From Xenococcaceae cyanobacterium MO_188.B19 (lineage in GTDB: Bacteria; Cyanobacteriota; Cyanobacteriia; Cyanobacteriales; Xenococcaceae): a stretch of DNA of 54,521 bases. Location of the stretch: positions 1-54,521 of the forward strand of contig JASJDF010000002.1 in assembly GCA_030065715.1 (NCBI GenBank), given 5' to 3'. Shown here one piece after another: positions 1 through 54,521 of the stretch. Made by a program: the position numbers and the translations under genes. Positions within the stretch are counted from its first letter, which is position 1, and every line of letters starts with the position of its first letter. The notes under the pieces were generated by a model. The model saw nothing but the letters and a program-made list of their open reading frames with translations, did not search any database and had not been told where the DNA came from.

Positions 1-251
1 CCGATTCAGTAATGCCAAAAACTACTTTTTCGGATATTGAGTCAACGAAATCTCGACTTTTGAGAACTCCCGTAATCCCAGATGGGGACTGGATTCTGAA
101 TACTGAATCGGTGTTCTAGGAGTAAGAAACTAGCATTGATTGTGGGGTCAGACAAAGCGATCGCCATTGCCGTAAAACAAGTCAAGCAACAGGAGAGATA
201 TACAAGGTTAAAAGAACGGTTGAAGGAGCCAAGATGAAATCAGCCCACAAC

Positions 252-1736
252 CTAGAAACTCAAATTACATTCAAATTTAGTTTGATTCTTTCTTTTTAGT
301 TCGATTTGTACCTCAATCTTGGTTCCGTGATCAACGAAGTTTAACAGTCCCCATTGTTTACTACCTGCAATAGCTCCTGTTTTTAGCTCTTCTTCCTTTG
401 GCTCAATCATATATTTGGCTCCATTATAAGGTCCACCTTTTACTGACCCCCTACTGTCTAAGGCAGCCACCTGAATTACAGGAAATGAACCCCCACCATT
501 TGTGGCATAACTATTAACTGTTCCTTTTTGGCCATCATCAATTGCCAACATATGAGCATCTCCTGATAGCATTAGTAATTTGTTGATTTGATTTTCTTGA
601 ATAAAGTTAGCTATTTCTTCTCTTTCTTCTGGATATTTATCCCATGCTTCCTTGGTCTTAAAGCTTTTTTTGCCTCCAGCTATCCAAGGTAAACTATTTA
701 CCCAGATTATTAATCCTTCTTTGTTAGCCTCTTGATTAATTTTCCCTGCCATTAATTGTCTAAAAAACCATTCTTTTTGTGTTGTCCCTAAAAGACTTTT
801 TACTGACTTATGCTTTTCTTCTTGTAAGCTATCTTTATAGAAACGGTTATCAGTCATCACAAATCTTATTCTTCCAATGACAAAAGATTGATAAATAGCT
901 CCTATTTCTTCTGACTCTCCTAGAGGATAGTGAGGTACTTGTTCTCGATAAGCTTGACTGGCAATATTCTTTAGAGGATAAGTTCCATCTGCATTGTTAG
1001 TCCCGTAATCATGATCGTCCCAGATGTAAGCAAGAGGTATATTTTGGTAGAGATTTCTTTGTCGCTCTTGAGTCATGACTAAATGATAATTTTTTCTATA
1101 ATCATCAAGGTTTTTTTCTTTCAAGCCCAACCCAGGGAGATCATTTCTGTAATGCAAATCTCCCATATGAATAAATAAGGCTAAAGGAGAATTTTTTCCG
1201 TTTTCATCTGGCTCTTGATATTCCCTAATAATCTCAAATACTTTACTATTACTAACTCCCTTACTGATAAATTTCTCAATAGTTCCACCTGCACAAGCAG
1301 AACAACCTACTGCAAAACTATATTGTTTATTAACTTTTACTGTTTTAAATTGGAGATTTTCTCTCCTGGGATATCTTCGACCATCCGCTATAATTACATA
1401 GTAGTAAAGAGTATTTTCTTCTAAATCAACTAGGTTAAATGTAGCTATTTGATGAGTCAATGAACTTGCTTCAACCTTTGTAATTCCTTCTTCAGTACTT
1501 AAATCAGAATTTTTACTATAAAAAACTTGAATATAATTTTTACCTTTTTTTACTTGATTATTTAGTTTGGCTTTAATCGTTATCGAGTTATCTGTTACTG
1601 AACCAATCCAACACCAATTACACTTAGTAGTATTTAATTCATCAGCTACATACTTTTTTCTCGAAGCCAACAAAAAAAACAGCACTGCCAAAAACACTCT
1701 TCGATTAAATCTTTGGTAGATCCAGGCTTTTTCCAT
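252..1736 (-). CDS. PhoD-family alkaline phosphatase / calcineurin-like metallophosphoesterase, N-terminally anchored or secreted
   Basis: 494-aa ORF. N-terminal hydrophobic segment (FLAVLFFLLA). Metallophosphatase motifs HMGDLHY, WDDHDYGTNN and LSGDAHM occur in PhoD-like order. Confidence 0.75.
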   Translation of the reverse strand: MEKAWIYQRFNRRVFLAVLFFLLASRKKYVADELNTTKCNWCWIGSVTDNSITIKAKLNNQVKKGKNYIQVFYSKNSDLSTEEGITKVEASSLTHQIATFNLVDLEENTLYYYVIIADGRRYPRRENLQFKTVKVNKQYSFAVGCSACAGGTIEKFISKGVSNSKVFEIIREYQEPDENGKNSPLALFIHMGDLHYRNDLPGLGLKEKNLDDYRKNYHLVMTQERQRNLYQNIPLAYIWDDHDYGTNNADGTYPLKNIASQAYREQVPHYPLGESEEIGAIYQSFVIGRIRFVMTDNRFYKDSLQEEKHKSVKSLLGTTQKEWFFRQLMAGKINQEANKEGLIIWVNSLPWIAGGKKSFKTKEAWDKYPEEREEIANFIQENQINKLLMLSGDAHMLAIDDGQKGTVNSYATNGGGSFPVIQVAALDSRGSVKGGPYNGAKYMIEPKEEELKTGAIAGSKQWGLLNFVDHGTKIEVQIELKRKNQTKFECNLSF

Positions 1737-2924
1737 CTTTTTCTCTTTACTTAATCTCTAATTGAGTAGCCGACTTAGATTGTTCAGTAACCTATTCCCA
1801 TATGTTATGACAAAGCTACTTTTTCAGGATTACGAGTATTCCAAGCATCTTCTGCTGCTTAGACTTTGGCTTTGGCAGTTTCGAGGGTGAACGGAGGAAG
1901 TGGGGGTTTAGTTTCCATAGATATTAGTATTTAATAAAACAGAAAATTTGTGTACTCGCTTTGCTGTCGCAATAAGCGATCGCTTTAACCTTTTAGTTCT
2001 CGTCTTTAATTTTCTATTAAATAACGAATATCACGTAATTGTCGGTATTTTTGCTCGAAATTACGACCTTTTTTCAAATGTATGTAATTGAATCTTTTTT
2101 GTTTTCTCTATGCTTTTACCCTGCCATGTTGCACATCTTTTAATCACATTATTTGGAGCTTCACCTCCTTCGCGAAAAGAATTTTTGGCATTTTGGTTGG
2201 AATTGCCATCAGGGTTATGGAAATTATATCTGGGAGTTGTTTTATTACAAATAATTTATTTGTCATTTGATTTAATAAAATCCAGTAACAGGACCCAAAC
2301 TTCCCGTTCTTTAAAACCTAATTTCTTTCAAGAACCAGCACTACCTCCACGCCGACAAAAGCGTCGGATTTTAATTTTGGTAAGATTTTTGAATCTAAAC
2401 TTTTTGTTGCTGTTACTTCTGCCACTAATATCATCCTTATTTGATTAGTATCTTGACTTAAGTTTAGATTCAAACAGTTACTCAATCTAGGATTGCACTA
2501 ATATAATTACTAGCCAGCCACGTAAACAACACTCAAGATTCGGAATCAGCTTTAGTGGTAGGAGTGTTAGTTATTATAGCTTTAGCTTATATAATAGGTT
2601 TAGTATTTGTTCTAACTAATTTAATAGTAAAAGTAGTTATCAAAGTTTATAAAGACAGTCAGATTTCGTCAGAATTCTATGAACAAACTAAGGCTTTAAT
2701 GAGGTTTGACTTTGAAGAGCATTCCTGTTTAGTTTGATTGGGCTTCGGGAGCGGAGGATTAAGCTAATTACCTACTTGGAAAAGGGAAGCCTTATCGATA
2801 ATAAAGTCTTCTTTTTTTTATAATTAATTTACTTTTATAGAGTTATTTTGTGCTATAATTGCAGTTGAGAATTAAACAAACTTAAGTAACTTCGTTTCAA
2901 CTCTACAAAATAACGGAGACAATT

Positions 2925-3374
2925 ATGAAAAAACAATTGAGAATAAATTATCTAAAGACTAGAAAAAGTTTTTCTAAACTAGGTTTTAATAATAAACAAT
3001 TAAAATCAAAACATTTTAAAGCTAGTAAAACAAGCAAAATAAAATCGGCTATTAAAGCCAACCAATGGTTCATCAAAAAGCAAATTTTAGCTTTAATAGC
3101 CCTAGTACTGACTACGCCAATAATAATCAAATTTACCTATTCATATAGCAGTCAAAGTCGTTTTTTTACTGAACTTTCTTTAGCAGAAAACGGAATGGTA
3201 AAAATATTCATAATTTTATTGTTTATATTTGTTGAGTTTATAGTTTATATATTTTTCAGCGAGTTTTTTATGAATGAGGAATATAATCTTAAAGGAGTTT
3301 GGATGGTTTTTGATAAATTTTGGGCAATATTTTTGGGGATTTCTTTACTTTTGACAATTGGTAGCATTCAGTAG
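2925..3374 (+). CDS. hypothetical membrane protein (basic N-terminus, 3 predicted TM segments)
   Basis: 149-aa ORF with GGAG-like sequence upstream (aacggagacaattATG). Hydrophobic stretches ILALIALVLTTPIII, IFIILLFIFVEFIVYIFF, FWAIFLGISLLLTIG. No recognisable family. Confidence 0.4.
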   Translation: MKKQLRINYLKTRKSFSKLGFNNKQLKSKHFKASKTSKIKSAIKANQWFIKKQILALIALVLTTPIIIKFTYSYSSQSRFFTELSLAENGMVKIFIILLFIFVEFIVYIFFSEFFMNEEYNLKGVWMVFDKFWAIFLGISLLLTIGSIQ

Positions 3375-3383
3375 ATTAATTTT

Positions 3384-3452
3384 CGACTGGAAAAAGGGAA
3401 ATATTCAGTTAGTTGGTTAAGCCCAGAAAGTTAATTATTTTTTCAAGTAGCA
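3384..3452. repeat. dispersed ~70-bp palindromic intergenic element, copy 1
   Basis: CGACTGGAAAAAGGG...AGCCCAGAAAGTTAATTATTTTTTCAAGTAGCA, between two convergent genes. Closely similar to 5173-5242. Confidence 0.55.
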
Positions 3453-3476
3453 TAGTAAAATTATGCCTCCAAAACA

Positions 3477-4028
3477 TTAAATTAATAATAAATCCTTTTC
3501 TCCGCCAACATTAATATTTCTAACATATAAATCCCCGTCTCCATTTTTTAACCCCCATTCTTTGGGGATAGAATTGCCAGTTTTCATGTGTTCAAGCTGA
3601 TGGACATCTTTTTTAGCATCATCGCACCAAGCATAACTTTTTGCTTGAATTAGCATTCTCTCGATTATTGCCAACCTAATCCCTGGTTTTGCATATTCTC
3701 TATTTAATGTTTGACGATTATTTTTGCCCGCAACAAAATAATGCCAATTATCATACAGATCAATTTCATGTTCACAAGAAATTGATTTCTTTCTAACTAT
3801 CTTTTTACAGCCATAAAATTGACTTAATATCTCAACAACATCATCTTGACCGATACAATCGTCTATAGTTTTAAAATAGGGAAATTCCCACCTCAAAAGC
3901 TGAAGATAGGCACAAATATTATTTAGTTCTAAAAGTGAATAGTTAGTTTTTACATAATACTTGGTAGACAAATAAGTATAATAATGATCAATTCTAACTA
4001 TTATCGATTCTTTCTTAGAGTTTTTCAC
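3477..4028 (-). CDS. hypothetical protein (third gene of a 3-gene operon)
   Basis: 183-aa ORF. Its start overlaps the stop of the upstream ORF by 4 nt (ATGA-type coupling at 4025-4028). No recognised motifs. Confidence 0.45.
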   Translation of the reverse strand: MKNSKKESIIVRIDHYYTYLSTKYYVKTNYSLLELNNICAYLQLLRWEFPYFKTIDDCIGQDDVVEILSQFYGCKKIVRKKSISCEHEIDLYDNWHYFVAGKNNRQTLNREYAKPGIRLAIIERMLIQAKSYAWCDDAKKDVHQLEHMKTGNSIPKEWGLKNGDGDLYVRNINVGGEKDLLLI

Positions 4029-4603
4029 ATTTTTGGCAGTAACAAAGCGATATTAATAAAAAATTGTTCTAATTGCCATAATTCTTTTCCATCAAAATCC
4101 GCCCAATTAATTTGCCTAATTTCAGGATTTACTGGGAATACGGTAATCCAAACAGATACAGGACTTTTATCATTGTATTGATAACAATTTACTTTCCAGC
4201 CACAGGATTCAGAAAAAGTAAGACTTTTGAGAAAACAATCTAGTGGTTTATAGTTTGCTTTCAACACAATTTTTGGCAACCACAGCTTTCCTTTAGCTAA
4301 CTTAAACCCAAGCAAATCTTTTTTATCTAATTCAAAAGAATATTTACCCAGGAAAAATTGATTAACTCCACGCTCTAGCATTGTATCAATTTTTTTAGAT
4401 AAATTCTCGGATAATCTGCTTAATTGTTCGTAGTCCTCAGCCATTTTTGGAGTAAAGGTTATCTCCGAATTTGACAAAAACATTTGTTTTCTGGCTTCTT
4501 CCAGTATTTCAAGTCGCTTTTCTAATTGCTTTACTTTTTCAAAAGTATTGTTATTAATTCCTGTTTTTACTGAGCCGTTTGATTTTTGGAATATATTAGT
4601 CAT
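4025..4603 (-). CDS. hypothetical protein with N-terminal coiled coil
   Basis: 192-aa ORF, 14 nt downstream of the ORF at 4618-4965 and overlapping the next ORF. Heptad-like segment KVKQLEKRLEILEEARKQ. Confidence 0.45.
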   Translation of the reverse strand: MTNIFQKSNGSVKTGINNNTFEKVKQLEKRLEILEEARKQMFLSNSEITFTPKMAEDYEQLSRLSENLSKKIDTMLERGVNQFFLGKYSFELDKKDLLGFKLAKGKLWLPKIVLKANYKPLDCFLKSLTFSESCGWKVNCYQYNDKSPVSVWITVFPVNPEIRQINWADFDGKELWQLEQFFINIALLLPKM

Positions 4604-4617
4604 ATAAAATTACTAAT

Positions 4618-4965
4618 TTAAGGATAAAGCTTGGACAAAGTATCAATAATTTTTTCGTCTTTAATTCCCTTGCTTCGCATAACCAGAGCTTGCGAACCTG
4701 CCAACAAAACATCGTGCCAAGAGAGAAAACAAATCCAACATTCTCCAATAATTAGCTTTAGATAATCAAATCCTTCTACAAAGATATCTTTAGAGAAATA
4801 AATAGTTTTGGTATATTTTGCATCGAATTCTTTATAAGAGTTATATTGCATTGAAAATTCCTTTAAAGAACATAATTTTTGCTTACCTCCATCCATAACA
4901 ATTAAATAACTGGAAACGGGTTTTTGCACTGATTTTTGAGGAGTGACTCTTACAAGTGATTGCAT
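4618..4965 (-). CDS. hypothetical protein (first gene of a 3-gene operon)
   Basis: 115-aa ORF preceded by a 370-nt very AT-rich promoter-like region (4966-5335). Confidence 0.4.
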   Translation of the reverse strand: MQSLVRVTPQKSVQKPVSSYLIVMDGGKQKLCSLKEFSMQYNSYKEFDAKYTKTIYFSKDIFVEGFDYLKLIIGECWICFLSWHDVLLAGSQALVMRSKGIKDEKIIDTLSKLYP

Positions 4966-5172
4966 AATTTTACGATAAATTAAAGATTTGTTTTGAGGTA
5001 TTATGTAGCTTTTAAATGTTATTAGCTTTCTTAAAAATGCTTTTTTATATTATAATATATTCACCTTAATAATAACAGTTTATTTATCATTTTGTAAATA
5101 TTTTATGTGTTAATTTTATTCATTTTTATTTTCTTATTACCATTAATTTGTGGAGTATAATAGACTTATTTT

Positions 5173-5242
5173 CTACTTGAAAAAGAAAGGCATGAAGTTA
5201 ATTGCCTAGCCCAGAAGGTTAATTGTTTTTTTTCAAGTAGCA
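5173..5242. repeat. dispersed ~70-bp palindromic intergenic element, copy 2 (best preserved)
   Basis: 12-bp arms CTACTTGAAAAA (5173-5184) / TTTTTCAAGTAG (5229-5240). The loop carries GTTAATTG twice and AGCCCAGAAGG. Partial copies lie at 2772-2790, 6977-7015 and 9444-9461. Confidence 0.6.
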
Positions 5243-5335
5243 ATCCTTAATTTATTAGTCATAACAAACAAAACTTTTAAAGAATCCAAAATCAAAATGA
5301 CTATAGCTTTTAGTTATCTGGAATTTTCTGATATA

Positions 5336-5737
5336 CTAAAACCCATAAATTAAAATTTCGAGCATTTTAATTAAAGCTGCAATAATTATAAATATAATCA
5401 TTGGAATTATAGCTATTTCTATTGAATCTTGTTGTCCCCGCAAGAAAAAAAATAGACCGAAACATATTACAAAAGCTAAAACAAATAAAATATTTATTTC
5501 GGCACTAGTATGGCATATTAGATCGCTCAATGAGCCTTGATTACTTCCTCTAAACATCTGTGTAAATCCACTGGTTAATTTAGGGAACAATATGATAGAG
5601 TTACAATCTTTATCATTGCTTATTAATGGTTTATTCACAGTAAAAGTTTGGAGGAATATTTGATTTTCAACAATCAACTTTTTCAAAAATGGTAGTGAAA
5701 AGCCTAAAGAATAATGCCCAAGAATTTTATTATTCAT
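5336..5737 (-). CDS. hypothetical membrane protein
   Basis: 133-aa ORF with two C-terminal TM segments (ILFVLAFVICFGLFFFL, IIPMIIFIIIAALI). Confidence 0.4.
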   Translation of the reverse strand: MNNKILGHYSLGFSLPFLKKLIVENQIFLQTFTVNKPLISNDKDCNSIILFPKLTSGFTQMFRGSNQGSLSDLICHTSAEINILFVLAFVICFGLFFFLRGQQDSIEIAIIPMIIFIIIAALIKMLEILIYGF

Positions 5738-5760
5738 CTTGTTTGTGTGAATTCTAAAAC

Positions 5761-6153
5761 TTAATTGGTAGAAAATTTAGATTTAAATTTTTTATATTTA
5801 GAGTGTTTTTCAAGTAAAGTATGATTTTTGGGTCTTAGGCAAAACACCAAATAAACAGAGGGCAGTATCAACAAAAGACCTGAGAAATCATCGACAATAA
5901 AAGTAGGAAAGAGTAAAAGTAGAATTATGTAAATTAAACCCGCAAGTGAAACGCCCAAAATTGCATATTTAAAATCTCTCACCCACATTTTTGTTTGGAT
6001 TTTTCCCATGTTTGTTGTGCAATATTTAACTATTTCATTTTTGTCAAACCTAGTCATTCCAACCATTAATCGGCTTAGTTCTTCGCTGTCAATATTTAGG
6101 TCATCAGAAGAGTTTTCGATAATTTCTAAAATACGGTAATAATTATCAGCCAT
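5761..6153 (-). CDS. hypothetical membrane protein
   Basis: 130-aa ORF with two TM segments (ILGVSLAGLIYIILLLLFPTFIV, LLLILPSVYLVFCL). Spaced 12 and 23 nt from its neighbours. Confidence 0.4.
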   Translation of the reverse strand: MADNYYRILEIIENSSDDLNIDSEELSRLMVGMTRFDKNEIVKYCTTNMGKIQTKMWVRDFKYAILGVSLAGLIYIILLLLFPTFIVDDFSGLLLILPSVYLVFCLRPKNHTLLEKHSKYKKFKSKFSTN

Positions 6154-6165
6154 TATTTTTGCTCT

Positions 6166-6942
6166 TTAACTTTTAGCAAACAACCAACAATAAACACCAA
6201 GTACATCGACGAAAGCAAATATAGTAGCCGAATAAAATATCATGATTCTGTCTGCTCCTAAAATCGATGCTATTAACATTTGGCTAGAACTACAAGCCAA
6301 GAAAATAAAACCGTAACCACTTATAGGTGTATTTAGAGCCAACATTAGACCGCCACAAAAAGCAAAGATACTACTAGAAATCTTTAAAACATTAGGATTT
6401 AATAGCTTACGTAATTTCTGATTTCTATCTCTAAGATTAGCTAAATATTTACTTCTATATTCATTTTCTTGTACTTTTAATTGTACCAAATAATCTAGTT
6501 GAATTCCCAATACTCCTCTTAAAAACTCAAGAGTGAAATGATGATATCTAATAAAATCAGTATCCTTAATTTTTGGTTTCAATTGTCTACCATATTTAAA
6601 ACCTAAATCGAAACTGTAGAAGTCTTGAGTACTAAGTTGATAAGGACGAGGATACAAATATCTAGAGAAAAACTTAAATATTTTGATATGCCAAGGTTTA
6701 GTATCTCGGTCATTACCCATAGTAAAGCCAATGACAAAAGCTTCATCAGAAGAATCAACTTTTCTGTCTAATAATAGATGCAGACAATCGTGACCTAATA
6801 ATGATATATTACCTGGCAAAGCCATAGGAGAAGCAGGGTTTTCTAGTAGTCTAATCAGCCAAGGAATATCTTTTGGCTTGTCTATAGAAAACTCTTTGAG
6901 AGCTTCTTTTAGAGTTATTTTACTATCTAATATTTCTACCAT
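6166..6942 (-). CDS. membrane protein with Coq4-like HDxxH...E metal motif in the N-terminal domain
   Basis: 258-aa ORF. LLGHDCLHLLLDRKVDSSDE fits the HDxxH-x(10-13)-E signature recalled for the Coq4 family. C-terminal third is hydrophobic (2-3 TM). Confidence 0.4.
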   Translation of the reverse strand: MVEILDSKITLKEALKEFSIDKPKDIPWLIRLLENPASPMALPGNISLLGHDCLHLLLDRKVDSSDEAFVIGFTMGNDRDTKPWHIKIFKFFSRYLYPRPYQLSTQDFYSFDLGFKYGRQLKPKIKDTDFIRYHHFTLEFLRGVLGIQLDYLVQLKVQENEYRSKYLANLRDRNQKLRKLLNPNVLKISSSIFAFCGGLMLALNTPISGYGFIFLACSSSQMLIASILGADRIMIFYSATIFAFVDVLGVYCWLFAKS

Positions 6943-7010
6943 GATTAGATTGTTGAGAATAATAGATTTTGTAACTTCTACTGGGAAAAGAGAGATTAAG
7001 TTAATTGCTT

Positions 7011-7033
7011 GACCCTAAAGATTGTTTAGGGTC
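7011..7033. other. perfect 9-bp-stem hairpin downstream of the PstS-like gene
   Basis: GACCCTAAA-gattg-TTTAGGGTC. No flanking U-run on either strand, so it is not a canonical intrinsic terminator. It abuts a partial copy of the palindromic element. Confidence 0.4.
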
Positions 7034-7108
7034 GCTCCTGTCCTCCCCTGACCTAAAGTTTCTGTTGCTCTGGGATGATGTCGGTTATACCGACACCCTT
7101 GATAAAAA

Positions 7109-8359
7109 CTACTTCTTCTGACCGCGCAATGAAACAAAGCCAGCATCATCAACGTACGCCTGACCTTGCCCCGATAAGATGATGTTAGAGATCGCAGTAC
7201 CAGCAGCTTCGGAGTTGGGGCGATCAGTATTTACCAAAGTCAACCTCCGTACCAGAGGATAAGTACCTCGGCTGAAAGCTTCCTTGTTAGTCTGTCCGTC
7301 ACTCAAAAACGGGTCAACATAATTAACGACTTCAGGATTAACAACACTACTTTGACCCAATGTTAAAAACTTCAGTAAACTCTGGTTCTGAACTAAGCTT
7401 GCCGAAGCATAGCCAATTGCCCCTGGTGTATCGATAACTTTTCTAACTGCTAGGGTGTGATTAGAAGCATAGTCAATCTTGGCGTTATCACTGACCTCGA
7501 ATCCTAGTGCTTCCACATTTTCTTTAGAGAGAATCACAGGAGTAATCGGTAAATCTTTACCCCCAAGTTGTTGCCAGTTGCTAATCTTTCCTTGAAAAAT
7601 AGACATCAATTCTTTAATTGTGATTTTGTTGACTGTTAATTCTGGATGGGTGTAAAAGACGATGCCATCAACAGCGATCGCATTTTCTTGTAATTGAATA
7701 TTTTGCAGTTTAGCTTTGGCGTATTCGGTGGGACTTAGAGGTCTAGCGTTAAAGACAAAATCGATATCCCCTGCCAGCAACATATCTATGGCTACAGAGT
7801 AACTGGGGTCTTCATAACTGGGACTCGTATATCTAGACGCAAAGTTAGGAAAAGCATTGACTATTTCTGCGACCAATCCTGCTTTTAGCAACGCTGCAAA
7901 ATAACCGTCACCAGAATAAGAAAATATGCCACCAGGGACATTCTCCACGTCTTTGATTGCCCTGACTAACTTAATACCACCACCATTTACTGATTCTACT
8001 TGGGGAATTTTATCGACTTTAGCCGTAGCATTGTTGCTATTAAAAAATAATTGATGGGTCAATAACAATAATGAAATAAATCCCACCACAATCCCTGAAG
8101 CATTCTGAGGCTTTAACAATTCTTTTTGCCAATTATTTAATTTAGAGTGATTAACTGGCTGAACCTGTTTGTTTCTGGGCTTTTTATAAAGCTGTTGCTT
8201 GGTAACTGTTTGACCTTGAGGCTTATTAGTAATTACTTGGTTTAATTGTTGAGACGGAAATAAAGATTCTCCACAGATATCACACTTATCATTATTGGGG
8301 GGATTCAGATCATAATGACAGTTAGGACAGATTATTTTACTATTTTTTAGCTGCTCCAT
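7109..8359 (-). CDS. zinc-ribbon / TM / PstS-like (PBP_like_2) periplasmic binding-domain protein
   Basis: 416-aa ORF. N-terminal CPNCHY...CDICG zinc ribbon, one TM (GIVVGFISLLLLT), then IAVDGIVFYTHP...ELMSIFQGKISNWQQLGG, typical of phosphate-binding-protein-like domains. Confidence 0.65.
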   Translation of the reverse strand: MEQLKNSKIICPNCHYDLNPPNNDKCDICGESLFPSQQLNQVITNKPQGQTVTKQQLYKKPRNKQVQPVNHSKLNNWQKELLKPQNASGIVVGFISLLLLTHQLFFNSNNATAKVDKIPQVESVNGGGIKLVRAIKDVENVPGGIFSYSGDGYFAALLKAGLVAEIVNAFPNFASRYTSPSYEDPSYSVAIDMLLAGDIDFVFNARPLSPTEYAKAKLQNIQLQENAIAVDGIVFYTHPELTVNKITIKELMSIFQGKISNWQQLGGKDLPITPVILSKENVEALGFEVSDNAKIDYASNHTLAVRKVIDTPGAIGYASASLVQNQSLLKFLTLGQSSVVNPEVVNYVDPFLSDGQTNKEAFSRGTYPLVRRLTLVNTDRPNSEAAGTAISNIILSGQGQAYVDDAGFVSLRGQKK

Positions 8360-8363
8360 AACT

Positions 8364-9389
8364 TTAACTCCTCACAAAATTAGAATTTAATAGCTTCTTA
8401 TAATTTGGTTCTTTGTCTAATGCCTTGAATTGAGATATCATAAATTCGCTAATTTTCTTAGCAGCATAATTCAGATGTTTCATATTTCTACCAGGCTTAA
8501 AAGCTTCGATATTATCTCCTCTATCAAATAGCTTGACCCCTGATTGAAACAGCTTTAATTCTTCTTCAGTTACTCCTGCACGAGATGCAATAATCTGATT
8601 GGCACGTTCGGGGTTTTTCTCCATGAAATCCAGAATGTCAAACCAAGTATTAACTAAACCTTGTACTGCCTTTGGATTCTCGTCAATCAACTTTTGGGTG
8701 ACTACTAATAGATCGGGAATTGCACCAGGAAAGTCAAAAGAGGAGATTAATTCTTTGCTTCCTTGCCTCTCTAATGCTGTTAACCAGAATGGGGGAAATG
8801 CCCCTACTGCATCCACTTGTCCTTTGGCAAATGCTACTGCTGCTGCACCAGTTTCTAAGTTGACAATATCTACATCATCCCTGGACATTCCATTTTTTTG
8901 CAGTGCCAGGGTTAGGAGAAAATCATCTACTACTCCTTCTTCTAGTGCTACTTTCTTAGCTTTTAAATCTTGAATTGTATTGATATCTTTGCTAACAATT
9001 ATCTTGTCGTTGCCAGCAGAATTATCGTTAACTAATACTACTACTTCGCCAAATACAGCCTGATCAACTTGGGGAATAGTATCGTTTAAAGTTTGACAGT
9101 TAGCATCTAAAAGTCCTGTTGATAATGCAGATATAGAATCTGAGTAATTATCGAACCATTTAAGATTGACATTTACACCATTTTTCTCAAATAAATGTTC
9201 CTCTTTGGCTATATCCCAGAGCCACCACCCTGACCAATTAGAGTAACCCATGTTAATGACTTCAGTTGGTGGAGGAATTGAGGTATCTTGACTGAGAATG
9301 CTTTTTATATTCGGAGCATTAACTGTTATTAGAAAGCTCGTTAGAAGTAATATGGCAAATGTCCAGATTATTTTAGTTATTCTAGTCAT
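8364..9389 (-). CDS. ABC-type substrate-binding protein, NMT1/SsuA/TauA-like (NitT/TauT family)
   Basis: 341-aa ORF with a signal/anchor sequence (IIWTFAILLLTSFLI). Overall pattern (GYSNWSGWW...DAVGAFPPF) is typical of NMT1-like SBPs. Ends 4 nt before the next gene. Confidence 0.6.
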   Translation of the reverse strand: MTRITKIIWTFAILLLTSFLITVNAPNIKSILSQDTSIPPPTEVINMGYSNWSGWWLWDIAKEEHLFEKNGVNVNLKWFDNYSDSISALSTGLLDANCQTLNDTIPQVDQAVFGEVVVLVNDNSAGNDKIIVSKDINTIQDLKAKKVALEEGVVDDFLLTLALQKNGMSRDDVDIVNLETGAAAVAFAKGQVDAVGAFPPFWLTALERQGSKELISSFDFPGAIPDLLVVTQKLIDENPKAVQGLVNTWFDILDFMEKNPERANQIIASRAGVTEEELKLFQSGVKLFDRGDNIEAFKPGRNMKHLNYAAKKISEFMISQFKALDKEPNYKKLLNSNFVRS

Positions 9390-9477
9390 AACAAGCTTTT
9401 TCTTTTAGATAACTTGTGGAGAATAATTAACTTAAGTGATTGCTACTAGGAAAGAAAAATATTCAACTTCTGAACTA

Positions 9478-10539
9478 TTAATTAGAGTTGATAACGGCTG
9501 GGTTTAAATCCCTATTGACTACAATATTAGAAGTAAATTCTTGTTTGATTTCTTCGTACATACTATTAGTTATACCAGCGATTTTATTTAAGAGCATTTT
9601 CTTAACTTCAGCTTCAGAAATATAACCACAACTTCCCCATCTATTTAGAGAACAACCTAAATTTGTTTCTAGTTCTTTACACAAAACTTCTGGACTATTA
9701 TTGACACAGATTTGTCCAAATATCATGGCTATAATAAAATTACTTGGTTGATTGGTATTTACTACACAAGAATCTTTAATTCTTCTCAGAAAAGAAACGG
9801 ACTTAATTAAATTATCTACGTAAGCTTGATTATCTCTAATGAGCTCCTGAATGATTTGAATTGCTAGGGTCAAAATCTGGGCTTTTATCTTACATCTATA
9901 AATATGTAATAGAGCATTAATTATTGCTTTATAACTTTCTTGGATAACTTTTTGTTGGTCAGATTTAATCATTTTAGAGTATAAGAAAGCATAAGACTTT
10001 TGACCTCCATTTTCTTTTTTTAGGTAGGACTGTCTCTCTATCTGATACTGTTGGGATAAATTCAAGAGAAATGCTTCTACTTTGCTTAAATACTTCAAAC
10101 AAGGTCTAGGTGAAGTACTCGACCAAAAATCATTAAGAAATTGTTGATTTTTATCTCTTAATTCATTCTTAAGTTCTTGAAAGTTTAGTTCTAAGGAAGC
10201 TACACATCCAGGCTCAGTATTGTCTTCAGGATTGCCATAATACCAAGAAAATATCTCTTCTTCCAGACCAATGATATTTTCTAATGAGCTATCTTCTAAA
10301 CTTCCACTTATTTCTTTTACTTCTAGCTCTAACTCCTGAATTAAACTAGAAGATAATTCTCCTTGTCCCAATAATTTAAACAACTGATTCTCAGAATTTT
10401 CGGTTTCTTCTAAACCTAATAAATTCAAAACATCTGACCAATCAGGTAATTCTGATTTGACTGAATCTAGCCAGTAATCTATTACATAGGATGCCAATAA
10501 ATTATTCCAGTTTTCTTGGTCAAATAATTCTGTATTCAT
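9478..10539 (-). CDS. hypothetical protein
   Basis: 353-aa ORF, acidic N-terminal half, no recognised motifs. Lies in the same minus-strand gene string as the partition cassette. Confidence 0.5.
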   Translation of the reverse strand: MNTELFDQENWNNLLASYVIDYWLDSVKSELPDWSDVLNLLGLEETENSENQLFKLLGQGELSSSLIQELELEVKEISGSLEDSSLENIIGLEEEIFSWYYGNPEDNTEPGCVASLELNFQELKNELRDKNQQFLNDFWSSTSPRPCLKYLSKVEAFLLNLSQQYQIERQSYLKKENGGQKSYAFLYSKMIKSDQQKVIQESYKAIINALLHIYRCKIKAQILTLAIQIIQELIRDNQAYVDNLIKSVSFLRRIKDSCVVNTNQPSNFIIAMIFGQICVNNSPEVLCKELETNLGCSLNRWGSCGYISEAEVKKMLLNKIAGITNSMYEEIKQEFTSNIVVNRDLNPAVINSN

Positions 10540-10560
10540 CTTAATATATCTCTTGGGTAA

Positions 10561-10929
10561 TTATTCTAAATTTTGGCTTCGCTCGCGTTCATCCTTTAAT
10601 TCAGTAGATGATGAAGACTTATCGGTCAGATATTCAATCAAAGGAGCACCATAAAGCAACCTAATTACAGATAGTAACAAAAGGGCAATTATTGTTAATT
10701 TACATAAACTTAAACTCCTTCTATTTCTAGCTTCGCTCTTTTTTTCAATCTCCACCAAGAAATCTTTTTCTTGTCCTTCCAGAATTCTGGACAAATCTTC
10801 AAAATTTTGCCAGCTTAGAAGAATCTCCTCTGGTAATTTGTCTTGATTAGCTCCCAAATACTGAGCGACTATTTTTCTGCCATTCTTTTTAATAAGATGA
10901 GCTATTTCTAATTCATTTTCCACTTTCAT
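10561..10929 (-). CDS. hypothetical single-pass membrane protein (paralog of 10913-11278)
   Basis: 122-aa ORF. VAQYLGANQDKLPEEILLSWQNFEDL aligns with LSKYLLVNQDDLPKDFIQIWQEFKEL of the upstream ORF. TM segment LTIIALLLLSVI. Confidence 0.5.
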   Translation of the reverse strand: MKVENELEIAHLIKKNGRKIVAQYLGANQDKLPEEILLSWQNFEDLSRILEGQEKDFLVEIEKKSEARNRRSLSLCKLTIIALLLLSVIRLLYGAPLIEYLTDKSSSSTELKDERERSQNLE

Positions 10930-11278
10930 TTTCTAACAATCCTGTAGTTTCAAAAAAATTGAAATCATGAGCAAATAAGAAAGCATAACAGAAGAAAATA
11001 GCTATTCCCCAAGTACTTACTGTCAAGGAAATCAAGAAAAAATTAAGTATCTTAGAGTACCAATATTCAATTGTTTCAGTAATTTGTATTGAGCCAATAT
11101 TTTTTTGATTCTTTTTGATTTCTTCTTGATTATTTAATTCTTTAAACTCTTGCCAAATTTGAATAAAATCTTTGGGTAAATCATCTTGATTGACTAATAA
11201 ATATTTACTTAACTCTAGTAATGCCTCATCTCTTTTATTCTGATATTTGGCAAGATTCGTAATAGTTGGCTTGAGCAT
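10913..11278 (-). CDS. hypothetical membrane protein (paralog of 10561-10929)
   Basis: 121-aa ORF overlapping the downstream paralog by 17 nt. C-terminal TM FFLISLTVSTWGIAIFFCYAFLF. Confidence 0.5.
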   Translation of the reverse strand: MLKPTITNLAKYQNKRDEALLELSKYLLVNQDDLPKDFIQIWQEFKELNNQEEIKKNQKNIGSIQITETIEYWYSKILNFFLISLTVSTWGIAIFFCYAFLFAHDFNFFETTGLLENESGK

Positions 11279-11281
11279 AGT

Positions 11282-11488
11282 TTATAAATCCACCTTGGGC
11301 TGACGAAATCTAAAATTTTGACACATGGCATTTTGTTGAGAACAACCTACGCCATTGGGGATATTGATTCCTAACATCGCTCCTAAGAGTAAAGCGATCG
11401 CGAATACCAGGAACAGGAAGGGAAATGACTCTAGAATATTCATCATTTCCAATCTCAAGACACGACGTTGTTTTTGTTTGGCTTCCAA
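11282..11488 (-). CDS. small hypothetical membrane protein
   Basis: 68-aa ORF with one TM (FPFLFLVFAIALLLGAML). Ends 3 nt before the next gene. Confidence 0.35.
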   Translation of the reverse strand: MEAKQKQRRVLRLEMMNILESFPFLFLVFAIALLLGAMLGINIPNGVGCSQQNAMCQNFRFRQPKVDL

Positions 11489-11616
11489 ATTTTTGACCCT
11501 TTCTTCTCGTTCTTTTTGTTTAAGTAATAGTGCTGCTGCCCTAATTTTGAGAGCTTCGTGTTCTTGAATTAGTAACCCTGGTAATTCTTCGTCAATTACT
11601 TCTCGAACAATAACTT

Positions 11617-12204
11617 TTAACTTCCAGGCGGTAATGCTGAATTGTTTTTTGTCGGATTTAGCTTCCCCTGCTTGAATTCTTCCACATCAGCGTTGACAAA
11701 ATCTTCAAAGTTTTTCTTAAAATCCCCGCCTAATACATTTGCCACAAAAAACTTTTCAATACCCCTTTCCAGATTTCCTTTCATTTCTAGGAATTTAGTT
11801 TGAGCTATACCAGGTACATTCTGATACATGGCTTGGGCTATTTCTTTGGCTACTTCTGTTGTCACATCATCCATGCCCAGATTTTCTTCAGGGGTAGATG
11901 CTCCGTGACTACCATTGCTTTGATGGGAAACATGACCATTGGAATTAGATTGTTGCATGGGTTCTTCTACTTTCTTAGATTCTTTTACTACTAGGTATAC
12001 TTCATTCTCTGCTAGACAGGAAGCGATCGCTTTATCCAATGGAATTCCTTTCTGGAGTGATTGACAGACATGATCAAATGCTTCTATTTGAGCCTTACTG
12101 GGGTTTTTAGTGGGGTTTTCTATTTTGATTCGGAGTAAAATATCTTGCCCTACCTCCTGAGTGATTCCATATTTTTCGGCAATGTCTCTAAATTTCTTAT
12201 TCAT
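11617..12204 (-). CDS. hypothetical protein
   Basis: 195-aa ORF downstream of the partition pair. No recognised motifs. Confidence 0.5.
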   Translation of the reverse strand: MNKKFRDIAEKYGITQEVGQDILLRIKIENPTKNPSKAQIEAFDHVCQSLQKGIPLDKAIASCLAENEVYLVVKESKKVEEPMQQSNSNGHVSHQSNGSHGASTPEENLGMDDVTTEVAKEIAQAMYQNVPGIAQTKFLEMKGNLERGIEKFFVANVLGGDFKKNFEDFVNADVEEFKQGKLNPTKNNSALPPGS

Positions 12205-12259
12205 CTTGCTTAATCCTTAGTTATTACTTACTTACGGTTAATGGCTGGTTGTGAAGTAA

Positions 12260-12682
12260 CTAAAATTCCTCACCTTCAAAATTGATATAAACATCATCCT
12301 CATCAATCTCTTCTTCATCGTTTGAGACAAAAAAACCTTTTTCAGCTTCTTCTGAGTTAGATTCCTCGGAGAAAATAGTTTCAGTTGTTTCAGTGATATC
12401 TATTTCGTTGACCTTATCGGAATGTGAATTTAATATTTCTGAACGACTCATAGCTAAATTCATATAAGTCTCAAACTGGGTTCGAGATACTTCACATCTT
12501 TGTTTAATCTCTGACAAACTGGCTCCTTCTGACGCAGCAGCAATGGGTGAGAACATACAAGAAAGGGCAATCTCTAATCCATCTCGTAATAATATTTCTC
12601 CTGAATTCAGATACTCAACGGCTTTGGCTACATTCTTACTTTCAGCAAAACTCGTGTCTATTTTTAATCTAACTTGACGCAC
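12260..12682 (-). CDS. candidate ParR-like partition adaptor (small protein with acidic C-terminal tail)
   Basis: 140-aa ORF whose start overlaps the ParM-like stop by 14 nt. Short N-terminal beta-like segment MRQVRLKIDTS and a very acidic tail (NDEEEIDEDDVYINFEGEEF). The call rests on position and architecture only. Confidence 0.4.
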   Translation of the reverse strand: MRQVRLKIDTSFAESKNVAKAVEYLNSGEILLRDGLEIALSCMFSPIAAASEGASLSEIKQRCEVSRTQFETYMNLAMSRSEILNSHSDKVNEIDITETTETIFSEESNSEEAEKGFFVSNDEEEIDEDDVYINFEGEEF

Positions 12683-13826
12683 TTTTTACTACCTCTAATC
12701 TTGGTTTTTCTACGGAAGGAGTCACAGTTTTGACCTGGTCTAAGGTCTTAAAATAGCCATAAGAATCTAGAAATAATGGGACGATTGATTTGTCTTTCCC
12801 TTTGATGTCAAAACGTTGACTAAATTCTTTACCTAAAGATTTACACCAGTTGAGCTTAATCCCATATTTAGCTTTAAATAATTCAGTTAATTCAGCAGAA
12901 AAATAATTAGCTGCACCTCCAGCAACACATACTTGCTTCGTTATCTGAATCTTTAAAGATTCAAAATCCTTAGTGCGATCATGCCAATATTGAGGACGGG
13001 CTATTTTGATGGCTTTAGTTAGTTGAGCCATTTCCTCATCACTCTTGGTTTGAGTTAATTGAATCAGAAATAAGGGGTCTAAATTACTGCCCGCTTTGGC
13101 AATTAATTCCGCAGTAGATAACTCATATTGAACGGGAAACTTCAGACCTCGAATAAAACTGTGCATTCCTGAACTTGGGAAGGTTTTAGAATGTTTGACT
13201 GAAAGTTCTCCTCGGTTAAAAAACAACCAAGTTAGGTCACTATGTCCCATCATTAATATTGCTGCTTTGTTAGTGGGAAAAGATTTATAAATCCCATAAC
13301 CCTCAGCTTTACAATAAATTTTATCGACACTAATGTTCTTAATCAGATTGCCATTAACCCAAAATCCTTGACCTTCAATAATCTTTCTCAGCCATCCTCC
13401 TAATAAACCCCGATCTTCAATTTCGTCTAAGGGCAATAAAATCCCCAAGTTTAATCGGATCTGCTTTTTAGACTTGGCTGAGGCATGAACTAAATACCCT
13501 AAGAATGCCAAGACTTTGACTAATAATGTCTCAAATTTCCTTTCATTGACGTATAAAAGTCCTGGGCGAGAAGCTGATTCTCCGATTTGCCAATAAACTC
13601 GATCTCCAGTTATGGGATTGAGATAACTCACTAAACTTGAATCTAGCGCAATACCCTCTTCTACGTACTCTAGTAGATCGTGATAGGTAGCTTCTGTTAG
13701 TTCCCTTACCGATGGCTCTACTAAAAAATAGCCTTCATCATTAAACGGACATTCTCCCGACGGATAAGACGCGATTATCTTACTGCCAGAAGTACCCGCA
13801 TCAAATGCCACTGTTATCTCTGACAT
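12669..13826 (-). CDS. actin-like segregation ATPase (ParM/StbA-like)
   Basis: 385-aa ORF. Phosphate-1 motif VAFDAGTSGSK near the N-terminus and adenosine motif VCVAGGAANYF near the C-terminus, with spacing typical of the actin/Hsp70 fold. Confidence 0.7.
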   Translation of the reverse strand: MSEITVAFDAGTSGSKIIASYPSGECPFNDEGYFLVEPSVRELTEATYHDLLEYVEEGIALDSSLVSYLNPITGDRVYWQIGESASRPGLLYVNERKFETLLVKVLAFLGYLVHASAKSKKQIRLNLGILLPLDEIEDRGLLGGWLRKIIEGQGFWVNGNLIKNISVDKIYCKAEGYGIYKSFPTNKAAILMMGHSDLTWLFFNRGELSVKHSKTFPSSGMHSFIRGLKFPVQYELSTAELIAKAGSNLDPLFLIQLTQTKSDEEMAQLTKAIKIARPQYWHDRTKDFESLKIQITKQVCVAGGAANYFSAELTELFKAKYGIKLNWCKSLGKEFSQRFDIKGKDKSIVPLFLDSYGYFKTLDQVKTVTPSVEKPRLEVVKSASS

Positions 13827-13859
13827 TGTTTAGATACCTATTGTTATATTTTTTCGCTT

Positions 13860-13944
13860 GAACGTGGGGAGATGCTCTTATCCGAAGGTTTATCCTTTGG
13901 GGAGAGGATATCCAATCGCGTAATTCGCATATCCAACCACGTTC
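13860..13944. promoter_or_regulatory. centromere/operator-like array upstream of the parM-like gene
   Basis: 8-bp inverted repeat GAACGTGG (13860-13867) / CCACGTTC (13937-13944) brackets four TATCC-type boxes, including the palindrome GGATATCC (13907-13914) and the 24-mer TATCCGAAGGTTTATCCTTTGGGG (13879-13902). Confidence 0.45.
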
Positions 13945-13985
13945 TTTATTTAATGCTTAATATCAATAGCCAGAAACTATCGATC

Positions 13986-14031
13986 GCATAGTGCCAGGTT
14001 ATGCCTGACCCACAGTCTATTTGTCATAGAC
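13986..14031. other. candidate oriT core (hairpin plus nic-like sequence)
   Basis: GCATA-n9-TATGC hairpin (13986-14004), then 10 nt later GTCTATTTGTCATAGAC (14015-14031). This resembles the hairpin plus ...TATTGTCT/ATAGCC... layout I recall for the MOBF plasmid R388. About 1 kb upstream of the relaxase gene. Confidence 0.3.
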
Positions 14032-14435
14032 AAAGACACTGCGATTATTTGATTGTTAATTGAAAACTCATTTGCCACTAACGACTCTTTTTTTGATTCT
14101 GAGCTTGAGAACTTAAGTGTGGGGGAGCAACTTGTTCTTCTCAATTCTCAAAATCCGTTAAGTCATTCGGACTTGACAGGACTTATGGAAAGTTAGTCTT
14201 CTTTTTCTAAAACAGGATGCTATGGTTTCAGAAAAATTTTGACGACGACAACAGAACAATTAAAACATTTTTTGGGGGTTGGGTACATCGTATCTCATTT
14301 TTTTTAAATAGTCTCAATTGTAAAAATAAATTAATAAACTCTTGCAACAACAAAAGCTACATTAAACACACATAAAATATTTTTTGAGAAACAATTCATA
14401 TAGTACTAATAAACTCCACTTAAATTAGGTTTTAA

Positions 14436-14497
14436 GTACCCATTTGTATGCACGGAGTACCCATTAGTACCCATCTGTACCCATTTATATGCACGGA
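14436..14497. repeat. iteron-like direct repeats
   Basis: GTACCCAT at 14436, 14457, 14467 and 14477. The 21-mers GTACCCATTTGTATGCACGGA (14436-14456) and GTACCCATTTATATGCACGGA (14477-14497) differ at one base. Confidence 0.6.
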
Positions 14498-14851
14498 CTA
14501 CCCCGATTTGCTCTATTCATTACCCTGTTTGCCATTGAGCCATTTTTAGGTTAAAATTAGGAGGATTTTTCTGCACCACACAACCCGCCACAAAAAGGTT
14601 CTGCATGAGCCTCAATTTTATCCTCAATTGTATGTCGTTTGTCATGTATTCATTACATAGTTCATGTGTTTAAACTGTAATTATCTAATTTCAATTTTTT
14701 AGCGACTAGCTAACAGCTAACAAATTCAAAAGTAATTATTTTTCGTAAACTTACTAGTGTGAAAAGTTTTTCTGTGTTACTCTCAGAATAATAGTCTTCT
14801 TGCTCAACTCAATATTTAACTCTCCAACTACCCATCAATATCAATAACAAG

Positions 14852-14881
14852 CTTTTTAGCCACGCTTGTCTTTTTAGCCAC
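14852..14881. repeat. direct 12-bp repeat CTTTTTAGCCAC x2
   Basis: Exact copies at 14852-14863 and 14870-14881, separated by 6 nt, about 180 nt upstream of the relaxase start. Confidence 0.6.
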
Positions 14882-14913
14882 CAGCTAGTATCTAATTGCT
14901 AGTCCTAAAGGAT

Positions 14914-14974
14914 CCCTAAAGGGTATATCCGAAGGTGTATCCTTTAGGGCACCTGCGGATAACACCTGCGGATA
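14914..14974. promoter_or_regulatory. operator-like element upstream of the relaxase gene
   Basis: 9-bp inverted repeat CCCTAAAGG (14914-14922) / CCTTTAGGG (14941-14949). It encloses TATCCGAAGGTGTATCC, which is part of a 24-mer (14926-14949) identical at 22/24 positions to 13879-13902. Followed by tandem CACCTGCGGATA at 14950-14961 and 14963-14974. Confidence 0.5.
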
Positions 14975-15001
14975 TCGCTAGTTGCTAGTTGCTAAAGAAT
15001 A

Positions 15002-15056
15002 ACTTTTGACTTTTCCTGTCAAGCAGGACAATGTGACTTTTGACTTTTGACTTAAG
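15002..15056. repeat. ACTTTTG heptamer tandem repeats flanking a small hairpin, directly 5' of the relaxase start
   Basis: ACTTTTG/ACTTTTC at 15002-15015 and ACTTTTG x2 plus ACTTAAG at 15036-15056. Hairpin CCTG-tcaag-CAGG at 15015-15027. Confidence 0.6.
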
Positions 15057-15061
15057 AAAGG

Positions 15062-18000
15062 ATGCTCAGTATCAATACTGTTACTTCAGGTATCAGAGAA
15101 AAAGAAGAATACTATACCGAAGATGAATCCTTAACCCAGTCTAAGGAGAAGTATTATAGTGAGTCTGAATCTCAAGATAAGTCTCAAGCTAAAACTGCTA
15201 CTCAAAATAAAGTCGCTAAACTGACTCAAGCGGTGGCTTATGGCAAAGGTGCAGCCGAATTAGGTTTAACTGGCAGTTTTAGTAAGGAAGATTTCAAATC
15301 TCTGTTTTATGGGTTTAAGCCTGGTTCACAAGAACGGATTAGAGGACATAGACCCAACGGAGACACTCAAGAACGATTGGCAGAAGATTTAACTTTTTCC
15401 GCTCCTAAAAGTGTTTCAATGGCTCTACATCTCAATGGAGACAATAGATTATTTGATGCTCATACTGAAGCTGTTAAATTCGTATTAGATGAAGTAGAAC
15501 AGCGATATATTCAAACTCGGATTCAAGTTAATGGAGAACGTAAAGTTGTTAACACTGGCAACTTAACTGCTGCTTTGATTCCCCACCATACTTCTAGAGA
15601 TGGGGATATGCAGCTTCACACCCATGCAGTAGTTTTCAATGGTACTAAAGGAGCAGATGGCAAATGGCGAGCTTTACACAATGATGCGATCGCTAACCAA
15701 GAATGGCTCGGTCATCTATACCAACAGAAATTAGCCCAGAAAGTGCAGCAATTAGGGTATTCCATCTATGAAACCAAGAATGGTTTTGAGTTAGAAGGTA
15801 TTTCTCCGCATGATATTAAGGTATTCAGTAAACGTTCTGTTGCCATCATTAATCAACTCAAACAGGAAGGAAAAGAAATCAATCATGCTAATCGTGATGA
15901 AGCTGCTTTAACTACTCGTAAAGCTAAAAACATTTCTCAAACCCTTACTGAATACCAACACCATTGGCAACAAGAAGCCAAAGCTAACAAAATCAAAGCT
16001 CCAAAAGCCAAAACCACTCCTGTTGCTCCTTTGGGTAAGAAAACAGCATCTCAACTATTAAATAGTGCCATTGCTCACCTTAATGAAACTTCGGTTTCTT
16101 TGGAGCGAGATGATATCTATAAATACGTTTATCGCTCTGGTATTCAGAATTTTAAGTTATCGGAACTAGACCAAGAAATTAGCACTAATAAAGAACTTCT
16201 GACTCTTAAAAACGATAAATTTACTACTGTTAAAGCCTTACAAAGAGAGATTAAAACCGTTAAGCAATGGATGAAGGGACAGGGTAAGAGATCCCCACTG
16301 TTAGATAATCCGAATCTAGAAGGAACTTTACTCAATTCGGGTCAGAAAGAAGCTATTTCTCGTACTTTAACTTCAACAGATACTCATCAGATTATTCATG
16401 GACTATCTGGAGTTGGTAAAACTACAGCTTTGGGGGTTTTGAGACAACAACTCAAAGGAAGCAAAGTAGAAATTAAAGGTTTTTCTCCTACTATTGAAGC
16501 TGCTGCCAAGTTAGAGTCCGAACTAAAGATTAAAACTAATACTGTGGCTCACTTAGTTCTAAGTAAGCCAGACAATAAACCTCATCAGCTATGGATTATT
16601 GATGAAGCTGGCATGATGAGTGCTAAGGGCGCAACAGCTATTTTAGACAAAGCAGATTCGGTCGGGGCAAGAATACTATTAGTGGGAGACAAAGGACAAA
16701 ATTCTAGTATTGAAGCTGGTAGTCCTTTGAGGTCATTAATCAGTCATGGTGCTACTACTCACAGTATTAGTAAGATTCTGCGTCAACAGAACACTATCCA
16801 AAAGCAAGCTGTAGAATTGATTGCTGAAGGTAATGGTAAATCCGCTTTAGAACTCCTCAACACTCATGGTTATGTCACGGAAATTGAGGATAGAGAAGAA
16901 CGTTCTCAATCTGTAGCCAAGCAATATCTGGAATTATCTGACAAAGAGAGAGAGCAAACCTTAATTGTTACTGGTACTAATAAAGAACGACGAAGCATTA
17001 CTCAAGAGATTAGGAAAGGACTTAAAACCGAAGGGAAACTAGGAGAATCCGTCAAAGCTGTACAATTAGTTTCTCGCAATCTGAGTAAAGAACAATCGAA
17101 GCAAATCAATAACTATGAAACAGGAGACTATATTAAACTCCATCGCGAGTATAAGGGAACTCCCTTACAAAAAGGTAAGCTCTACAAAGTTGAGGGTATA
17201 GAAGGTGAGCATTTACTGCTGAGTTCTCATGGTGGTAGGAATTATCGCTTTGACCCATCTAAATTCAGAGACAAACAAGTTTTTACCTCCGATGAAATTG
17301 AATTGGCTGTAGGGGATCAATTACGTTGGACTGCTGGAGCCGATAAGCATTTGGGTCAAATTAACGGTAAACAAGTAACAGTTACGAACTTTAACTCTAT
17401 GTCTATGAATGTCATGGACAATCAAGGTAAAACCCAGGAAGTATCATTACTCAAGCCTCTGCCGTTAGATTATAATCTCGTTTCTACTTCCTATCGCGCC
17501 CAAGGTAAATCCAAAAAGCGCGTCATTGTTTCTGCCACCTCAGACCCTACTTCTAGTCTCGAACCTTTCTACGTCAAGATATCCCGTCAAACTAAAGATT
17601 TAACCGTTTATACCCAAAACCTGGAAAAACTTAGGAAGTGGGTTGAACACTCTAATGCACAAGAAAATCCTCTCGAATTAATTAAGGAATATTATGACAA
17701 CCAACAAAGAACTCATGACAGCCATCTCTCAGTTAAATCAGCAGAATCAACAAATCAGAGAACGATTGGAGATCATCGAAACCCAGAACTCACAAATCCA
17801 AGAACGGATATTAATCAACAAAGAGCAAGTTCCTTATCTAGTCCAAGACGTACTCAACCAGTTTATCCAACAGTTGACCCAAGCCCTACAGAAACCGAAA
17901 AACAACGAGTTAAACGAATTGATCCAAGAACTAACCAACTCAATTCAGTCTCTTTACAACAAAATTCATTTCTCCAGCTTAATTTATCTCGATACCAAGG

Positions 18001-20017
18001 AGAAAATACAAGAGTTTCGCTCGCAATCACAGAATCACTCTCCTTCAACCGATTAGAAGATTTAGCAACTGCCATTACCAATGCTCAGGCTGAAGATGAA
18101 CTAAGAAATGCCATTTCTGGTGTTAATGTTTATCTCCAAGAATTTGAGCAAAAACTGAAATTAGAAGAACTAGATGCCATTTCTCATGCCCTGGATGAAT
18201 GGCAACTGGGACAACAGTTGGCACATACTATACAAATTGCCGATGAAACAGAACACAAATATCAAGATGTAATACTAGCCAAGATTGAATCGCAGAATAT
18301 CTCTCAACCAGATATACAACAATTGATTAAAGCTATCGAGCAATGGCACACACAACAAGATTTAACTACTGTTATTTCTGGGGCTAGTGAAGCGATCTCT
18401 CATCTTTACGAGCGAATTAATTCCTCTCCTGAATATAAGTTTGAGAATCTAGAACAATTAGCCAATGCCATATCTCAACAACAAGCTAGTGATGTCATAG
18501 CTGAACACCTATCTATTTTCCAAGAAGCATCCAAAGAACTTAAACACACAGTTCAGGAGCAATTAGATCGCTTAATTGATTCTGTCAATATTCATCCTGT
18601 ACTAGCTCAATCCACTAATCCCCAACTCCTTGATTCAGTTTCTTCTTTACGGGAGCAACGTACTAGGAGTGTTTTCTGGCAACCAGAATATCCTGACATT
18701 CTCCCCAGAGATCTAGATACTTACATTGATGAGAAACACTGGTCGGAATTTAAGAAGAGTGCTATTCATCCCGATTTAGTAGTTCTCAATGCTGAAACTA
18801 TTCAGGGTAATGAAGTTTACGAACGTCTCCTCTCTGATAAACTTGCCAAATTAGGTAGCGGTCAAGTAGTTACTCAGCCCATGAAACGAGTCATGATGCG
18901 ATATGACGACGTTGCTGATGGTGGTTGGTGGGGCAATGCTGGTATTGATGCTCTGTCTCTGGTTGATTTAGAGCCTGGTGAAAAACCAGATTATACCGAT
19001 TGGGGTTGTTTCAAACCCGATACTCCCCGTATTGATACTCAAAAGAGTGCCACCCGCAGCACACCAAAATATCGTAAGTATGAAAATCCTGCCAATGCTA
19101 AAAGAGTTCCTTTCTTACCCGATGTAAGCTCGCGCCTGGCTGAGAAGATTTACCAAAAACATGGCATTAATCCCACTGCCGAAGAACGGGAAAGTGGTTT
19201 CTGGTATGTTGTTAAACAATATCCTCAGATTCCTATTACCATTACTGAAGGGTTTAAGAAAACCTTATCTAGTCTATCTCAAGGTGAAGTTACCATCGGT
19301 TTAACGGGTGTTAACCATATTTATCGTTCCACTGATGATGACAAGAAGAAACTAGCCAAACGTCAACTCAATCCCGAAGTAGCTGTTTTTGCCAATCCCG
19401 AAAGAGAATTTAGATTTGCCTATGACCAAGATACCAAGGTTAAAACTATCATTAATGTCCGTCGTGACATGGTTAGGGGTATTGAGTTACTTGAGGAACG
19501 AGGGTGTAACGTTAAAGTACTTAAATGGAATAGTGAAGATGGCAAAGGGTTAGACGATCTAATTTCTCAAGCTGGACCGATAGCTTATGCTGAAGCTCAT
19601 CGCAATGCTGTCTCCTCTGACCTTGACAAGAAAATTCACTATCGTACTGAATATAATAAACTTGCCAAACGAGTCAAAGAAGAACTTGGTGATGATCTTA
19701 GTAGTGAAAGATTAGATTTAGAAGTTTATATTAGGTCAGTCCTCAAGGGTGACAAGGAAGACGGTACTAGAGTTGTTGGTGAATCAGATCAATCTCGTCT
19801 CTTAAAACAAGAAAAACCCCAGATGGTTAAGCCTTACCTTGAAGCCATTTCCCATGTTGCTGGTACTTATAAGAGTCTTAGTGATAAAAATACTCCTAAG
19901 TTGGATTATTGGGCTAAGAAGATGCTTAAACAACAAACAGCTAAATTTAAAGTTAAACAGGATGAAAGGCTGGAAAAACGGAAGATTATCACCAAAAATC
20001 AGGATTTGATTCTTTAA
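15062..20017 (+). CDS. MOBF (TrwC/TraI-type) relaxase fused to a RecD-like helicase and a C-terminal Toprim-like (DUF3854-type) domain
   Basis: 1651-aa ORF. N-terminal paired-Tyr motifs EEYYTED and EKYYSE. His triad HHTSRDGDMQLHTHAVVFN. Helicase motifs GLSGVGKTT, WIIDEAGM, LLVGDKGQ, STSYRAQGKS. Then a low-complexity linker and helical repeats. C-terminal ITITEGFKKT (Toprim Glu), FAYDQDTK (DxD) and GKGLDDL. Confidence 0.9.
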   Translation: MLSINTVTSGIREKEEYYTEDESLTQSKEKYYSESESQDKSQAKTATQNKVAKLTQAVAYGKGAAELGLTGSFSKEDFKSLFYGFKPGSQERIRGHRPNGDTQERLAEDLTFSAPKSVSMALHLNGDNRLFDAHTEAVKFVLDEVEQRYIQTRIQVNGERKVVNTGNLTAALIPHHTSRDGDMQLHTHAVVFNGTKGADGKWRALHNDAIANQEWLGHLYQQKLAQKVQQLGYSIYETKNGFELEGISPHDIKVFSKRSVAIINQLKQEGKEINHANRDEAALTTRKAKNISQTLTEYQHHWQQEAKANKIKAPKAKTTPVAPLGKKTASQLLNSAIAHLNETSVSLERDDIYKYVYRSGIQNFKLSELDQEISTNKELLTLKNDKFTTVKALQREIKTVKQWMKGQGKRSPLLDNPNLEGTLLNSGQKEAISRTLTSTDTHQIIHGLSGVGKTTALGVLRQQLKGSKVEIKGFSPTIEAAAKLESELKIKTNTVAHLVLSKPDNKPHQLWIIDEAGMMSAKGATAILDKADSVGARILLVGDKGQNSSIEAGSPLRSLISHGATTHSISKILRQQNTIQKQAVELIAEGNGKSALELLNTHGYVTEIEDREERSQSVAKQYLELSDKEREQTLIVTGTNKERRSITQEIRKGLKTEGKLGESVKAVQLVSRNLSKEQSKQINNYETGDYIKLHREYKGTPLQKGKLYKVEGIEGEHLLLSSHGGRNYRFDPSKFRDKQVFTSDEIELAVGDQLRWTAGADKHLGQINGKQVTVTNFNSMSMNVMDNQGKTQEVSLLKPLPLDYNLVSTSYRAQGKSKKRVIVSATSDPTSSLEPFYVKISRQTKDLTVYTQNLEKLRKWVEHSNAQENPLELIKEYYDNQQRTHDSHLSVKSAESTNQRTIGDHRNPELTNPRTDINQQRASSLSSPRRTQPVYPTVDPSPTETEKQRVKRIDPRTNQLNSVSLQQNSFLQLNLSRYQGENTRVSLAITESLSFNRLEDLATAITNAQAEDELRNAISGVNVYLQEFEQKLKLEELDAISHALDEWQLGQQLAHTIQIADETEHKYQDVILAKIESQNISQPDIQQLIKAIEQWHTQQDLTTVISGASEAISHLYERINSSPEYKFENLEQLANAISQQQASDVIAEHLSIFQEASKELKHTVQEQLDRLIDSVNIHPVLAQSTNPQLLDSVSSLREQRTRSVFWQPEYPDILPRDLDTYIDEKHWSEFKKSAIHPDLVVLNAETIQGNEVYERLLSDKLAKLGSGQVVTQPMKRVMMRYDDVADGGWWGNAGIDALSLVDLEPGEKPDYTDWGCFKPDTPRIDTQKSATRSTPKYRKYENPANAKRVPFLPDVSSRLAEKIYQKHGINPTAEERESGFWYVVKQYPQIPITITEGFKKTLSSLSQGEVTIGLTGVNHIYRSTDDDKKKLAKRQLNPEVAVFANPEREFRFAYDQDTKVKTIINVRRDMVRGIELLEERGCNVKVLKWNSEDGKGLDDLISQAGPIAYAEAHRNAVSSDLDKKIHYRTEYNKLAKRVKEELGDDLSSERLDLEVYIRSVLKGDKEDGTRVVGESDQSRLLKQEKPQMVKPYLEAISHVAGTYKSLSDKNTPKLDYWAKKMLKQQTAKFKVKQDERLEKRKIITKNQDLIL

Positions 20018-21182
20018 AGTCAAGTTCATTTGATTTTTCCTGGTTTGGGAATTGTTGCCGTGATAAAGACTTTTGAGACATCCTTAATTTGACTTGAGCT
20101 TGAGTTATTACTGCTTTTTCTGCCATTTTTCCCTGACCTCGCTCTGCCAATTTTCGATACTCTGGATCGTGATTTTTCATCATTTCAGTTACTATTTCTC
20201 TATCCATCCCCTCACTCAGAGCATTCATTGCCATCTTCTGAGAACCTGCCAAACCTATTTCTCTAACTTCTTGAGAGTAAGATTCATACAAGTTCTTTTG
20301 CGCCAGTCGCAGGAAATCCTGACGATTATATTTGACCAAATCCTTGGCAAACTCTCTTTCTATGGGGGTAATGTGAGAATCTGGAACTGAGTTAATAATC
20401 TCATCAATAGTATCAGGGGTAAGCTTATTGGCTTGTCTTAACCAAGTGACTGCTGCGGAGGGTCTTAACTTCATCATCTTACCAACCAAATCCCGATGAT
20501 ATTCATTAAAGTATGATGTCTGGGTGGTCATATACTTCTGAGGAGTCAAGTCTGGTTCGTTTGCCAAACGACCTGCAATAGTCATTCCAAAACTCATCCC
20601 ATTGTCAAATAATGGGGCTAAACTCTTATTGCCATTACTATCTACCCCGATTTCCCAATTTTTCCCATGTCTATCCTGATTAGCAATTAAACCATCGAAG
20701 ATAATTTGACCAGTCCACAAATCTAAACCATCGTTGATGTTATCGGGAGGCTCATAATTGGGAGGTAACTCAATATTATTTTCAGCGATAAAGTTGGTTT
20801 CTTCGTTGAAATTGTAAGGATAGTGACCCAACTGTTGAAAAATTACTGCTTCTGATTCTTGGTATGAAAGACCTTCTTGTTTGTAGTTAATGGTAATGAT
20901 CCCAGGCGCATTAGCATTTGACTCGAATGTTTCAGATAAGACAGCCAATTCATAACGAGCCATAGGAAGTTGCATGAGTTTTCCTATCTCATAAGCTACT
21001 TTTTCCGTCCAGTTTTTTCCATAGGGTCTATCTAATTTAACCAAACTCTTTCCCAACTGGGGATGGTTGACCCAAAACTTGGTCAAAAGACCTTGAAACT
21101 CTCGTCTATCTAGCTTTCCAGCCCTTCTGAGATCGGGAGTAATTTCAAAAACAGGATATATGGTCATTGATTTTTTTAACAA
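19989..21182 (-). CDS. HipA-family Ser/Thr kinase-like protein lacking the HipA N-terminal subdomain, with a C-terminal ~90-aa helical extension
   Basis: 397-aa ORF. Catalytic-loop motif LIANQDRHGKNWEI and Mg-binding-like LAPLFDNGMSFG (HipA_C-type). The 3' end overlaps the relaxase 3' end convergently by 29 nt. The 5' end overlaps the upstream ORF by 7 nt. Confidence 0.75.
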   Translation of the reverse strand: MLKKSMTIYPVFEITPDLRRAGKLDRREFQGLLTKFWVNHPQLGKSLVKLDRPYGKNWTEKVAYEIGKLMQLPMARYELAVLSETFESNANAPGIITINYKQEGLSYQESEAVIFQQLGHYPYNFNEETNFIAENNIELPPNYEPPDNINDGLDLWTGQIIFDGLIANQDRHGKNWEIGVDSNGNKSLAPLFDNGMSFGMTIAGRLANEPDLTPQKYMTTQTSYFNEYHRDLVGKMMKLRPSAAVTWLRQANKLTPDTIDEIINSVPDSHITPIEREFAKDLVKYNRQDFLRLAQKNLYESYSQEVREIGLAGSQKMAMNALSEGMDREIVTEMMKNHDPEYRKLAERGQGKMAEKAVITQAQVKLRMSQKSLSRQQFPNQEKSNELDFKESNPDFW

Positions 21183-21931
21183 GGCATGGAATTTAAGGGA
21201 AGGAGAAACGGGTGAGAATACAAGGTTTTATTTTCAATTGGTTCAATTTCACATTTAAGCAACAACCAACCACCATAAAGAGAATCTTGGCGATTAATTT
21301 GAGCTATACTTAGAGTCACATTTTTAACAGGACACTGACTCAAGAAAAAGTGAACATAATCAGGACAGTAACCGATGTGCAAATCCTGGCATAAAATTTT
21401 AGTCCGCTCAACATCAGTTTCAATAGTGAGTAATTCTTTTCCTGTTACATTATCCGCGAACTCTTTGACTCCTGGTTTATTGTCTTTAATGAAGTAAGCA
21501 ATATCATCACAAAGAAAATAAAATTCATAATTCCCATCTTTATTGGGAGCAACTTCAGGGAAGAAATCATAATCGTCGTTGTTTCTTCTTCCTAAACTCC
21601 GAGATAGATAAGTTATGGTGTCTCTTTTCCCTTTAGCTTCAGGAATCCCCAGAAAATCGTAGAGGTCTAGAGTATCGGGACGATGGGGAATACGGTTAAT
21701 TAGATTTGGACTTAATTGAGTTAAGTGCCAAAGTTTTTTATAACCAGCATCGGGGTTAAAAATCATCGAACGCAATCTCTGATAATTCGCCTCAAAGCCT
21801 TTGGTATAAGAGTAATAATAATTACCTTGACCATCCCAACTAATACGATAAATGGGAACCCATTGCTGTGGTAATTCTGGATCACTCTCACGCCAACCCA
21901 TGTACAAAGCCTTAATTTCTCTAGTTTCCAT
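21176..21931 (-). CDS. HIRAN-type domain protein with an N-terminal domain resembling the HipA N-terminal (HipS-like) pattern
   Basis: 251-aa ORF. WVPIYRISWDG..YYYSYTKGF, LSPNLINRIPHRPD, ITYLSRSLGRRNNDDYDFFPE and C-terminal IGYCPDYV match, from memory, a bacterial family annotated as HIRAN domain-containing. Translationally coupled to the kinase gene. Confidence 0.5.
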   Translation of the reverse strand: METREIKALYMGWRESDPELPQQWVPIYRISWDGQGNYYYSYTKGFEANYQRLRSMIFNPDAGYKKLWHLTQLSPNLINRIPHRPDTLDLYDFLGIPEAKGKRDTITYLSRSLGRRNNDDYDFFPEVAPNKDGNYEFYFLCDDIAYFIKDNKPGVKEFADNVTGKELLTIETDVERTKILCQDLHIGYCPDYVHFFLSQCPVKNVTLSIAQINRQDSLYGGWLLLKCEIEPIENKTLYSHPFLLPLNSMPC

Positions 21932-21946
21932 AGCTAGTTAAATTTA

Positions 21947-22591
21947 TCAAATGAAGATATAAATACTTTCTGGATTTGTCACAGCTTCGTCAAAATCAGT
22001 TTTGGTTGCCAAGTCAAAATTACGGTTTTTGGCATATTCCATAATTTCATCCATTTCACATCGAGCAGTCCGCCAAGTTTCTTCTACTGCTTCCAAAGCC
22101 ACATCCAAACCTATTTCACTGGCAAAATCAAAACAGTCAACAATAGTTTTCGGAATATTGTATATTTTTACTGGAATTCCTTCAATTATATGGGTTTCAA
22201 TTCCTTGCTCATAAATTGATTCGGGCATATAAACCACTTTTACGGGTAGAGAAGAATCTTGAGGATAAGATGAACCTTCAGGCAAAGCAATCCAAACTTC
22301 CCCTGGTAATTGAGTGGTAATACCATGAAATCTCAAAGCACTAGCTAGACAAACTACCGCTTTGGGAAAACTTACAGCTACTTCTACAAAACTGTGCCAT
22401 GTTTGAAAATCAGCATTTTCAGGCATATAAATTCCTTTAGCAGAAGGATAAAGTACTCCTGAATCTACTAATTTCTCAATTTGAACTTGATTCGCCCCTA
22501 TAGCCAAAATTTCAGTTTCAGTTAAAACACTTTTCCTTTCTCCCAAGCTATAAATGATTGATTTTAATTTTTGGTTAGTTATTTGATTCAT
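21947..22591 (-). CDS. AbiEi-like (type IV TA antitoxin family) winged-HTH regulator
   Basis: 214-aa ORF. LTETEILAIGANQVQIEKLVDSGVLYPSAKGIYMP followed by AVVCLASALRFHGITTQLPGEVWIALP matches the AbiEi N-terminal wHTH plus conserved SAL..HG.T pattern. Ends 15 nt upstream of the next gene. Confidence 0.65.
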   Translation of the reverse strand: MNQITNQKLKSIIYSLGERKSVLTETEILAIGANQVQIEKLVDSGVLYPSAKGIYMPENADFQTWHSFVEVAVSFPKAVVCLASALRFHGITTQLPGEVWIALPEGSSYPQDSSLPVKVVYMPESIYEQGIETHIIEGIPVKIYNIPKTIVDCFDFASEIGLDVALEAVEETWRTARCEMDEIMEYAKNRNFDLATKTDFDEAVTNPESIYIFI

Positions 22592-22706
22592 TTATGAACA
22601 AAGTTTTACTCTATCATCGGGATATTTTTGACAGATTTTGCTTCTGTCATTTTGCTTAATTTATTGAACTTGAAATGTGCGATCGCTTTTATTATACGCC
22701 ACTTTT

Positions 22707-22746
22707 TTATCAATTTGTTGACATTTTAACTTATCAATCTTGAACA
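22707..22746. promoter_or_regulatory. direct repeats in the promoter region of the AbiEi-like operon
   Basis: TTATCAATTTGTTGACA (22707-22723) and TTATCAATCTTGAACA (22731-22746), period 24 nt, 115-155 nt upstream of the AbiEi-like start codon. Confidence 0.35.
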
Positions 22747-22775
22747 GCGATCGATAGTAACATTCCTAGCAAAAA

Positions 22776-23219
22776 TCAATCAAAAGAAGTCGGGCTAAAA
22801 TCTGCCTTCCACTCCCCATCTTTCCGATACAAATCAAGATAATTACCTGACCAACTTCCATCGTTATAATCAATACTATATTTTAATTTGACAAATTCTT
22901 TCCCCATTAATATCCTTTTTTTAGAAAAATACTTAATCCCACCTTTTTGTTTTATGACATTATGTTTCTTAGACAAAGTTGAAGTGATATTCCGATTAGT
23001 AAAATGTCTAATACTGCTAGAGGTAAAAAACTTTAATGTTTGATCAATATCACCTTGTTCTATTAGTTTTATCAATTGTTCAGCTTTTTTCTCTGGATTT
23101 TGTGTTAGACAACCAGCATAAGCAACACAATTATGTATCGTCTCAAAATCTGTATTACAACCAGAAATCATAATACAACTACTCAGAAGAACTGTTAGGA
23201 TTGTTTTTCTTTGTTTCAT
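22776..23219 (-). CDS. small lipoprotein (possible entry-exclusion or surface factor)
   Basis: 147-aa ORF with lipobox LLSSCIMISGC. Located at the distal end of the transfer operon. The function is inferred from position only. Confidence 0.5.
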   Translation of the reverse strand: MKQRKTILTVLLSSCIMISGCNTDFETIHNCVAYAGCLTQNPEKKAEQLIKLIEQGDIDQTLKFFTSSSIRHFTNRNITSTLSKKHNVIKQKGGIKYFSKKRILMGKEFVKLKYSIDYNDGSWSGNYLDLYRKDGEWKADFSPTSFD

Positions 23220-23325
23220 TTTTCTTGAGCTTATAATTGTAAATCAAAATCTAATTCCTAGCGCCATCTTAACTATATAGTCTTGTAAGATTGCACTAAA
23301 TTAGGGGTATAAAAAGTTAGTAACT

Positions 23326-24069
23326 TTACATCAACAAAGATGATGCTTTTTCTTGGCTCAACTTTTGTTGTTGTTTCAAGTTAGATAATTTCACCTGTGC
23401 TTGTGCATTAGTAACTATTTGAGCGAGACTTTTATTGGCTAATCGCTCAGTGTTGGTTTTTGTGAGCATTATATAGCCAGAATCCTGACTTTTGAGCATA
23501 TTGGTCACATTTTCATGACTTACACCATCTTGTAAAGCATTCTTCGCAGTTTCTCTAGTTTTATCTAATCCTTTCGATTTAACATCTTTGGAGTAGCGAT
23601 CATACATTTCCTTAGCATCTGGATCTGGAGTATCCAGTTCTACTTTGGCTGATTGCTCTACCAAACGAGCTTTATCAATGAGAACTTTGCCATCTTTTAT
23701 ATGAAGCAGAGTTTTACCCCCCAAAGTTATCTTCATCGAGCCGTCGAAAGAGGCGGGATTCTTCAAAGCTTGTTTGATTAAATCTGCCTGTTTATCCGAG
23801 ATATTGGTGTTTTTTTGGTTAATATCACCATTTTTCATGCCGAAGACAGTTCGTCGATTGATGGAAATTTCCAGACGGTCTATGTTAATACCACTTTGAT
23901 CTAGTTTGCTAGCCAGACTTAAAGCATACTCTTCGGCTTTAGCTGAATGTCCCAAGTTTAGTTGAGATTCTGACTCTTTTTTAATTGGCTGAGGAGTAAT
24001 CTCCGACTCTTCTTTTTTGAGTTTAACTGCTGAATTGGTACTTGATTCTTGACCTTTTTCTTGAGACAT
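23326..24069 (-). CDS. hypothetical protein carrying the C-terminal helical module shared with the HipA-like kinase
   Basis: 247-aa ORF. C-terminal YDRYSKDVKSKGLDKTRETAKNALQDGVSHENVTNMLKSQDSGY...NAQAQVKL aligns with YESYSQEVREIGLAGSQKMAMNALSEGMDREIVTEMMKNHDPEY...TQAQVKL of 19989-21182. Confidence 0.55.
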   Translation of the reverse strand: MSQEKGQESSTNSAVKLKKEESEITPQPIKKESESQLNLGHSAKAEEYALSLASKLDQSGINIDRLEISINRRTVFGMKNGDINQKNTNISDKQADLIKQALKNPASFDGSMKITLGGKTLLHIKDGKVLIDKARLVEQSAKVELDTPDPDAKEMYDRYSKDVKSKGLDKTRETAKNALQDGVSHENVTNMLKSQDSGYIMLTKTNTERLANKSLAQIVTNAQAQVKLSNLKQQQKLSQEKASSLLM

Positions 24070-24078
24070 GATTTTCTC

Positions 24079-24450
24079 CTAAAGTGTTTTTTCCAAAGTT
24101 TTTTGTTGAGTTTTAGCAATGCCAGGATTTCTAGCTACAGCTTCTTCTATTTGTCCTTTTTTAAAGACTAGATTGGCGTATTTATCCACATCCCTGCCCA
24201 TAGCTTTCAGTCTCTTAGCTACAGGACTTTGTTTGATGGTCTTGATAATTTCCGATTTAGGAACCCCTTGTGCGATCGCTTTTTGAGCTTGCTTGACATC
24301 ATTTTTAGTTGAACTAATTTCAATTTTGGCTTTGGGTTTAATCCCCGATGCTATGGTTTCTACAACAGTCGAAGTAATTGATACTGATTTAACTACTACA
24401 TCTTCAACTTTATTTAGTAAGCTTTGAGTTGCTTGATCGTATTCAGACAT
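24079..24450 (-). CDS. hypothetical small protein with a weaker copy of the same helical module
   Basis: 123-aa ORF. AQKAIAQGVPKSEIIKTIKQSPVAKRL resembles the A.NAL..G...E.V..M.K core. Lies 15 nt downstream of the coupling-protein gene. Confidence 0.5.
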   Translation of the reverse strand: MSEYDQATQSLLNKVEDVVVKSVSITSTVVETIASGIKPKAKIEISSTKNDVKQAQKAIAQGVPKSEIIKTIKQSPVAKRLKAMGRDVDKYANLVFKKGQIEEAVARNPGIAKTQQKTLEKTL

Positions 24451-24465
24451 ATTGCTATTTCTCCT

Positions 24466-26169
24466 TTACGCATAAGTTGCTGCGTAAGCTTCCTGTTCTT
24501 GTTCACTTGGCAGCATTACTTCTGCCATTATTTGACGATTCATTCTTTCTACTTCTAGAGTTGTGTCTTTCAACAAATTTTCAAACTGCTGTCTCAGGAT
24601 AGGAAGCATTTTTTTATCCCATGCCATTTCACATCTTTTCCATAAGCGATCATTCCTTTTGTTAATCCAGACTTTCAATTTACGAGGACGATACTTATAA
24701 CTAGGACTTAAAATTACACATTCTCCTTGTCCCATTCGATTTATTTTGTCTCCTGTGATTAAGGGGGTTTTTTGTAAATGCTCCGTAGTATTTTTGGAGC
24801 TATTTTTTCCTGTTGAACGAGATTGAGTTTTATACCAAACATCTTTTTCTCCCAATGACTGAGCAAATTTATTGGCGGTTTCTGGATGACCTGTATTGAA
24901 GACTACTTTAGTTCCACAACTTGATAACATGGCATCTGCATCATCTCTAGTGTATTTTTTGACTACTTGAGAATTAGATTGATACCCCAATGCCATAAAC
25001 ATTCCATATTCCGCATTTCGATTAATCCACGATTCTGCATCTGGCAGCTTAATTGAGGTAAATTCATCTAGGAACAGTCCCAGTGTCCGTTCTCTTTTGA
25101 CTTTGGCATTGAGGTTTCGCATCATTAGCATATGTATCGCCATTGCTACTAATGGTGCGGTGGCAGCTTGATTTTCCTCGTCTATTTGGAAGAATACTAT
25201 TTGTTTTCCTGTTAGGTCTAGTGGAATGGTACTTTTTAACAGACAGGGCATGATGGACTTATCTACCAAATTCTGAAAATGAGTTACCGCACTTCCGACG
25301 ATCCCTGCTGATGTTGGTGCTGAACCACTGACTGACCTCAATCCTACTGCTGCTTCTCCTGTCCAAGAACTTATATCTACATCATTAAATTGACCATTCC
25401 TTTGCGCTCTGTCTAATCTAATGGCTAAATCTGGTAAGGTTAAAAACTTCCATGCCGATACTAAATCTGGAAATGGTGACTCTTTGCCTAACATAAATAC
25501 TGTCTTTAACAGTGCAATTCCTTGGGGTGAGAAGAAACTATCTTTTCTAGCTCCTGGTTCGCCAAAATTCTGTTCTAGTACTCTCGCCATTTCATAAGCT
25601 GCCTTAGCATCGTCCGCATCTTTCATGAAGTCGAGAAAATTTAGCCCATCACTGTAATCGAATCCTGGTGCATAAACATAACAATCGTAACCCTGAGATA
25701 GTGCATAGGCTGCGTGTTTTCTCATCAAGTTTCCTTTGACATCAAACACCAGCATCGTCCACTCTTGTTCTATACCTGACTTAATAGCTGGGTCAATGAA
25801 GGAGCGAGTCTTTCCTGCGCGAGATCTTCCTACTATAGATATGGCTGGCTGTAAATCACTTAAGACTAATCCTCTCTCTAATTCTAGAGCTACTTTATTG
25901 GGTTTCTGTTGCCTTATTTGTTTTCTACCTCGCTTAGTTCCTGCCCTTATTTCTCCCCCAGTCGCCCATCTGACATCACTTAGTTTTTTTCTATTACCTT
26001 GACTCAACAAGGACAACATTGCTAGTAGTACCATTAGCCCAAAATACCCCATAAACATGGGATTGGCTAATGGCTCTATAACTGGGGCAAATATTTCTTC
26101 TAATCCTACCTGCTGCTGACTTGAAGAGGCTTTAATATCTGTCATGATATGCCCCCATTCCTCCGCCAC
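24466..26169 (-). CDS. virD4: type IV coupling protein (VirD4/TraG/TraD family)
   Basis: 567-aa ORF. N-terminal TM (FMGYFGLMVLLAMLSLL), Walker A VGRSRAGKTRS, Walker B LGLFLDEFTS. The track start is a GTG. An ATG at 26145 preceded by GGAGGA is the more likely start. Confidence 0.85.
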   Translation of the reverse strand: MAEEWGHIMTDIKASSSQQQVGLEEIFAPVIEPLANPMFMGYFGLMVLLAMLSLLSQGNRKKLSDVRWATGGEIRAGTKRGRKQIRQQKPNKVALELERGLVLSDLQPAISIVGRSRAGKTRSFIDPAIKSGIEQEWTMLVFDVKGNLMRKHAAYALSQGYDCYVYAPGFDYSDGLNFLDFMKDADDAKAAYEMARVLEQNFGEPGARKDSFFSPQGIALLKTVFMLGKESPFPDLVSAWKFLTLPDLAIRLDRAQRNGQFNDVDISSWTGEAAVGLRSVSGSAPTSAGIVGSAVTHFQNLVDKSIMPCLLKSTIPLDLTGKQIVFFQIDEENQAATAPLVAMAIHMLMMRNLNAKVKRERTLGLFLDEFTSIKLPDAESWINRNAEYGMFMALGYQSNSQVVKKYTRDDADAMLSSCGTKVVFNTGHPETANKFAQSLGEKDVWYKTQSRSTGKNSSKNTTEHLQKTPLITGDKINRMGQGECVILSPSYKYRPRKLKVWINKRNDRLWKRCEMAWDKKMLPILRQQFENLLKDTTLEVERMNRQIMAEVMLPSEQEQEAYAATYA

Positions 26170-26551
26170 TGCCTAGCAATATGCCAAAGAAGCCCAGGAA
26201 ATATACCAAAGCCACAAACATATAAATCCACAACGTTAGACATACAGCACAACCAAGAACATTATAAAAAGCCTGAAAATAATTATTTCTTCGACTATAT
26301 ATATAGTTGTTTTTAGATATCTTGCCCAACAACAATGTCACAAATGAAGCGATTGGTATGGCAAATATCCATAGACAACCTAACTTCAACAAAAATCCCC
26401 ATACGATCATATAGACGACCGATACCTCAAAAGCTGATATCTCGTCACAATCCACCAACTCCATGCGGTCGTCCATTATTTTTAATCCGAACCACAGTAT
26501 TACAAAAAACCAAAATCCTAAAAATATATAAATCCAGGTATTTATATTCAT
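26132..26551 (-). CDS. hypothetical polytopic membrane protein of the transfer operon
   Basis: 139-aa ORF with 4 predicted TM segments. Overlaps the coupling-protein gene start. Confidence 0.5.
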   Translation of the reverse strand: MNINTWIYIFLGFWFFVILWFGLKIMDDRMELVDCDEISAFEVSVVYMIVWGFLLKLGCLWIFAIPIASFVTLLLGKISKNNYIYSRRNNYFQAFYNVLGCAVCLTLWIYMFVALVYFLGFFGILLGSGGGMGAYHDRY

Positions 26552-26554
26552 GAC

Positions 26555-27040
26555 TTAATCAATTGACCTAACATTTTCAGGTATAGAAAAACCAAGCTGT
26601 TTTAATGCCCAAATCCTTTCTTCACGCCACTGTGAATTTACTTGGGCAACTTCATTGATAAAATTCTGATAAGCTTCTTTGGTAGTATTTTTCAACTCTT
26701 TTTGATACATTCCCAGATTCAGTTGACGGGCAATTTGACGATCGCCCAAAGCTCTGTAAAAAGAAATATCGCTTCCCATGTGATTAAACCACTCTTCTTT
26801 ACACGCGCCGCCATTGAGAGGACGAGAAATTATCAGAGGTGCAGGATAGGGGAAATTCGGTTGATACATATAAATCAAAAAATATTCCTTTTGCTCATTT
26901 TCTGTTTGACTGATAAATTTGCTGATTTCATAGTTTCCCCAATTAGGATAACAAGCTTCTAAACCAGGTATTTTCTGATCAGAATTACCTTGAGCCAAAA
27001 GTATTGAACCTGCTAATAAAATCGTTTTTATTATTTGCAT
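26555..27040 (-). CDS. hypothetical secreted protein of the transfer operon
   Basis: 161-aa ORF with a signal peptide (MQIIKTILLAGSILLAQG). Ends 3 nt before the next gene. Confidence 0.5.
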   Translation of the reverse strand: MQIIKTILLAGSILLAQGNSDQKIPGLEACYPNWGNYEISKFISQTENEQKEYFLIYMYQPNFPYPAPLIISRPLNGGACKEEWFNHMGSDISFYRALGDRQIARQLNLGMYQKELKNTTKEAYQNFINEVAQVNSQWREERIWALKQLGFSIPENVRSID

Positions 27041-27065
27041 AATAATTAATTATTTTGTAATTTAC

Positions 27066-29360
27066 TTAGGAAAAATCAATTACGGATTGTGGATCGATCG
27101 CCTTTCCAGGTATAGTCCAACCTCTTCCCCGATACACATAAACCCCAAAATCAAGATGAGGACCCGTTCCATTACCTGTTGCTCCAGAAAGTGCAATTAT
27201 TTGACCTTGGCTGACACTTTGACCATTTCTTACATTTATTTGATTTAGATGGGAATAGCGGGTTTTAACTCCATTTCCATGATCTACTACTATGGTGTAT
27301 CCATATCCTGAAACCCATCCTGAATATATTACTACTCCACCGTCTGATGCCCTTATTGAAGTATTTGGTGGAGTCGCCAAATCGACAGCAGGATGATAAG
27401 CACTACAGCCGTCACAAGGAGGTGGTCGCCAACCAAAACCACTTGATAATCTATAGCCTGGTGCGGGATTAATTAAAGTTCCGCTAGCGATCCCATCTCC
27501 TTCTTCTGTTGTGGGCTGACACCCTTCAGTCCTACAACTACGATAATCCCGATTTTCCGACCTAACTTGATTCCTAATTTCATAGACAATATCGGGAGCA
27601 GAAGCACGGGAAAATACTAACATTAGACCTCCTTCTTGCACTTTCCAGGGTGTGGGAAAGGAGAAGGCATGGGGAGTACAATGTTCTCCCATGAATGGCG
27701 GATAAACACATATTTGAAAATCCAACCAGATTCTGGCTGTTGCTGGTTCTCCATTTCCTCCTTCATCAATATCTTCTAGAGACAGTTTAACGTGAGCGTC
27801 CGTCGTCCATACTGGAACTCCCGTCCTTTCTTTACCTCCGTTTACCCAACGTAAGAATCCTTTACCTCCTGGCACGGATTGAGATGACCCTTGTATCCAA
27901 GCTTTTCCTTGTACATTTCCTATTCCTCCAATCCCACTCAACACATCTACTATCTCAAAATGTTTACAGCTTTCTTCCACACAAGACTCTGGCAAAAATA
28001 CTTGATTTTTCGTACCTCCTGTCACTACTCGTATAACTGGTGTTTCTACCTCTCCAGCAAAAGGTATATCCAATCTGCCAAAGATATCTCCAGTCAATAG
28101 AATCATCGCCGTATCTGCTACCAACATCGTGCCTGGAGTTTGAGACAGATGACCAAGCTGTGAGAGATACTTGTTGGCTATTTTTGGCACATGAGCGATC
28201 GCTACATCCGCTAATGCGTCAAGATCTCCGACCAATAGACTCTCTATGGGTAATGCTCCTAATGGGGTATCTGCCAATGCTGGCACAGCTTTGATTAGTT
28301 CTTTGGCTAATATTTCTGTCCCTTTTTCTAGAGCATAATCTTGAGCTTGTTGTACTACCGAATCCCAATCTCCATTGATTACACCATTGGCTATGGGGAA
28401 TAATTTATCTGCTGGCAAGCCTTCCAATTCTGGATATTTTTCTAAGAGTTTTTGTATTTGTTCTTGGGATTTTTCTTCTAAGACCCCCGACCAATTCCCA
28501 TTGGCTAATTGTTCTATGGGAATTCCTTCAAATGCTGGATTATCCGCTAATTCCTTGACTAACTTTTCTTGGGCTATGGTTAAAGCTCTCTCTTTAATCG
28601 CTTGTTCTCCATTCCCATTTAATATGTCCGCTATGGGTACATTCTGTAAAACTGGATACCTCTTAACTAATTCTTCTAATCCTCGTTTTTGATAGTTTTC
28701 AACGATGCCGTCCCAATCTCCATTGAGTATTTGACCCACTGGTACTTCACTCAATCTGGGATCTATATCTGCTAGTTTCTCCTGAGCTATTTGTTCGATA
28801 TATTCAGAACTATTGCTAGTTTCTCCTCCATTGATTACGGTTTCGAGTAATATTGGCACATTTGATATTGACTCGTTTTCAAGTTCGGGAAACAACTCGA
28901 AGTATTCTCTCACTGTCATGGAGTTAATGATTCCGATACTTTTAAGGGGAACTTGTTCGATATCTGCCCCTCCATTAGCTGCAATTTCCCTGAGTGTTAA
29001 GTTATCCAGGTCAATTAATTTCTCCAAAGTTGGATTATTCTCAAGATCTCCTACTTTGATAATCTCATCTGGTGTAGCTCCTTGTTGCCATACTCGCTGA
29101 GTATTGTAACGAGTATCAAACTCTTCTCGCTCAAAAGTTATACCTCCTGCTTCTGTTGCCCCTTCCAATTCTTTTAGACTGGGAGATAATTCTCCACTGG
29201 GATCGTAATAAAGCCCTGGTACTGTTCCTAATGATGGCTCTGTTTCTTCTCTTTGTTGTCTCTCTTGGTTTTGGGCTATTACTGTGTCACTTCCCATAAG
29301 CAGTAATAAAAATGTCAACAATAATTTAGGAACAGTTTTTGAAAATCCTGAATACTGCAT
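27066..29360 (-). CDS. secreted M23 (LytM-type) peptidoglycan endopeptidase with an N-terminal repeat domain
   Basis: 764-aa ORF with a signal peptide. C-terminal HPAVDLA...GYTIVVDHGNGVKTRYSHL...GATGNGTGPHLDFGVY (HxxxD and HxH M23 motifs). About 6 degenerate ~38-aa repeats with an (V/I)P(I/V)..(L/I)LNGDWD core, encoded at about 28160-28790. Confidence 0.85.
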   Translation of the reverse strand: MQYSGFSKTVPKLLLTFLLLLMGSDTVIAQNQERQQREETEPSLGTVPGLYYDPSGELSPSLKELEGATEAGGITFEREEFDTRYNTQRVWQQGATPDEIIKVGDLENNPTLEKLIDLDNLTLREIAANGGADIEQVPLKSIGIINSMTVREYFELFPELENESISNVPILLETVINGGETSNSSEYIEQIAQEKLADIDPRLSEVPVGQILNGDWDGIVENYQKRGLEELVKRYPVLQNVPIADILNGNGEQAIKERALTIAQEKLVKELADNPAFEGIPIEQLANGNWSGVLEEKSQEQIQKLLEKYPELEGLPADKLFPIANGVINGDWDSVVQQAQDYALEKGTEILAKELIKAVPALADTPLGALPIESLLVGDLDALADVAIAHVPKIANKYLSQLGHLSQTPGTMLVADTAMILLTGDIFGRLDIPFAGEVETPVIRVVTGGTKNQVFLPESCVEESCKHFEIVDVLSGIGGIGNVQGKAWIQGSSQSVPGGKGFLRWVNGGKERTGVPVWTTDAHVKLSLEDIDEGGNGEPATARIWLDFQICVYPPFMGEHCTPHAFSFPTPWKVQEGGLMLVFSRASAPDIVYEIRNQVRSENRDYRSCRTEGCQPTTEEGDGIASGTLINPAPGYRLSSGFGWRPPPCDGCSAYHPAVDLATPPNTSIRASDGGVVIYSGWVSGYGYTIVVDHGNGVKTRYSHLNQINVRNGQSVSQGQIIALSGATGNGTGPHLDFGVYVYRGRGWTIPGKAIDPQSVIDFS

Positions 29361-29362
29361 GG

Positions 29363-29857
29363 TTATCTTGAAAATAGAGGTTGTACAGTATTTTCAATCT
29401 CGACCTTAGTGTATTGAGGATTCTTATTTACAGGCTTGAATTTAAAGCGATACATCCCCGAAGCCGTATCTACATATAGGAAAGAATAATTTCCCGATAC
29501 AGCTTGCTCGTCTTTAAAATTAATCTTGGGAATCTTGCGAACGAATAGAATAGTTGGGGGAGAACCACTACATCTACTATCTCCAGAACATAAAGTTCCA
29601 TCCATCCCTCGATAGACAATATTACTTCTGTGGGAAATAGTCACCGATGAAATCTGTGTGCCAAAATCAATGGCTAATCCAAAGGGCGTTACGTCTAGTT
29701 CTACTACTCTTTCTTGAGCATTTAATTGGTCGATTCTAATTATATCACTAGCGATCTCGGCAAAGCCGAGGCTCTGCGAGATCGCTGTCTGGCAATCAAT
29801 TGTTAATGGTGCTAATGATGTCAATGCTAATGGTACTAATAGATTTAATGGTTTCAT
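29363..29857 (-). CDS. VirB9/TrbG-like secreted T4SS component (tentative)
   Basis: 164-aa ORF with a signal peptide. VVELDVTPFGLAIDFGTQISSVTISHRSNIVY...ILFVRKIP...SFLYVDTASGMYRFKFKP fits the beta-rich pattern of VirB9 N-terminal domains. Ends 2 nt before the M23 gene. Confidence 0.4.
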   Translation of the reverse strand: MKPLNLLVPLALTSLAPLTIDCQTAISQSLGFAEIASDIIRIDQLNAQERVVELDVTPFGLAIDFGTQISSVTISHRSNIVYRGMDGTLCSGDSRCSGSPPTILFVRKIPKINFKDEQAVSGNYSFLYVDTASGMYRFKFKPVNKNPQYTKVEIENTVQPLFSR

Positions 29858-29882
29858 GATCTTCGCTTATTTATTGTTAAGT

Positions 29883-29930
29883 AACTAGCAACTAGCTAGT
29901 CTCTAGTTGCTAGTTACTAGTCGCTAGTTG
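29883..29930. repeat. heptamer (CTAGTTG-type) STRR-like array forming a 13-bp-arm inverted repeat
   Basis: AACTAGC x2 (29883-29896), then CTAGTTG/CTAGTTA/CTAGTCG/CTAGTTG (29903-29930). Arms 29883-29895 and 29903-29915 are perfect reverse complements. The array supplies the last codons and stop of the VirB10-like gene. Confidence 0.8.
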
Positions 29931-31618
29931 CTCAAATAAAAGTCATCATTTACGAGTACGCGAACTGTCCGATCTCCTTTAAATTGGAAATAAGATAAAG
30001 AGGATGAGCGATTACTATTTCTTCTAGTTCTGTCTCTGACCAAATCCCCTACTCCTTTAGCCACTCCCGATAACCCTGAAGACAGAGGATCATTATTATT
30101 GCTGGTACTAAAAGAGAAACCATCGTTTACTAAGAGACTGCTACTACCACTGTCTAAAGCTCTTTCGACCCCTGGTGCTATTACTGACCCTAAATCTGAG
30201 AGAAAATCCGAGTTCCCTTTTCGCTTTAACTTGGCTTGTAATGGAGAACCATCTTTAGCCAAAATCTCTAAGGTACCATTCGGCACAGGAATCTTCGGCT
30301 CATCGAAGCTTTTGACAATATGGGTTACTTTCATGGTGAATAACCCCGAACTAGAGACTCGTTCGATTTGGGCAATTAGGCGAGTACCAGAGGGTAAAAC
30401 TTCTATGCCCCTGGAATTTTCAAATCCTGACTCTAGATACAAGATATATTTACGGTCTTGGTTGAAACTTTCTTGCGTCCACGCTATTCCTTCTACTAAA
30501 GTCGCTTTAGCAAATGATCCTATATCTAAAACTTTGGTGGAATTGCTCCTAGAATGAGTTTGTTCTGACTCAGTTCGTTTTTTTCTTTTAATTCTTCTAG
30601 CACTTCTGGCTTGGGGAATCAAAACTTCTGAGTTTTCTGTTGATGAACCATTTTCTCCTATCTGTTTTTGAAACTCAAAGGCTTGTGTTAAGAGTGAATC
30701 ATTCCCTCTAGCCAAAATTTCCCCTCCCCTGTTCAATCTGGCTCTTAACTGGTCATCATTAAACAAGGATTGTTGTTTTCTAATTGATGTTAAACGAGAC
30801 TCATTTAACAGTGGTGTTTTCGGTATCCGTCTTATTTCTCTTGTATTAGCAGCTATTGTTGTTTCTGCTGTTGAAGGTTCTACTGTTGAGAGTGGTGGTA
30901 AATGTCTCTCACTCCTGATTAGAGTAGTGGGTGGTGGTGGTATGGGAATAGACGAAGCTACTAATGTTTCTGAATTTGGCTTATTAAAGGATGTTCTGGA
31001 ATAGCCCCTATCTGCTTGTGCCAACCATTCTGTCATTGGGTCGATTTCTGGGATTATTTCCTTTTGTACCACTGGCACTACAGGAGTTCTCCTTACTGCT
31101 TGTCTTCGAGGTGCGGGGCGAGGAGGTTGTGTTACTCTTGCCACTCTTACTGGTGCTGGTTGGGGCGATTGTTGGGATTCCGTTTCTTTTTTAGCTGGAG
31201 CGGATTCTACTGGTTCAATTAATTGAATATCCTTCTGTTGATGAGCCATACTTCTTTGAATATTCATTTCCTCAAGCTGCTGTCTTGCCTCTTCTAATGA
31301 AGCTAGAAGTTGTTCATTTTCTTGAGAATAGGGATTTTCTTCTTGTTTTTCTGCTGCTTGAGGAGAAGTGCTAAATGCCGACCATACTAACCAGATTAGA
31401 GGACATCCTATTAATATGATTGATCCCATTTTTACTGATGGCTTTTTATAGTATGGTACTGATGATAAAGTAAAGTCTTGTACTATTTTCTGTTGTAATA
31501 GCCTCTCATCTGATTTTTTCAAATCTGATGAGTCCTCATTTGACTTCATACCTTCTTCTCCATCAAATAAAACTTCATTAGCTTCTTGTAATGATATTTC
31601 TTGATTTGTTAAAACCAT
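29924..31618 (-). CDS. VirB10/TrbI-like T4SS component (tentative)
   Basis: 564-aa ORF. One TM (MGSIILIGCPLIWLVWSAF), a coiled coil, a Pro/Arg-rich tract (QSPQPAPVRVARVTQPPRPAPRRQAVRRTPVVPVV) and a beta-rich C-terminal domain. This is the classic VirB10 architecture. Confidence 0.5.
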   Translation of the reverse strand: MVLTNQEISLQEANEVLFDGEEGMKSNEDSSDLKKSDERLLQQKIVQDFTLSSVPYYKKPSVKMGSIILIGCPLIWLVWSAFSTSPQAAEKQEENPYSQENEQLLASLEEARQQLEEMNIQRSMAHQQKDIQLIEPVESAPAKKETESQQSPQPAPVRVARVTQPPRPAPRRQAVRRTPVVPVVQKEIIPEIDPMTEWLAQADRGYSRTSFNKPNSETLVASSIPIPPPPTTLIRSERHLPPLSTVEPSTAETTIAANTREIRRIPKTPLLNESRLTSIRKQQSLFNDDQLRARLNRGGEILARGNDSLLTQAFEFQKQIGENGSSTENSEVLIPQARSARRIKRKKRTESEQTHSRSNSTKVLDIGSFAKATLVEGIAWTQESFNQDRKYILYLESGFENSRGIEVLPSGTRLIAQIERVSSSGLFTMKVTHIVKSFDEPKIPVPNGTLEILAKDGSPLQAKLKRKGNSDFLSDLGSVIAPGVERALDSGSSSLLVNDGFSFSTSNNNDPLSSGLSGVAKGVGDLVRDRTRRNSNRSSSLSYFQFKGDRTVRVLVNDDFYLSN

Positions 31619-31640
31619 TTTTATACCTCCTTTTTTTTAG

Positions 31641-31668
31641 CTAGTTGCTAGTTGCTAGTCGCTAGTTG
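31641..31668. repeat. heptamer tandem repeat (CTAGTTG x2, CTAGTCG, CTAGTTG)
   Basis: Four tandem heptamers between the VirB8-like stop (31675) and the VirB10-like start (31618). Shares the 18-mer CTAGTCGCTAGTTGCTCA with 29917-29934. Two more copies lie at 14978-14991. Confidence 0.8.
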
Positions 31669-31674
31669 CTCACT

Positions 31675-32454
31675 TCAAAATTCTGTAATTTGAATAACCT
31701 GTAATCCTTGTTTTTGCATCTGATTGAGTAATTCTCCCAAACTTAAATCGCTGGTTTTATCTCCCCATAAATATTTTTCATCACTAGGTTTAATCGCCCT
31801 TAAGCGAATTACACGATTGAATACTTCATGGGCAATAATTGATTTATCTTGAGCATGGGTTCTTATTGCCACTATTTTTACGTCCCATAGCCCTGGTATT
31901 ACTGCTCCTGATTCATCTTGAACTGCTGTTACTATAGGCTGATAGTAAATATCTATACGGGATTGATATTGATTAGCTATATATTTTGCCAAGGTAAATT
32001 GGTCGCGATATTTTTCATAAGTACTCTTCATATATGCCTCCCGTATTCCTGGCTTGATTGCCAATGAAGCTAGATGAAATTCTATCGGATAATTTACTCC
32101 TTTTTCTGTTACATAATTCTTTTCTTTTGATGATGTTTTTTGCCAAGTAAATGCTATTCTTAACCAAGTTTCACCAAAGTCTTTTAATACTTTTTCTTCT
32201 CGATGCAGAGGATTTACTGGTTTAGCTTTGACCATTTCTGCATCTTGTTTTTGTACATATATATAAGGTTTATTTTGAATGGCTTTATCTAGTTTTCGAG
32301 AATTATTACAACTATTTACCAATAGTAATAAAATCATCCCCCACATTAGTAAAGGTACATAACGTAATGGATTCGGTTTGTCTAGAGGGTTATAACCTTT
32401 AACCTGGGACTTTGAGCCATTATTTGGGTTTTTAACTTCTTCTATGTACATCAC
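31675..32454 (-). CDS. VirB8/TrbF-like bitopic T4SS component (tentative)
   Basis: 259-aa ORF. Short cytoplasmic N-terminus, one TM (LLMWGMILLLLV) and a ~200-aa periplasmic domain. Positioned between the VirB6-like and VirB10-like genes. Confidence 0.4.
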   Translation of the reverse strand: MMYIEEVKNPNNGSKSQVKGYNPLDKPNPLRYVPLLMWGMILLLLVNSCNNSRKLDKAIQNKPYIYVQKQDAEMVKAKPVNPLHREEKVLKDFGETWLRIAFTWQKTSSKEKNYVTEKGVNYPIEFHLASLAIKPGIREAYMKSTYEKYRDQFTLAKYIANQYQSRIDIYYQPIVTAVQDESGAVIPGLWDVKIVAIRTHAQDKSIIAHEVFNRVIRLRAIKPSDEKYLWGDKTSDLSLGELLNQMQKQGLQVIQITEF

Positions 32455-32484
32455 TATTAAAAGTTATACTTTTGACTTATAAAA

Positions 32485-33924
32485 TTATCTTTTCTTGTCT
32501 GCATAACGTGACATTGAATAAATAACTGTAGCAATCGACCCTGTGGCTATTCCTGCTGCCGTATTTATCATTCCTACTGATTGACTTCTAAATGAGGAAG
32601 CTGCTGCTATTCCTCCTGCTGTTACTACGGCAAAAGATACTCCTGGCGCAAATGCTCCTAGTGCCATTAAAAAGCGATCATCTTGTGCCATTATTACTGT
32701 TCCTACTTGTGATAATTGAACTGCCACTACTCCAACTAATGCCACATATGCTAATTTGGCTAGTCCAATAGTGAGAAATTCAATCAACCAAAAATAAAAC
32801 ATATTTTGTTTCCCTGGTATTAATGCCAGTACCACAAAGATGGGGGCAAACAATCCCAACAACCACATCGACATTTCTAAAAACGACATCCACATCCACT
32901 GGGTAAAGCTAAATATCGCCATCCAGCCTTTGCGTTCAAAATTCTTGAAGAAATCTACCATTGAATGATAATTATCTTCAACAGCTTCCTCTGTTACAGG
33001 TTTTGTCTCATAGCCAAAAATTCTTTGCGCTTTTTCTTTCCCTACTACTAAACTTAATTCCCACATTCTGTAGGAAATCCAACCTTTAAAAAATTTACAT
33101 CCCCAACGACAAGCCTTTGATACTTCCGCTTCTTGTTGTTTTTGCTCCATAAAAGCCACTAATTTATCCAAGCATTCCAAATAGCTATAAGCTTGTTCTT
33201 GTTCTGTGGTTAGGGGATTATCGGGATTAGTTGTTGGTCTATCGGCACTTGGTAATACTACTTCTGGTCTTGGCATTTGAAGACATTTATTAGCTTGCCA
33301 TCTTATTTGATCTTTTACCTCCTCTACTAACAATTGCTCTTCTAATGCCGAACGTAGTTGCACTCCTGCTATTTGCTGTTCTACTACCCCCTCTGTCCAC
33401 GAATTTACTATGTCCCTTAATCCATAAGCTAATACTCTCGAATACAATGCCTGATTTGCCATAAATATTAAAATCAAGACCACGGGCAAGAATGATTCGC
33501 TAAATACTTGAACATTATGGGCTATACCATTGGAATTGACCATTTTCTTCCCATAGTCAAATATCCAAAATATTATTCCTACCCCCATCAAAAATCTTAC
33601 TGGGTTGACAAAGGAATATACTGATATATTTGTTCCCGCGTTCGCTCCTACTCCCTCTGGATCGTAGGTAGGGTCAAATGTTGATTTCCACATTTCATCC
33701 CACCAGGCTTGGGTTTTATTCATCCCTTCGATGGTTATGTTGAGTATTTCTGTGTCGGCACTTAATACTGGCTGAATCACAATTATCAAGATTGCTACTA
33801 TCAGTAATAGACCAATCCAGATTCTATATTGGTGAATCTTTTGTATCGGTCTAGTCAACATCATCTTTAAATAGTCCTGGTATAAACATGGCGCGAGACA
33901 TATTTTGCTCGATCCCTCGCTCAA
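32485..33924 (-). CDS. VirB6/TrbL-like polytopic inner-membrane T4SS component
   Basis: 479-aa ORF with at least 6 TM segments and a large central loop. The real start is probably the MM at 33864/33861, which reduces the overlap with the upstream gene from 74 nt to 14 or 11 nt. Confidence 0.5.
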   Translation of the reverse strand: MSEGSSKICLAPCLYQDYLKMMLTRPIQKIHQYRIWIGLLLIVAILIIVIQPVLSADTEILNITIEGMNKTQAWWDEMWKSTFDPTYDPEGVGANAGTNISVYSFVNPVRFLMGVGIIFWIFDYGKKMVNSNGIAHNVQVFSESFLPVVLILIFMANQALYSRVLAYGLRDIVNSWTEGVVEQQIAGVQLRSALEEQLLVEEVKDQIRWQANKCLQMPRPEVVLPSADRPTTNPDNPLTTEQEQAYSYLECLDKLVAFMEQKQQEAEVSKACRWGCKFFKGWISYRMWELSLVVGKEKAQRIFGYETKPVTEEAVEDNYHSMVDFFKNFERKGWMAIFSFTQWMWMSFLEMSMWLLGLFAPIFVVLALIPGKQNMFYFWLIEFLTIGLAKLAYVALVGVVAVQLSQVGTVIMAQDDRFLMALGAFAPGVSFAVVTAGGIAAASSFRSQSVGMINTAAGIATGSIATVIYSMSRYADKKR

Positions 33925-34831
33925 GGCTGTCTTTATATTGTTGATAGTCTTTTTGCTGTCCTAGAGCATCATCTACTTGTGACAACAAATAATTTTGTGA
34001 AGCCATTAGCACCTGTAGTGTTTCTCCTTTTCCATTCAATGCGGTCAATTGAGAACTCAAACCACTCAACTGAGATGATTGATAGGTGGCTATTTCTCCT
34101 AAATAGCTTAATTGTTCGGAATTTCCTGCCATTATGTGGCTTATATCCTTATTCTGGGCTGCTATGGCTTTGAGTACATCTTGAGATGCTTTGGAAGCTT
34201 GGGCTTCACTCGCACTATCTACAACACTATCGGCATAATCTACATTTTCTTTTGCTATCTCTTCTGTTTTGCTATACGCTGAATTAGCTGATTCCGTTGC
34301 TTCATAAGAGGCTTGTTCAATTGCTTGTATTTGTTCGGATTCTGCTGCCATTTTTTCTTGTCCCGTCCTACCAAACACTATTTGGGACAATCTTTGAGGC
34401 ATTTTAGAACGTAGATAATCCGTATATTGCTCTAATTCCCATACTTCTTCTGGTGTTTCTGGATTGGCATAAGGATTCTCTGAGTCTTCTGAATTACTGG
34501 CTTGACCCGATTCAGAGGCTGGATTAATTATTCCTAATGCTCCTAGTATTCCTACTACTGCCGAATCATAATCTCCTGAACTTATTTGACCGTATATTGT
34601 CCGCGCCTTTTCTATTATCGTGGGAGCGAACCTTACAATATCTCCTAGACCCGAATCTCCATTTTCTACTTCTATACTTGCTGTTTCCGCTCCTCCTGGT
34701 TGGGTCGAGCCATAAGCTACTAGGGGTAACATTACTGCCCCTACTAAGCTTATTTCCAGAATTCTCAGACTAATCCTTTTTCTTGCTTTTACTTTTGGAG
34801 TATTACGCCACTTGGTTCTGTTCTTCTTCAT
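33851..34831 (-). CDS. secreted helical Q/S/E-rich protein, candidate VirB5/TrbJ analog
   Basis: 326-aa ORF. Basic N-terminus plus a signal-like TM (LEISLVGAVMLPLVAYG). Located between the VirB4 and VirB6 homologs, where trbJ/virB5 sit in the Trb/VirB operons. Confidence 0.3.
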   Translation of the reverse strand: MKKNRTKWRNTPKVKARKRISLRILEISLVGAVMLPLVAYGSTQPGGAETASIEVENGDSGLGDIVRFAPTIIEKARTIYGQISSGDYDSAVVGILGALGIINPASESGQASNSEDSENPYANPETPEEVWELEQYTDYLRSKMPQRLSQIVFGRTGQEKMAAESEQIQAIEQASYEATESANSAYSKTEEIAKENVDYADSVVDSASEAQASKASQDVLKAIAAQNKDISHIMAGNSEQLSYLGEIATYQSSQLSGLSSQLTALNGKGETLQVLMASQNYLLSQVDDALGQQKDYQQYKDSLERGIEQNMSRAMFIPGLFKDDVD

Positions 34832-37800
34832 CTAAAACTACCTCTGGATATATTGATTGCATTGGTAAACCTTGTCTTTTGGCATTGGCATTGAGCCTTG
34901 AAAATTCTTTGATAGCTTCAACCTTATTTTGGAACTGGCTCATTACTCTTTTACGAGCCTTGTCTTCCTGTTCATCTGTTGCTCCCAAGCCCAATACCAT
35001 TTCACAAGCTGGATGGGTTACTTCTATATGCTCGTCTCCTCTTCTTAAGTACCAATAGGATTGCAATAGGGTTTTATTAGGCAGATAACTCATACTGGTG
35101 TAACGTTCATAAATCTCCCTTCTAAAACCCACTTCCAGTCCTGTCATTTCCTCTATTGCTGTAGTTTCTATATGTCCTCCCAATATATTGTCTAAGTTTT
35201 TGAATATTTCTCCTCCTGAACAGGAATTTAAGATTGTGGCAATCTCTTGGGCAGCAATTAAGAAGTTACATGACCATTTTCTTCCATGTACTGGTATAAT
35301 CCCTGTTTCTCTCGCAAATGCTGGAAATTTGTATAATACCGTTCCCTCATCAATCCCTAGTAACGATCTTTTGGCATTAAATGCTGCTCTATATAAAACA
35401 TTTAACCCCGACATAGCGTAGATTAGAGAATCTGCACTATCCGACACCTGGGTTAGCCCAATTACTAATATATCCACCCTTGTATCGAAGGAACTTATGC
35501 CATTTATTGACCTGCCTAACGCTGTTTTAAGAATCCCTCTTAGTTGGGTAATAATTACATCTATGGTGTCATTAACTAAGATGCTTATTCTGCCTTGTTT
35601 GCTATCAATTAACTCTCCAAACCATTTCTCGGCATATTCTACGAAATCTTCTAATATGGGCATCTTCGAGTAGGCATCACTACCAAACCCCCCTGCTATT
35701 GCCTCGTCATATCTGACTTTAATGTGAGGGGCATCTAGGAAATGGCGGTAGCAATCTGTTAATAATGATGCCACTATCATTTCCCTGTCTGGATTCTGTA
35801 CTGTTCCCATTACTAATGTTTGGAGCAATCGTACATGATTATCGAATACTTGTTCCCATACTTCTTGCTTTTTTTGTGGGTCTTTAATATGTCTCAAATC
35901 TGGCAACTCTATAATGTTTATGCGACTTCGGCGCACGTTATGATAGGCTGCTTTGAATCCTAATTTTTGCAGTAGCGGTACTAATATCGTGTAGGTTGAA
36001 GAACCATCGGGACGAGGAAAATCGAATAATACTGCTAGATATCCCCTCACTATGTACTCTAGCAAGATATCTACAATCACATTGGATTTTCCTGTTCCTG
36101 ATTTAGCTATTATCGCCGTGTGATTTTTCTGGTCTGCTATATCTATATATATTGGTGTTGATAATTCTCTGGTGACAAACATTACTCCTTTTTTATCCAA
36201 CTCTCTAATTTTCACTAGGGGGATACTCGGTAATGCTTGATAACTAATATATTTTTGACGACGATGATTCGGTTTAGTTAAAAATGCTTCCCATTCATAG
36301 TTGGCTGATTGTAACCAGATATCTTCTGTACAGTTTTGTTCTGTTTCTACTGCTGCTCCTGTTATTTGTCCTGCCAGATTGTCTAAGTCTTGCTCTAATT
36401 CTTCTGGTGTATCTCGATATAACCAGATTCCCATACTCACCCAATATGGTATGTTTTTATCCGCTAATAACCCCCTTGCTTCTACTGCTTTTTCTCTAGT
36501 TATAGTCGCCATCACATCCACTGTTTGTTTTTTGGCTGCTTCGGCTTCTCTTTTGATTGTGCTGGATATGGTTCGGTCTAAGTTGACTATCTCAAATCCC
36601 GTGCGGTCTGCGGTTATTTCCGTTATAACCCGACAGTCATATATTCCTGCCGTTGTTCCTGCTAATATATTCCAGACATATTTTAGGTACCCCAGGCTTA
36701 CGCTTTCTCGGTCTTTGGGAAATTGGCTGATTTGTCCAATGCGAATAAATCCCCCATATTTATTCTTCACTGGATAATACATTTTATCCCGATCAAATTG
36801 TGGCACTGCGCTTATTCCCCCTTGGGGTTGGAACAAGCTTCCCAAAATATGAGTTCCCCACTGATTGATTATCGGGTCGATTAACCCTGTTTCTCCATAC
36901 ACCACATATTGTGGTACTGGTGGCACTTCGGGATTTTGTTTAGTTAATTCATGCAGTGAGAGATAATCTTTTCGATACATATCCTTCACTGTCATCGTTT
37001 CAGCTTTGACCCCAAATCCCCCCTTATTATCTGATAGCAAAAAATTCACTCTTTTATAGGCATAGTTATAGGCATATCTAATTACCTTGTTCCATGCCCT
37101 TCGTGAATCAAAATCTTGTCCTTTTATCGCCCCTACCAATGGCTGTGTTAAAGATAGCATTTCTTCCAGCCAATTTTTCGTTACTGCATATTCCCCCCCC
37201 AATACCATTCTGTATTTGGCATATATCGTAATCGTGTGTTTTAATAGCCTTCCTGATTCTTTTAATTCTCTGGCTCTTTTTCCCCTACTTTTTATTGAGG
37301 CGGAACTTAATGGGTCTAACTTTTTTGACACCAATAAACTCGCCTGCATTTTCAAATATTCTTCACAATCTTTATCTAGCTCCTCATATATTTTCAAATC
37401 CACACCTTGAGGCATCTGATTTAGCGCATTGGTGCAGGCTTCTATTACTGAATCCGATTCTCCTGGTGTCATCGAAGGACTATGTCCTTCTATCGTCCAG
37501 CCAAAGATGAACATTACTCTTGGTCCTTGTCTTAGTAGTTTGAATCCTACTTCGACTCCCCCTAGTTCTATTTGCCCATAAGTCAACAGTTTGTACTTTG
37601 ACTCTATGTGATGATATGGTACTTTCTTGCCTTTGATTTTGTATTGTGTAACCAATCTCTTTGGTCTTTTGGGTCTTGGTATTCCTCCTTTACTTATTTC
37701 TAATTCTGGTTCTACCGACAGATAGCGGTTCGGCTTCTTCATACTTTCCAGAAAGAATGTTGGGTCATTTCCTGTCAATACCCACCATCCCCCATAGATA

Positions 37801-37964
37801 CAGGCAAATGACAATATTCCTTTGATTGGACTAATGATTATTATCGGCAGACATAACATGAATATTATTCCACAGGATAAAAGCTGCTGGGGAGTGATAA
37901 ATCCTACCCCCAACGCCGTCCCGATCATGTCATTGACTTGACTTTCTAATTCTTTTTCTCTCAT
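34803..37964 (-). CDS. virB4: VirB4/TrbE-family T4SS ATPase with an N-terminal VirB3-like membrane segment
   Basis: 1053-aa ORF. Two N-terminal TM segments (GIIFMLCLPIIIISPI, ILSFACIYGGWWVL), Walker A IIAKSGTGKSN, Walker B SLLGIDEGTVLY. Confidence 0.85.
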   Translation of the reverse strand: MREKELESQVNDMIGTALGVGFITPQQLLSCGIIFMLCLPIIIISPIKGILSFACIYGGWWVLTGNDPTFFLESMKKPNRYLSVEPELEISKGGIPRPKRPKRLVTQYKIKGKKVPYHHIESKYKLLTYGQIELGGVEVGFKLLRQGPRVMFIFGWTIEGHSPSMTPGESDSVIEACTNALNQMPQGVDLKIYEELDKDCEEYLKMQASLLVSKKLDPLSSASIKSRGKRARELKESGRLLKHTITIYAKYRMVLGGEYAVTKNWLEEMLSLTQPLVGAIKGQDFDSRRAWNKVIRYAYNYAYKRVNFLLSDNKGGFGVKAETMTVKDMYRKDYLSLHELTKQNPEVPPVPQYVVYGETGLIDPIINQWGTHILGSLFQPQGGISAVPQFDRDKMYYPVKNKYGGFIRIGQISQFPKDRESVSLGYLKYVWNILAGTTAGIYDCRVITEITADRTGFEIVNLDRTISSTIKREAEAAKKQTVDVMATITREKAVEARGLLADKNIPYWVSMGIWLYRDTPEELEQDLDNLAGQITGAAVETEQNCTEDIWLQSANYEWEAFLTKPNHRRQKYISYQALPSIPLVKIRELDKKGVMFVTRELSTPIYIDIADQKNHTAIIAKSGTGKSNVIVDILLEYIVRGYLAVLFDFPRPDGSSTYTILVPLLQKLGFKAAYHNVRRSRINIIELPDLRHIKDPQKKQEVWEQVFDNHVRLLQTLVMGTVQNPDREMIVASLLTDCYRHFLDAPHIKVRYDEAIAGGFGSDAYSKMPILEDFVEYAEKWFGELIDSKQGRISILVNDTIDVIITQLRGILKTALGRSINGISSFDTRVDILVIGLTQVSDSADSLIYAMSGLNVLYRAAFNAKRSLLGIDEGTVLYKFPAFARETGIIPVHGRKWSCNFLIAAQEIATILNSCSGGEIFKNLDNILGGHIETTAIEEMTGLEVGFRREIYERYTSMSYLPNKTLLQSYWYLRRGDEHIEVTHPACEMVLGLGATDEQEDKARKRVMSQFQNKVEAIKEFSRLNANAKRQGLPMQSIYPEVVLDEEEQNQVA

Positions 37965-38017
37965 TTTTAGCCTCCGCAGCTAGAAACATTCATCCAGACT
38001 GATGAATGCTCACTAAC

Positions 38018-38638
38018 CTAACTTGCTGCTGTTCCTAACATTACACTCGTAACTACCGTTACTCCCCCTGCAAAGATCAAGAAGCCAAATACTGGATTGA
38101 TTACTGCGGACAATGGCTGTTGTTCGTAGCCCAACTGATATGCCACTCTTCCTATTGTTCCGATGAACGCCAACAATAAACCCACAACCATAAATCCTAT
38201 TACTTGACAGATTAAAATACTTAACTTACCGTCCCCAATTCCTCCAAAAGTTATCGTACCAAACACATCTGAAACAAAACTTGTCACTCTCGAAAATAAA
38301 CCATTAGCCGTGCAAGCTTTATCATTGGCTCCAACTGTATCATTGGCTATTACTGGATTTGCCATTAGCGAAAACAATAAAGTTTGAAAAATCGCGATAC
38401 TCCAACGCTGTTCTCCGATTATGGGCTTCAGCTTTCTTAGCAACAATAAATAAGCAATCGTCGCCACTGCCGAGCCATACAACATACTATATATTGGATT
38501 TCCTATTACCCACACCATTGCCGTGGCTATCGATACTATAATTATCGACTTCCATTCTTTCTTGATTCCTGCCCATATATCTAGAAGGCTGTTTTTCTGT
38601 GACATCGTTTTACTTAAAACATTACTATTCGTGGACAT
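38018..38638 (-). CDS. pilin-like (VirB2/TrbC-like) paralog with N- and C-terminal membrane extensions
   Basis: 206-aa ORF. Its core ANDTVGANDKACTANGLFSRVTSFVSDVFGTITFGGIGDGKLSILICQVIGFMVVGLLLAF aligns with the 103-aa ORF upstream. An alternative start MSQKNS (codon 12) mirrors MSQKKS of the paralog. Confidence 0.5.
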   Translation of the reverse strand: MSTNSNVLSKTMSQKNSLLDIWAGIKKEWKSIIIVSIATAMVWVIGNPIYSMLYGSAVATIAYLLLLRKLKPIIGEQRWSIAIFQTLLFSLMANPVIANDTVGANDKACTANGLFSRVTSFVSDVFGTITFGGIGDGKLSILICQVIGFMVVGLLLAFIGTIGRVAYQLGYEQQPLSAVINPVFGFLIFAGGVTVVTSVMLGTAAS

Positions 38639-38669
38639 AGTCTTCTCCTACAATCTTCTTACTTTTGAC

Positions 38670-38981
38670 TTAATCAATTGAGCGCAATTGAATCCATGTT
38701 GCCAACAGTGCTTGGATGAACCCCACCAACAAACCCACGACCATAAACCCTGTTAATTGGCAAATTAAACTGTTTAACGCTCCTACTTCAATTCCGCCCA
38801 AGGTTATCGTCTCCAACACTGTTACTAAAAAATTTGTCACTCTCGAAAACAGACCAGTAACCGTACAAGTAGTGACATTATTTACCACTGTATCCTTGGC
38901 TAATACTGAATTGGTGACTATCAAAACTATTGCCGTGGCTGTTCCTAATGTGATTATCGACCTTGATTTTTTCTGTGACAT
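38670..38981 (-). CDS. pilin-like small membrane protein (VirB2/TrbC-like)
   Basis: 103-aa ORF, first gene of the T4SS string. Signal-like N-terminus ending VLA/KD, two hydrophobic helices, two conserved Cys. Confidence 0.5.
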   Translation of the reverse strand: MSQKKSRSIITLGTATAIVLIVTNSVLAKDTVVNNVTTCTVTGLFSRVTNFLVTVLETITLGGIEVGALNSLICQLTGFMVVGLLVGFIQALLATWIQLRSID

Positions 38982-39244
38982 CGTTTTTTTTTAACAAGAC
39001 TTATGTTTTCAGACTCGGAGTCTTTTGCTAAAATATTGCTGGTCATTTTTTCAGTTGGTAATTTTTACTCAATTACTTCCTTGTACAAAAGGATAGATTT
39101 ATCCAAAAGGGATTTGGCTCGGACTTAATCGCTCCTAGCTCTTTGTCTTTATTCAGTTACCAAATTTATTGACTACGAACTATTAAATTCGCTTGCGTTA
39201 ATCCTAATCTATACTTAGAATTATTTGCAACCCCCACAATTCAA

Positions 39245-39383
39245 TTATTAGTTAATTTATGTACTCTATTTTCTGTTCATAAATTAGTTAATTTTTAGAC
39301 ATTTCTCTCTGGCGCATCCCTGATTTTTCTAGACTTTTTTTCTTTTCTCTCCGAATTTTTCCCTGTTCAAAAATTAGTCAATT
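39245..39383. promoter_or_regulatory. repeated TTAGT(T/C)AATT boxes upstream of the resolvase-like gene
   Basis: CTGTTCATAAATTAGTTAATT (39273-39293) and CTGTTCAAAAATTAGTCAATT (39363-39383) are 19/21 identical direct repeats 90 bp apart. A third TTAGTTAATTT lies at 39248-39258. Confidence 0.5.
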
Positions 39384-39399
39384 ATTAAACAATAAAAAA

Positions 39400-39963
39400 A
39401 TGTATGTAGGTTACGGAATTGTTACAAAGCACGAGCTTTCGATGGTTTACAACAGTCTTAATAATTTTGGTTGCCATCAAATTTTCACTGACGACCTCGA
39501 TAAAAATTCTAAATCCCAATCCAAGTTCAAAAAAGCTTTGTCTAAACTCAAATCCAATGACATTCTCGTCATTAATCAAATCGACCATCTCGGCACTAAC
39601 AATCATTCTTTAATTTCCAACCTCGATCTTTTAGTTCATAAAAAAGTTCATCTACGGGTTTTAGAAGATGATATCTTGCTTTGTTGGGATACTTCCGCTC
39701 ATATTACTTTGCTTCAAATTCTGAAGAAATTTCAGCATCAAAAAAATCAATCCCAAACTATGGCTCGTCAACAAACTTTCTCACAGACTGGGAAAAAACC
39801 TGGTCGTCGTCCCAAAATCGATTCTGGCAAACGCAAACTTATTGAAACTCTTATCGCTGCTAACTACACTGTTGATGAGATTTGCCGACAGGTTGGTATT
39901 TGCCGAGGTACTTTTTATAAATATTTTCCTGTTTCCCAAAATGCTAAGAGCCAAGAGGCTTGA
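39400..39963 (+). CDS. serine-recombinase (resolvase/invertase) homolog with degenerate catalytic motifs, probably only a DNA-binding protein
   Basis: 187-aa ORF. YVGYGIVTKHE aligns with the canonical GYARVSTxDQ, so Arg becomes Ile and the catalytic Ser becomes Thr. D..SG becomes DDLDKN. DRLGR becomes DHLGT. The C-terminal HTH is intact (YTVDEICRQVGICRGTFYKYF). Confidence 0.6.
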   Translation: MYVGYGIVTKHELSMVYNSLNNFGCHQIFTDDLDKNSKSQSKFKKALSKLKSNDILVINQIDHLGTNNHSLISNLDLLVHKKVHLRVLEDDILLCWDTSAHITLLQILKKFQHQKNQSQTMARQQTFSQTGKKPGRRPKIDSGKRKLIETLIAANYTVDEICRQVGICRGTFYKYFPVSQNAKSQEA

Positions 39964-41161
39964 AGATTGGCAAGAATTAGTTGCTCAACTCCGAAATACT
40001 CCCCTATTAGAAGTAATAGAGCCTCTGGGATTACAACCAGACAAATATGATCTGCACAAATATAAAAGTGATGCTCATATCATTACTATTACTGGAGAAC
40101 GCTTTTACGATCATCTCAATCTCAAAGGTGGTGGTGGTGCTATCGATCTTGTGATGCACGTTAATGGCTCTAACTTTAAGGATGCTGTAGATTGGCTTAA
40201 TGGTTCTGCCATTAGCCTCAGCACCTCTATTTCCAAGCAGCCTGCTCAACCTAGAACTATATGCGGAGCGGTATCCTTTAGGATCAAGCCAGAGGTTAAA
40301 AAAGAACCATTTACTCCTCCAAAAGTAGATGAATCTAAATGGTTAGCAGTCAAAGAATATCTTGTAGCTAAACGAGGCTTACCCACATCTATAGTTAATG
40401 AGCTTCATCATAATGGCACTGTTTATGCTGATGACAAGCAAAATGCTGTCTTTATTAGGAAGAGTCTTGATGACAAAATTACTGGAGCTTCTTTAAGAGG
40501 TACTTATAAAGGTAGTAAATTTAATAAATTAGCCAAAGGTACTGAACGGAGTGCTGGTTGGTTCACTTACGTCAATGGCACAGGAGAACCAGAACGAATA
40601 GTTTTAACTGAATCTCCTATTGATTCTCTATCTGCTGCTGCTGTGTCCCAAAGACCTGAGACTACTTTGTTTATCTCTACCGATGGCTCTGGTTCAATCC
40701 CTGAAGCCTATTTACAGCAACAGCTAGAGCAAGGTAAACAAATTCTCGTTGCCTATGACAATGATCAAGCTGGGGAAATCATGGCACAGAAGGTTTTGGA
40801 TAAATTACCTGGTGCTGTTAGAGTTAAACCCACCATCGGTAAAGACTGGAACGAACAACTCATTAACTCTCAAATCCAAGAAATAGCTCAAACTGTTCAA
40901 ACAGTCCTGAATAAATATGGTGAAGCTTCTCTTACTAACGATTCCGTCTCCTTTGAAGGTAATAGGCTTATTTTCTCTAGTAATAATGATTCACTTAATA
41001 TTTACTCTAAATCTAGAGATAAGGTTGTTTTTGCCATAAATTCGGCTAAAAACAGTGTTTTTAATGACCTCAATTTATCAGAGAAACAAATACTGGAAAG
41101 ACTTAAATATCATCCTACGGTGGTGCAGAAACAGCAAAGGGGAATTGACCTTAGTAGATAA
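39941..41161 (+). CDS. DUF3991-type / Toprim domain protein (conjugative primase-like)
   Basis: The track ORF starts at 39842, but the conserved sequence starts at MLRAKRLEDW (ATG 39941). GGGGAIDLVMHV region, Toprim Glu in LTESPIDSLSAA, DxD in VAYDNDQAG. Confidence 0.7.
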   Translation: MLRAKRLEDWQELVAQLRNTPLLEVIEPLGLQPDKYDLHKYKSDAHIITITGERFYDHLNLKGGGGAIDLVMHVNGSNFKDAVDWLNGSAISLSTSISKQPAQPRTICGAVSFRIKPEVKKEPFTPPKVDESKWLAVKEYLVAKRGLPTSIVNELHHNGTVYADDKQNAVFIRKSLDDKITGASLRGTYKGSKFNKLAKGTERSAGWFTYVNGTGEPERIVLTESPIDSLSAAAVSQRPETTLFISTDGSGSIPEAYLQQQLEQGKQILVAYDNDQAGEIMAQKVLDKLPGAVRVKPTIGKDWNEQLINSQIQEIAQTVQTVLNKYGEASLTNDSVSFEGNRLIFSSNNDSLNIYSKSRDKVVFAINSAKNSVFNDLNLSEKQILERLKYHPTVVQKQQRGIDLSR

Positions 41162-41192
41162 CTTATTTGCTTTGATAAATTAACCTGTTTTT

Positions 41193-41262
41193 CTGCTTGA
41201 GAAGAGGAAGATTCCACCTCTCCCTTAGTCCATAGAGCCTAATTCTTTTTTTTCAAGAAGCA
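41193..41262. repeat. copy of the dispersed ~70-bp palindromic intergenic element
   Basis: CTGCTTGAGAAGAGG...AATTCTTTTTTTTCAAGAAGCA. Same architecture as 3384-3452 and 5173-5242. Confidence 0.5.
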
Positions 41263-41320
41263 TATTTAACCCACTGTTCAAACATTCAACTAATCAGCTA
41301 CTCACTCATCAGAAACAATC

Positions 41321-42856
41321 GTGTTAGCTCAACAAATTCAGCCTTTTACGCTTAGAAATTACCAGAAACAAGCAATATCTGATACTTATAATCTTATTAG
41401 ACAAGGAGAAAAGCGAATACTCCTATTTGCAGCGACAGGAGCAGGGAAAACCCTCCTAGCCTCAAAAATAACCAGCGACGCTGTGAGCCGTGGCAAACGA
41501 GTCTTATTCGTGGTTCATAGAGACATCCTCGTAGGACAAACCGCAAACAAGTTCTCAGCCTTCGGTTTACGCTGCGGATTTATTAAAGCGGGATGGACTG
41601 AAGACGCATCTGCGAAAGTACAGATAGCCTCTGTTCAGACTCTGGCTTGTAGAGAATCTTGGAAAAATCAGGATTTTGACGTTATTTTCTATGATGAATG
41701 TCATCTAGTGGCGTTTGCTGCGGTTTGCCGTCAAATGATGTCAGATATCTACCGTCAATCACTCTATATAGGGTTGTCAGCTACACCCTGGAGGCTATCA
41801 AAGAGAGAATCCTTGGGAGATATCTATACCTCACTAGTGTGCGCTCCCATGCCCAAAACCTTGATTGAGTCAGGGTTTCTAACCAAACCATCTTATTATG
41901 GCTTAAATTTTGTTAATCAAGATTTAGACAAAATTAAAATCAGTGGGGGAGATTACAATGTGGGTCAACTTAGCACTGTCTGTAACAAGCCAATACTGAT
42001 AGAGCAAATCGTTAAAACTTGGCTAGAGTTAGGCTATGGCAGACCCACAATAGCTTTTGCAGTTGGAGTTAAACACGCCAAAAGTATCGCTGACGAATTC
42101 AACAAATTTAATATTCCTGCTGCGACAGTAACGGGGAAAACCCCGATCCCCATTAGAAATCAACTATACGATCAATTAGCCAGAGGAGAATTAATGGTAC
42201 TTTCTTCCTGTGCTGCCTTGTCTGAGGGTTTCGATGTTCCTCAAGTAAGCTGTGTTATTCTCGCCAGACCCACTCAATCCAAGGCATTGTATATGCAACA
42301 GTTGGGCAGAGGAATAAGATTAGCCCCAGACAAAACAGACTGTTTGGTCTTAGACCAATCTAGCAATGTACTTAGGCATGGCTTTATCGAGGATTTGGAA
42401 TCTGTTGAACTAATCCCCAGTAGTCAAAAAGAGAAAAAACCAGGCAAACCCCCGCTAAAACTGTGTCCCTCAGACAAGGGTGGCTGTGGAAGTTATGTCT
42501 ATTCGTTTCAGATGAAATGCAAGCATTGTGGATATAATTTTGAGATTAATAAACTGATTGAAATCTTAGGCAGCAGCCGATTGATATCACCTGATGATGA
42601 GGTCAAGTTAACGTTATATCGCAGTTTACTCAGAGAAGCTTACCAGAAGAATTATGCTCCATCTTGGGCTTGGGTTCAGTTCAAAAAACAACACGGTTTT
42701 TCTCCACCGTTTGACTGGGGTAGGGGCGCGATTTTTGACGGGGATCTCTCTCAACAGAAACAATACAAGCGTTATCTCAAGCAAGTCGCACTTAGGATGA
42801 AGAAAGACAAGGACTGGATTGAGAAGTATTTGAGATTGGAGTTTGGGAAAGTTTAG
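41321..42856 (+). CDS. superfamily-2 DEAD/DEAH-box helicase with a C-terminal zinc ribbon
   Basis: 511-aa ORF (GTG start). Motif I LLFAATGAGKT, motif II IFYDECH, motif III LSATPW, motif VI QQLGRGIR. Cys cluster CPSDKGGCGS...CKHCG. Confidence 0.85.
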   Translation: MLAQQIQPFTLRNYQKQAISDTYNLIRQGEKRILLFAATGAGKTLLASKITSDAVSRGKRVLFVVHRDILVGQTANKFSAFGLRCGFIKAGWTEDASAKVQIASVQTLACRESWKNQDFDVIFYDECHLVAFAAVCRQMMSDIYRQSLYIGLSATPWRLSKRESLGDIYTSLVCAPMPKTLIESGFLTKPSYYGLNFVNQDLDKIKISGGDYNVGQLSTVCNKPILIEQIVKTWLELGYGRPTIAFAVGVKHAKSIADEFNKFNIPAATVTGKTPIPIRNQLYDQLARGELMVLSSCAALSEGFDVPQVSCVILARPTQSKALYMQQLGRGIRLAPDKTDCLVLDQSSNVLRHGFIEDLESVELIPSSQKEKKPGKPPLKLCPSDKGGCGSYVYSFQMKCKHCGYNFEINKLIEILGSSRLISPDDEVKLTLYRSLLREAYQKNYAPSWAWVQFKKQHGFSPPFDWGRGAIFDGDLSQQKQYKRYLKQVALRMKKDKDWIEKYLRLEFGKV

Positions 42857-44361
42857 GAGATAATTTTTTTCACGGAGTCTTTTTCGCGCCAGTGTTGGAG
42901 GATGCGATCGCATTTCTCTAGGTCTGGCTCGGCTACTATGCAATGACAACCTCTATCTGCTGCTACGTCTAACAGTTTTTCATCAAATAGATAACAAAAT
43001 ACTACTGTTTCTTGAGGCTTTGTTGTCACGTCCATCAACTTTTGAACTGTTTCAACTACTCCTTCTAAATCGATCTGGTGAGACTCAAAACTTAAAGTAA
43101 GAGTGGACTCAGATTTAACTGATGAAATCAAAGATATATCATTATTTGGGGGAAAATTAATGGCTAAAGCAATTCCAGACGACAATTTACTTGAAAAATC
43201 ATCAGACTTAGGTTCACCGCAAAATAATTGATGATTTTCCCCTAATTGCCACCAAGTATTAATAAGTGTTTCTTTTGCTGATACAACTTTTAAAATTGTC
43301 TGCTTAGACTGCTCTACTCTTTCCAGATCGCCAGTTATTATTTTTGAGCTTTTTTCTTGAGTTTCTTTTTTTTCTTTAATTTCTAATTGAGTTATTTCTA
43401 GCTCCTTTCTTACTTTTCTTGGGTATTTTTTTCTACCTTCTTCTGAATCAAGATATTTATTAATTTTTTCTCCGAGGTCTTTATGTATACTTGTAATCCC
43501 TTTAGCAAACTTTTCAGTGATTATTTGTCCTTGTCTTGCTTTTTCCATCAACTCTTCTACAGCCGAATCAGGAGTTGATGGAGCAGACATTACATACAAA
43601 GCACTAGGCAATACATTCAAACCCGACAGCCTGTCGGAGTCTAAGTTTTTGGCGACTAACATAAATCTTTGTGCTGTGCGTTCAGTCCAACCGAATTCAG
43701 CCTCAATCCATTTTTGAAAATTTCCATATCCTAATTTTTCTTTGACTTCAACCAAATTATTACCGATTATAAAAATGTCTTCTGTCGTTCTCTTAACTAA
43801 TCTCTTGATTTCTATGCTTCTTGAATATACAAAAGAGGAGGTCTCTTTATCCAAACTAGAATAATCAAAGGTTTTTTTTATTGGAGAAGATTTAGAGGAA
43901 CTATTTGATTTAAAAATTCGTTCTAATTGAAGTTTTTTTATTCGCTGTAAATCTTCAGTATTTATTTCTTTTTGGCAATAAGTTACGTTATCATACTTTT
44001 CAGATGCTCTCTGCAAATAATCTTTAGGAACCTGAGCAGAATAAATAACAATTCTAATATCTTTTTCTTTTTGGATTTGAGAAACTAATTTAAGCCCCAA
44101 CCAGTTCTCTGCAATCAAATCCCCCTGCTCGTAATCGTATTTTCCAGAATTCTTGGGAATTATCAAATCAATGAAACATACCACAATATTTAAGGCTGAT
44201 TTAATCTTGGTCAAAGCTTCTTGATAATTATAAGCAAAAATCCCATCCCCAGTGGATAGCCCAAATTTCTTGAGAAATATTTTTTGAGCCTCTTTGTTTG
44301 TAGCAAATTCGTCGTCAACCAATAAATATTTTGGACTTGAGTTTATTGCAGATAATGTCAT
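42853..44361 (-). CDS. receiver (REC)-like domain / DUF3102 / methyltransferase-N-terminus-like fusion protein
   Basis: 502-aa ORF. YLLVDDEF and VVCFIDLIIP fit REC acidic-pocket and acceptor-Asp positions. LGYGNFQKWIEAEFGWTERTAQRFMLVAKN fits the DUF3102 core. C-terminal WWQLGENHQLFCGEP...LAINFPPNND resembles the start of ParB-associated N6/N4 DNA methylases, but FPPN replaces DPPY. Confidence 0.55.
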   Translation of the reverse strand: MTLSAINSSPKYLLVDDEFATNKEAQKIFLKKFGLSTGDGIFAYNYQEALTKIKSALNIVVCFIDLIIPKNSGKYDYEQGDLIAENWLGLKLVSQIQKEKDIRIVIYSAQVPKDYLQRASEKYDNVTYCQKEINTEDLQRIKKLQLERIFKSNSSSKSSPIKKTFDYSSLDKETSSFVYSRSIEIKRLVKRTTEDIFIIGNNLVEVKEKLGYGNFQKWIEAEFGWTERTAQRFMLVAKNLDSDRLSGLNVLPSALYVMSAPSTPDSAVEELMEKARQGQIITEKFAKGITSIHKDLGEKINKYLDSEEGRKKYPRKVRKELEITQLEIKEKKETQEKSSKIITGDLERVEQSKQTILKVVSAKETLINTWWQLGENHQLFCGEPKSDDFSSKLSSGIALAINFPPNNDISLISSVKSESTLTLSFESHQIDLEGVVETVQKLMDVTTKPQETVVFCYLFDEKLLDVAADRGCHCIVAEPDLEKCDRILQHWREKDSVKKIIS

Positions 44362-44523
44362 ATACTATGTCTGGATTACTTTTGGCAGAGTTGCAGAAAA
44401 TTAAACAATAAAGCATTATAACGAGGTTAACTATATTATATTACTAATCTATCCCTGAACGAAGGATTTTCCAGAACCTCAATCGTAGTGAAGCATACAG
44501 GAAATGTAGGATAAAAAAATAGT

Positions 44524-46131
44524 ATGATCCCTTCAAAAATAATTAGATTATTGTCTATTCAATTCTTAGTGGTATTTACAGGAGTAATAGGTCTAAGCAG
44601 TAACACCTTAGCACAGCAAGAGAAGATCAGCCACATAGAACAAGAACAAGGGATCAAAATTCAATCCATAGAAATTACAGGTAATACAGTATTCTCTGAC
44701 GACGAATTCGAGCAGATCCTAGCACCATATAAAGGTAAATCTTTTTCCTTTGATTGGCTTTTACAGGTGCATAAAACAATTGATGATTATTATTCTAAGC
44801 GTGGCTACATCACTCAAAGTATTTTACTCGCCCAAGAAATTACAAATGGGAAAATTGAAATACAAATCATTGAAGGAGTCCTAGAAGATATCCAATTTAA
44901 AGGTTTAAATAGTTTAAGGGAGAATTATTTAAAAGCTCGCCTCCCACCAATAGGCAAACCTTTAAATATACAACAGGTTGTTAAATCTTTAGAAAGATTA
45001 CGAAACGATCCCCTCATTAAAGAAATTAATGGACATATAGATCAAGAAAATATAGCAAAAAATATCTTATCAGTATATGTAGAAGAAAATCCTGCTGTTA
45101 CAGCCACAGTGAATATTATTGATGGCTATTCTCCTGCTGTTGGGAGGGTTGGTGGCGTAATTTTTCTTTCTCACAATAATTTCTGGGGCTTTGGTGATCG
45201 TCTAAGTATCAGAACTACCCAATCCGACGGAATAAATCGTATTGGGGGGGAAGCCTCTATTCCTTTCAATAAACTAGATGGTAGATTCACCTTTGCCATC
45301 AGCAACGTTGATAGCAAAGTTGTAGAGCAAGAGCTAAAGGCTTTAGGGATCGAAAACGAGTTCTTCTATCTATCGTTTGGTATCAGGCAACCTATTATTT
45401 CTACTCTTACGGATCAATTAAGTCTAGGATTCAGCCTTGATTTCAAAGACGGCGAAACTTTCGTGCTAGATGGAGACTTATCTTTCCCATTAACGAGAGG
45501 TCTAAAAGATGGCAAAACTCGCATTACCAGCCTTAATTTTTATCAACAATATATAAAAAATGGCTCTAGGAGTTTGTTTGCTATCAATTCTAATTTTAGT
45601 GTTGGGATTGACCTTTTCGATCCAACAATAACCGATGTTGGCATTGATGGTCTTTATTGGCTTTGGAGAGGCGATATACAATATTTGGTCGCACTGAATG
45701 CCCAAAAAAATATAATTTTAGCTACTCGTATCGGTATCCAAGTTAGCCCCGATCAATTACACCCCTTCGAGCAAATCACGATAGGAGGACGAGATAATGT
45801 GAGGGGGTATCGACCAAATATTGGAGTAGCAGACAATGGGGTCTGGGGCATCCTTGAAGCTAATTTTATCTTGGTTAATCACAAAAAATTAGGTTCTATT
45901 GCGATCATTCCTTCCGTCGGAATAGGTGGTACCTGGAATAATTCCAGGGATACAGTAGGCTCAAATACATTTGCCTCAGTGGGAATAGGACTTCGTTATA
46001 GTATTCGGGACATATTTGAAATCAGAGTTGATTATGCTCAACCTATTATTGACTTAACAGGATTCGGTGAAACAGATACAGAAGACAACCTCACCTTTTC
46101 TATACTAATCGATCTTTTAAAAATATTTTAA
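44524..46131 (+). CDS. ShlB/FhaC/HecB-family two-partner-secretion outer-membrane transporter (TpsB)
   Basis: 535-aa ORF with a signal peptide. POTRA-like IQSIEITGNTVFSDDEFEQILAPYKGK...IEIQIIEGVLEDIQFKG. Beta-barrel C-terminus ending in an aromatic residue (..LLKIF). Confidence 0.8.
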   Translation: MIPSKIIRLLSIQFLVVFTGVIGLSSNTLAQQEKISHIEQEQGIKIQSIEITGNTVFSDDEFEQILAPYKGKSFSFDWLLQVHKTIDDYYSKRGYITQSILLAQEITNGKIEIQIIEGVLEDIQFKGLNSLRENYLKARLPPIGKPLNIQQVVKSLERLRNDPLIKEINGHIDQENIAKNILSVYVEENPAVTATVNIIDGYSPAVGRVGGVIFLSHNNFWGFGDRLSIRTTQSDGINRIGGEASIPFNKLDGRFTFAISNVDSKVVEQELKALGIENEFFYLSFGIRQPIISTLTDQLSLGFSLDFKDGETFVLDGDLSFPLTRGLKDGKTRITSLNFYQQYIKNGSRSLFAINSNFSVGIDLFDPTITDVGIDGLYWLWRGDIQYLVALNAQKNIILATRIGIQVSPDQLHPFEQITIGGRDNVRGYRPNIGVADNGVWGILEANFILVNHKKLGSIAIIPSVGIGGTWNNSRDTVGSNTFASVGIGLRYSIRDIFEIRVDYAQPIIDLTGFGETDTEDNLTFSILIDLLKIF

Positions 46132-47098
46132 GTTGATCTTTTCTCAATAATTTGGTACGTTAGTTCAAAGGAAGCGGTATATTCATACTGTTCCGAAAAA
46201 CTAATCGGAATTGTGACAACATTAAAATAAATACAGAACCAGTTAATAGTTAATATTACTGGAAACAGTGGCTATTAATTAATTAACTCAACCAAAACAA
46301 TTTCCAGTCCAAAAGACCTGGAAATTCAACCTTATTTTTACTTTTTGTAACATGGGTTCATATCACTTTCTTCGCATTGGGTGTAGAATAGAGCAGAAGT
46401 CTAGTTTTCTCTCTCCTAAGAGTAAAAACTCTACTTTATTTCTGAGTGGTTGAAAAATTACCCAGAATGTAGAAGAACGCCACCCAGATCCTAAACTTGA
46501 TGACGTTCTAACTACTTAGTTGTAAACCCACATTCCTAGAACGGAAAGGAGGCTTGAGTGAATATTTAATTTTTTAAGACTAGCCGAAAAGACTAGCGAC
46601 AGTCAAAGGGACTGTACTGCTCTGTTACTCCTTATAGTAGCAGTAATTCTACTTCTTGGTCAACATAAGTAGGTAAATTTTTGCTGCTTATTCATTGATT
46701 TTAAAGTCAACAAAACAAGGTAGCAGAAAGTTAGCTAGTTCAAAATATTTAGTCTGGGAGATTAGAGAAACATTGTTTTTTCTCTTTCGGGCTGAAAACT
46801 CAGACCAGGTATCTGGTAACGAGTACAATTAAGACCCCCTGAGCGTGGACGATTTTGGCTGCAACCAAAATCTAACCCTTGGACAAAAAACAAGGAATAT
46901 TCAACAGAATTATTCTATCCACATATGGCTCAGAAATCATCCGTATAATTGTCATTTAAGTAGTAAAAAACAAAAAAATATTTATTTTTGGCTTTAATCT
47001 TTAATAATGAGGTTTAAATACTAAAAAATTGCTATTTACTACTTGAAAGTCAGCTATACTTACTACTTTGTCGATTTAGTCTTGATTATTGCTCATTA

Positions 47099-47125
47099 CC
47101 AGAAGCAAGAAAACTTAACTTCTGG
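47099..47125 (+). promoter_or_regulatory. hairpin overlapping the putative Shine-Dalgarno of the rep gene
   Basis: CCAGAAG (47099-47105) pairs with CTTCTGG (47119-47125). The 3' arm overlaps GGAG (47124-47127), which lies 7 nt before ATG 47135. Confidence 0.35.
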
Positions 47126-47134
47126 AGCAAAAAA

Positions 47135-50100
47135 ATGAATATTCCTCCGATTGCAGGACTAGGAGCGTTTCAGAAAATACTGGAACTAACCAAACCGATT
47201 AACGAGAGTAATGAGCTTTGGCTCAAACTCGGTCACAATCAATTTATTGTTGGTAGCTACACCCCAGATGGTCATTTCCCCATCTGGGAAACAAAACTAA
47301 CTGATAGCGATGATTCTAAAAGCCGAGTTAGAACGTTATACCATGACGATTGCTGGGAATATGTTAGTAATTGGGCAAAGCATAACGATGGTGGCGTATT
47401 TTTTGTCTCTACTCAGCCTCAAGGCTTTCCCTTAAAAGAAGCGATCGCCACCTCTGACGATATTGCAGCCGAACTAGACGAAGGAACGCCAGAAGAACAG
47501 TTAGAGTTAATTTCAGAATTCGTAACTATTTCAGGATTAAAACCTGCCTACATAGTTCACTCTGGCTCTAAAAGTTATCATCCCCACTGGAAAGCAACAG
47601 GACATCTACCTATCGAGCAAACCATATATCTACGGCAATTAGTCTGTATCGCCTTAAACTCCGACCCCGCAATCTCCAATCCCCACCAACCTATGCGAAT
47701 AGCAGGGTTTTATCGTAAGGAGAAAGATAGAGAGCAAACTTTAGAATACTGGTCTGAGTCTCGTTACACTTACGACCAATTACTCACGGGAATTAAAAAC
47801 TATTTTATAGCTAAAGATATTCCTTTCCCTGAGTCTATGTCAGAGGATAGATGGCGTATTTACAAACGAGGTCGAAGAGATAACAATCTTGACTTGTCTA
47901 TTTTGGTTAAACCTGAATCAGAACTTTATCCCTTACCTGATTCTGCCACTACTCCAACTTTCACTAGTGTCTGCACAGATTCTATTCCTCTGCATCTAGC
48001 ATTATCTAAAGCTCATCAGGATATTTTAGGTGGAGTAGCAAGCGAGCGTAATAATACGGGATTTAATTTAGCCCTTGATTTGATTGGTTGTCGTGATTGG
48101 TTAATTAGCAAGGGATACTCTGTAGAAGGAGATCCCCACAATATATTTATCAATTACTGCCAATCCTGTAGTCCTGGTAATGGGTGGAATCCTAGAGAAT
48201 GGAATAGTATTTGGCGTTCTGCTAACCGCAATAGTCCCACTCCTGCCCGTCGCGATTTAACTAACTTTGTCCATTGGTACAGATGGGACATTGATCCAGA
48301 ATATCGAGCAGCTTCTATTAAACAGTGGAAAACTGAGAACGATTTACTACTGATATCAGAACCAGACCCCGTTGCTTACCAAGAATACTGCACTCGTTTA
48401 GAAGAAGAAGAAAAGATCGAGGAAGCTATTGCCAAATCAGAGTTTCTTCAAATGCTTGAAAACCAAGCCAAAGGATTAGCTAAGAAGTATCACAAAGGTT
48501 TCGGACAATACCTCAAATACAATAAATCTATTAAACTCCCCAAATTTATTAACTTTAACCCCAATACTCCTTTACCCACTCCCCAGGACTATCAAAACCA
48601 AGAACCTCCTAGAATTAGATTCAAGAAAGGACAACGGCATCAGGTAATCATTAAATTAAATCAACTGGGTTGGCAGTTTATTTTAGACCGTAGTTTTATG
48701 GGTTTTGGTAAGTCCCATGACATGGGTAACTTTGTTAATAGTCAGGGTAAAACCTGGTATCTAGACTTAAATCATCGTAATCCTAGCGTTTCAACCGTAG
48801 AAAAGAATTTCTCTGACCTAAGCGTCCGTCACAATGGTCTAAACTACGACGAATTACGCACTACTCCTTCGGGTCAACCCTACCAAGTTTGGGCAACCGA
48901 AGATGATGATAACCCAGACATTAAATCTCTGTGTCACAATGCTCATGTTTTTATCAAATTTCACAAAAAGAATTACCCTATTGATAGTTTGAGAGATTTT
49001 GAAGACAATTCCCTAAACCCCATTTGCAAAGGTTGTCGGTTTCAGCATTGGAAAGTCGATGATGAAAAAGGAGAAAAAATTGCAATTTGTGCAGCACAAA
49101 GAGGAGATGGATATGGCTTCAGATATGCACGTAAAATGGGATTAGCTCAATCTCAAATTCGCGCCAGTATTAATAGCATTCCTAGTCTCGAAGAATACGA
49201 TTATAGTAACGATATAGCGATCGTCGAAGAAGCCAGTACCATTGTCACTGGCACTAAAACCGTAATTGCTAATTTTCAAGACTTTTCCACCAAATTCTTA
49301 CAGCTTCTCGAAGAATATCCCGATTTATTCAAATTGCTCTCACCCATTAGAAAAAAACTTTTTCCTATCTTGTCTGGTGAAGAAAAAATCGGTAACTATG
49401 GGCTAAATCATGCCGAAATCTTAGAATTACTGGGAGAACCTAACCCTGAATCTGATATCGAAGATATCCTACAACAATTAATCCTTGCTAATCCGAACTT
49501 TGATGATGTATATGTCAAAGCTGCCAAACATCGGGGTTGGGGTAAAAATTGGCGTGGCTCTCAAAGCACAGCTAACTGGTTTGAATCGGTTCAAGCTCGC
49601 AAAGCAACTCTTGAGAATATCAATAATCTACCATCTAACTTCCTCATGGATTTATTATGTGTTTGGTATGGTTTGTCTTGGGGGGCAATTCGTCTGGATT
49701 ATCGAGGCTTAAAAATTACTACCAACGATCCCAATCACGGTGAAAAGCTTCGTGCCATGAAGCAAGTAATTTTGCTTGATGCTACTGGGAATAAACGACA
49801 ATTAGCCAAACGCATTGATATTGATAATAATTCGATCATCGAAATTCAGCAGGAAATGCCTGAACTCTCTAACCTCACTGTGGTTAATCTGGAAATGCCA
49901 GGACTAGGGGGTAATCAATACTCCGATACTGCGCTCGCTCGTCTAGTGGCTTTACAAAACAAACTCAAAGAGCGTCATGGTCAAGATACGCCAATTTTAG
50001 GACTTAAAAAATACTGGAAAGCTTTAGACCTGGATGGTAACTGGTTTAATGATAATCGTGGCTCGAATCGTTTTAAAGCTCAAACCGCGATCGCTGCTTT

Positions 50101-50818
50101 GGGTACACCCAGGATAAATCTTGGTGTGGCAGAAGACGAATATCTAACCCTGTATGGCAGTCTGGAAGGTTTTGAAGATTATTATCAGTCTCTAATTGAA
50201 GCTGAAATTACCCAACTCATCGGCAGACCCAGAGCGCATTTATATCCTGACACCGAATTCATTATATATATAGTAGGAACCAACCAGAATCTAGACTACC
50301 TTAAACAGTATGGAATTAATGTTGTTAATCGTCATGCTTTTGAGGTTACTCCCGAAGCTGGAACTAAAAACCAGTTCGCAAAATGGAAGTTGTTGCGAGC
50401 ATTACACTCACTAAAACAAGCAGGTAAAAAAATAACCCAACAGAATCTAGCTCAGGCTGCTTCCATTTCTCAGTCTTACCTAAATGAAATAGTCAAAACC
50501 TGGTCTGGAGGATGGAGGGCATTTAAAAAATTATCGTCCCTCCTAATAAATAACTATAGGGGTTCCGATAAAATCTGGGAGACATTCGATCTAAAAACTG
50601 AGGCAATAATAAAAGAGTGGTTGGGTCTGAAACCAATTGGTGTACTAGAGGATTTGGCACAGATAATCATAAATGAAGATTGGGAGGCTTATAAAGTTTA
50701 CGCTGAGTGCTATTCAGGAGATATTTTAAGTACTGCTTGGGGGATTTTAGCTAGGTTAATTTTCCCCCAGGAAGTTATTGAGAATTTTGAGCAAATATTA
50801 GCCTCACCATTGAGTTGA
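47135..50818 (+). CDS. large plasmid replication protein: primase-polymerase-like N-terminus, PriCT-like region, P-loop NTPase/helicase-like body
   Basis: 1227-aa ORF. ELDEG...YIVHSGSKSYHPHWKA resembles the D.D / SG.G.H motifs of plasmid primases. ERNNTGFNLALDLIG is PriCT-like. The Walker A-like motif is MGFGKSHDMG. C-terminal HTH-like ITQQNLAQAASISQSYLNEIV. Confidence 0.6.
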   Translation: MNIPPIAGLGAFQKILELTKPINESNELWLKLGHNQFIVGSYTPDGHFPIWETKLTDSDDSKSRVRTLYHDDCWEYVSNWAKHNDGGVFFVSTQPQGFPLKEAIATSDDIAAELDEGTPEEQLELISEFVTISGLKPAYIVHSGSKSYHPHWKATGHLPIEQTIYLRQLVCIALNSDPAISNPHQPMRIAGFYRKEKDREQTLEYWSESRYTYDQLLTGIKNYFIAKDIPFPESMSEDRWRIYKRGRRDNNLDLSILVKPESELYPLPDSATTPTFTSVCTDSIPLHLALSKAHQDILGGVASERNNTGFNLALDLIGCRDWLISKGYSVEGDPHNIFINYCQSCSPGNGWNPREWNSIWRSANRNSPTPARRDLTNFVHWYRWDIDPEYRAASIKQWKTENDLLLISEPDPVAYQEYCTRLEEEEKIEEAIAKSEFLQMLENQAKGLAKKYHKGFGQYLKYNKSIKLPKFINFNPNTPLPTPQDYQNQEPPRIRFKKGQRHQVIIKLNQLGWQFILDRSFMGFGKSHDMGNFVNSQGKTWYLDLNHRNPSVSTVEKNFSDLSVRHNGLNYDELRTTPSGQPYQVWATEDDDNPDIKSLCHNAHVFIKFHKKNYPIDSLRDFEDNSLNPICKGCRFQHWKVDDEKGEKIAICAAQRGDGYGFRYARKMGLAQSQIRASINSIPSLEEYDYSNDIAIVEEASTIVTGTKTVIANFQDFSTKFLQLLEEYPDLFKLLSPIRKKLFPILSGEEKIGNYGLNHAEILELLGEPNPESDIEDILQQLILANPNFDDVYVKAAKHRGWGKNWRGSQSTANWFESVQARKATLENINNLPSNFLMDLLCVWYGLSWGAIRLDYRGLKITTNDPNHGEKLRAMKQVILLDATGNKRQLAKRIDIDNNSIIEIQQEMPELSNLTVVNLEMPGLGGNQYSDTALARLVALQNKLKERHGQDTPILGLKKYWKALDLDGNWFNDNRGSNRFKAQTAIAALGTPRINLGVAEDEYLTLYGSLEGFEDYYQSLIEAEITQLIGRPRAHLYPDTEFIIYIVGTNQNLDYLKQYGINVVNRHAFEVTPEAGTKNQFAKWKLLRALHSLKQAGKKITQQNLAQAASISQSYLNEIVKTWSGGWRAFKKLSSLLINNYRGSDKIWETFDLKTEAIIKEWLGLKPIGVLEDLAQIIINEDWEAYKVYAECYSGDILSTAWGILARLIFPQEVIENFEQILASPLS

Positions 50819-50870
50819 TTCTTTTTAGAATTGTGTTAATGTAATTGATTATCAAAAAGTAGAAGAAAGT

Positions 50871-52979
50871 TTATTTTTTAGGGAGTGAAATTATAAATTT
50901 ACTACCTTTTCCTATTTCGCTTTCTACTCGTATTTTTCCTTGTTCTAGAGTTAAGAGTTCCTTGACTAAAAATAATCCTATTCCTTGTCCTCTATCGGTT
51001 TTATAAGATACCATAGGTTCAAAAATCTTTTTTTGCCGAGATAGTGGAATACCACTCCCATTATCTTCTACCCTAATTTCAATAAATTTTTGGCTATTTT
51101 TAGTTTTTACTTTAATTATAGGAGAGTAGTTATTATCCAGAGCTGACTCAGGTTTTACAGCATAAAAAGCATTATCAAGTAAATTTTCGATAATTATTTC
51201 TAAAGCTTCTCTATTTACTTTTGCTAAAGATAAACTGGAGTCATATATTTCTTGTACTGCAACTTGGTGTTCATATTGATCTCGTAAATGTGAAACCGTT
51301 TGTTCTATAAGTTGCTGAATTAACTCATTTATATTTGTTTTTTGTGAGTTTCTTCGTTTTCTTTTATTTGGAAGTTCCATAAATTCAGTAGTACGTTCTC
51401 TGTAAGTAGTAGTTCTCTGAATTTCTCTTAAAATTTTAGGATTTATTGTTTTAATTTCAGATATTTTTTTAAGTAAATCATTTAACTTTTGTGCTTCTTT
51501 AGTTTCTGAAAAAATTGAATCAGAAAATTCTCCATAATATTCTTGATGTTCTTTTTCAAGTTTCCTATAAATAGAAAATGATATCTGTTCTATAATTTTG
51601 GTACATTCCTCAATATATTGTGTATTGAATTTTATTAAACTTGAAGAATTTCCAAACTTATGATTAAGATAATTAGCTAATATTTTTAACCACAAAAAGT
51701 TTCTTCTTTCTTTATCTATCTGAACATAAGTATTAAGATAAAGAAAAGTTAGCCAGATTCCAAAAATTGGAGGAATAATAGGTATCCACCATCCAATCGT
51801 TTGAAAAGCTACAAGACTTGCGACGAACAATATGAAACTAAAAAATAGGCTAAACAAACCAGATATCAAGTATATTCTATCTATATTGAGAGAATAAAAC
51901 TTCAAAATAAGGAATGTCATGGTAGAGGTAGCGCACAGCAAAAGAATGTAGCTTATACCAAAAGGAGCTACTTTTAGTAAAGGTCGATTATCAAGGGCTG
52001 CGCTAATAATAGAACTGGCTACTTGTGCGGGAATTTCAACCCCGTAACTCCATTTTTGATATTTATTCCATTTCTTAATAGGAAGATAATGAATATCTGT
52101 GGTAGAAGAAGAAACATTTCCAATTAAAACAATTTTGTCTTGAAAAATATTGACAGGAATTTCTCCGTTTATAACATCAGTTACAGAATATTGAATAAAT
52201 GGATTATTGCCTTTGCGCCAGTTGACAAGGAAATCCCACCCGATTTTATTGTTAATGTAGCCTCCGTCAAAAGTCTTGATATCTTTTAAAGTTATCTGAG
52301 TTTCGTTTTTGAAAATTAAATAAGAGCCTAGGTCGATTAATCTCCCCTTCCATCCTTCTTTGGCTAAATAACTATAGCCTAAAGCTGTCCCAAGATAAGT
52401 GGCTGCTCTTTCCGTGTTGGGGTCATCTTTCTTCTTTCTGGGTCTGGGATCGATAAAAGATCGGCGTACAATATTGTCATCATCGGTGATGATATCTGAT
52501 GATGTCACTCTTTTAATACCAGAGGGGGGATTTGTGGTTGGAGGCAATACTTTTTCAATTCCCAACAGGTTGGGAGTAGAGCCAAAAATCTCTTGAAGAT
52601 TCTTATAAGCTGCTTGATTTTCCTCTTTTGATAATTGTCCAGAGACAACGGGAAGATCTCTATATAAATCCAGTCCAATTAAACGTGGTTGTTGTTTTCT
52701 GATTTTTTCAAGTAGAGTCGCTAATTTTTGGTCGGGAATAATTGACTCTTTGGATTTTTGAAGATCATCTTCAGTCCAAACAACCAAGACAATTCTTTCT
52801 TCTGTTGGTTCGGGAGTACTAAAATAGAATAGCAAATCATAGGATTTCCATTCCATCCATTGCAAAAATCCCAGGAGTCTCAAAACAACTACTGGGAAAA
52901 TAACAAATAACAGAATAGAGCCAAGTAATCGTAATCTTTTATTTACTTTTATATTGAACAGCTTTGATAATTTTCTCAC
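50871..52979 (-). CDS. CHASE2-domain sensor histidine kinase
   Basis: 702-aa ORF. N-terminal TM, an extracytoplasmic ~300-aa domain, then 3-4 TM segments (CHASE2 topology). H-box-like LANYLNHKFGNS. HATPase motifs NLLDNAFYAV, VEDNGSGIP, GQGIGLFLV. Confidence 0.75.
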   Translation of the reverse strand: MRKLSKLFNIKVNKRLRLLGSILLFVIFPVVVLRLLGFLQWMEWKSYDLLFYFSTPEPTEERIVLVVWTEDDLQKSKESIIPDQKLATLLEKIRKQQPRLIGLDLYRDLPVVSGQLSKEENQAAYKNLQEIFGSTPNLLGIEKVLPPTTNPPSGIKRVTSSDIITDDDNIVRRSFIDPRPRKKKDDPNTERAATYLGTALGYSYLAKEGWKGRLIDLGSYLIFKNETQITLKDIKTFDGGYINNKIGWDFLVNWRKGNNPFIQYSVTDVINGEIPVNIFQDKIVLIGNVSSSTTDIHYLPIKKWNKYQKWSYGVEIPAQVASSIISAALDNRPLLKVAPFGISYILLLCATSTMTFLILKFYSLNIDRIYLISGLFSLFFSFILFVASLVAFQTIGWWIPIIPPIFGIWLTFLYLNTYVQIDKERRNFLWLKILANYLNHKFGNSSSLIKFNTQYIEECTKIIEQISFSIYRKLEKEHQEYYGEFSDSIFSETKEAQKLNDLLKKISEIKTINPKILREIQRTTTYRERTTEFMELPNKRKRRNSQKTNINELIQQLIEQTVSHLRDQYEHQVAVQEIYDSSLSLAKVNREALEIIIENLLDNAFYAVKPESALDNNYSPIIKVKTKNSQKFIEIRVEDNGSGIPLSRQKKIFEPMVSYKTDRGQGIGLFLVKELLTLEQGKIRVESEIGKGSKFIISLPKK

Positions 52980-53135
52980 GGTAATAGAACGAGGAAACAG
53001 AAGCCTTGAACTAAAGTACGAGGGGGAAGTTCGATGCGAAACATTTTACCACTCAAAATTTAGCATTGTCGGTGGGAAGCCCACACGCTCTCCGCGATCG
53101 CGTTACCGTGTGCGAAGTGGTCACATACCGATGAA

Positions 53136-53876
53136 TTATAACTCTAAGATTTTGTAATTATCAGTTTCAATGTTCAGATTAATATCTTTTAGTAATTTTT
53201 TGATATATTCTTCTGATTTTAAGTGTTGTTTGGATTCCGCAGCCGAACTCAAAGCATCATACCATATCCCATTTTCAGCATAAATTCTAGCTTTGTCTAA
53301 AGAATTTTCTGCAAGAGAAAGCTGCTTGGTCAAAGCCTGGGCAACAGGAACTTTTAAGATTGCGCCTCTAAGAACTTGATCCGTTTGAGTAAAGTCATTG
53401 AGGCAGGGAATTGCGATTTGCCACACATAAATTGTTCCATCTTTCAGTTTGAAAGATAAAGGCAGTTTAATTTTATAAAAACCTTCTTTTTCTATTAGTA
53501 AAGTTTTCTCGAATTTTGGATTATCGGCGTTGATATCAGGAATTACTATACTGAAAGAGAGAGGCACTTCAGATGGAGTTTTTGCATAAATATAAAGATC
53601 GGGCGTACTGCTTACAGTATAGTGTGCTATTTCTGTTTCAGGAATCAAAAAATTTAAAGAATTTTTAGCAAACGGACTCTCGCAAATCGAACGAGAACCA
53701 CTAGCAGTAGTTCTTCTTTGATCTACCTTTTCTTCAGAAGGCTTTGGATTATAGTTTGGCAGTTCTCCATTGGCGGAAACTGGTAGAATAAGAAATGCTA
53801 AAAAGATGCTACATAAAGTAAAAAATTTGGCTGATAAAATTGTATTACGAAAAACCATATTTATTAACAAATTCAA
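53136..53876 (-). CDS. DUF928 domain-containing secreted protein
   Basis: 246-aa ORF with a signal peptide. SICESP...LIPE, PDLYIYAKTP, YVWQIAIPC, RGAILKV and the hallmark ARIYAENGIWYDALS match my recollection of the DUF928 signature. Confidence 0.7.
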   Translation of the reverse strand: MNLLINMVFRNTILSAKFFTLCSIFLAFLILPVSANGELPNYNPKPSEEKVDQRRTTASGSRSICESPFAKNSLNFLIPETEIAHYTVSSTPDLYIYAKTPSEVPLSFSIVIPDINADNPKFEKTLLIEKEGFYKIKLPLSFKLKDGTIYVWQIAIPCLNDFTQTDQVLRGAILKVPVAQALTKQLSLAENSLDKARIYAENGIWYDALSSAAESKQHLKSEEYIKKLLKDINLNIETDNYKILEL

Positions 53877-53964
53877 TTATTATTATTTTATTCTTAAAAG
53901 GTTATTAAAGCGGAAAGTCCCTCAAGAATAAAAAAAAAGTTTTTCTATGTACCTTACATAAAAA

Positions 53965-54521
53965 ATGTTAATTGTTCAAAACCTATTCAAGTTTAAAATA
54001 AGTGTTTTTCTTTCTTTTTTCTTGTTAATATTTTTATTTAGTTGTCCCGTACGCGCAGAGGTTGACTTGGATTCATTTTCGGAAAGAAGAATAAATCGAG
54101 TCGAGGTGGATTTGGGAGCGTATTATTGGAATAAAGGAAATATTGCCCAAGCCATTTCTGTCTGGAAAAAACAAGCTAAATTTTACCAGGAGCAAAAACT
54201 ATACGATCAAGAAGCCGAATTAAGGCTGTTAATCGCCCAAGGCTATACGAGAATCGGTCAATTTGATTTGGCTATTTTTCAATTAAATAACGTACTTTCT
54301 TTTGTCAAAGAACCTTTATTTTTGGCACAAACGTGGAAACAATTAGGAAATACTTACAATCGCAGCGGTGAATTTGACCAAGCTTTTTCTGCTTATGAAG
54401 AAAGTCTTAAATTACAAACATCTCTATCGACTCTAAATAATCTGGTAATACTTCTACAAAAAGAAATAAAAACTACTCAATTAAAAGCTGATAGTTCAAA
54501 AAAAGGAGGAGAAAGGGAAAA
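53965..54521 (+). CDS. TPR-repeat protein, 5' partial (probably the N-terminus of a CHAT-domain protein); not in the supplied ORF track because it runs off the window
   Basis: Open frame from ATG 53965 to the window end (185 codons). Signal-like FLSFFLLIFLFSCPVRA. TPR-like units (GAYYWNKGNIAQAISVWKK, LIAQGYTRIGQFDLAIFQL, LGNTYNRSGEFDQAFSAYEESL). Divergent from the DUF928 gene. Confidence 0.6.
   Translation, partial: MLIVQNLFKFKISVFLSFFLLIFLFSCPVRAEVDLDSFSERRINRVEVDLGAYYWNKGNIAQAISVWKKQAKFYQEQKLYDQEAELRLLIAQGYTRIGQFDLAIFQLNNVLSFVKEPLFLAQTWKQLGNTYNRSGEFDQAFSAYEESLKLQTSLSTLNNLVILLQKEIKTTQLKADSSKKGGERE

Follow-up and report, generated by a model that had tools for sequence, protein, structure and literature searches.

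The window analysed here, a 54,521-nt stretch of contig JASJDF010000002.1 from Xenococcaceae cyanobacterium MO_188.B19, contains three co-oriented minus-strand ORFs at 21947-22591 (214 aa), 21176-21931 (251 aa) and 19989-21182 (397 aa in its longest-ORF form), and these encode an AbiEi-like protein, a two-domain middle protein and a kinase, respectively. The features of the locus are:

15062..20017, plus strand: TrwC relaxase - SF1 helicase - DUF3854 fusion gene (Pfam)
19992..20297, minus strand: kinase C-terminal add-on, ~residues 291-392 (kinase stop codon 19989-19991)
20298..21167, minus strand: kinase core (HipI/CtkA-like Ser/Thr), ~residues 1-290 (PADLOC PDC-M03A, HipA_C and CtkA profile matches)
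21176-21931, minus strand: middle gene, hipN-like, 251 aa (stop codon 21176-21178)
21179..21541, minus strand: HIRAN-like C-domain, ~residues 131-251 of the middle protein (family Pfam HIRAN, 3k2y, Foldseek)
21542..21931, minus strand: HipS-like N-domain, ~residues 1-130 of the middle protein (AF2 and Foldseek, Couple_hipA matches in the family)
21947..22591, minus strand: abiEi-like gene (wHTH N-domain and C-domain), 214 aa (PADLOC AbiEi PDLC02265, 1.1e-59)
22592..22775, minus strand: intergenic region upstream of abiEi, presumed operon promoter/operator (conserved block 22705-22753)
23326..24069, minus strand: 247-aa protein with a kinase-type C-terminal module (BLASTP E=4e-15; tail HMM 1.1e-35)

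A first-pass annotation had described the three ORFs as one packed operon with a 15-nt gap and a 7-nt overlap. The gap between the abiEi-like gene and the middle gene (21932-21946) stands, but the apparent overlap (21176-21182) is an artefact that arose because an upstream TTG had been taken as the kinase start. The ATG at 21167 is the start in public gene calls and in all homologues, with an N-terminus of MTIYP.. in the window and MTTYPIY.. or MTYPIF.. in the homologues, and gives a kinase of 392 aa with an 8-nt spacer after the middle gene stop codon. This spacer is also 8 nt in L001, the most syntenic of the related loci, is 5 nt in L002, and ranges from 5 to 10 nt across all loci of the clade. 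At its 3' end the kinase gene overlaps a convergent 1651-aa ORF (15062-20017) by 29 nt, and since this ORF matches Pfam TrwC (4.6e-72), AAA_30 (6.4e-50) and DUF3854 (2.5e-43), the kinase gene does abut the relaxase gene of a T4SS cluster, as had been noted.

The HipA_C-type motifs quoted previously, IANQDRHGKNW (D165/R166/H167/N170) and APLFDNG (D188/G190), were present in the kinase, and these six residues, together with G26, K30, W32 and K44, are invariant in an alignment of nine diverged kinases with 22-77% identity. We assigned the Gly-rich loop to G26-K30, the conserved lysine to Lys44, the catalytic residues to D165/N170 and the Mg-binding residue to D188. PADLOC PDC-M03A matched residues 6-294 of the kinase against positions 2-302 of the 305 in the model (5.2e-45), and Pfam HipA_C was also detected (1.8e-5), although at 24.9 bits this lies under the gathering score of 30.5. 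As originally proposed, and on the basis of the PDC-M03A match and the alignment, ORF3 is a HipA-superfamily kinase without the HipA N-subdomain-1, and its core begins at residue 1. However, by sequence it is not HipT-like: using the family profile, its nearest solved relative was CtkA (3akj; 1.6e-13), aligned between profile positions 54-303 and chain residues 55-301, whereas the same profile gave only marginal E-values for HipT (0.08-0.45) and HipA (0.25).

Foldseek analysis of an AF2 model of the middle protein (pLDDT 94.7, pTM 0.91) placed two Legionella HipS chains, 8ezr_A (prob 0.97, TM 0.70 on target) and 7vkb_B, at PDB ranks 1 and 2, with an E-value that is weak for HipS (0.08). Pfam Couple_hipA matches 13 of the 52 family members (best 3.5e-7) and Pfam HIRAN 27 of the 52 (best 2.2e-14); the window protein itself has no Pfam match to either, while PADLOC PDC-M03B matches it over residues 6-231 (1.2e-21). 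The N-terminal half is thus HipS-like, in agreement with the initial reading, and is predicted to be the kinase-neutralising part. The C-terminal half is HIRAN-related, as shown by the match of the family profile to PDB 3k2y (E=0.0034) and by a domain-only model (pLDDT 94.0) whose sole confident Foldseek matches were Rad5 6l8n (prob 0.97) and HLTF HIRAN 4xzg_G (prob 0.77, TM only 0.41), the E-values for HIRAN being weak as well (0.03-0.4). Its suggested function as a DNA-end sensor is doubtful, because in the alignment the (D/E)xxNPxDxxA loop of HIRAN, with the NPxD element that binds 3' ends, is deleted in the window clade, where the fold is retained, and because Pfam HIRAN is not matched.

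A system of such composition had been thought undescribed, but the pair of ORF2 and ORF3 corresponds to candidate modules that are already catalogued. Gerdes, Baerentsen & Brodersen (2021, mBio) defined hipIN as a short core kinase, HipI, with a putative antitoxin, HipN, which is a HipS-like and HIRAN protein, and reported these modules to be rare (14/1,239) and to include a Proteobacteria/Cyanobacteria subclade (PMC8262856). Likewise, PADLOC lists PDC-M03 as a phage-defence candidate (Payne et al. 2024 preprint, 10.1101/2024.01.29.577857), a two-gene system that combines a HIRAN-domain protein with a HipA protein and was defined from genes lying inside BREX, DISARM or type I RM loci. Both are candidate systems known from bioinformatic description. 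As in PDC-M03, the window genes are adjacent and both proteins match the HMM sets near full length; unlike PDC-M03, the pair travels as cargo on a conjugative element, with AbiEi in front, and the model match is moderate (1e-21 for B). In comparison with hipIN, the hipN-like gene comes first in the window, whereas the kinase gene is first in that paper and also in the Carboxydothermus and Nostoc examples, the kinase is longer (392 versus 279-321 aa) because of its C-terminal add-on, the middle protein is without the HIRAN NPxD loop, and AbiEi is encoded upstream as a third gene.

Wherever a related locus extends far enough to include both genes, they are neighbours in the order found in the window. 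The family of the pair is rare, with 82 clusters in 1.84 billion representatives. Transfer-type genes in the window encode the TrwC relaxase, a T4CP (24466-26169; Pfam T4SS-DNA_transf 3.1e-32), a VirB4-like protein and an M23 peptidase, the relaxase-kinase arrangement is repeated in L001 and L006, and the elements that hold relatives of the pair have ParAB, integrase or relaxase genes. The cyanobacterial conjugative element of the window carries the pair as cargo, at its relaxase end.

The AbiEi assignment of the first ORF was upheld, with the PDLC02265 match covering its full length (residues 11-190 against model positions 5-184 of 198), although Pfam AbiEi_4 gave just E=0.3. AbiEi is, however, no conserved component of the module and is an accessory first cistron: of the ten distinct related lineages whose upstream DNA could be read, two have it and eight, L001 included, do not, and it is therefore dispensable for the middle gene-kinase pair. 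Conservation of the triad was thus confined to the window and one more diverged lineage (L006/L013), while the pair remained adjacent throughout. In L006 the AbiEi, 60% identical to that of the window, is encoded directly upstream of the orthologous pair, its gene overlapping the middle gene by 11 nt, and AbiEi is intact and full length in both lineages. The spacing in both is tight enough for translational coupling. Between these two lineages the kinases share ~70% identity, and since the L006 middle protein is nearer to that of the AbiEi-less L001 (84%) than to that of the window (70.5%), the two are not sisters. Relative to L001 the window holds a 1.4-kb replacement (21932-23356) consisting of abiEi and an unrelated lipoprotein gene, and homology to L001 stops exactly at the start codon of the middle gene.

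Upstream of abiEi, a 50-nt block (window 22753-22705) is 84% identical (E=2e-9) to positions 227-276 of L018, a locus without abiEi in which the block is immediately followed by the middle gene. This sharing of a promoter-like block with an AbiEi-less locus indicates one transcription unit, and its placement is as expected if abiEi were an optional first cistron of one operon. The same intergenic region (22592..22775) also carries a 19-nt imperfect direct repeat and HIP1-based inverted repeats, which are statistically not compelling.

AbiE is a type IV toxin-antitoxin (TA) or abortive infection system formed by AbiEi and AbiEii, in which the AbiEi subfamily normally autoregulates and neutralises the AbiEii nucleotidyltransferase. 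On plasmids of Scytonema and Oscillatoria, the subfamily to which the window AbiEi belongs stands ahead of canonical AbiEii, and in the window a full-length AbiEi occupies the same promoter-proximal position, but AbiEii (DUF1814) was missing among the window ORFs tested and the HipN-like and kinase genes are in its place. As in HipBST, for which E. coli O127:H6 HipBST and Legionella pneumophila HipS-HipT (PDB 7ab3/7ab4, 8ezr, 7vkb) were the comparators, N-subdomain-1 is absent from the kinase, its fold is provided by a distinct protein encoded just upstream, and a DNA-binding protein is encoded as the first cistron. Unlike HipBST, this regulator is a two-domain AbiEi wHTH protein and not of the Cro/C1 type of HipB, and the HipS-like part is joined in one protein with a HIRAN-like domain.

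Taken together, the core is probably a two-gene kinase TA or abortive-infection candidate of the hipIN/PDC-M03 kind, carried by a conjugative element and with AbiEi as autorepressor. Because hipIN and PDC-M03 members are themselves still candidates, the toxic and antitoxic roles are proposed by analogy with HipBST. As with HipA and HipT, the kinase would be expected to phosphorylate an essential translation factor and so stop growth, while the 251-aa protein would supply the missing N-subdomain in trans, its HipS-like N-domain binding and neutralising the kinase as HipS does HipT, and its HIRAN-like domain would be a degenerate appendage through which release may formerly have been linked to DNA ends. 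In the window and one other lineage, abiEi would have replaced the promoter-proximal DNA that belonged to the module, to be co-transcribed as first cistron with the pair, with AbiEi most likely acting as a DNA-binding autorepressor of the operon, the HipB role in hipBST, and the outcome would be that two TA families have exchanged toxin cassettes.

It is unlikely that AbiEi is instead an independent passenger, either an abiE remnant without AbiEii or an orphan antitoxin directed against a recipient AbiEii as anti-defence, with its position before the kinase pair an accident of cargo shuffling. Its patchy occurrence in non-sister lineages and its arrival with an unrelated lipoprotein gene would suit a passenger, as would the orphan AbiEi on other cyanobacterial plasmids, for example beside TnpB in Gloeothece PCC 7822. 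However, the triad has been kept with tight spacing in two lineages that have diverged in all three proteins, which argues for selection on the linkage, and both the intact AbiEi and the promoter-like block common to an AbiEi-less locus also speak against a passenger. Counting against the TA reading of the pair itself are the sequence of the kinase, which resembles CtkA, a protein not known to act as a TA toxin, far more than HipT or HipA, and the ~100-aa kinase tail, which a simple TA model does not account for. Both would suit a kinase that is a substrate of the element's own T4SS, delivered like CtkA to recipient or neighbour cells in conjugation, which we regard as unlikely. Here the C-terminal module would be a translocation or coupling-protein recognition signal and the HipN-like protein a donor-side inhibitor or chaperone, and an immunity factor after establishment; this is compatible with TA behaviour, for instance if the element arrives together with its antidote. 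The gene for CtkA (JHP0940) resembles the window kinase gene in its position, as it lies at the relaxase end of the Helicobacter pylori tfs3 integrative conjugative element (ICE), but the described activity of CtkA is on human cells, and the CtkA literature covered reports no HipS- or HIRAN-like partner, unlike the window kinase. The C-terminal 27 aa of CtkA are common to the unrelated ICE proteins PZ39 and Fic, and its cell effect requires both this tail and VirB9 (PMC5536186).

The add-on of the window kinase consists of a conserved ~75-aa module, with no Pfam match, followed by a variable Q/K/S-rich end. This tail recurs at the C-terminus of the 247-aa ORF at 23326-24069 (35% identity, E=4e-15 by BLASTP; tail HMM 1.1e-35), two genes downstream of the T4CP gene, and related elements have it on a FolD-like enzyme as well as on proteins without known function. 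It is absent from canonical hipIN kinases of 308-312 aa, which are not shown beside T4SS genes, and in several relatives the C-terminus is a basic cluster (..NRGRSL, ..RKRQR, ..NKRQKTL). [quoted passage not shown] Furthermore, in L002-L005 the tail is found on ParAB/integrase contigs with no T4SS genes in the 6-18 kb visible, and a common tail could equally reflect a recombination hot-spot or a common partner-binding domain. The sharing of this module with another transfer-region protein, and the position of the pair, which in the window, L001 and L006 alike lies between the relaxase gene and genes near the T4CP gene, would also fit a regulatory kinase and modulator of transfer or establishment, phosphorylating for example relaxosome or T4SS components, but we consider this highly improbable. 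The pair also lies away from visible transfer genes (L002-L005, L019), forms tandem duplicates in L009, and is listed by PADLOC owing to its embedding in defence loci, and these are the habits of TA or defence cargo and not of a core transfer regulator.

The three minus-strand ORFs between 19989 and 22591 are packed in operon-like fashion, and the ORF list reproduced all of them at the positions proposed in the first-pass annotation, including the 15-nt gap between the first and second. However, the proposed 7-nt overlap between the second and third depends on a TTG start (19989-21182, 397 aa), whereas public gene calls give a 392-aa product and an ATG at 21167, or its equivalent, is the start in every kinase homologue (MTIYP.. 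versus MTTYPIY.. and MTYPIF..). With this ATG the spacer is 8 nt, compared with 8 nt in L001, the most syntenic related locus, and 5 nt in L002, one of the closest plasmid-like relatives. The genes concerned are:

21947-22591, minus strand, first cistron, abiEi-like (214 aa)
21176-21931, minus strand, middle gene (251 aa)
19989-21167, minus strand, kinase gene (392 aa)
15062-20017, convergent with the kinase gene, relaxase gene (1651 aa)
23326-24069, ORF of 247 aa, two genes downstream of the gene for the T4SS coupling protein (T4CP, 24466-26169)

As first proposed, the kinase gene is convergent with the relaxase gene, with a 29-nt overlap at the end of the latter, which Pfam resolves as a TrwC relaxase/SF1 helicase/DUF3854 fusion. 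A T4CP, an M23 peptidase and a VirB4-like ATPase are encoded upstream of the module (Pfam) and, together with the relaxase, place it at the relaxase end of a conjugative element. The DUF3854 domain of the relaxase is C-terminal and Toprim-like, and DUF3854 fused to VapE-like or DnaG-like domains also adjoins hipIN-type pairs in L009, another related locus, and in Carboxydothermus (L011).

The kinase matched the PADLOC model PDC-M03A (PDLC04344) at 5.2e-45, with residues 6-294 aligned to positions 2-302 of 305, and nine M03A models matched in all. The Pfam HipA_C match (1.8e-5, 24.9 bits) lay under the 30.5 cut-off and began at profile position 37 and residue 59, and the NCBIfam scan of all three window proteins gave no match; Pfam and NCBIfam are nearly blind to these proteins, and PADLOC and family-level scans were needed. 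Across nine kinases of 22-77% identity, G26, K30, W32, K44, E55/K56, D165/R166/H167/N170 and D188/G190 are invariant, with residues 26-32 equivalent to the Gly-rich loop. All four conserved hipIN kinase motifs are present and N-subdomain-1 is absent, in agreement with the earlier description of a kinase without the HipA N-terminal subdomain, and judging by these residues the protein looks active as an enzyme. The kinase family profile matched Helicobacter pylori CtkA (3akj_A) at E=1.6e-13 across the kinase core, with profile positions 54-303 aligned to chain positions 55-301 (~250 residues), while HipT and HipA matches (E=0.08-0.45; HipT(Lp), E=0.084; 7ab3/7ab4 HipT chains, E=0.44-0.45) were confined to the catalytic-loop area. 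Single-sequence and shallow-profile PDB sequence searches with the middle protein and the kinase returned noise only. The extent of the CtkA match relative to those of HipT and HipA thus argues for a member of the HipA superfamily that is not a HipT (clade III) kinase. Of the HipBST-like split kinase originally proposed, the missing N-subdomain-1 therefore stands and the HipT identity does not.

The middle protein matched PDC-M03B (PDLC04347, 1.2e-21; residues 6-231 against model positions 4-227 of 245), its gene adjoining that of the kinase, but gave no Pfam match, including to HIRAN (PF08797) at E<=1. Its family is rare, with only 82 clusters found among 1.84 billion representatives in an exhaustive profile search. 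Word-indexed homologue searches recovered no more than 5-9 relatives each, also when a profile of 52 sequences was used, and profile scans of genome contigs with the middle-protein and AbiEi alignments, and one scan of viral contigs, found no relative. At family level the two halves become recognisable: among 52 full-length members, Pfam HIRAN was found in 27 (best 2.2e-14) and Couple_hipA, the HipA N-terminal domain, in 13 (best 3.5e-7), and the family profile matched the HIRAN-like PDB entry 3k2y (E=0.0034). The window protein was modelled confidently with AlphaFold from the family alignment (pLDDT 94.7, pTM 0.91), and the top two Foldseek matches of the model in the PDB were the HipS chains of the Legionella HipS-HipT complexes, 8ezr_A (probability 0.97, target TM 0.70, E=0.08) and 7vkb_B. 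Modelled apart, residues 126-251 (pLDDT 94.0) gave only two confident matches, HIRAN-containing Rad5 (6l8n; probability 0.97, E=0.028) and the HLTF HIRAN domain (4xzg_G; probability 0.77, TM 0.41, rmsd 3.8 over 88 columns). Together, the family-level Pfam, profile and Foldseek matches support the division into a HipS-like N-half and a C-half with a probable HIRAN-type beta-barrel that the first-pass annotation had drawn from raw sequence; indeed its observation was essentially correct and its domain interpretation good.

The functional role it gave the HIRAN part is weaker. A (D/E)xxNPxDxxA loop is kept in canonical members of the family, for example the Nostoc UHCC 0926 pn5 protein, but the alignment shows that the window clade and roughly half of the family have lost it by deletion. 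In HLTF-DNA structures this NPxD loop contributes Tyr93 and Asp94, the residues that grip the 3'-OH end of the DNA. Gerdes et al. also use such motifs as their criterion for DNA binding (PMC8262856). The deletion leaves the proposed DNA-end sensor weak in the window clade and argues against DNA-end sensing as the trigger.

We found the earlier claim that no system of this composition had been described to be overstated, as the core corresponds to hipIN/PDC-M03. The hipIN modules, a HipI kinase with HipN, were defined by Gerdes, Baerentsen & Brodersen in 2021, including a Proteobacteria/Cyanobacteria subclade (PMC8262856), and number 14 of the 1,239 modules in that study. PDC-M03 is one of 145 PADLOC "phage defence candidates", a set drawn from genes lying within BREX, DISARM or type I RM loci, and is described by users as a HipA protein plus a HIRAN protein; in the window the kinase matches its A model and the adjoining middle protein its B model. 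Furthermore, a 2025 NAR paper reports a HipA and HIRAN pair adjoining diDNase genes in Actinobacteria. The two-gene combination of HipA-like kinase and HIRAN protein is therefore already known, although from bioinformatics only.

The window pair resembles hipIN in its core-only Hip kinase with four motifs and, at family level, in its HipS-like and HIRAN partner, the window copy of which lies under Pfam detection. However, its kinase is 392 aa long (381-406 aa in its clade) compared with 279-321 aa, and hipIN is bicistronic with the kinase gene upstream of hipN, whereas the window operon is tricistronic with the hipN-like gene before the kinase. The latter order is found in all loci of the window clade, while kinase-first order occurs in Carboxydothermus (a 312-aa kinase, then a 247-aa Couple_hipA and HIRAN protein) and in Nostoc UHCC 0926 pn5. 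HipBST differs in its first gene, which is HipB with a Cro/C1-type HTH rather than AbiEi, and in its HipT kinase. HipS is a stand-alone protein of ~100 aa homologous to HipA N-subdomain-1; the window HipS-like domain matches it in fold, with sequence similarity detectable only via family members, and is fused to a further 120 aa. What is new here is a sub-lineage with reversed gene order, a degenerate HIRAN domain and a kinase tail common to other element proteins, to which two lineages add AbiEi as first cistron in place of AbiEii.

That the first ORF is AbiEi-like was upheld by PADLOC (PDLC02265, 1.1e-59; model positions 5-184 of 198), covering both the wHTH N-domain and the C-domain as in type IV AbiE systems, with Pfam AbiEi_4 reaching E=0.3. 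No Cro/C1-type HTH was found in it (Pfam HTH_3/HTH_31). Its closest plasmid relatives are from Gloeothece, Scytonema and Oscillatoria, and on Scytonema and Oscillatoria acuminata plasmids the same AbiEi subfamily is followed by canonical AbiEii (6.4e-115 and annotated). In the window, however, the next genes downstream encode PDC-M03B and PDC-M03A, with no AbiEii (DUF1814) there or among 20 other window ORFs scanned. The simplest reading of these gene orders would be a cassette swap, the HipN-like/kinase pair having taken the place of AbiEii. We found no description in the literature of AbiEi paired with a Hip kinase.

While the pair itself recurs across related loci, its linkage to AbiEi is sporadic but conserved. 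Among the loci compared, the triad is present only in the window and in L006/L013, where AbiEi (200 aa, 7.6e-52) is 60% identical to that of the window and its gene overlaps the middle gene by 11 nt. AbiEi is absent upstream in L002-L005, L009/L010, L015, L016, L018, L019/L020 and even L001, in which T4CP, a 123-aa gene, a 255-aa gene, the pair and a convergent relaxase are retained, the middle protein being 71% and the kinase 77-78% identical to those of the window. AbiEi is thus not a conserved third gene across these loci. A cryptic AbiEi upstream of the pair was considered for L002, L009, L015, L016, L018 and L019 and rejected, as PADLOC found none; the genes there encode PDC-M21A/B, an integrase, a FolD-like protein or proteins of unknown identity. 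Between L006 and AbiEi-less L001 the middle proteins share 84% identity, compared with 70.5% between L006 and the window. As the two AbiEi-bearing lineages are not sisters, the linkage would be either ancestral and repeatedly lost, or gained twice.

Comparison of the window with L001 by blastn showed homology from 21931 downstream (78.7%) and from 23357 upstream (76%), with 1.4 kb in the window (21932-23356), holding abiEi and a lipoprotein gene, in place of 133 bp in L001. The break falls exactly at the start codon of the middle gene, which suggests cassette exchange at gene boundaries. This segment has a lower GC content (0.33), and its predicted lipoprotein gene (22776-23219, 147 aa) has weak DUF4878 similarity. 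Upstream of abiEi, a 50-nt block (22705-22753) shares 84% identity with the DNA that immediately precedes the middle gene in L018, a locus lacking AbiEi. This is consistent with a single promoter ahead of an operon in which abiEi is an optional first gene. The stretch 22656-22744 contains a TATAAT-like hexamer flanked by HIP1-centred inverted repeats and by two imperfect direct repeats of 19 nt, which are 79% identical and 70 nt apart; all these repeats may be operator sites, but they are short two-copy matches and indistinguishable from chance. Consensus scans for promoters and terminators over 19800-23400 performed no better than on shuffled sequence. The HIP1 octamer GCGATCGC, with 13 occurrences compared with 0.08 expected, and the plasmid relatives of its AbiEi mark the window as cyanobacterial.

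By analogy with HipA and HipBST biology, the kinase would phosphorylate a translation factor and so arrest growth, it would itself be neutralised by the HipS-like domain, and AbiEi would autoregulate the operon, as HipB does in hipBST. We consider this reading as a whole reasonably probable. That AbiEi is instead an independent passenger or an anti-defence orphan appears unlikely: its absence from most related loci would suit such a role, and its recurrence as first cistron in two lineages would suit a regulator. The proposed swap would be a clean case in which recombination joined a regulator or antitoxin cassette from one TA family to the toxin cassette of a second, and bears on the modularity of TA and defence operons and on whether AbiEi could act as a generic autorepressor. 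Any tractable example of hipIN/PDC-M03 could reveal if neutralisation of kinases by HipS-like domains extends beyond HipBST and what function the appended HIRAN domain has, and the window clade provides natural contrasts for this (with and without AbiEi, the HIRAN NPxD loop or the kinase tail, and in both gene orders).

The main competing explanation comes from this tail. Residues ~291-392 of the kinase (window 19992-20297) lie beyond the kinase core and share 35% identity (E=4e-15) with the C-terminus of the 247-aa ORF product, whose C-terminal part is encoded at 23326-23790. An HMM of the module, of ~75 conserved residues (lY..YSq.V..kGLa...eiA.nAL..Gv..e.V..M.k..D..Y.kL), also matched the kinases of L001, L002, L006 and L015, as well as a FolD-like enzyme (Pfam THF_DHG_CYH_C, 1.2e-22) and 255- and 284-aa proteins of unknown function from related elements; the module has no Pfam match. 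The 123-aa ORF at 24079-24450 was rejected as a carrier (BLASTP E=73). Elsewhere the module falls within:

L015, 3712-4908, tail module
L015, 706-1560, tail module
L001, 5121-5888, tail module

In the H. pylori tfs3 ICE, the last ~27 residues of CtkA are common to the unrelated proteins PZ39 and Fic and are a proposed T4SS signal, and deletion of this tail or of virB9 abolishes the effect of CtkA on host cells (PMC5536186). Window kinase and CtkA thus each carry a C-terminal module common to unrelated proteins of their element, and this, with the kinship of their cores, points to the window module as a candidate signal for T4SS substrates of cyanobacterial conjugative elements. On this basis the kinase could be a T4SS effector, an alternative not fully exclusive with growth arrest under HipS-like control. 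However, its extreme C-terminus is not basic and the module far exceeds known signals in length, and we regard an effector role as rather unlikely. A transfer-regulatory kinase, which residence beside the relaxase might suggest, seems very improbable.

A bolder combination, of doubtful standing, is that the kinase, the 247-aa ORF product, the FolD-like enzyme and others are module-marked cargo exported via the T4SS, with the kinase injected into recipients, the HipN-like antidote encoded on the incoming DNA and AbiEi setting the expression level. If true, conjugation would be coupled to a mechanism of 'poison first, antidote with the element' that enforces establishment, and H. pylori CtkA would join a broader, ancient class of conjugation-delivered Hip-like kinases. 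To our knowledge, effector translocation in cyanobacterial conjugative elements is essentially unexplored.

Several related arrangements were also observed. A conjugative plasmid of Oscillatoria nigro-viridis PCC 7112 (pOSC7112.02; L024, 2508-4238) encodes a canonical HIRAN/PDC-M03B protein (1e-102), and the preceding 285-aa ORF has no PADLOC kinase model match; this HIRAN protein may represent an orphan HipN, or else have a partner that escapes recognition. In L002 (4568-5744, 8467-8694) the pair lies back to back with PDC-M21A/B, whose B protein is weakly AbiEii-like, with a 75-aa protein giving a short 'AbiEi' model match (6.8e-29) ~550 nt downstream, in a small defence/TA island between ParAB and an integrase. 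In the window itself, a 439-aa ORF (39842-41161) weakly matched the PADLOC 'RTasDnaG-like' DRT model (4.3e-8, 40 residues) and may be further defence-related or primase-like cargo. Finally, two consecutive HipN-like/kinase pairs lie in tandem in L009 (4541-8432) and also in L010, and L015 (4911-7496) has two HipN-like genes followed by a single kinase; in these arrays the second copies have diverged far from the window protein (E about 1e-16).

Follow-up and report, generated by a model that had tools for sequence, protein, structure and literature searches.

Among the described systems that most resemble the locus reported here, the genes for VbhT (a FIC-BID protein), FicT of M. extorquens and PezT-BID of Chelativorans adjoin relaxase/Dtr genes, and the transfer of VbhT has been demonstrated (PMC5675462). 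The XVIPCD is a bipartite signal, with a folded region that binds the all-alpha domain of VirD4 and a Gln-rich tail that is needed for translocation (PMC8740702). The Legionella protein HipT (Lpg2370) has been described both as a TA toxin and as an effector (PMC9325769, PMC8262856). The window examined here, a stretch of 54,521 nucleotides from Xenococcaceae cyanobacterium MO_188.B19, encodes a HipA-like kinase and a small protein (ORF247) that end in the same helical module and a short tail, near the genes for a relaxase and a coupling protein (T4CP). Module and tail together probably form a C-terminal recruitment or secretion signal of a cyanobacterial conjugative T4SS family, analogous to BID and XVIPCD. 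The features discussed are listed in Table 1.

Table 1. Features of the relaxase to coupling protein region (nucleotide positions in the window).
Feature	Position	Strand	Details	Evidence
MobF/TrwC relaxase-helicase with fused DUF3854	15062..20017	+	convergent with the kinase gene, 29-nt overlap	Pfam, NCBIfam
Kinase ORF	19989-21182	-	397 aa; kinase domain, module and tail	
Kinase tail	19992..20078	-	29 aa, Q/S-rich, extended, acidic, ...NQEKSNELDFKESNPDFW; overlaps relaxase 3' end	tail alignment, composition
Kinase C-terminal module	20079..20303	-	aa 294-368; five helices	BLASTP, HMM, HHalign, dN/dS
Kinase domain, HipA_C-like (PADLOC PDC-M03A)	20304..21182	-		PDC-M03A E 5.2e-45
Kinase partner gene PDC-M03B	21176..21931	-	251 aa; abuts/overlaps kinase start	PDC-M03B E 1.2e-21
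AbiEi-family protein	21947..22591	-	214 aa	PADLOC AbiEi E 1.1e-59
ORF247, whole ORF	23326-24069	-	module C-terminal	
ORF247 tail	23329..23385	-	19 aa, SNLKQQQKLSQEKASSLLM	tail alignment, composition
ORF247 C-terminal module	23386..23619	-	aa 151-228	BLASTP, HMM, AF2, dN/dS
ORF247 N-domain	23632..23952	-	aa 40-146; beta-rich, no known family	N-domain HMM, AF2 secondary structure
ORF123	24079..24450	-	conserved small gene between T4CP and ORF247	synteny, HHalign
ORF123 divergent partial module	24142-24288	-	aa 55-103, helices 2-5; then K/T/Q-rich tail	HHalign
VirD4/TraG-type coupling protein (T4CP)	24466..26169	-		T4SS-DNA_transf E 3e-32, TraG-D_C E 7.5e-29, TrwB_AAD_bind E 4.6e-26

A sequence-only reading of this region had claimed that the kinase and ORF247 share a C-terminal module, and the comparison bears this out. 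BLASTP with compositional adjustment aligns the two over 33/95 identities (35%, E = 1e-13); an HMM built from ORF247 homologues only detects the kinase C-terminus with E = 4.6e-16 among 772 six-frame ORFs of the window, and the reciprocal search with the kinase family recovers the ORF247 module with E = 1.1e-16. Against a profile of 48 sequences, the kinase module scores an HHalign probability of 99.3%. Modelled alone, the module is a compact five-helix fold of about 75 residues (AF2 pLDDT 96.1, pTM 0.84), and it is predicted with pLDDT 88–94 inside the whole ORF247 model. Since the domain is compact and globular, the similarity is neither coiled-coil nor compositional, and the artefact feared in the sequence-only reading is excluded. 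Chance similarity of helical, low-complexity sequence, in favour of which only the helical nature of the region can be cited, is refuted by the E-values and model confidence above, together with 32 clusters matched at E<=1e-10 in the census described below; its probability is negligible. Values of dN/dS are 0.21 for the kinase module (against locus L001) and 0.21–0.26 for that of ORF247, and purifying selection thus acts on the protein sequence of the module (dN/dS ~0.2).

The module is covered by no entry in Pfam, NCBIfam, PADLOC, PHROG or the PDB, and with its tail represents a previously undescribed domain. Foldseek searches of the PDB, BID structures included, returned nothing below E = 1 and no BID or XVIPCD match. 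Among the structures listed was RepB' (3h20; probability 0.54, TMq 0.47), and Pfam PF22448 (RepB_primase_C) is matched below threshold by four of the 48 modules (E 4.6e-4 at best) and by ORF123 (E 0.058), with PriCT_1 matching one module member (E 0.0017). The module could accordingly be read as a nucleic-acid-binding helical bundle, kin to the C-terminal domain of RepB'/PriCT-type primases, that tethers its bearers to oriT or single-stranded DNA. We consider this improbable: every such match lies under curated thresholds, the Foldseek E-values are 1.7–8.9, a profile search of PDB sequences did not recover RepB', the net charge of the module is about zero, and DNA binding offers no rationale for kinase, HEPN and AbiEii toxins.

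In the kinase, the module is an add-on. The PDC-M03A profile (2-302/305) covers aa 6-294 and ends where the module starts, plasmid relatives of the kinase stop at aa 291-293, and the distant homologues P0016 and P0017 lack the module. The match to HipA_C (E 1.8e-5) falls under the Pfam cutoff; the HipA catalytic motifs D-R-H-x-x-N and D-x-G are invariant. The gene caller places the kinase start at the ATG at 21167. The PDC-M03B gene upstream, presumed to encode an antitoxin or regulator, is the likely neutraliser of the kinase, and the PDC-M03A/PDC-M03B pair is also present in loci L001 and L018. The AbiEi-family protein encoded next to it has no AbiEii partner within the window, and shares 61% identity with the AbiEi encoded ahead of an AbiEii::module gene in locus L004.

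Exhaustive profile searching of 1.84 billion proteins located the module in 62 clusters and strongly supports, on a broader scale than the sequence-only reading had proposed, the view that it is a portable domain of otherwise unrelated proteins. At least seven unrelated N-terminal architectures are fused to it. The N-domain of ORF247, often preceded by long, variable N-terminal extensions and without a match in Pfam or the PDB, is common to 37 of the 62 clusters by HMM (39 by N-terminal BLAST clustering). Toxins of four families (HipA-like, AbiEii, HEPN and HepT) carry the module, as do MOBQ and MOBF relaxases and a FolD-like enzyme (P0046); the last is not an obvious toxin and counts against a delivery tag. 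The position of the module is strongly constrained. It ends 11-43 aa before the C-terminus in 59 of the 62 clusters, mostly 15-25 aa, the exceptions being a truncated fragment, a TSP3-repeat protein (P0065) and a dubious ankyrin match (P0062). The tails that follow are enriched in Q (18% vs 7-8% elsewhere), S (14% vs 8%) and R (10% vs 4%), have a mean net charge of +1.9, and many terminate in ...SRGRSR or ...LSR. The kinase tail in the window differs from those of loci L001 and L023 by a 6-nt indel and read-through. It ends in ...ELDFKESNPDFW with a net charge of -1, and lacks the basic end of its relatives (P0013, ...NRGRSL; P0012, ...DRGLEI), suggesting that the tag of the kinase may be decaying in this element.

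The module is encoded mainly in conjugative surroundings: of the 13 independent loci whose flanking sequence amounts to 6 kb or more, 12 have a T4CP or relaxase gene within 10 kb of the module gene. A HepT::module gene (L013) counts against a transfer signal, as it lies on a chromosomal-looking contig of 6.7 kb with no transfer genes visible. ORF247-type proteins are always encoded in the order T4CP, ORF123-type, ORF247-type, an arrangement conserved in seven diverged loci (L001, L003, L014, L015, L016, L019 and L032), which include Acaryochloris marina pREB7, and toxin::module genes sit beside the 3' end of the relaxase gene, between it and the T4CP operon. Toxin cassettes have clearly been exchanged at this slot, judging from gene comparisons: the relaxases of the window and of locus L005 are 92% identical, the T4CPs 58%, and the toxins differ, and the AbiEi proteins are mosaic. 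Such exchange would also fit a module that regulates its toxin (by antitoxin docking or autoinhibition), or one whose presence only reflects the recombination of cassettes next to the relaxase and which plays no part in transfer. This seems slightly less probable still than the primase-like reading, as the neutralisers (PDC-M03B, AbiEi and MNT) are unrelated and the module is nevertheless the same, relaxases and the non-toxin ORF247 family also bear it, and its protein sequence is under purifying selection.

Relaxases are canonical T4CP substrates. Locus L012 encodes, on one contig, a MOBF relaxase (TrwC-helicase, 1177 aa) whose module spans aa 1086-1160 (E 1.3e-20) and a HEPN toxin that is 57% identical to it over 104 aa of module and tail, both ending in an identical NDDLTL. 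Similarly, the AbiEii toxin of locus L004 shares 66% identity over module and tail with the ORF247-type protein resident there. The MOBQ relaxase (P0049) is encoded on a contig resembling a mobilisable plasmid. Not all comparisons point this way: the kinase module of the window is only 35% identical to that of the resident ORF247, which counts against a shared tag, and in an unbootstrapped NJ tree it groups with the P0019/P0023 clade of another element lineage. The faint resemblance previously noted at the C-terminus of the window relaxase did not hold up: neither BLAST nor HMM searches detect it, and the HHalign match falls at an unrelated position with a probability of 0.4%. As the element's own relaxase lacks it, the module cannot be the sole recognition route there, and ORF247 could be an adaptor.

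This role for ORF247 would also suit a module that acts in the donor only. It would bind the T4CP, the relaxosome or its own paralogue ORF123, and thereby serve as a regulator or scaffold of transfer or keep toxins sequestered, while its bearer stays untranslocated. ORF123 had been described as carrying a weaker copy of the module. That claim stands for helices 2-5 at the profile level, but not in direct searches: BLASTP finds nothing, and plain HMMs give only E 0.4-3.3. HHalign probability is 65% with close homologues only, and rises to 89.8% (E 1.8e-6, 49 columns) once diverged proteins of ORF120 type, encoded next to other T4CPs, also enter the comparison. The true score is 28.7, whereas 200 column shuffles never exceeded 19.3, ORF123 ranks third among 96 window ORFs, and reciprocal HMM matches have E 1e-3 to 6e-3, all of which supports a divergent, partial copy. 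The gene of this partial paralogue lies between those for the T4CP and ORF247 at every locus, which suggests hetero-oligomerisation, and the ORF247 family has the character of a core gene, not of cargo. The donor-only role is the most credible of the alternatives, although still unlikely. It leaves unexplained the extreme C-terminal placement with a conserved, unstructured Q/S/R tail, and the acquisition of the module by four unrelated toxin families and the MOBQ relaxase of a mobilisable plasmid.

On comparative grounds, a T4CP docking and translocation signal is the best-supported explanation, because of the strict C-terminal position and conserved Q/S/R-rich tail, the presence of the module on MOBQ and MOBF relaxases, the TA-type toxins that fill the slot between T4CP operon and relaxase 3' end, the conserved gene order, and the relaxase and toxin of one element that share module and tail to the last residue. 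We infer both binding and transfer as follows. The folded domain would dock on the coupling protein, its proposed receptor, possibly assisted by ORF123, and the flexible tail of about 20 residues would then start translocation. The ORF247-type protein would be the resident client or adaptor of the transfer system, and relaxases of related and mobilisable elements would use the same tag. Toxins of TA or defence type landing in the cargo slot bounded by ORF247 and the 3' end of the relaxase gene would have gained it repeatedly, the PDC-M03A kinase in the window and AbiEii, HEPN and HepT elsewhere. If so, the PDC-M03/HipA-like kinase is a candidate effector, a toxin delivered by conjugation into recipient cells.

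The proposed signal has close parallels in the systems that combine a BID domain with a positively charged tail: the Bartonella Beps, VbhT (encoded on the conjugative plasmid pVbh), relaxases of alpha-proteobacteria and Chelativorans PezT-BID. In both, a C-terminal helical domain is followed by a short charged tail, occurs on relaxases and on toxins of TA modules, has been fused repeatedly and independently to different toxin families, and is found on toxins whose genes adjoin relaxase/Dtr genes on conjugative elements (PMC5675462). The module differs in having no sequence or fold relationship to BID and no Pfam match, in its length (~75 aa vs ~100-140), its host phylum (Cyanobacteriota), its T4CP/T4SS lineage, its toxins (HipA-like, AbiEii, HEPN and HepT, as against FIC and PezT) and the dedicated core gene pair ORF123/ORF247 that bears it. 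With the XVIPCD of the Xanthomonadales X-Tfes it shares a conserved C-terminal position on diverse toxic N-terminal domains, and a bipartite build of folded part and glutamine-rich tail (PMC8740702). The XVIPCD is unrelated in sequence and fold, is about 120 aa long, and serves a chromosomal, bacteria-killing T4SS, whereas the module would serve a conjugative element. We know of no report of an XVIPCD on a relaxase. For a HipA-family toxin that doubles as an effector of a pathogen with a T4SS, HipT provides a precedent (PMC9325769, PMC8262856). Finally, the kinase core is a full-length match to PDC-M03A of the PADLOC candidate defence pair PDC-M03, with the HipA motifs present and PDC-M03B as the upstream gene, but canonical proteins end where the kinase module begins; the C-terminal module and the conjugative context are what is new.

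The window represents a cyanobacterial conjugative element. Relatives of its VirD4/TraG-type coupling protein (T4CP) are encoded on 131 cyanobacterial plasmids, and beyond the T4CP lie genes for an M23 peptidase and a VirB4-like ATPase. Close relatives of the transfer region occur in cyanobacterial MAGs and Acaryochloris plasmids; no near-identical DNA was found among PLSDB plasmids, and an alignment of ORF247, one of two small proteins encoded beside the T4CP (ORF123 is the other), retrieved a single locus from GTDB genomes, in a Xenococcaceae MAG. The 120-aa ORF within the relaxase gene falls in a long, low-complexity linker between the helicase and DUF3854, and is probably not a gene. The lipoprotein-like ORF has no counterpart in the syntenic comparison loci L001 and L003, and so constitutes an additional insert that separates ORF247 from the toxin cassette. 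Cargo at the window edges includes a PstS-like gene, and in the Acaryochloris marina plasmid pREB7 (L019) a PstS-family gene also adjoins the relaxase.

Features of the transfer region, the window edges and the comparison loci
Feature	Sequence	Position	Strand	Remark
PhoD-like phosphatase, PstS-like phosphate-binding protein, CHASE2 histidine kinase	window	252-1736, 7109-8359, 50871-52979		window-edge cargo
MobF/TrwC relaxase-helicase	window	15062-20017	+	fused DUF3854
120-aa Q/E-rich ORF	window	17694-18056	+	alternative frame inside relaxase gene
HipA_C-like kinase, 397 aa	window	19989-21182	-	
Kinase/relaxase overlap	window	19989-20017		convergent genes, 29 nt
Module of kinase	window	20079-20303		
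PDC-M03B, 251 aa	window	21176-21931	-	
AbiEi homologue	window	21947-22591	-	
Lipoprotein-like ORF, 147 aa	window	22776-23219	-	lipoprotein-type signal (…ISGC), weak DUF4878 match
ORF247	window	23326-24069	-	
Module of ORF247	window	23386-23619		
Beta-rich N-domain of ORF247	window	23632-23952	-	homologues P0029-P0073; no known family
ORF123	window	24079-24450	-	
Module-like part of ORF123	window	24142-24288		
VirD4/TraG-type coupling protein	window	24466-26169	-	includes TrwB_AAD_bind region
T4CP	L004	264-2015		
ORF123 homologue, N- and C-terminal halves	L004	2003-2224, 6372-6647		split by Tn7-like unit, as in L005
AbiEi	L004	7447-8133		precedes AbiEii::module
Relaxase, C-terminal 625 aa	L005	5242-7119		
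FolD-like fusion (P0046)	L010	4993-6189		

The sequence-only reading had proposed that a helical module of about 75 residues is shared by the kinase and the two small proteins. For the kinase and ORF247 this is borne out, as aa 296-387 of the former and aa 153-245 of the latter are 35% identical (E = 1e-13 with compositional adjustment). Run against all 772 six-frame ORFs of the window, an HMM from nine ORF247 homologues alone picked out the kinase C-terminus (E = 4.6e-16) and a reciprocal HMM from four kinases picked out ORF247 (1.1e-16); no further ORF scored with either. The faint resemblance suggested for the C-terminus of the relaxase was rejected, since no copy of the module was found in that protein. 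An AlphaFold2 model from an alignment of 48 modules (pLDDT 96.1, pTM 0.84) consists of five helices and predicts a compact globular domain rather than a coiled coil. Between the window and L001, dN/dS is 0.21 in the kinase module and 0.21–0.26 in that of ORF247, and purifying selection still acts on the helical domain of the window kinase.

The weaker copy claimed for ORF123 was not detected by BLASTP or plain HMM searches, and was recovered by profile-profile comparison for helices 2-5 only. With close homologues the match had a probability of 65%, rising to 89.8% (E 1.8e-6, 49 columns) when the diverged ORF120-type genes of other loci were added. The ORF123 profile scored 28.7 against a maximum of 19.3 among 200 column shuffles, ORF123 ranked third among 96 window ORFs in the module profile comparison, and reciprocal HMM matches were at E 1e-3 to 6e-3. 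These profile-level matches equate aa 55-103 of ORF123 with module helices 2-5, and ORF123 is probably a divergent, N-terminally truncated paralogue of the module.

Foldseek searches of the PDB with the whole ORF247 model and with the module alone gave no significant match, and when the module, ORF247 and ORF123 families were compared as profiles with PDB sequences, a single marginal match resulted, between the module profile and the FF domain of Prp40 (E 0.008 over about 40 residues); no FF structure was among the Foldseek matches. The module and the module-like part of ORF123 showed a recurrent, sub-threshold likeness to PF22448, PF08708 and PDB 3h20. A minor alternative, to which we give little weight, would link the module to the C-terminal helical domain of RepB'/PriCT primases: the signal recurs for both module and ORF123, but every match is sub-threshold. 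Four of the 48 modules match RepB_primase_C (best E 4.6e-4, under the gathering score), ORF123 matches it at E 0.058, and RepB' (3h20) appears in the Foldseek searches at E 1.7–8.9.

In the kinase, aa 6-294 correspond to positions 2-302 of the 305 in the PADLOC profile PDC-M03A (E 5.2e-45), and Pfam HipA_C scores 24.9 bits, under the cutoff of 30.5. Residues D165, R166, H167, N170, D188 and G190, comprising the D-R-H-x-x-N loop and the Mg-binding D-x-G, are invariant in seven homologues. The product of the abutting gene matches PDC-M03B (E 1.2e-21). A single incidental mention of PDC-M03 was found in the literature and no functional study, and the pair is best regarded as a candidate defence system. 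Plasmid-borne relatives of the kinase stop at aa 291-293, and the C-termini of two distant homologues (P0016 and P0017) are unrelated to the module; the module is thus an add-on to the kinase. In the window kinase, the short tail that follows the module has lost the basic terminus of its relatives and gained an acidic read-through extension overlapping the relaxase stop region, so that its tag (module plus tail) may be less functional than theirs. Compared with relatives, the tail sequence carries a 6-nt indel and runs through the ancestral stop, and the 29-nt overlap of the convergent kinase and relaxase genes has a counterpart of 4 nt in L001 and L004.

HMMER was run exhaustively against 1.84 billion representative proteins and recovered 62 module-bearing clusters at the cut-off of E <= 1e-3, 32 of them at E <= 1e-10. 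In 59 of the 62, the module ends 11–43 residues (mostly 15–25) before the C-terminus; the exceptions are a truncated fragment, a TSP3-repeat protein (P0065) and a dubious ankyrin-repeat protein (P0062). The last was left uncounted as a fusion, its match being spread over five stretches and overlapping DUF5663. The tails are rich in Gln (18.3%, compared to 7–8% elsewhere), Ser (14% vs 8%) and Arg (10% vs 4%), have a mean net charge of +1.9, and frequently end in ...SRGRSR or ...LSR. No model in Pfam, NCBIfam, PADLOC or PHROG covers the module, and the Acaryochloris homologues are annotated as hypothetical proteins in RefSeq.

Two architectures are found among these clusters. The core type, to which 37 clusters belong by N-domain HMM and 39 by N-terminal BLAST clustering, has a variable N-terminus of 0–520 aa without a Pfam match, followed by the beta-rich ORF247 N-domain (~105 aa), module and tail. 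The hypervariable extensions ahead of the N-domain in other elements give a pattern like that of polymorphic effectors. In the enzyme type, the ORF247 N-domain is absent and an enzyme is joined straight to module and tail. The toxins among these enzymes are HipA-like kinases, AbiEii (P0023), HEPN (P0057) and HepT (P0037, P0039, P0042 and one more in L016), and the other partners are a FolD-like protein and a MobA/VirD2 (MOBQ) relaxase (P0049). When the comparison loci were scanned, one more fusion emerged in L012, a TrwC-helicase (MOBF) relaxase of 1177 aa in which the module occupies aa 1086-1160 (E 1.3e-20). The contig with the MOBQ fusion is small and plasmid-like, carrying a NikA-like accessory gene and ParA, ParDE and PIN genes; no T4CP was seen on it, which fits a mobilisable plasmid, dependent on a coupling protein borrowed from elsewhere. 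A MobA_MobL relaxase gene is found 1.3 kb away from the FolD-like fusion, and one HepT fusion is in a chromosomal-looking contig. With its module and strongly basic tail, the FolD-like protein, a tetrahydrofolate dehydrogenase/cyclohydrolase, becomes a candidate for cargo, though a surprising one.

The gene order T4CP, ORF120/123-type, ORF247-type is kept in L001, L003, L014, L015, L016/17, pREB7 and A. marina S15 (L032), and persists at T4CP identities as low as ~32–47%. Between ORF247 and the convergent relaxase is a cargo slot that holds toxin genes fused to the module: PDC-M03B/A in the window and L001, AbiEi-AbiEii in L004/L005, where the convergent relaxase is 92% identical to that of the window, and MNT-HepT in L016. 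The slot is empty in L003. AbiEi_4 genes also lie upstream of the MNT-HEPN fusion in L011/L012, and the Tn7-like unit interrupting the ORF123 homologue of L004/L005 consists of a TnsA-like (895 aa) and a TniB-like (391 aa) protein. The most telling evidence comes from comparisons within single elements. Over 104 residues of module and tail, the L012 relaxase and the HEPN toxin encoded by the third gene downstream of it are 57% identical and share the final residues NDDLTL, and the resident ORF247-type protein of L004 is 66% identical to the AbiEii toxin over module and tail.

Identity between the modules of kinase and ORF247 is 35% in the window and 36% in L001, and in an unbootstrapped NJ tree the window kinase module clusters with the L004-type lineage; on these grounds the kinase cassette was probably imported. 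Recent in-situ duplication of the ORF247 3' end was rejected as its source, given the same low identity and the grouping with another lineage. The slot is clearly recombinogenic, since relaxases that are 92% identical accompany T4CPs that are only 58% identical (window and L004) and the AbiEi proteins are mosaic. The 92% relaxase identity applies to the C-terminal 625 aa in the comparison with L005, where divergence falls mainly in the last ~70 aa; the window and L004 also differ in the type of ORF247 and in their toxin cargo. The AbiEi of the window is an orphan, with no AbiEii in the window, and is 61% identical to that of L004, with ~92% identity in the first ~60 residues and ~50% in the remainder. 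This unevenness suggests a breakpoint inside abiEi, with an AbiEii::module toxin replaced by the PDC-M03 pair. Compared in this way, the window element is a mosaic.

Of the functions considered, we rank first a T4CP-dependent recruitment and secretion signal formed by module and tail, a role that we consider probable from its features in common with BID and XVIPCD signals: the domain is folded and C-terminal, a short Q/S/R tail follows it, relaxases, a T4CP-adjacent core protein and several TA toxins carry it, and the genes concerned lie beside Dtr genes. A caveat is that the resident relaxase of the window lacks the module. The main alternative, intracellular partner binding without translocation, for example via the ORF123 paralogue or the relaxosome, seems unlikely. 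The broader form of the secretion reading can be offered only tentatively, at a little under even chances: a lineage-specific tag, read by the VirD4-type T4CP and carried by relaxases, a dedicated core protein and rotating TA/defence toxins, by which cyanobacterial conjugation would routinely co-deliver toxins. The co-delivered toxins might then enforce plasmid establishment before antitoxin expression, or disable non-kin recipients, and the PDC-M03/HipA-like, AbiEii and HEPN/HepT 'defence' toxins would be possible offensive or addiction cargo. The tag could also serve as a portable means of delivering engineered proteins into cyanobacteria. The analysis names a candidate receptor-ligand pair, the T4CP (with or without ORF123) and the module plus tail, and homologues of the T4CP, ORF123-type and ORF247-type genes are present on plasmids of cultured Acaryochloris. 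It also provides a new domain family by which ~60 clusters of 'hypothetical proteins' can be annotated.

To our knowledge, the documented cases of toxin delivery with conjugation are to date essentially those of BID-tagged toxins from alpha-proteobacteria. If the proposed function is correct, an independent and structurally unrelated tag in cyanobacteria would imply that toxins hitch-hike on conjugation generally, by a strategy that evolved convergently. The principle of a C-terminal T4SS signal domain common to relaxases and TA toxins is already known. In the libraries and literature searched, no description was found of this domain family, its host phylum, its set of toxins or the ORF123/ORF247 core pair dedicated to it. 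BID domains with a basic tail are carried by alpha-proteobacterial relaxases, by VbhT, for which transfer has been shown, and by FicT/PezT toxins encoded directly beside the relaxase (PMC5675462). In XVIPCD, the folded part binds the all-alpha domain of VirD4 and the Gln-rich tail is required for translocation (PMC8740702). Neither ORF247, the kinase nor the 48 isolated modules matched BID or related Pfam/NCBIfam profiles, even at E <= 1, and there was no BID entry among the 42 Foldseek PDB matches of the pLDDT-96 model (best E = 1.0, TM < 0.5); XVIPCD gave neither a Pfam nor a Foldseek match for the module. The resemblance to BID is functional only, the module being C-terminal with a positively charged tail and found on relaxases and TA toxins of conjugative elements. 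Like XVIPCD, it joins a folded domain to a Gln-rich C-terminal tail. The module differs from both BID and XVIPCD in sequence and fold, but otherwise its combination of features matches these two T4SS signals, which have been characterised by experiment.

Follow-up and report, generated by a model that had tools for sequence, protein, structure and literature searches.

Positions 24079-38981 of the window (the whole stretch of DNA analysed, 54,521 nt) very probably encode the coupling protein and mating-pair-formation (MPF) machinery of a conjugative element that belongs to MPF_C, a class specific to cyanobacteria, with class membership based on homology to the model locus and not on a formal CONJScan/MacSyFinder classification. 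Comparative genomics had defined this class before, and the cluster adds a divergent member to it without being a novel kind of system; its conjugative activity is predicted. The published MPF_C model is the alr7204-alr7213 region of pCC7120alpha, plasmid alpha of Nostoc PCC 7120 (Guglielmini et al, 2014; PMC4027160), in which alr7205 corresponds to the VirB3 profile of the class (PMC12102498), alr7206 to VirB4 and alr7213 to VirD4 (PMC8600333). A sequence-only reading of the window had proposed a complete but divergent type IV secretion system (T4SS) of this class, which homology to alr7206 (E 1e-75) and collinearity with the model support. Its statement that the class has not been characterised experimentally is in line with a review of 2025 (PMC12282955), which notes one exception, a marker-transfer report from 1994.

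Organization of the gene cluster

The interval contains 13 intact ORFs, all on the minus strand and read from 38981 to 24079 (103, 206, 1053, 326, 479, 259, 564, 164, 764, 161, 139, 567 and 123 aa in transcription order). Neighbouring ORFs overlap or are spaced by 2-66 nt, so that coding density is about 98% and non-coding DNA totals ~281 nt of 14,903; GC and AT skew on the plus strand are negative throughout 23-39 kb. This arrangement, together with the uniform skew, is far beyond chance. The earlier description of 12 co-directional, tightly packed genes was right about the arrangement but missed the 123-aa ORF at 24079-24450. The co-directional array runs past 24079 down to 19989, with five further ORFs. 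The 54.5-kb contig has neither a terminal overlap nor a tRNA, and it also encodes a two-partner-secretion-like ShlB transporter and large uncharacterised proteins. The features discussed below are as follows.

38670-38981, minus: g01, 103 aa, pilin-like candidate (sequence, TM prediction)
38018-38638, minus: g02, 206 aa, pilin-like candidate (sequence, TM prediction)
34803-37964, minus: g03, whole ORF, 1053 aa, putative VirB3-VirB4 fusion
37575-37964, minus: VirB3-like N-terminal module of g03, aa 1 to ~130 (two TM segments, hhalign)
34803-37574, minus: VirB4 ATPase part of g03 (Pfam, Walker motifs, blastp, hhalign, NJ tree)
33851-34831, minus: g04, 326 aa, secreted protein of the alr7207 family in VirB5/TrbJ position (hydropathy, hhalign)
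32485-33924, minus: g05, 479 aa, polytopic inner-membrane protein of the alr7208 family in VirB6/TrbL position (TM prediction, blastp)
31675-32454, minus: g06, 259 aa, VirB8-like bitopic protein of the alr7209 family (AlphaFold2, Foldseek)
29924-31618, minus: g07, 564 aa, VirB10/TrbI homolog of the alr7210 family (Pfam TrbI, hhalign)
29936-30520, minus: C-terminal TrbI domain of g07 (Pfam)
29363-29857, minus: g08, 164 aa, secreted all-beta protein of the alr7211 family (blastp, hhalign)
27066-29360, minus: g09, whole ORF, 764 aa
27399-29360, minus: N-terminal ~650 aa of g09, periplasmic domain of the alr7212 family (blastp)
27135-27398, minus: M23 metallopeptidase domain of g09, residues 655-742 (Pfam, NCBIfam)
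26555-27040, minus: g10, 161 aa, secreted protein (signal-like N-terminus)
26132-26551, minus: g11, 139 aa, small membrane protein with 4 TM segments (hydropathy)
24466-26169, minus: g12, 567 aa, VirD4-type coupling protein, alr7213 homolog (Pfam, Walker motifs, blastp)
24079-24450, minus: g13, 123 aa, conserved soluble protein (conservation in L052)
23326-24069, minus: g14, 247 aa, conserved gene downstream of the 13-gene interval (L052, Acaryochloris)
15062-20017, plus: MobF (TrwC-type) relaxase-helicase with C-terminal DUF3854 domain, convergent with the operon (Pfam, NCBIfam)
14904-14975, no strand: inverted-repeat cluster upstream of the relaxase gene, candidate oriT

Relationship to the MPF_C model locus

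Sequence comparisons revealed that the cluster is collinear gene for gene with alr7205-alr7213 of Nostoc PCC 7120: the six genes after VirB4 match alr7207-alr7212 in the same order, and the coupling protein (T4CP) matches alr7213 (blastp E against alr7206-alr7213, in order: 1e-75, 5e-4, 8e-11, 3e-3, 5e-7, 1e-4, 3e-17 and 2e-74). Iterative HMMs recovered the families of g05-g09 and g12 in about 30-40 of 49 cyanobacterial loci. Homologs of the g03 VirB4 all lie on cyanobacterial replicons among the matches listed (40 rows); the ten commonest genera of the 129 plasmid records with VirB4 relatives are all cyanobacterial, as are 47 of 47 genome loci. An NJ tree with an outgroup of two sequences, both MPF_T (TrbE and TraB), placed the window VirB4 inside the cyanobacterial clade, apart from these outgroups.

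The model and the window share the order VirB3, VirB4, alr7207, alr7208, alr7209 (VirB8-like), alr7210 (VirB10), alr7211, alr7212, T4CP, with VirB10 before a small beta-protein, no VirB11, a DUF3854 domain protein nearby and a cyanobacterial host. They differ in that VirB3 is a separate 99-aa gene in Nostoc but fused to VirB4 in the window, that the Nostoc alr7212 proteins lack the M23 domain found at the C-terminus of g09, that the Nostoc g08 homolog has a ~90-aa helical C-terminal extension missing here, and that a MobV relaxase takes the place of MobF. The proteins in the pilin position are not detectably related in sequence, and g10, g11, g13 and g14 have no Nostoc counterparts. Identity of the window VirB4 is about 24-25% to alr7206, but 38% to the Acaryochloris protein and 58-68% among members of its own clade. 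Such differences could mean that the locus represents a separate, unnamed MPF lineage, sister to MPF_C, and that Nostoc-type and window/Acaryochloris-type systems deserve different classes. We consider this quite unlikely, given that homology and collinearity with the model extend over seven successive genes, that tblastn identities grade from 37% to 22% over cyanobacterial plasmids instead of forming two isolated groups, that cyanobacterial VirB4s are monophyletic relative to the two MPF_T outgroups, and that MPF classes are broadly defined, by VirB4 clade (PMC4027160). Within MPF_C, the locus belongs to a sub-clade marked by the VirB3-VirB4 fusion and a peptidase-fused alr7212-family protein, which occurs in unicellular, pleurocapsalean and Acaryochloris-type cyanobacteria.

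The sub-clade also includes unannotated T4SS loci from plasmids of Acaryochloris marina (NZ_CP064925.1, for instance) and from contigs of Chroococcus sp. FPU101, of Pleurocapsa and Synechococcales MAGs, and of GCA_029979785.1. Most of their genes are annotated as hypothetical or match no family, except for the T4CP, the peptidase-fused protein and a pentapeptide-repeat protein. They share with the window ~1050-aa VirB3-VirB4 fusions (37-68% identity), the g04-g09 order with the peptidase-fused protein, a T4CP of 46-85% identity, conserved g13 and g14, and a MobF relaxase. In comparison with them, the window adds a second, short pilin-like paralog (g01) as well as four genes, g15-g18, that separate g14 from the relaxase gene; g10 is not conserved, and Acaryochloris has a VanY domain added to its g09 homolog. 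The metagenomic contig L052 contains all 13 genes in order, g14 and a convergent relaxase; its VirB4 is 67% identical, and identities span 31-85% for all genes but g10 and g09. This conservation of gene order and relaxase speaks for selection that acts on the module as a whole.

ATPases and envelope core

The ATPase g03 has the Walker A motif AKSGTGKS, and G625, K626, S627, D872 and E873 are invariant in three distant homologs. It falls below every curated VirB4 family threshold in Pfam and NCBIfam, with the DUF87/HerA P-loop match alone passing (Pfam, 24 bits). In hhalign, the family profile aligned with TrbE(R751) and TraB(R46) over 591 columns (93.4% probability, E 2.5e-7), and on these motifs and profiles g03 is firmly assigned as a VirB4 ATPase. 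Its N-terminus carries two TM segments at 20-57 (hydropathy) and in hhalign resembles the alr7205 family, which in Nostoc is a separate protein of 99 aa (67 columns, 31% probability, E 5e-4); the two have a VN..(I/L)G motif in common, and the Nostoc VirB4 lacks this N-terminal part, its alignment beginning at residue 132. This similarity lends modest support to a VirB3 fused to VirB4, so that in the VirB3-VirB4 fusion proposed earlier the ATPase is the secure half. The coupling protein g12, whose probable true start is the ATG at 26145, matches Pfam T4SS-DNA_transf (112.5 bits), TraG-D_C (100.6 bits) and TrwB_AAD_bind (92 bits), contains GRSRAGKT at residue 114 and LFLDE at 365, and is 85% identical to its L052 counterpart. 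From these matches it is firmly assigned as VirD4, as first read.

Sequence searches with g06 against Pfam and PDB gave no match. Its AlphaFold2 model (pLDDT 81.8) shows an N-terminal helix (33-61) followed by an alpha+beta domain, for which the top 32 Foldseek matches in PDB are all VirB8-family periplasmic domains, including TrwG 4jf8 (E 8.8e-4), VirB8 2cc3, DotI, CagV and TraE; the top matches have probabilities of 0.98-1.00 and TM-scores on target of 0.51-0.77. Judged by this model, g06 is firmly assigned as a VirB8-fold protein, and the bitopic VirB8-like label given to it from sequence is borne out. The next protein, g07, has one TM segment at 61-79 (hydropathy) and a Pro-rich linker. 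Its Pfam TrbI match (17.7 bits) is below the cutoff of 35, yet covers profile positions 5-187 of 188; 13 of 14 family members match TrbI (best E 6.9e-17), and hhalign ranked the cognate VirB10 reference best (E 0.006, 182 columns). The profile evidence firmly assigns g07 as VirB10, in line with the VirB10-like protein with a Pro-rich tract described before.

The small protein g08, which like g09 and g10 has a signal-like N-terminal segment (hydropathy), belongs to a family of 715 clusters at 50% identity. CagX/VirB9 is the commonest Pfam family among 113 members, though with 3 matches (best E 0.011), and VirB9 was the best of 8 hhalign references (E 0.004-0.008, probability 5-9%, 63-81 columns), with similarity to its N-domain and none found to its C-domain. 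Foldseek gave no match for the AlphaFold2 model (pLDDT 65.7). The protein is possibly related to the VirB9 N-terminal domain, a narrower statement than the original VirB9-like label. The order VirB10 then VirB9-like is the inverse of that in VirB/Trb operons.

For g05 (~6 TM segments by hydropathy; probable true start Met20/21; family found in 41 loci), Pfam, PDB and hhalign gave no link to VirB6/TrbL. The g04 protein has a signal-like segment at 20-38 (hydropathy) and is related to the Nostoc alr7207 family (hhalign, 95.7% probability, E 8.6e-9), with which it shares the motif ASQ(D/N)VLKAIAAQN; hhalign showed no signal against TrbJ/TraC (E 0.16-0.36). Position and topology weakly suggest a VirB6-like g05 and a VirB5/TrbJ-like g04.

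Pilin candidates, the M23 protein and accessory genes

The two first genes are paralogs. The shorter, g01, consists of a signal peptide and a hydrophobic hairpin, and its C-terminal domain recurs in g02 and in the one gene of ~215 aa that precedes VirB4 in related loci (phmmer E 1e-11 to 3e-14), with 53% identity in the case of L052; g01 has no Pfam or NCBIfam match. In g02, a long N-terminal leader with 2 TM segments precedes the domain paralogous to mature g01, and orthologs lie upstream of VirB4 in loci L003-L006 and L052 (E 1e-40 to 1e-50, 48% identity). By hhalign, the g02 family gave no signal against TrbC/VirB2 and no detectable relation to the Nostoc protein at the alr7204 position (E 0.23). 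From position and topology, both are candidate pilins.

The N-terminal part of g09, of a family found in about 30 loci, has internal repeats and a Cys/His-rich core with invariant C460, C465, H467, E469, C551 and C561; its one PDB match is weak and LRR-like. The M23 peptidase noted earlier is confirmed (Pfam Peptidase_M23, 98.8 bits; NCBIfam MepM-like, E 6e-25), but makes up only the C-terminal ~110 residues of the 764-aa protein. It is likely a cell-wall-opening enzyme, judged from its family; HPAVD is present and HLD replaces HxH, as also in the Acaryochloris homolog.

Among the accessory genes, g10, g11 and g13 have no Pfam or NCBIfam family match. L052 has a 163-aa gene at the g10 position without detectable similarity to g10, whereas its counterparts of g11 (31% identity, E 2e-15) and g13 (64%) are recognizable; g13 also weakly matches the same-position Acaryochloris gene. 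The position of g14 is shared in L052 (62% identity) and Acaryochloris (42% over 105 aa), and by this conservation it belongs to the module.

Comparison with MPF_T and missing components

With MPF_T systems (R46/pKM101, R751), the cluster shares VirB4 (hhalign 93%), the VirB8 fold, the VirB10/TrbI domain and a VirD4 T4CP. IncN R46 also resembles it in the order pilin, B3, B4, B5-position, B6-position, B8 and in the pairing with a MobF relaxase. The echo of Trb-type operons remarked on earlier applies equally to VirB operons such as that of R46, and the gene order of the IncP R751 Trb operon differs. Unlike MPF_T, the window has B10 ahead of the B9-like gene, an M23 endopeptidase instead of a lytic transglycosylase, a VirB4 of 14-16% identity, and no profile matches to VirB2/TrbC, VirB3, VirB5/TrbJ or VirB6/TrbL, with trace similarity to the VirB9 N-domain. 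Pfam and NCBIfam assigned no cluster ORF to MPF T, F, I or G families; the VirB8 fold, VirB10 family profile and VirB4 profile-profile match tie the tentative components to T4SS parts. On both counts the sequence-only reading stands.

As in that reading, VirB11, VirB1 and VirB7 are not recognisable: no cluster ORF matched T2SE/VirB11, SLT/VirB1 or VirB7 families in Pfam or NCBIfam, nor did the other window ORFs of at least 120 aa, two ~130-aa ORFs at 5336-6153 aside (Pfam covered all scanned ORFs, NCBIfam 12 of the 13 cluster ORFs and seven others). The gaps between operon ORFs are too short to conceal a VirB7 gene. Absence of VirB11 is usual outside MPF_T. These absences, the HLD variant and the lack of g10 conservation in L052 could indicate an intact-looking but non-functional remnant, for example one without an outer-membrane lipoprotein, a VirB11-like ATPase or a functional oriT. 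A remnant is unlikely, however: none of the 13 ORFs is interrupted, catalytic motifs are conserved, the gene set without VirB11/VirB7 recurs in dozens of cyanobacterial replicons, including the model locus, and conservation of HLD in Acaryochloris suggests a functional variant and not decay.

Relaxase and proposed transfer mechanism

The convergent relaxase gene encodes a full-length MobF protein (NCBIfam MobF, 254.6 bits against a cutoff of 100; Pfam TrwC, 243 bits, AAA_30, 170 bits, and DUF3854, 147 bits); the L052 relaxase is 67.5% identical and convergent in the same manner. This pairing, which also occurs on Acaryochloris plasmids, the VirD4 coupling protein inside the operon and the overwhelmingly plasmid-borne relatives make it highly improbable that the T4SS serves protein secretion, DNA release or uptake, or contact-dependent competition instead of conjugation, even though transfer has been shown for no MPF_C system save in the 1994 report (PMC12282955) and the contig also carries the ShlB-like transporter and large proteins mentioned above.

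For a conjugative system, homologous systems suggest that the MobF relaxase would nick oriT, possibly at 14904-14975, where three inverted repeats of 10-17 nt (82-100% complementary) overlap, and remain on the transferred strand, and that g12 would recruit the relaxase-DNA complex. The g03 ATPase would drive assembly and pilin extraction at the inner membrane, acting with polytopic g05 and VirB8-fold g06. VirB10 (g07) would cross the periplasm via its Pro-rich linker and, with g08, may make the outer-membrane part, while the M23 peptidase of g09 would locally open peptidoglycan, replacing the VirB1 transglycosylase. The likely pilins g01 and g02 would be joined by g04, probably a pilus-associated or periplasmic subunit.

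Gene content and layout of the operon

The T4SS genes form a co-directional block of 13 ORFs (g01–g13, numbered in transcription order), and the array continues past position 24079 with five further ORFs (g14–g18) that extend to 19989. The main features are:

24079-38981, minus strand: g01 to g13, encoding 103, 206, 1053, 326, 479, 259, 564, 164, 764, 161, 139, 567 and 123 aa
27399-29360, minus strand: N-terminal part of g09
27135-27398, minus strand: M23 endopeptidase domain of g09
24079-24450, minus strand: g13, 123 aa
23326-24069, minus strand: g14
19989-21182, minus strand: g18
15062-20017, plus strand: MobF/TrwC relaxase-helicase, 1651 aa

Adjacent ORFs in 24079-38981 overlap or stand 2–66 nt apart, which leaves about 281 of 14,903 nt non-coding, and the GC and AT skews of the plus strand are negative throughout 23–39 kb, the pattern that a run of minus-strand genes should produce. 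ORF calls, spacing and skew bear out the tightly packed, co-directional gene set of the sequence-only reading, which had counted 12 genes and missed g13. Promoter-like sites were rarer than in shuffled controls, and terminator-like sites were about as numerous as in them.

Scans of the window with Pfam and NCBIfam gave no match to VirB11/T2SE, SLT/VirB1, VirB2/TrbC, VirB3, VirB5, VirB6/TrbL, VirB8 or VirB9/CagX; the lack of T2SE and SLT matches agrees with the absence of a VirB11-type ATPase and a VirB1 transglycosylase noted before. For the remaining operon proteins, NCBIfam added nothing to the Pfam matches. Similarly, no operon protein matched the F-type (TraC, TraB, TraK, TraV, TraH, TraN, TraU and TraW), G-type (Tfc/ICE) or I-type (TraU and the type IV pilus set) families in Pfam or NCBIfam including TIGRFAM, libraries that cover types I and G incompletely. 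From the MPF_T profile set, only a sub-threshold TrbI match and generic T4CP domains were found in the window. Assignment of the locus to MPF type T, F, I or G, the outcome that would have counted against the sequence-only reading, did not arise in these scans.

Relationship to the MPF_C class

MPF_C is one of eight recognised classes of conjugation machinery. Its model is plasmid alpha of PCC 7120 (pCC7120alpha), and it is described by eight class-specific profiles, five of which are distantly homologous to VirB3, VirB6, VirB8, VirB9 and VirB10 (Guglielmini et al. 2014, PMC4027160). On pCC7120alpha, VirB4 is alr7206 and VirD4 is alr7213 (PMC8600333), and the VirB3 profile of the class corresponds to Alr7205 (PMC12102498). 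A 2025 review treats the class as hypothetical and without functional studies, a 1994 Anabaena marker-transfer experiment being the only one cited (PMC12282955). Our literature search found nothing newer on MPF_C function, and the initial description of the class as experimentally uncharacterised is in line with the review, apart from the 1994 experiment.

Eight genes of the window have counterparts on pCC7120alpha, and all eight pairs are collinear.

Counterparts of window genes on pCC7120alpha (window gene, Nostoc gene, blastp E value)
g03, alr7206, 1e-75
g04, alr7207, 5e-4
g05, alr7208, 8e-11
g06, alr7209, 3e-3
g07, alr7210, 5e-7
g08, alr7211, 1e-4
g09 (N-terminal part), alr7212, 3e-17
g12, alr7213, 2e-74

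Iterated HMMs recovered the families of g05, g06, g07, g08, g09 and g12 in about 30–40 of 49 loci, and a profile–profile comparison with strict family membership linked g04 to the alr7207 family (95.7% probability, E 8.6e-9). Among the eight MPF_C-specific families, six are thus clear (alr7207–alr7212), one is weak (alr7205) and one is absent (alr7204). The alr7205 family probably has its counterpart in the N-terminal part fused to VirB4 (E 5e-4), and profile comparison detected no counterpart of alr7204 in the window locus.

In an NJ tree of VirB4, the window protein grouped with those of Chroococcus, Pleurocapsa and Synechococcales, then Acaryochloris. This group was sister to the Nostocales group that includes alr7206 and far from TrbE and TraB, two MPF_T sequences that were the only outgroups, other MPF classes not being represented. 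The tree thus places the window VirB4 in the cyanobacterial clade that contains alr7206. Taken together, the collinear homologs of the model locus (alr7206–alr7213), the profile link to alr7207 and the VirB4 tree support the MPF_C-type conjugation operon proposed from the sequence, that is, a known and computationally defined class, of which this locus is a new member on a branch distant from the Nostoc model. Since MPF_C and the genes that make it up had been predicted in 2011–2014, the locus is of moderate-to-low specialist interest and does not overturn current knowledge.

Gene order was compared with that of other systems. The VirB10-like gene (g07) precedes the VirB9-like gene (g08), an arrangement common to the window and pCC7120alpha. 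Pilin, B3, B4, B5-position, B6-position and B8 follow one another as in the VirB-type operon of R46. In the trb operon of IncP R751, the genes are arranged differently (C, D, E, F, G, H, I, J, K, L). The resemblance to Trb operons suggested at first therefore does not extend to R751; Ti-type trb operons presumably match the window order as well.

ATPases and coupling protein

The 1053-aa g03 protein contains a HerA/DUF87 P-loop (24 bits, Pfam), and its Walker A motif (AKSGTGKS) and Walker B residues (D872, E873) are invariant. The profile of the cyanobacterial VirB4 family aligned with that of TrbE(R751) and TraB(R46) over 591 columns (93.4% probability, E 2.5e-7), which supports the assignment of g03 as a VirB4 ATPase; a search of the PDB with the family profile gave P-loop-level or spurious matches only. 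The first ~130 residues of g03 contain two TM segments and have no equivalent in the 939-aa Nostoc VirB4. In a profile alignment they matched the alr7205 family, a separate protein of 99 aa in Nostoc (E 5e-4, 31% probability), and the two have a VN..(I/L)G…G motif in common; hhalign gave no signal between g03 N-terminus/alr7205 and VirB3 references that were shallow, with two sequences (R751, R46). Of the VirB3-VirB4 fusion read from the sequence, the VirB4 part is thus borne out, and there is modest support for the N-terminal module as a fused VirB3, the counterpart of alr7205.

By its domain content, g12 is a VirD4-type coupling protein, as first proposed: three Pfam domains score above threshold (T4SS-DNA_transf, 112.5 bits; TraG-D_C, 100.6 bits; TrwB_AAD_bind, 92 bits), a TM segment spans residues 34–52, and the Walker A/B motifs lie at residues 114 and 365. 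The match to F-type TraD was sub-threshold (58.6 bits, cutoff 521).

Envelope and channel components

The AF2 model of g06 (41-sequence alignment, pLDDT 81.8) has a helix at residues 33–61 followed by an alpha+beta domain, and the best 32 Foldseek matches in the PDB were all VirB8-family periplasmic domains (probability 0.98–1.00, target TM-score 0.51–0.77), including those of TrwG, VirB8, DotI, CagV, an IcmL-like protein, TraM and TraE. Sequence profiles returned no VirB8 match for this family, either in a Pfam scan of all members or in a PDB profile search. The predicted fold supports the bitopic VirB8-like protein proposed earlier and, at the level of structure, is direct evidence for equating the alr7209 family with VirB8.

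Similarly, g07 has the expected architecture of a VirB10-like protein with a Pro-rich tract, with a TM segment at 61–79 and a C-terminal domain at 367–561. Its match to Pfam TrbI scores 17.7 bits (cutoff 35), yet spans positions 5–187 of the 188 in the profile, and TrbI was matched by 13 of 14 members of the g07 family (E down to 6.9e-17), which supports membership in the VirB10/TrbI family. A PDB search with the family profile was uninformative.

The small VirB9-like protein of the sequence-only reading, g08, fared less well. Its family comprises 715 clusters at 50% identity (E up to 0.001), and no member with source annotation bears an informative name or Pfam domain. CagX was the commonest Pfam family among 113 scanned members, yet matched only three of them (best E 0.011), and it did not match g08 itself. 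In hhalign comparisons of the family, VirB9 was the best of eight references (E 0.004–0.008, 63–81 columns), in its N-terminal domain only. A deepened VirB9 reference, in which the sequences gained were mostly near-identical TrbG, barely altered this result. The AF2 model of g08 is all-beta and of moderate confidence (pLDDT 65.7) and gave no Foldseek match (best E 1.2), a negative of limited weight at that confidence, and a PDB search with the family profile was uninformative. These comparisons hint, weakly, at a possible relationship between g08 and the VirB9 N-terminal domain; at 164 aa, g08 has no room for the C-domain. Nostoc-type members of the family have a C-terminal helical extension with scattered HTH-like Pfam matches, which is absent from g08. 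The supposed VirB9 of MPF_C would be related to VirB9 through the N-domain alone, if at all, which gives added point to the question of how such systems build their outer-membrane channel.

For the remaining components, topology and position fit the labels given at the outset, and homology to TrbC/VirB2, TrbJ/VirB5 and TrbL/VirB6 was not found. With about six TM segments, g05 would correspond to VirB6; the secreted g04 would take the place of VirB5; and g01 and g02, each with a leader and a hydrophobic hairpin, would be pilins. A Pfam scan of all g05-family members gave no VirB6 match, and a PDB search with its profile was uninformative. In hhalign, g05 against VirB6/TrbL, g04 against VirB5/TrbJ and g02 against VirB2/TrbC gave no signal, negatives that weigh little because the two-sequence references (R751, R46) were so shallow that scores were low even for the true pairs of VirB10 and VirB8. 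The g01 and g02 proteins are paralogous, and relatives carry one gene of ~215 aa at that position, which has no detectable relation to the Nostoc protein at the alr7204 position.

The g09 hydrolase

The g09 protein combines an alr7212-family domain with an M23 endopeptidase. The peptidase call made from the sequence holds for the domain (98.8 bits, Pfam), yet this occupies only the C-terminal ~110 of 764 residues. The M23 domain contains the HxxxD motif as HPAVD at residue 656 and has HLD at residue 735, where M23 enzymes normally carry HxH. This variant is also found in the Acaryochloris homolog and hence looks conserved rather than decayed. Within the N-terminal part, which has internal ~45-aa repeats, C460, C465, H467, E469, C551 and C561 are invariant across 12 diverse homologs, and its profile matched internalin LRR structures weakly (E about 1e-4). 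Nostoc alr7212-family proteins have no peptidase, and the Acaryochloris homolog carries VanY and M23. The N-terminal part would be a T4SS component, and the M23 domain may stand in for VirB1.

Relatives and conservation of the module

Every relative found for the T4SS genes of the window is cyanobacterial. At the nucleotide level, megablast of the 15-kb operon against PLSDB gave no match, and looking up the VirB4 protein by identical sequence turned up no contig. At the protein level, tblastn with g03 matched 129 plasmid records, of which the ten commonest genera and the best 40 of the 129 are all cyanobacterial. Among the matches listed, identity reached 36.8% over 97% of the query in Acaryochloris and was about 30% in Leptolyngbya and about 25% in Nostoc and relatives (25.7% over 80% for pCC7120alpha). 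When one genome per species was scanned, 47 loci were found, again all cyanobacterial, the closest being those of an uncultured Synechococcales (60%), Chroococcus sp. FPU101 (57%) and a Pleurocapsa MAG (56%).

One related metagenomic contig (L052, GCA_029979785.1) keeps the 13-gene order of the window, except that there is only one pilin gene; g14 and a convergent MobF relaxase come next. Identity to the window is 67% for VirB4, 74% for g08, 85% for the T4CP, 64% for g13, 62% for g14, 67.5% for the relaxase and 31% for g11; g10 is not recognisably conserved. In a second related contig (L055), the upstream half agrees with that of the window, including the divergent resolvase. Comparison of the predicted proteins shows that VirB3, VirB4, alr7207–7212 and the T4CP are class-wide parts, and that pilins, hydrolase, relaxase type and small accessory genes vary. 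The sub-clade of the window is characterized by the VirB3-VirB4 fusion, the alr7212-family-M23 fusion, duplicated pilin-like genes, the conserved extra genes g11, g13 and g14, and a MobF relaxase with a DUF3854 domain.

Downstream of the operon, g14 is kept in Acaryochloris as well as in L052. In L052, the relaxase directly succeeds g14, without the four genes g15–g18 that lie between g14 and the relaxase gene in the window. The g18 protein has a weak HipA_C kinase-like match and shares an 81-aa stretch (37% identical) with the g14 homolog of L052.

In the MOB-suite typing of PLSDB, pCC7120alpha (NC_003276.1) is labelled MPF_T, and the Acaryochloris plasmid NZ_CP064925.1, which carries a full T4SS, is labelled mobilizable only. 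Routine typing therefore mislabels or misses MPF_C.

Relaxase and candidate transfer origin

The relaxase gene converges on the operon and shares 29 nt with the end of g18. Its product, a MobF/TrwC relaxase-helicase (NCBIfam MobF, 254.6 bits, cutoff 100), ends in a DUF3854 domain (aa 1380–1506), and its residues 1179–1509 are 35% identical to a 1227-aa DUF3854 protein encoded one gene downstream of alr7213 on pCC7120alpha. CyRepA-type replication proteins of cyanobacterial plasmids contain DUF3854 as well, so transfer and replication may be linked through this domain: if it has a replication role, the relaxase might couple transfer with plasmid replication. Three overlapping inverted repeats (14904-14975; 10–17 nt, 82–100% complementary) lie 90–160 nt upstream of the relaxase start and form a candidate oriT.

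Proposed function and architecture

Both the T4CP and the MobF relaxase are encoded within 20 kb of the MPF genes. The best-supported reading is a conjugation machine, in which an MPF_C apparatus would work with its own T4CP and MobF relaxase and the locus would be active in conjugation. With relaxase, T4CP and MPF genes within about 24 kb of the 54.5-kb contig, it is a compact and apparently complete example, far from the Nostoc model branch, and of some value for comparative work and for understanding the outer-membrane core of MPF_C. A more far-reaching proposal, which we consider rather improbable, is that the sub-clade of the window has a structurally distinct T4SS whose outer-membrane complex would consist of VirB10, a beta-protein with the VirB9 N-domain only and the large alr7212-family protein, without VirB7 or the VirB9 C-domain. 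If true, this core would have no counterpart among solved T4SS. For the conjugation machine, a wider context is horizontal transfer in cyanobacteria, which bears on toxin and natural-product gene clusters, bloom ecology and strain engineering.

Remainder of the contig

Further features of the window are:

39247-39292: 18-nt inverted repeat in the 420-nt region between operon and resolvase gene
39400-39963: serine resolvase gene, divergent from the operon
39842-41161, plus strand: DUF3991 and Toprim protein, 439 aa
44524-53876: ShlB/POTRA outer-membrane transporter, 1227-aa protein (47135-50818), CHASE2 histidine kinase and DUF928 protein

Given its same position in L055, the resolvase may be a conserved neighbour or a regulator. 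The DUF3991 and Toprim protein shares 34% identity with the C-terminal half of a pCC7120alpha protein annotated as a MobV relaxase, which points to a primase-like module that stands alone in the window and is fused to that protein on pCC7120alpha. So far as it was tested, the 44524-53876 cluster has no relation to the T4SS, and its CHASE2 kinase, DUF928 and ShlB set presumably fits a cyanobacterial host. Its 1227-aa protein has no family match in Pfam or NCBIfam; we rejected it as a CyRepA-type replication protein, as it has no similarity to Acaryochloris CyRepA1 or the Nostoc DUF3854 protein. No terminal overlap supports circularity of the 54,521-nt contig, and no tRNA genes were found on it. 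Finally, the 2000-7000 region contains several small ORFs without family match and has a G+C content of 28–30%, compared with 36–41% elsewhere.
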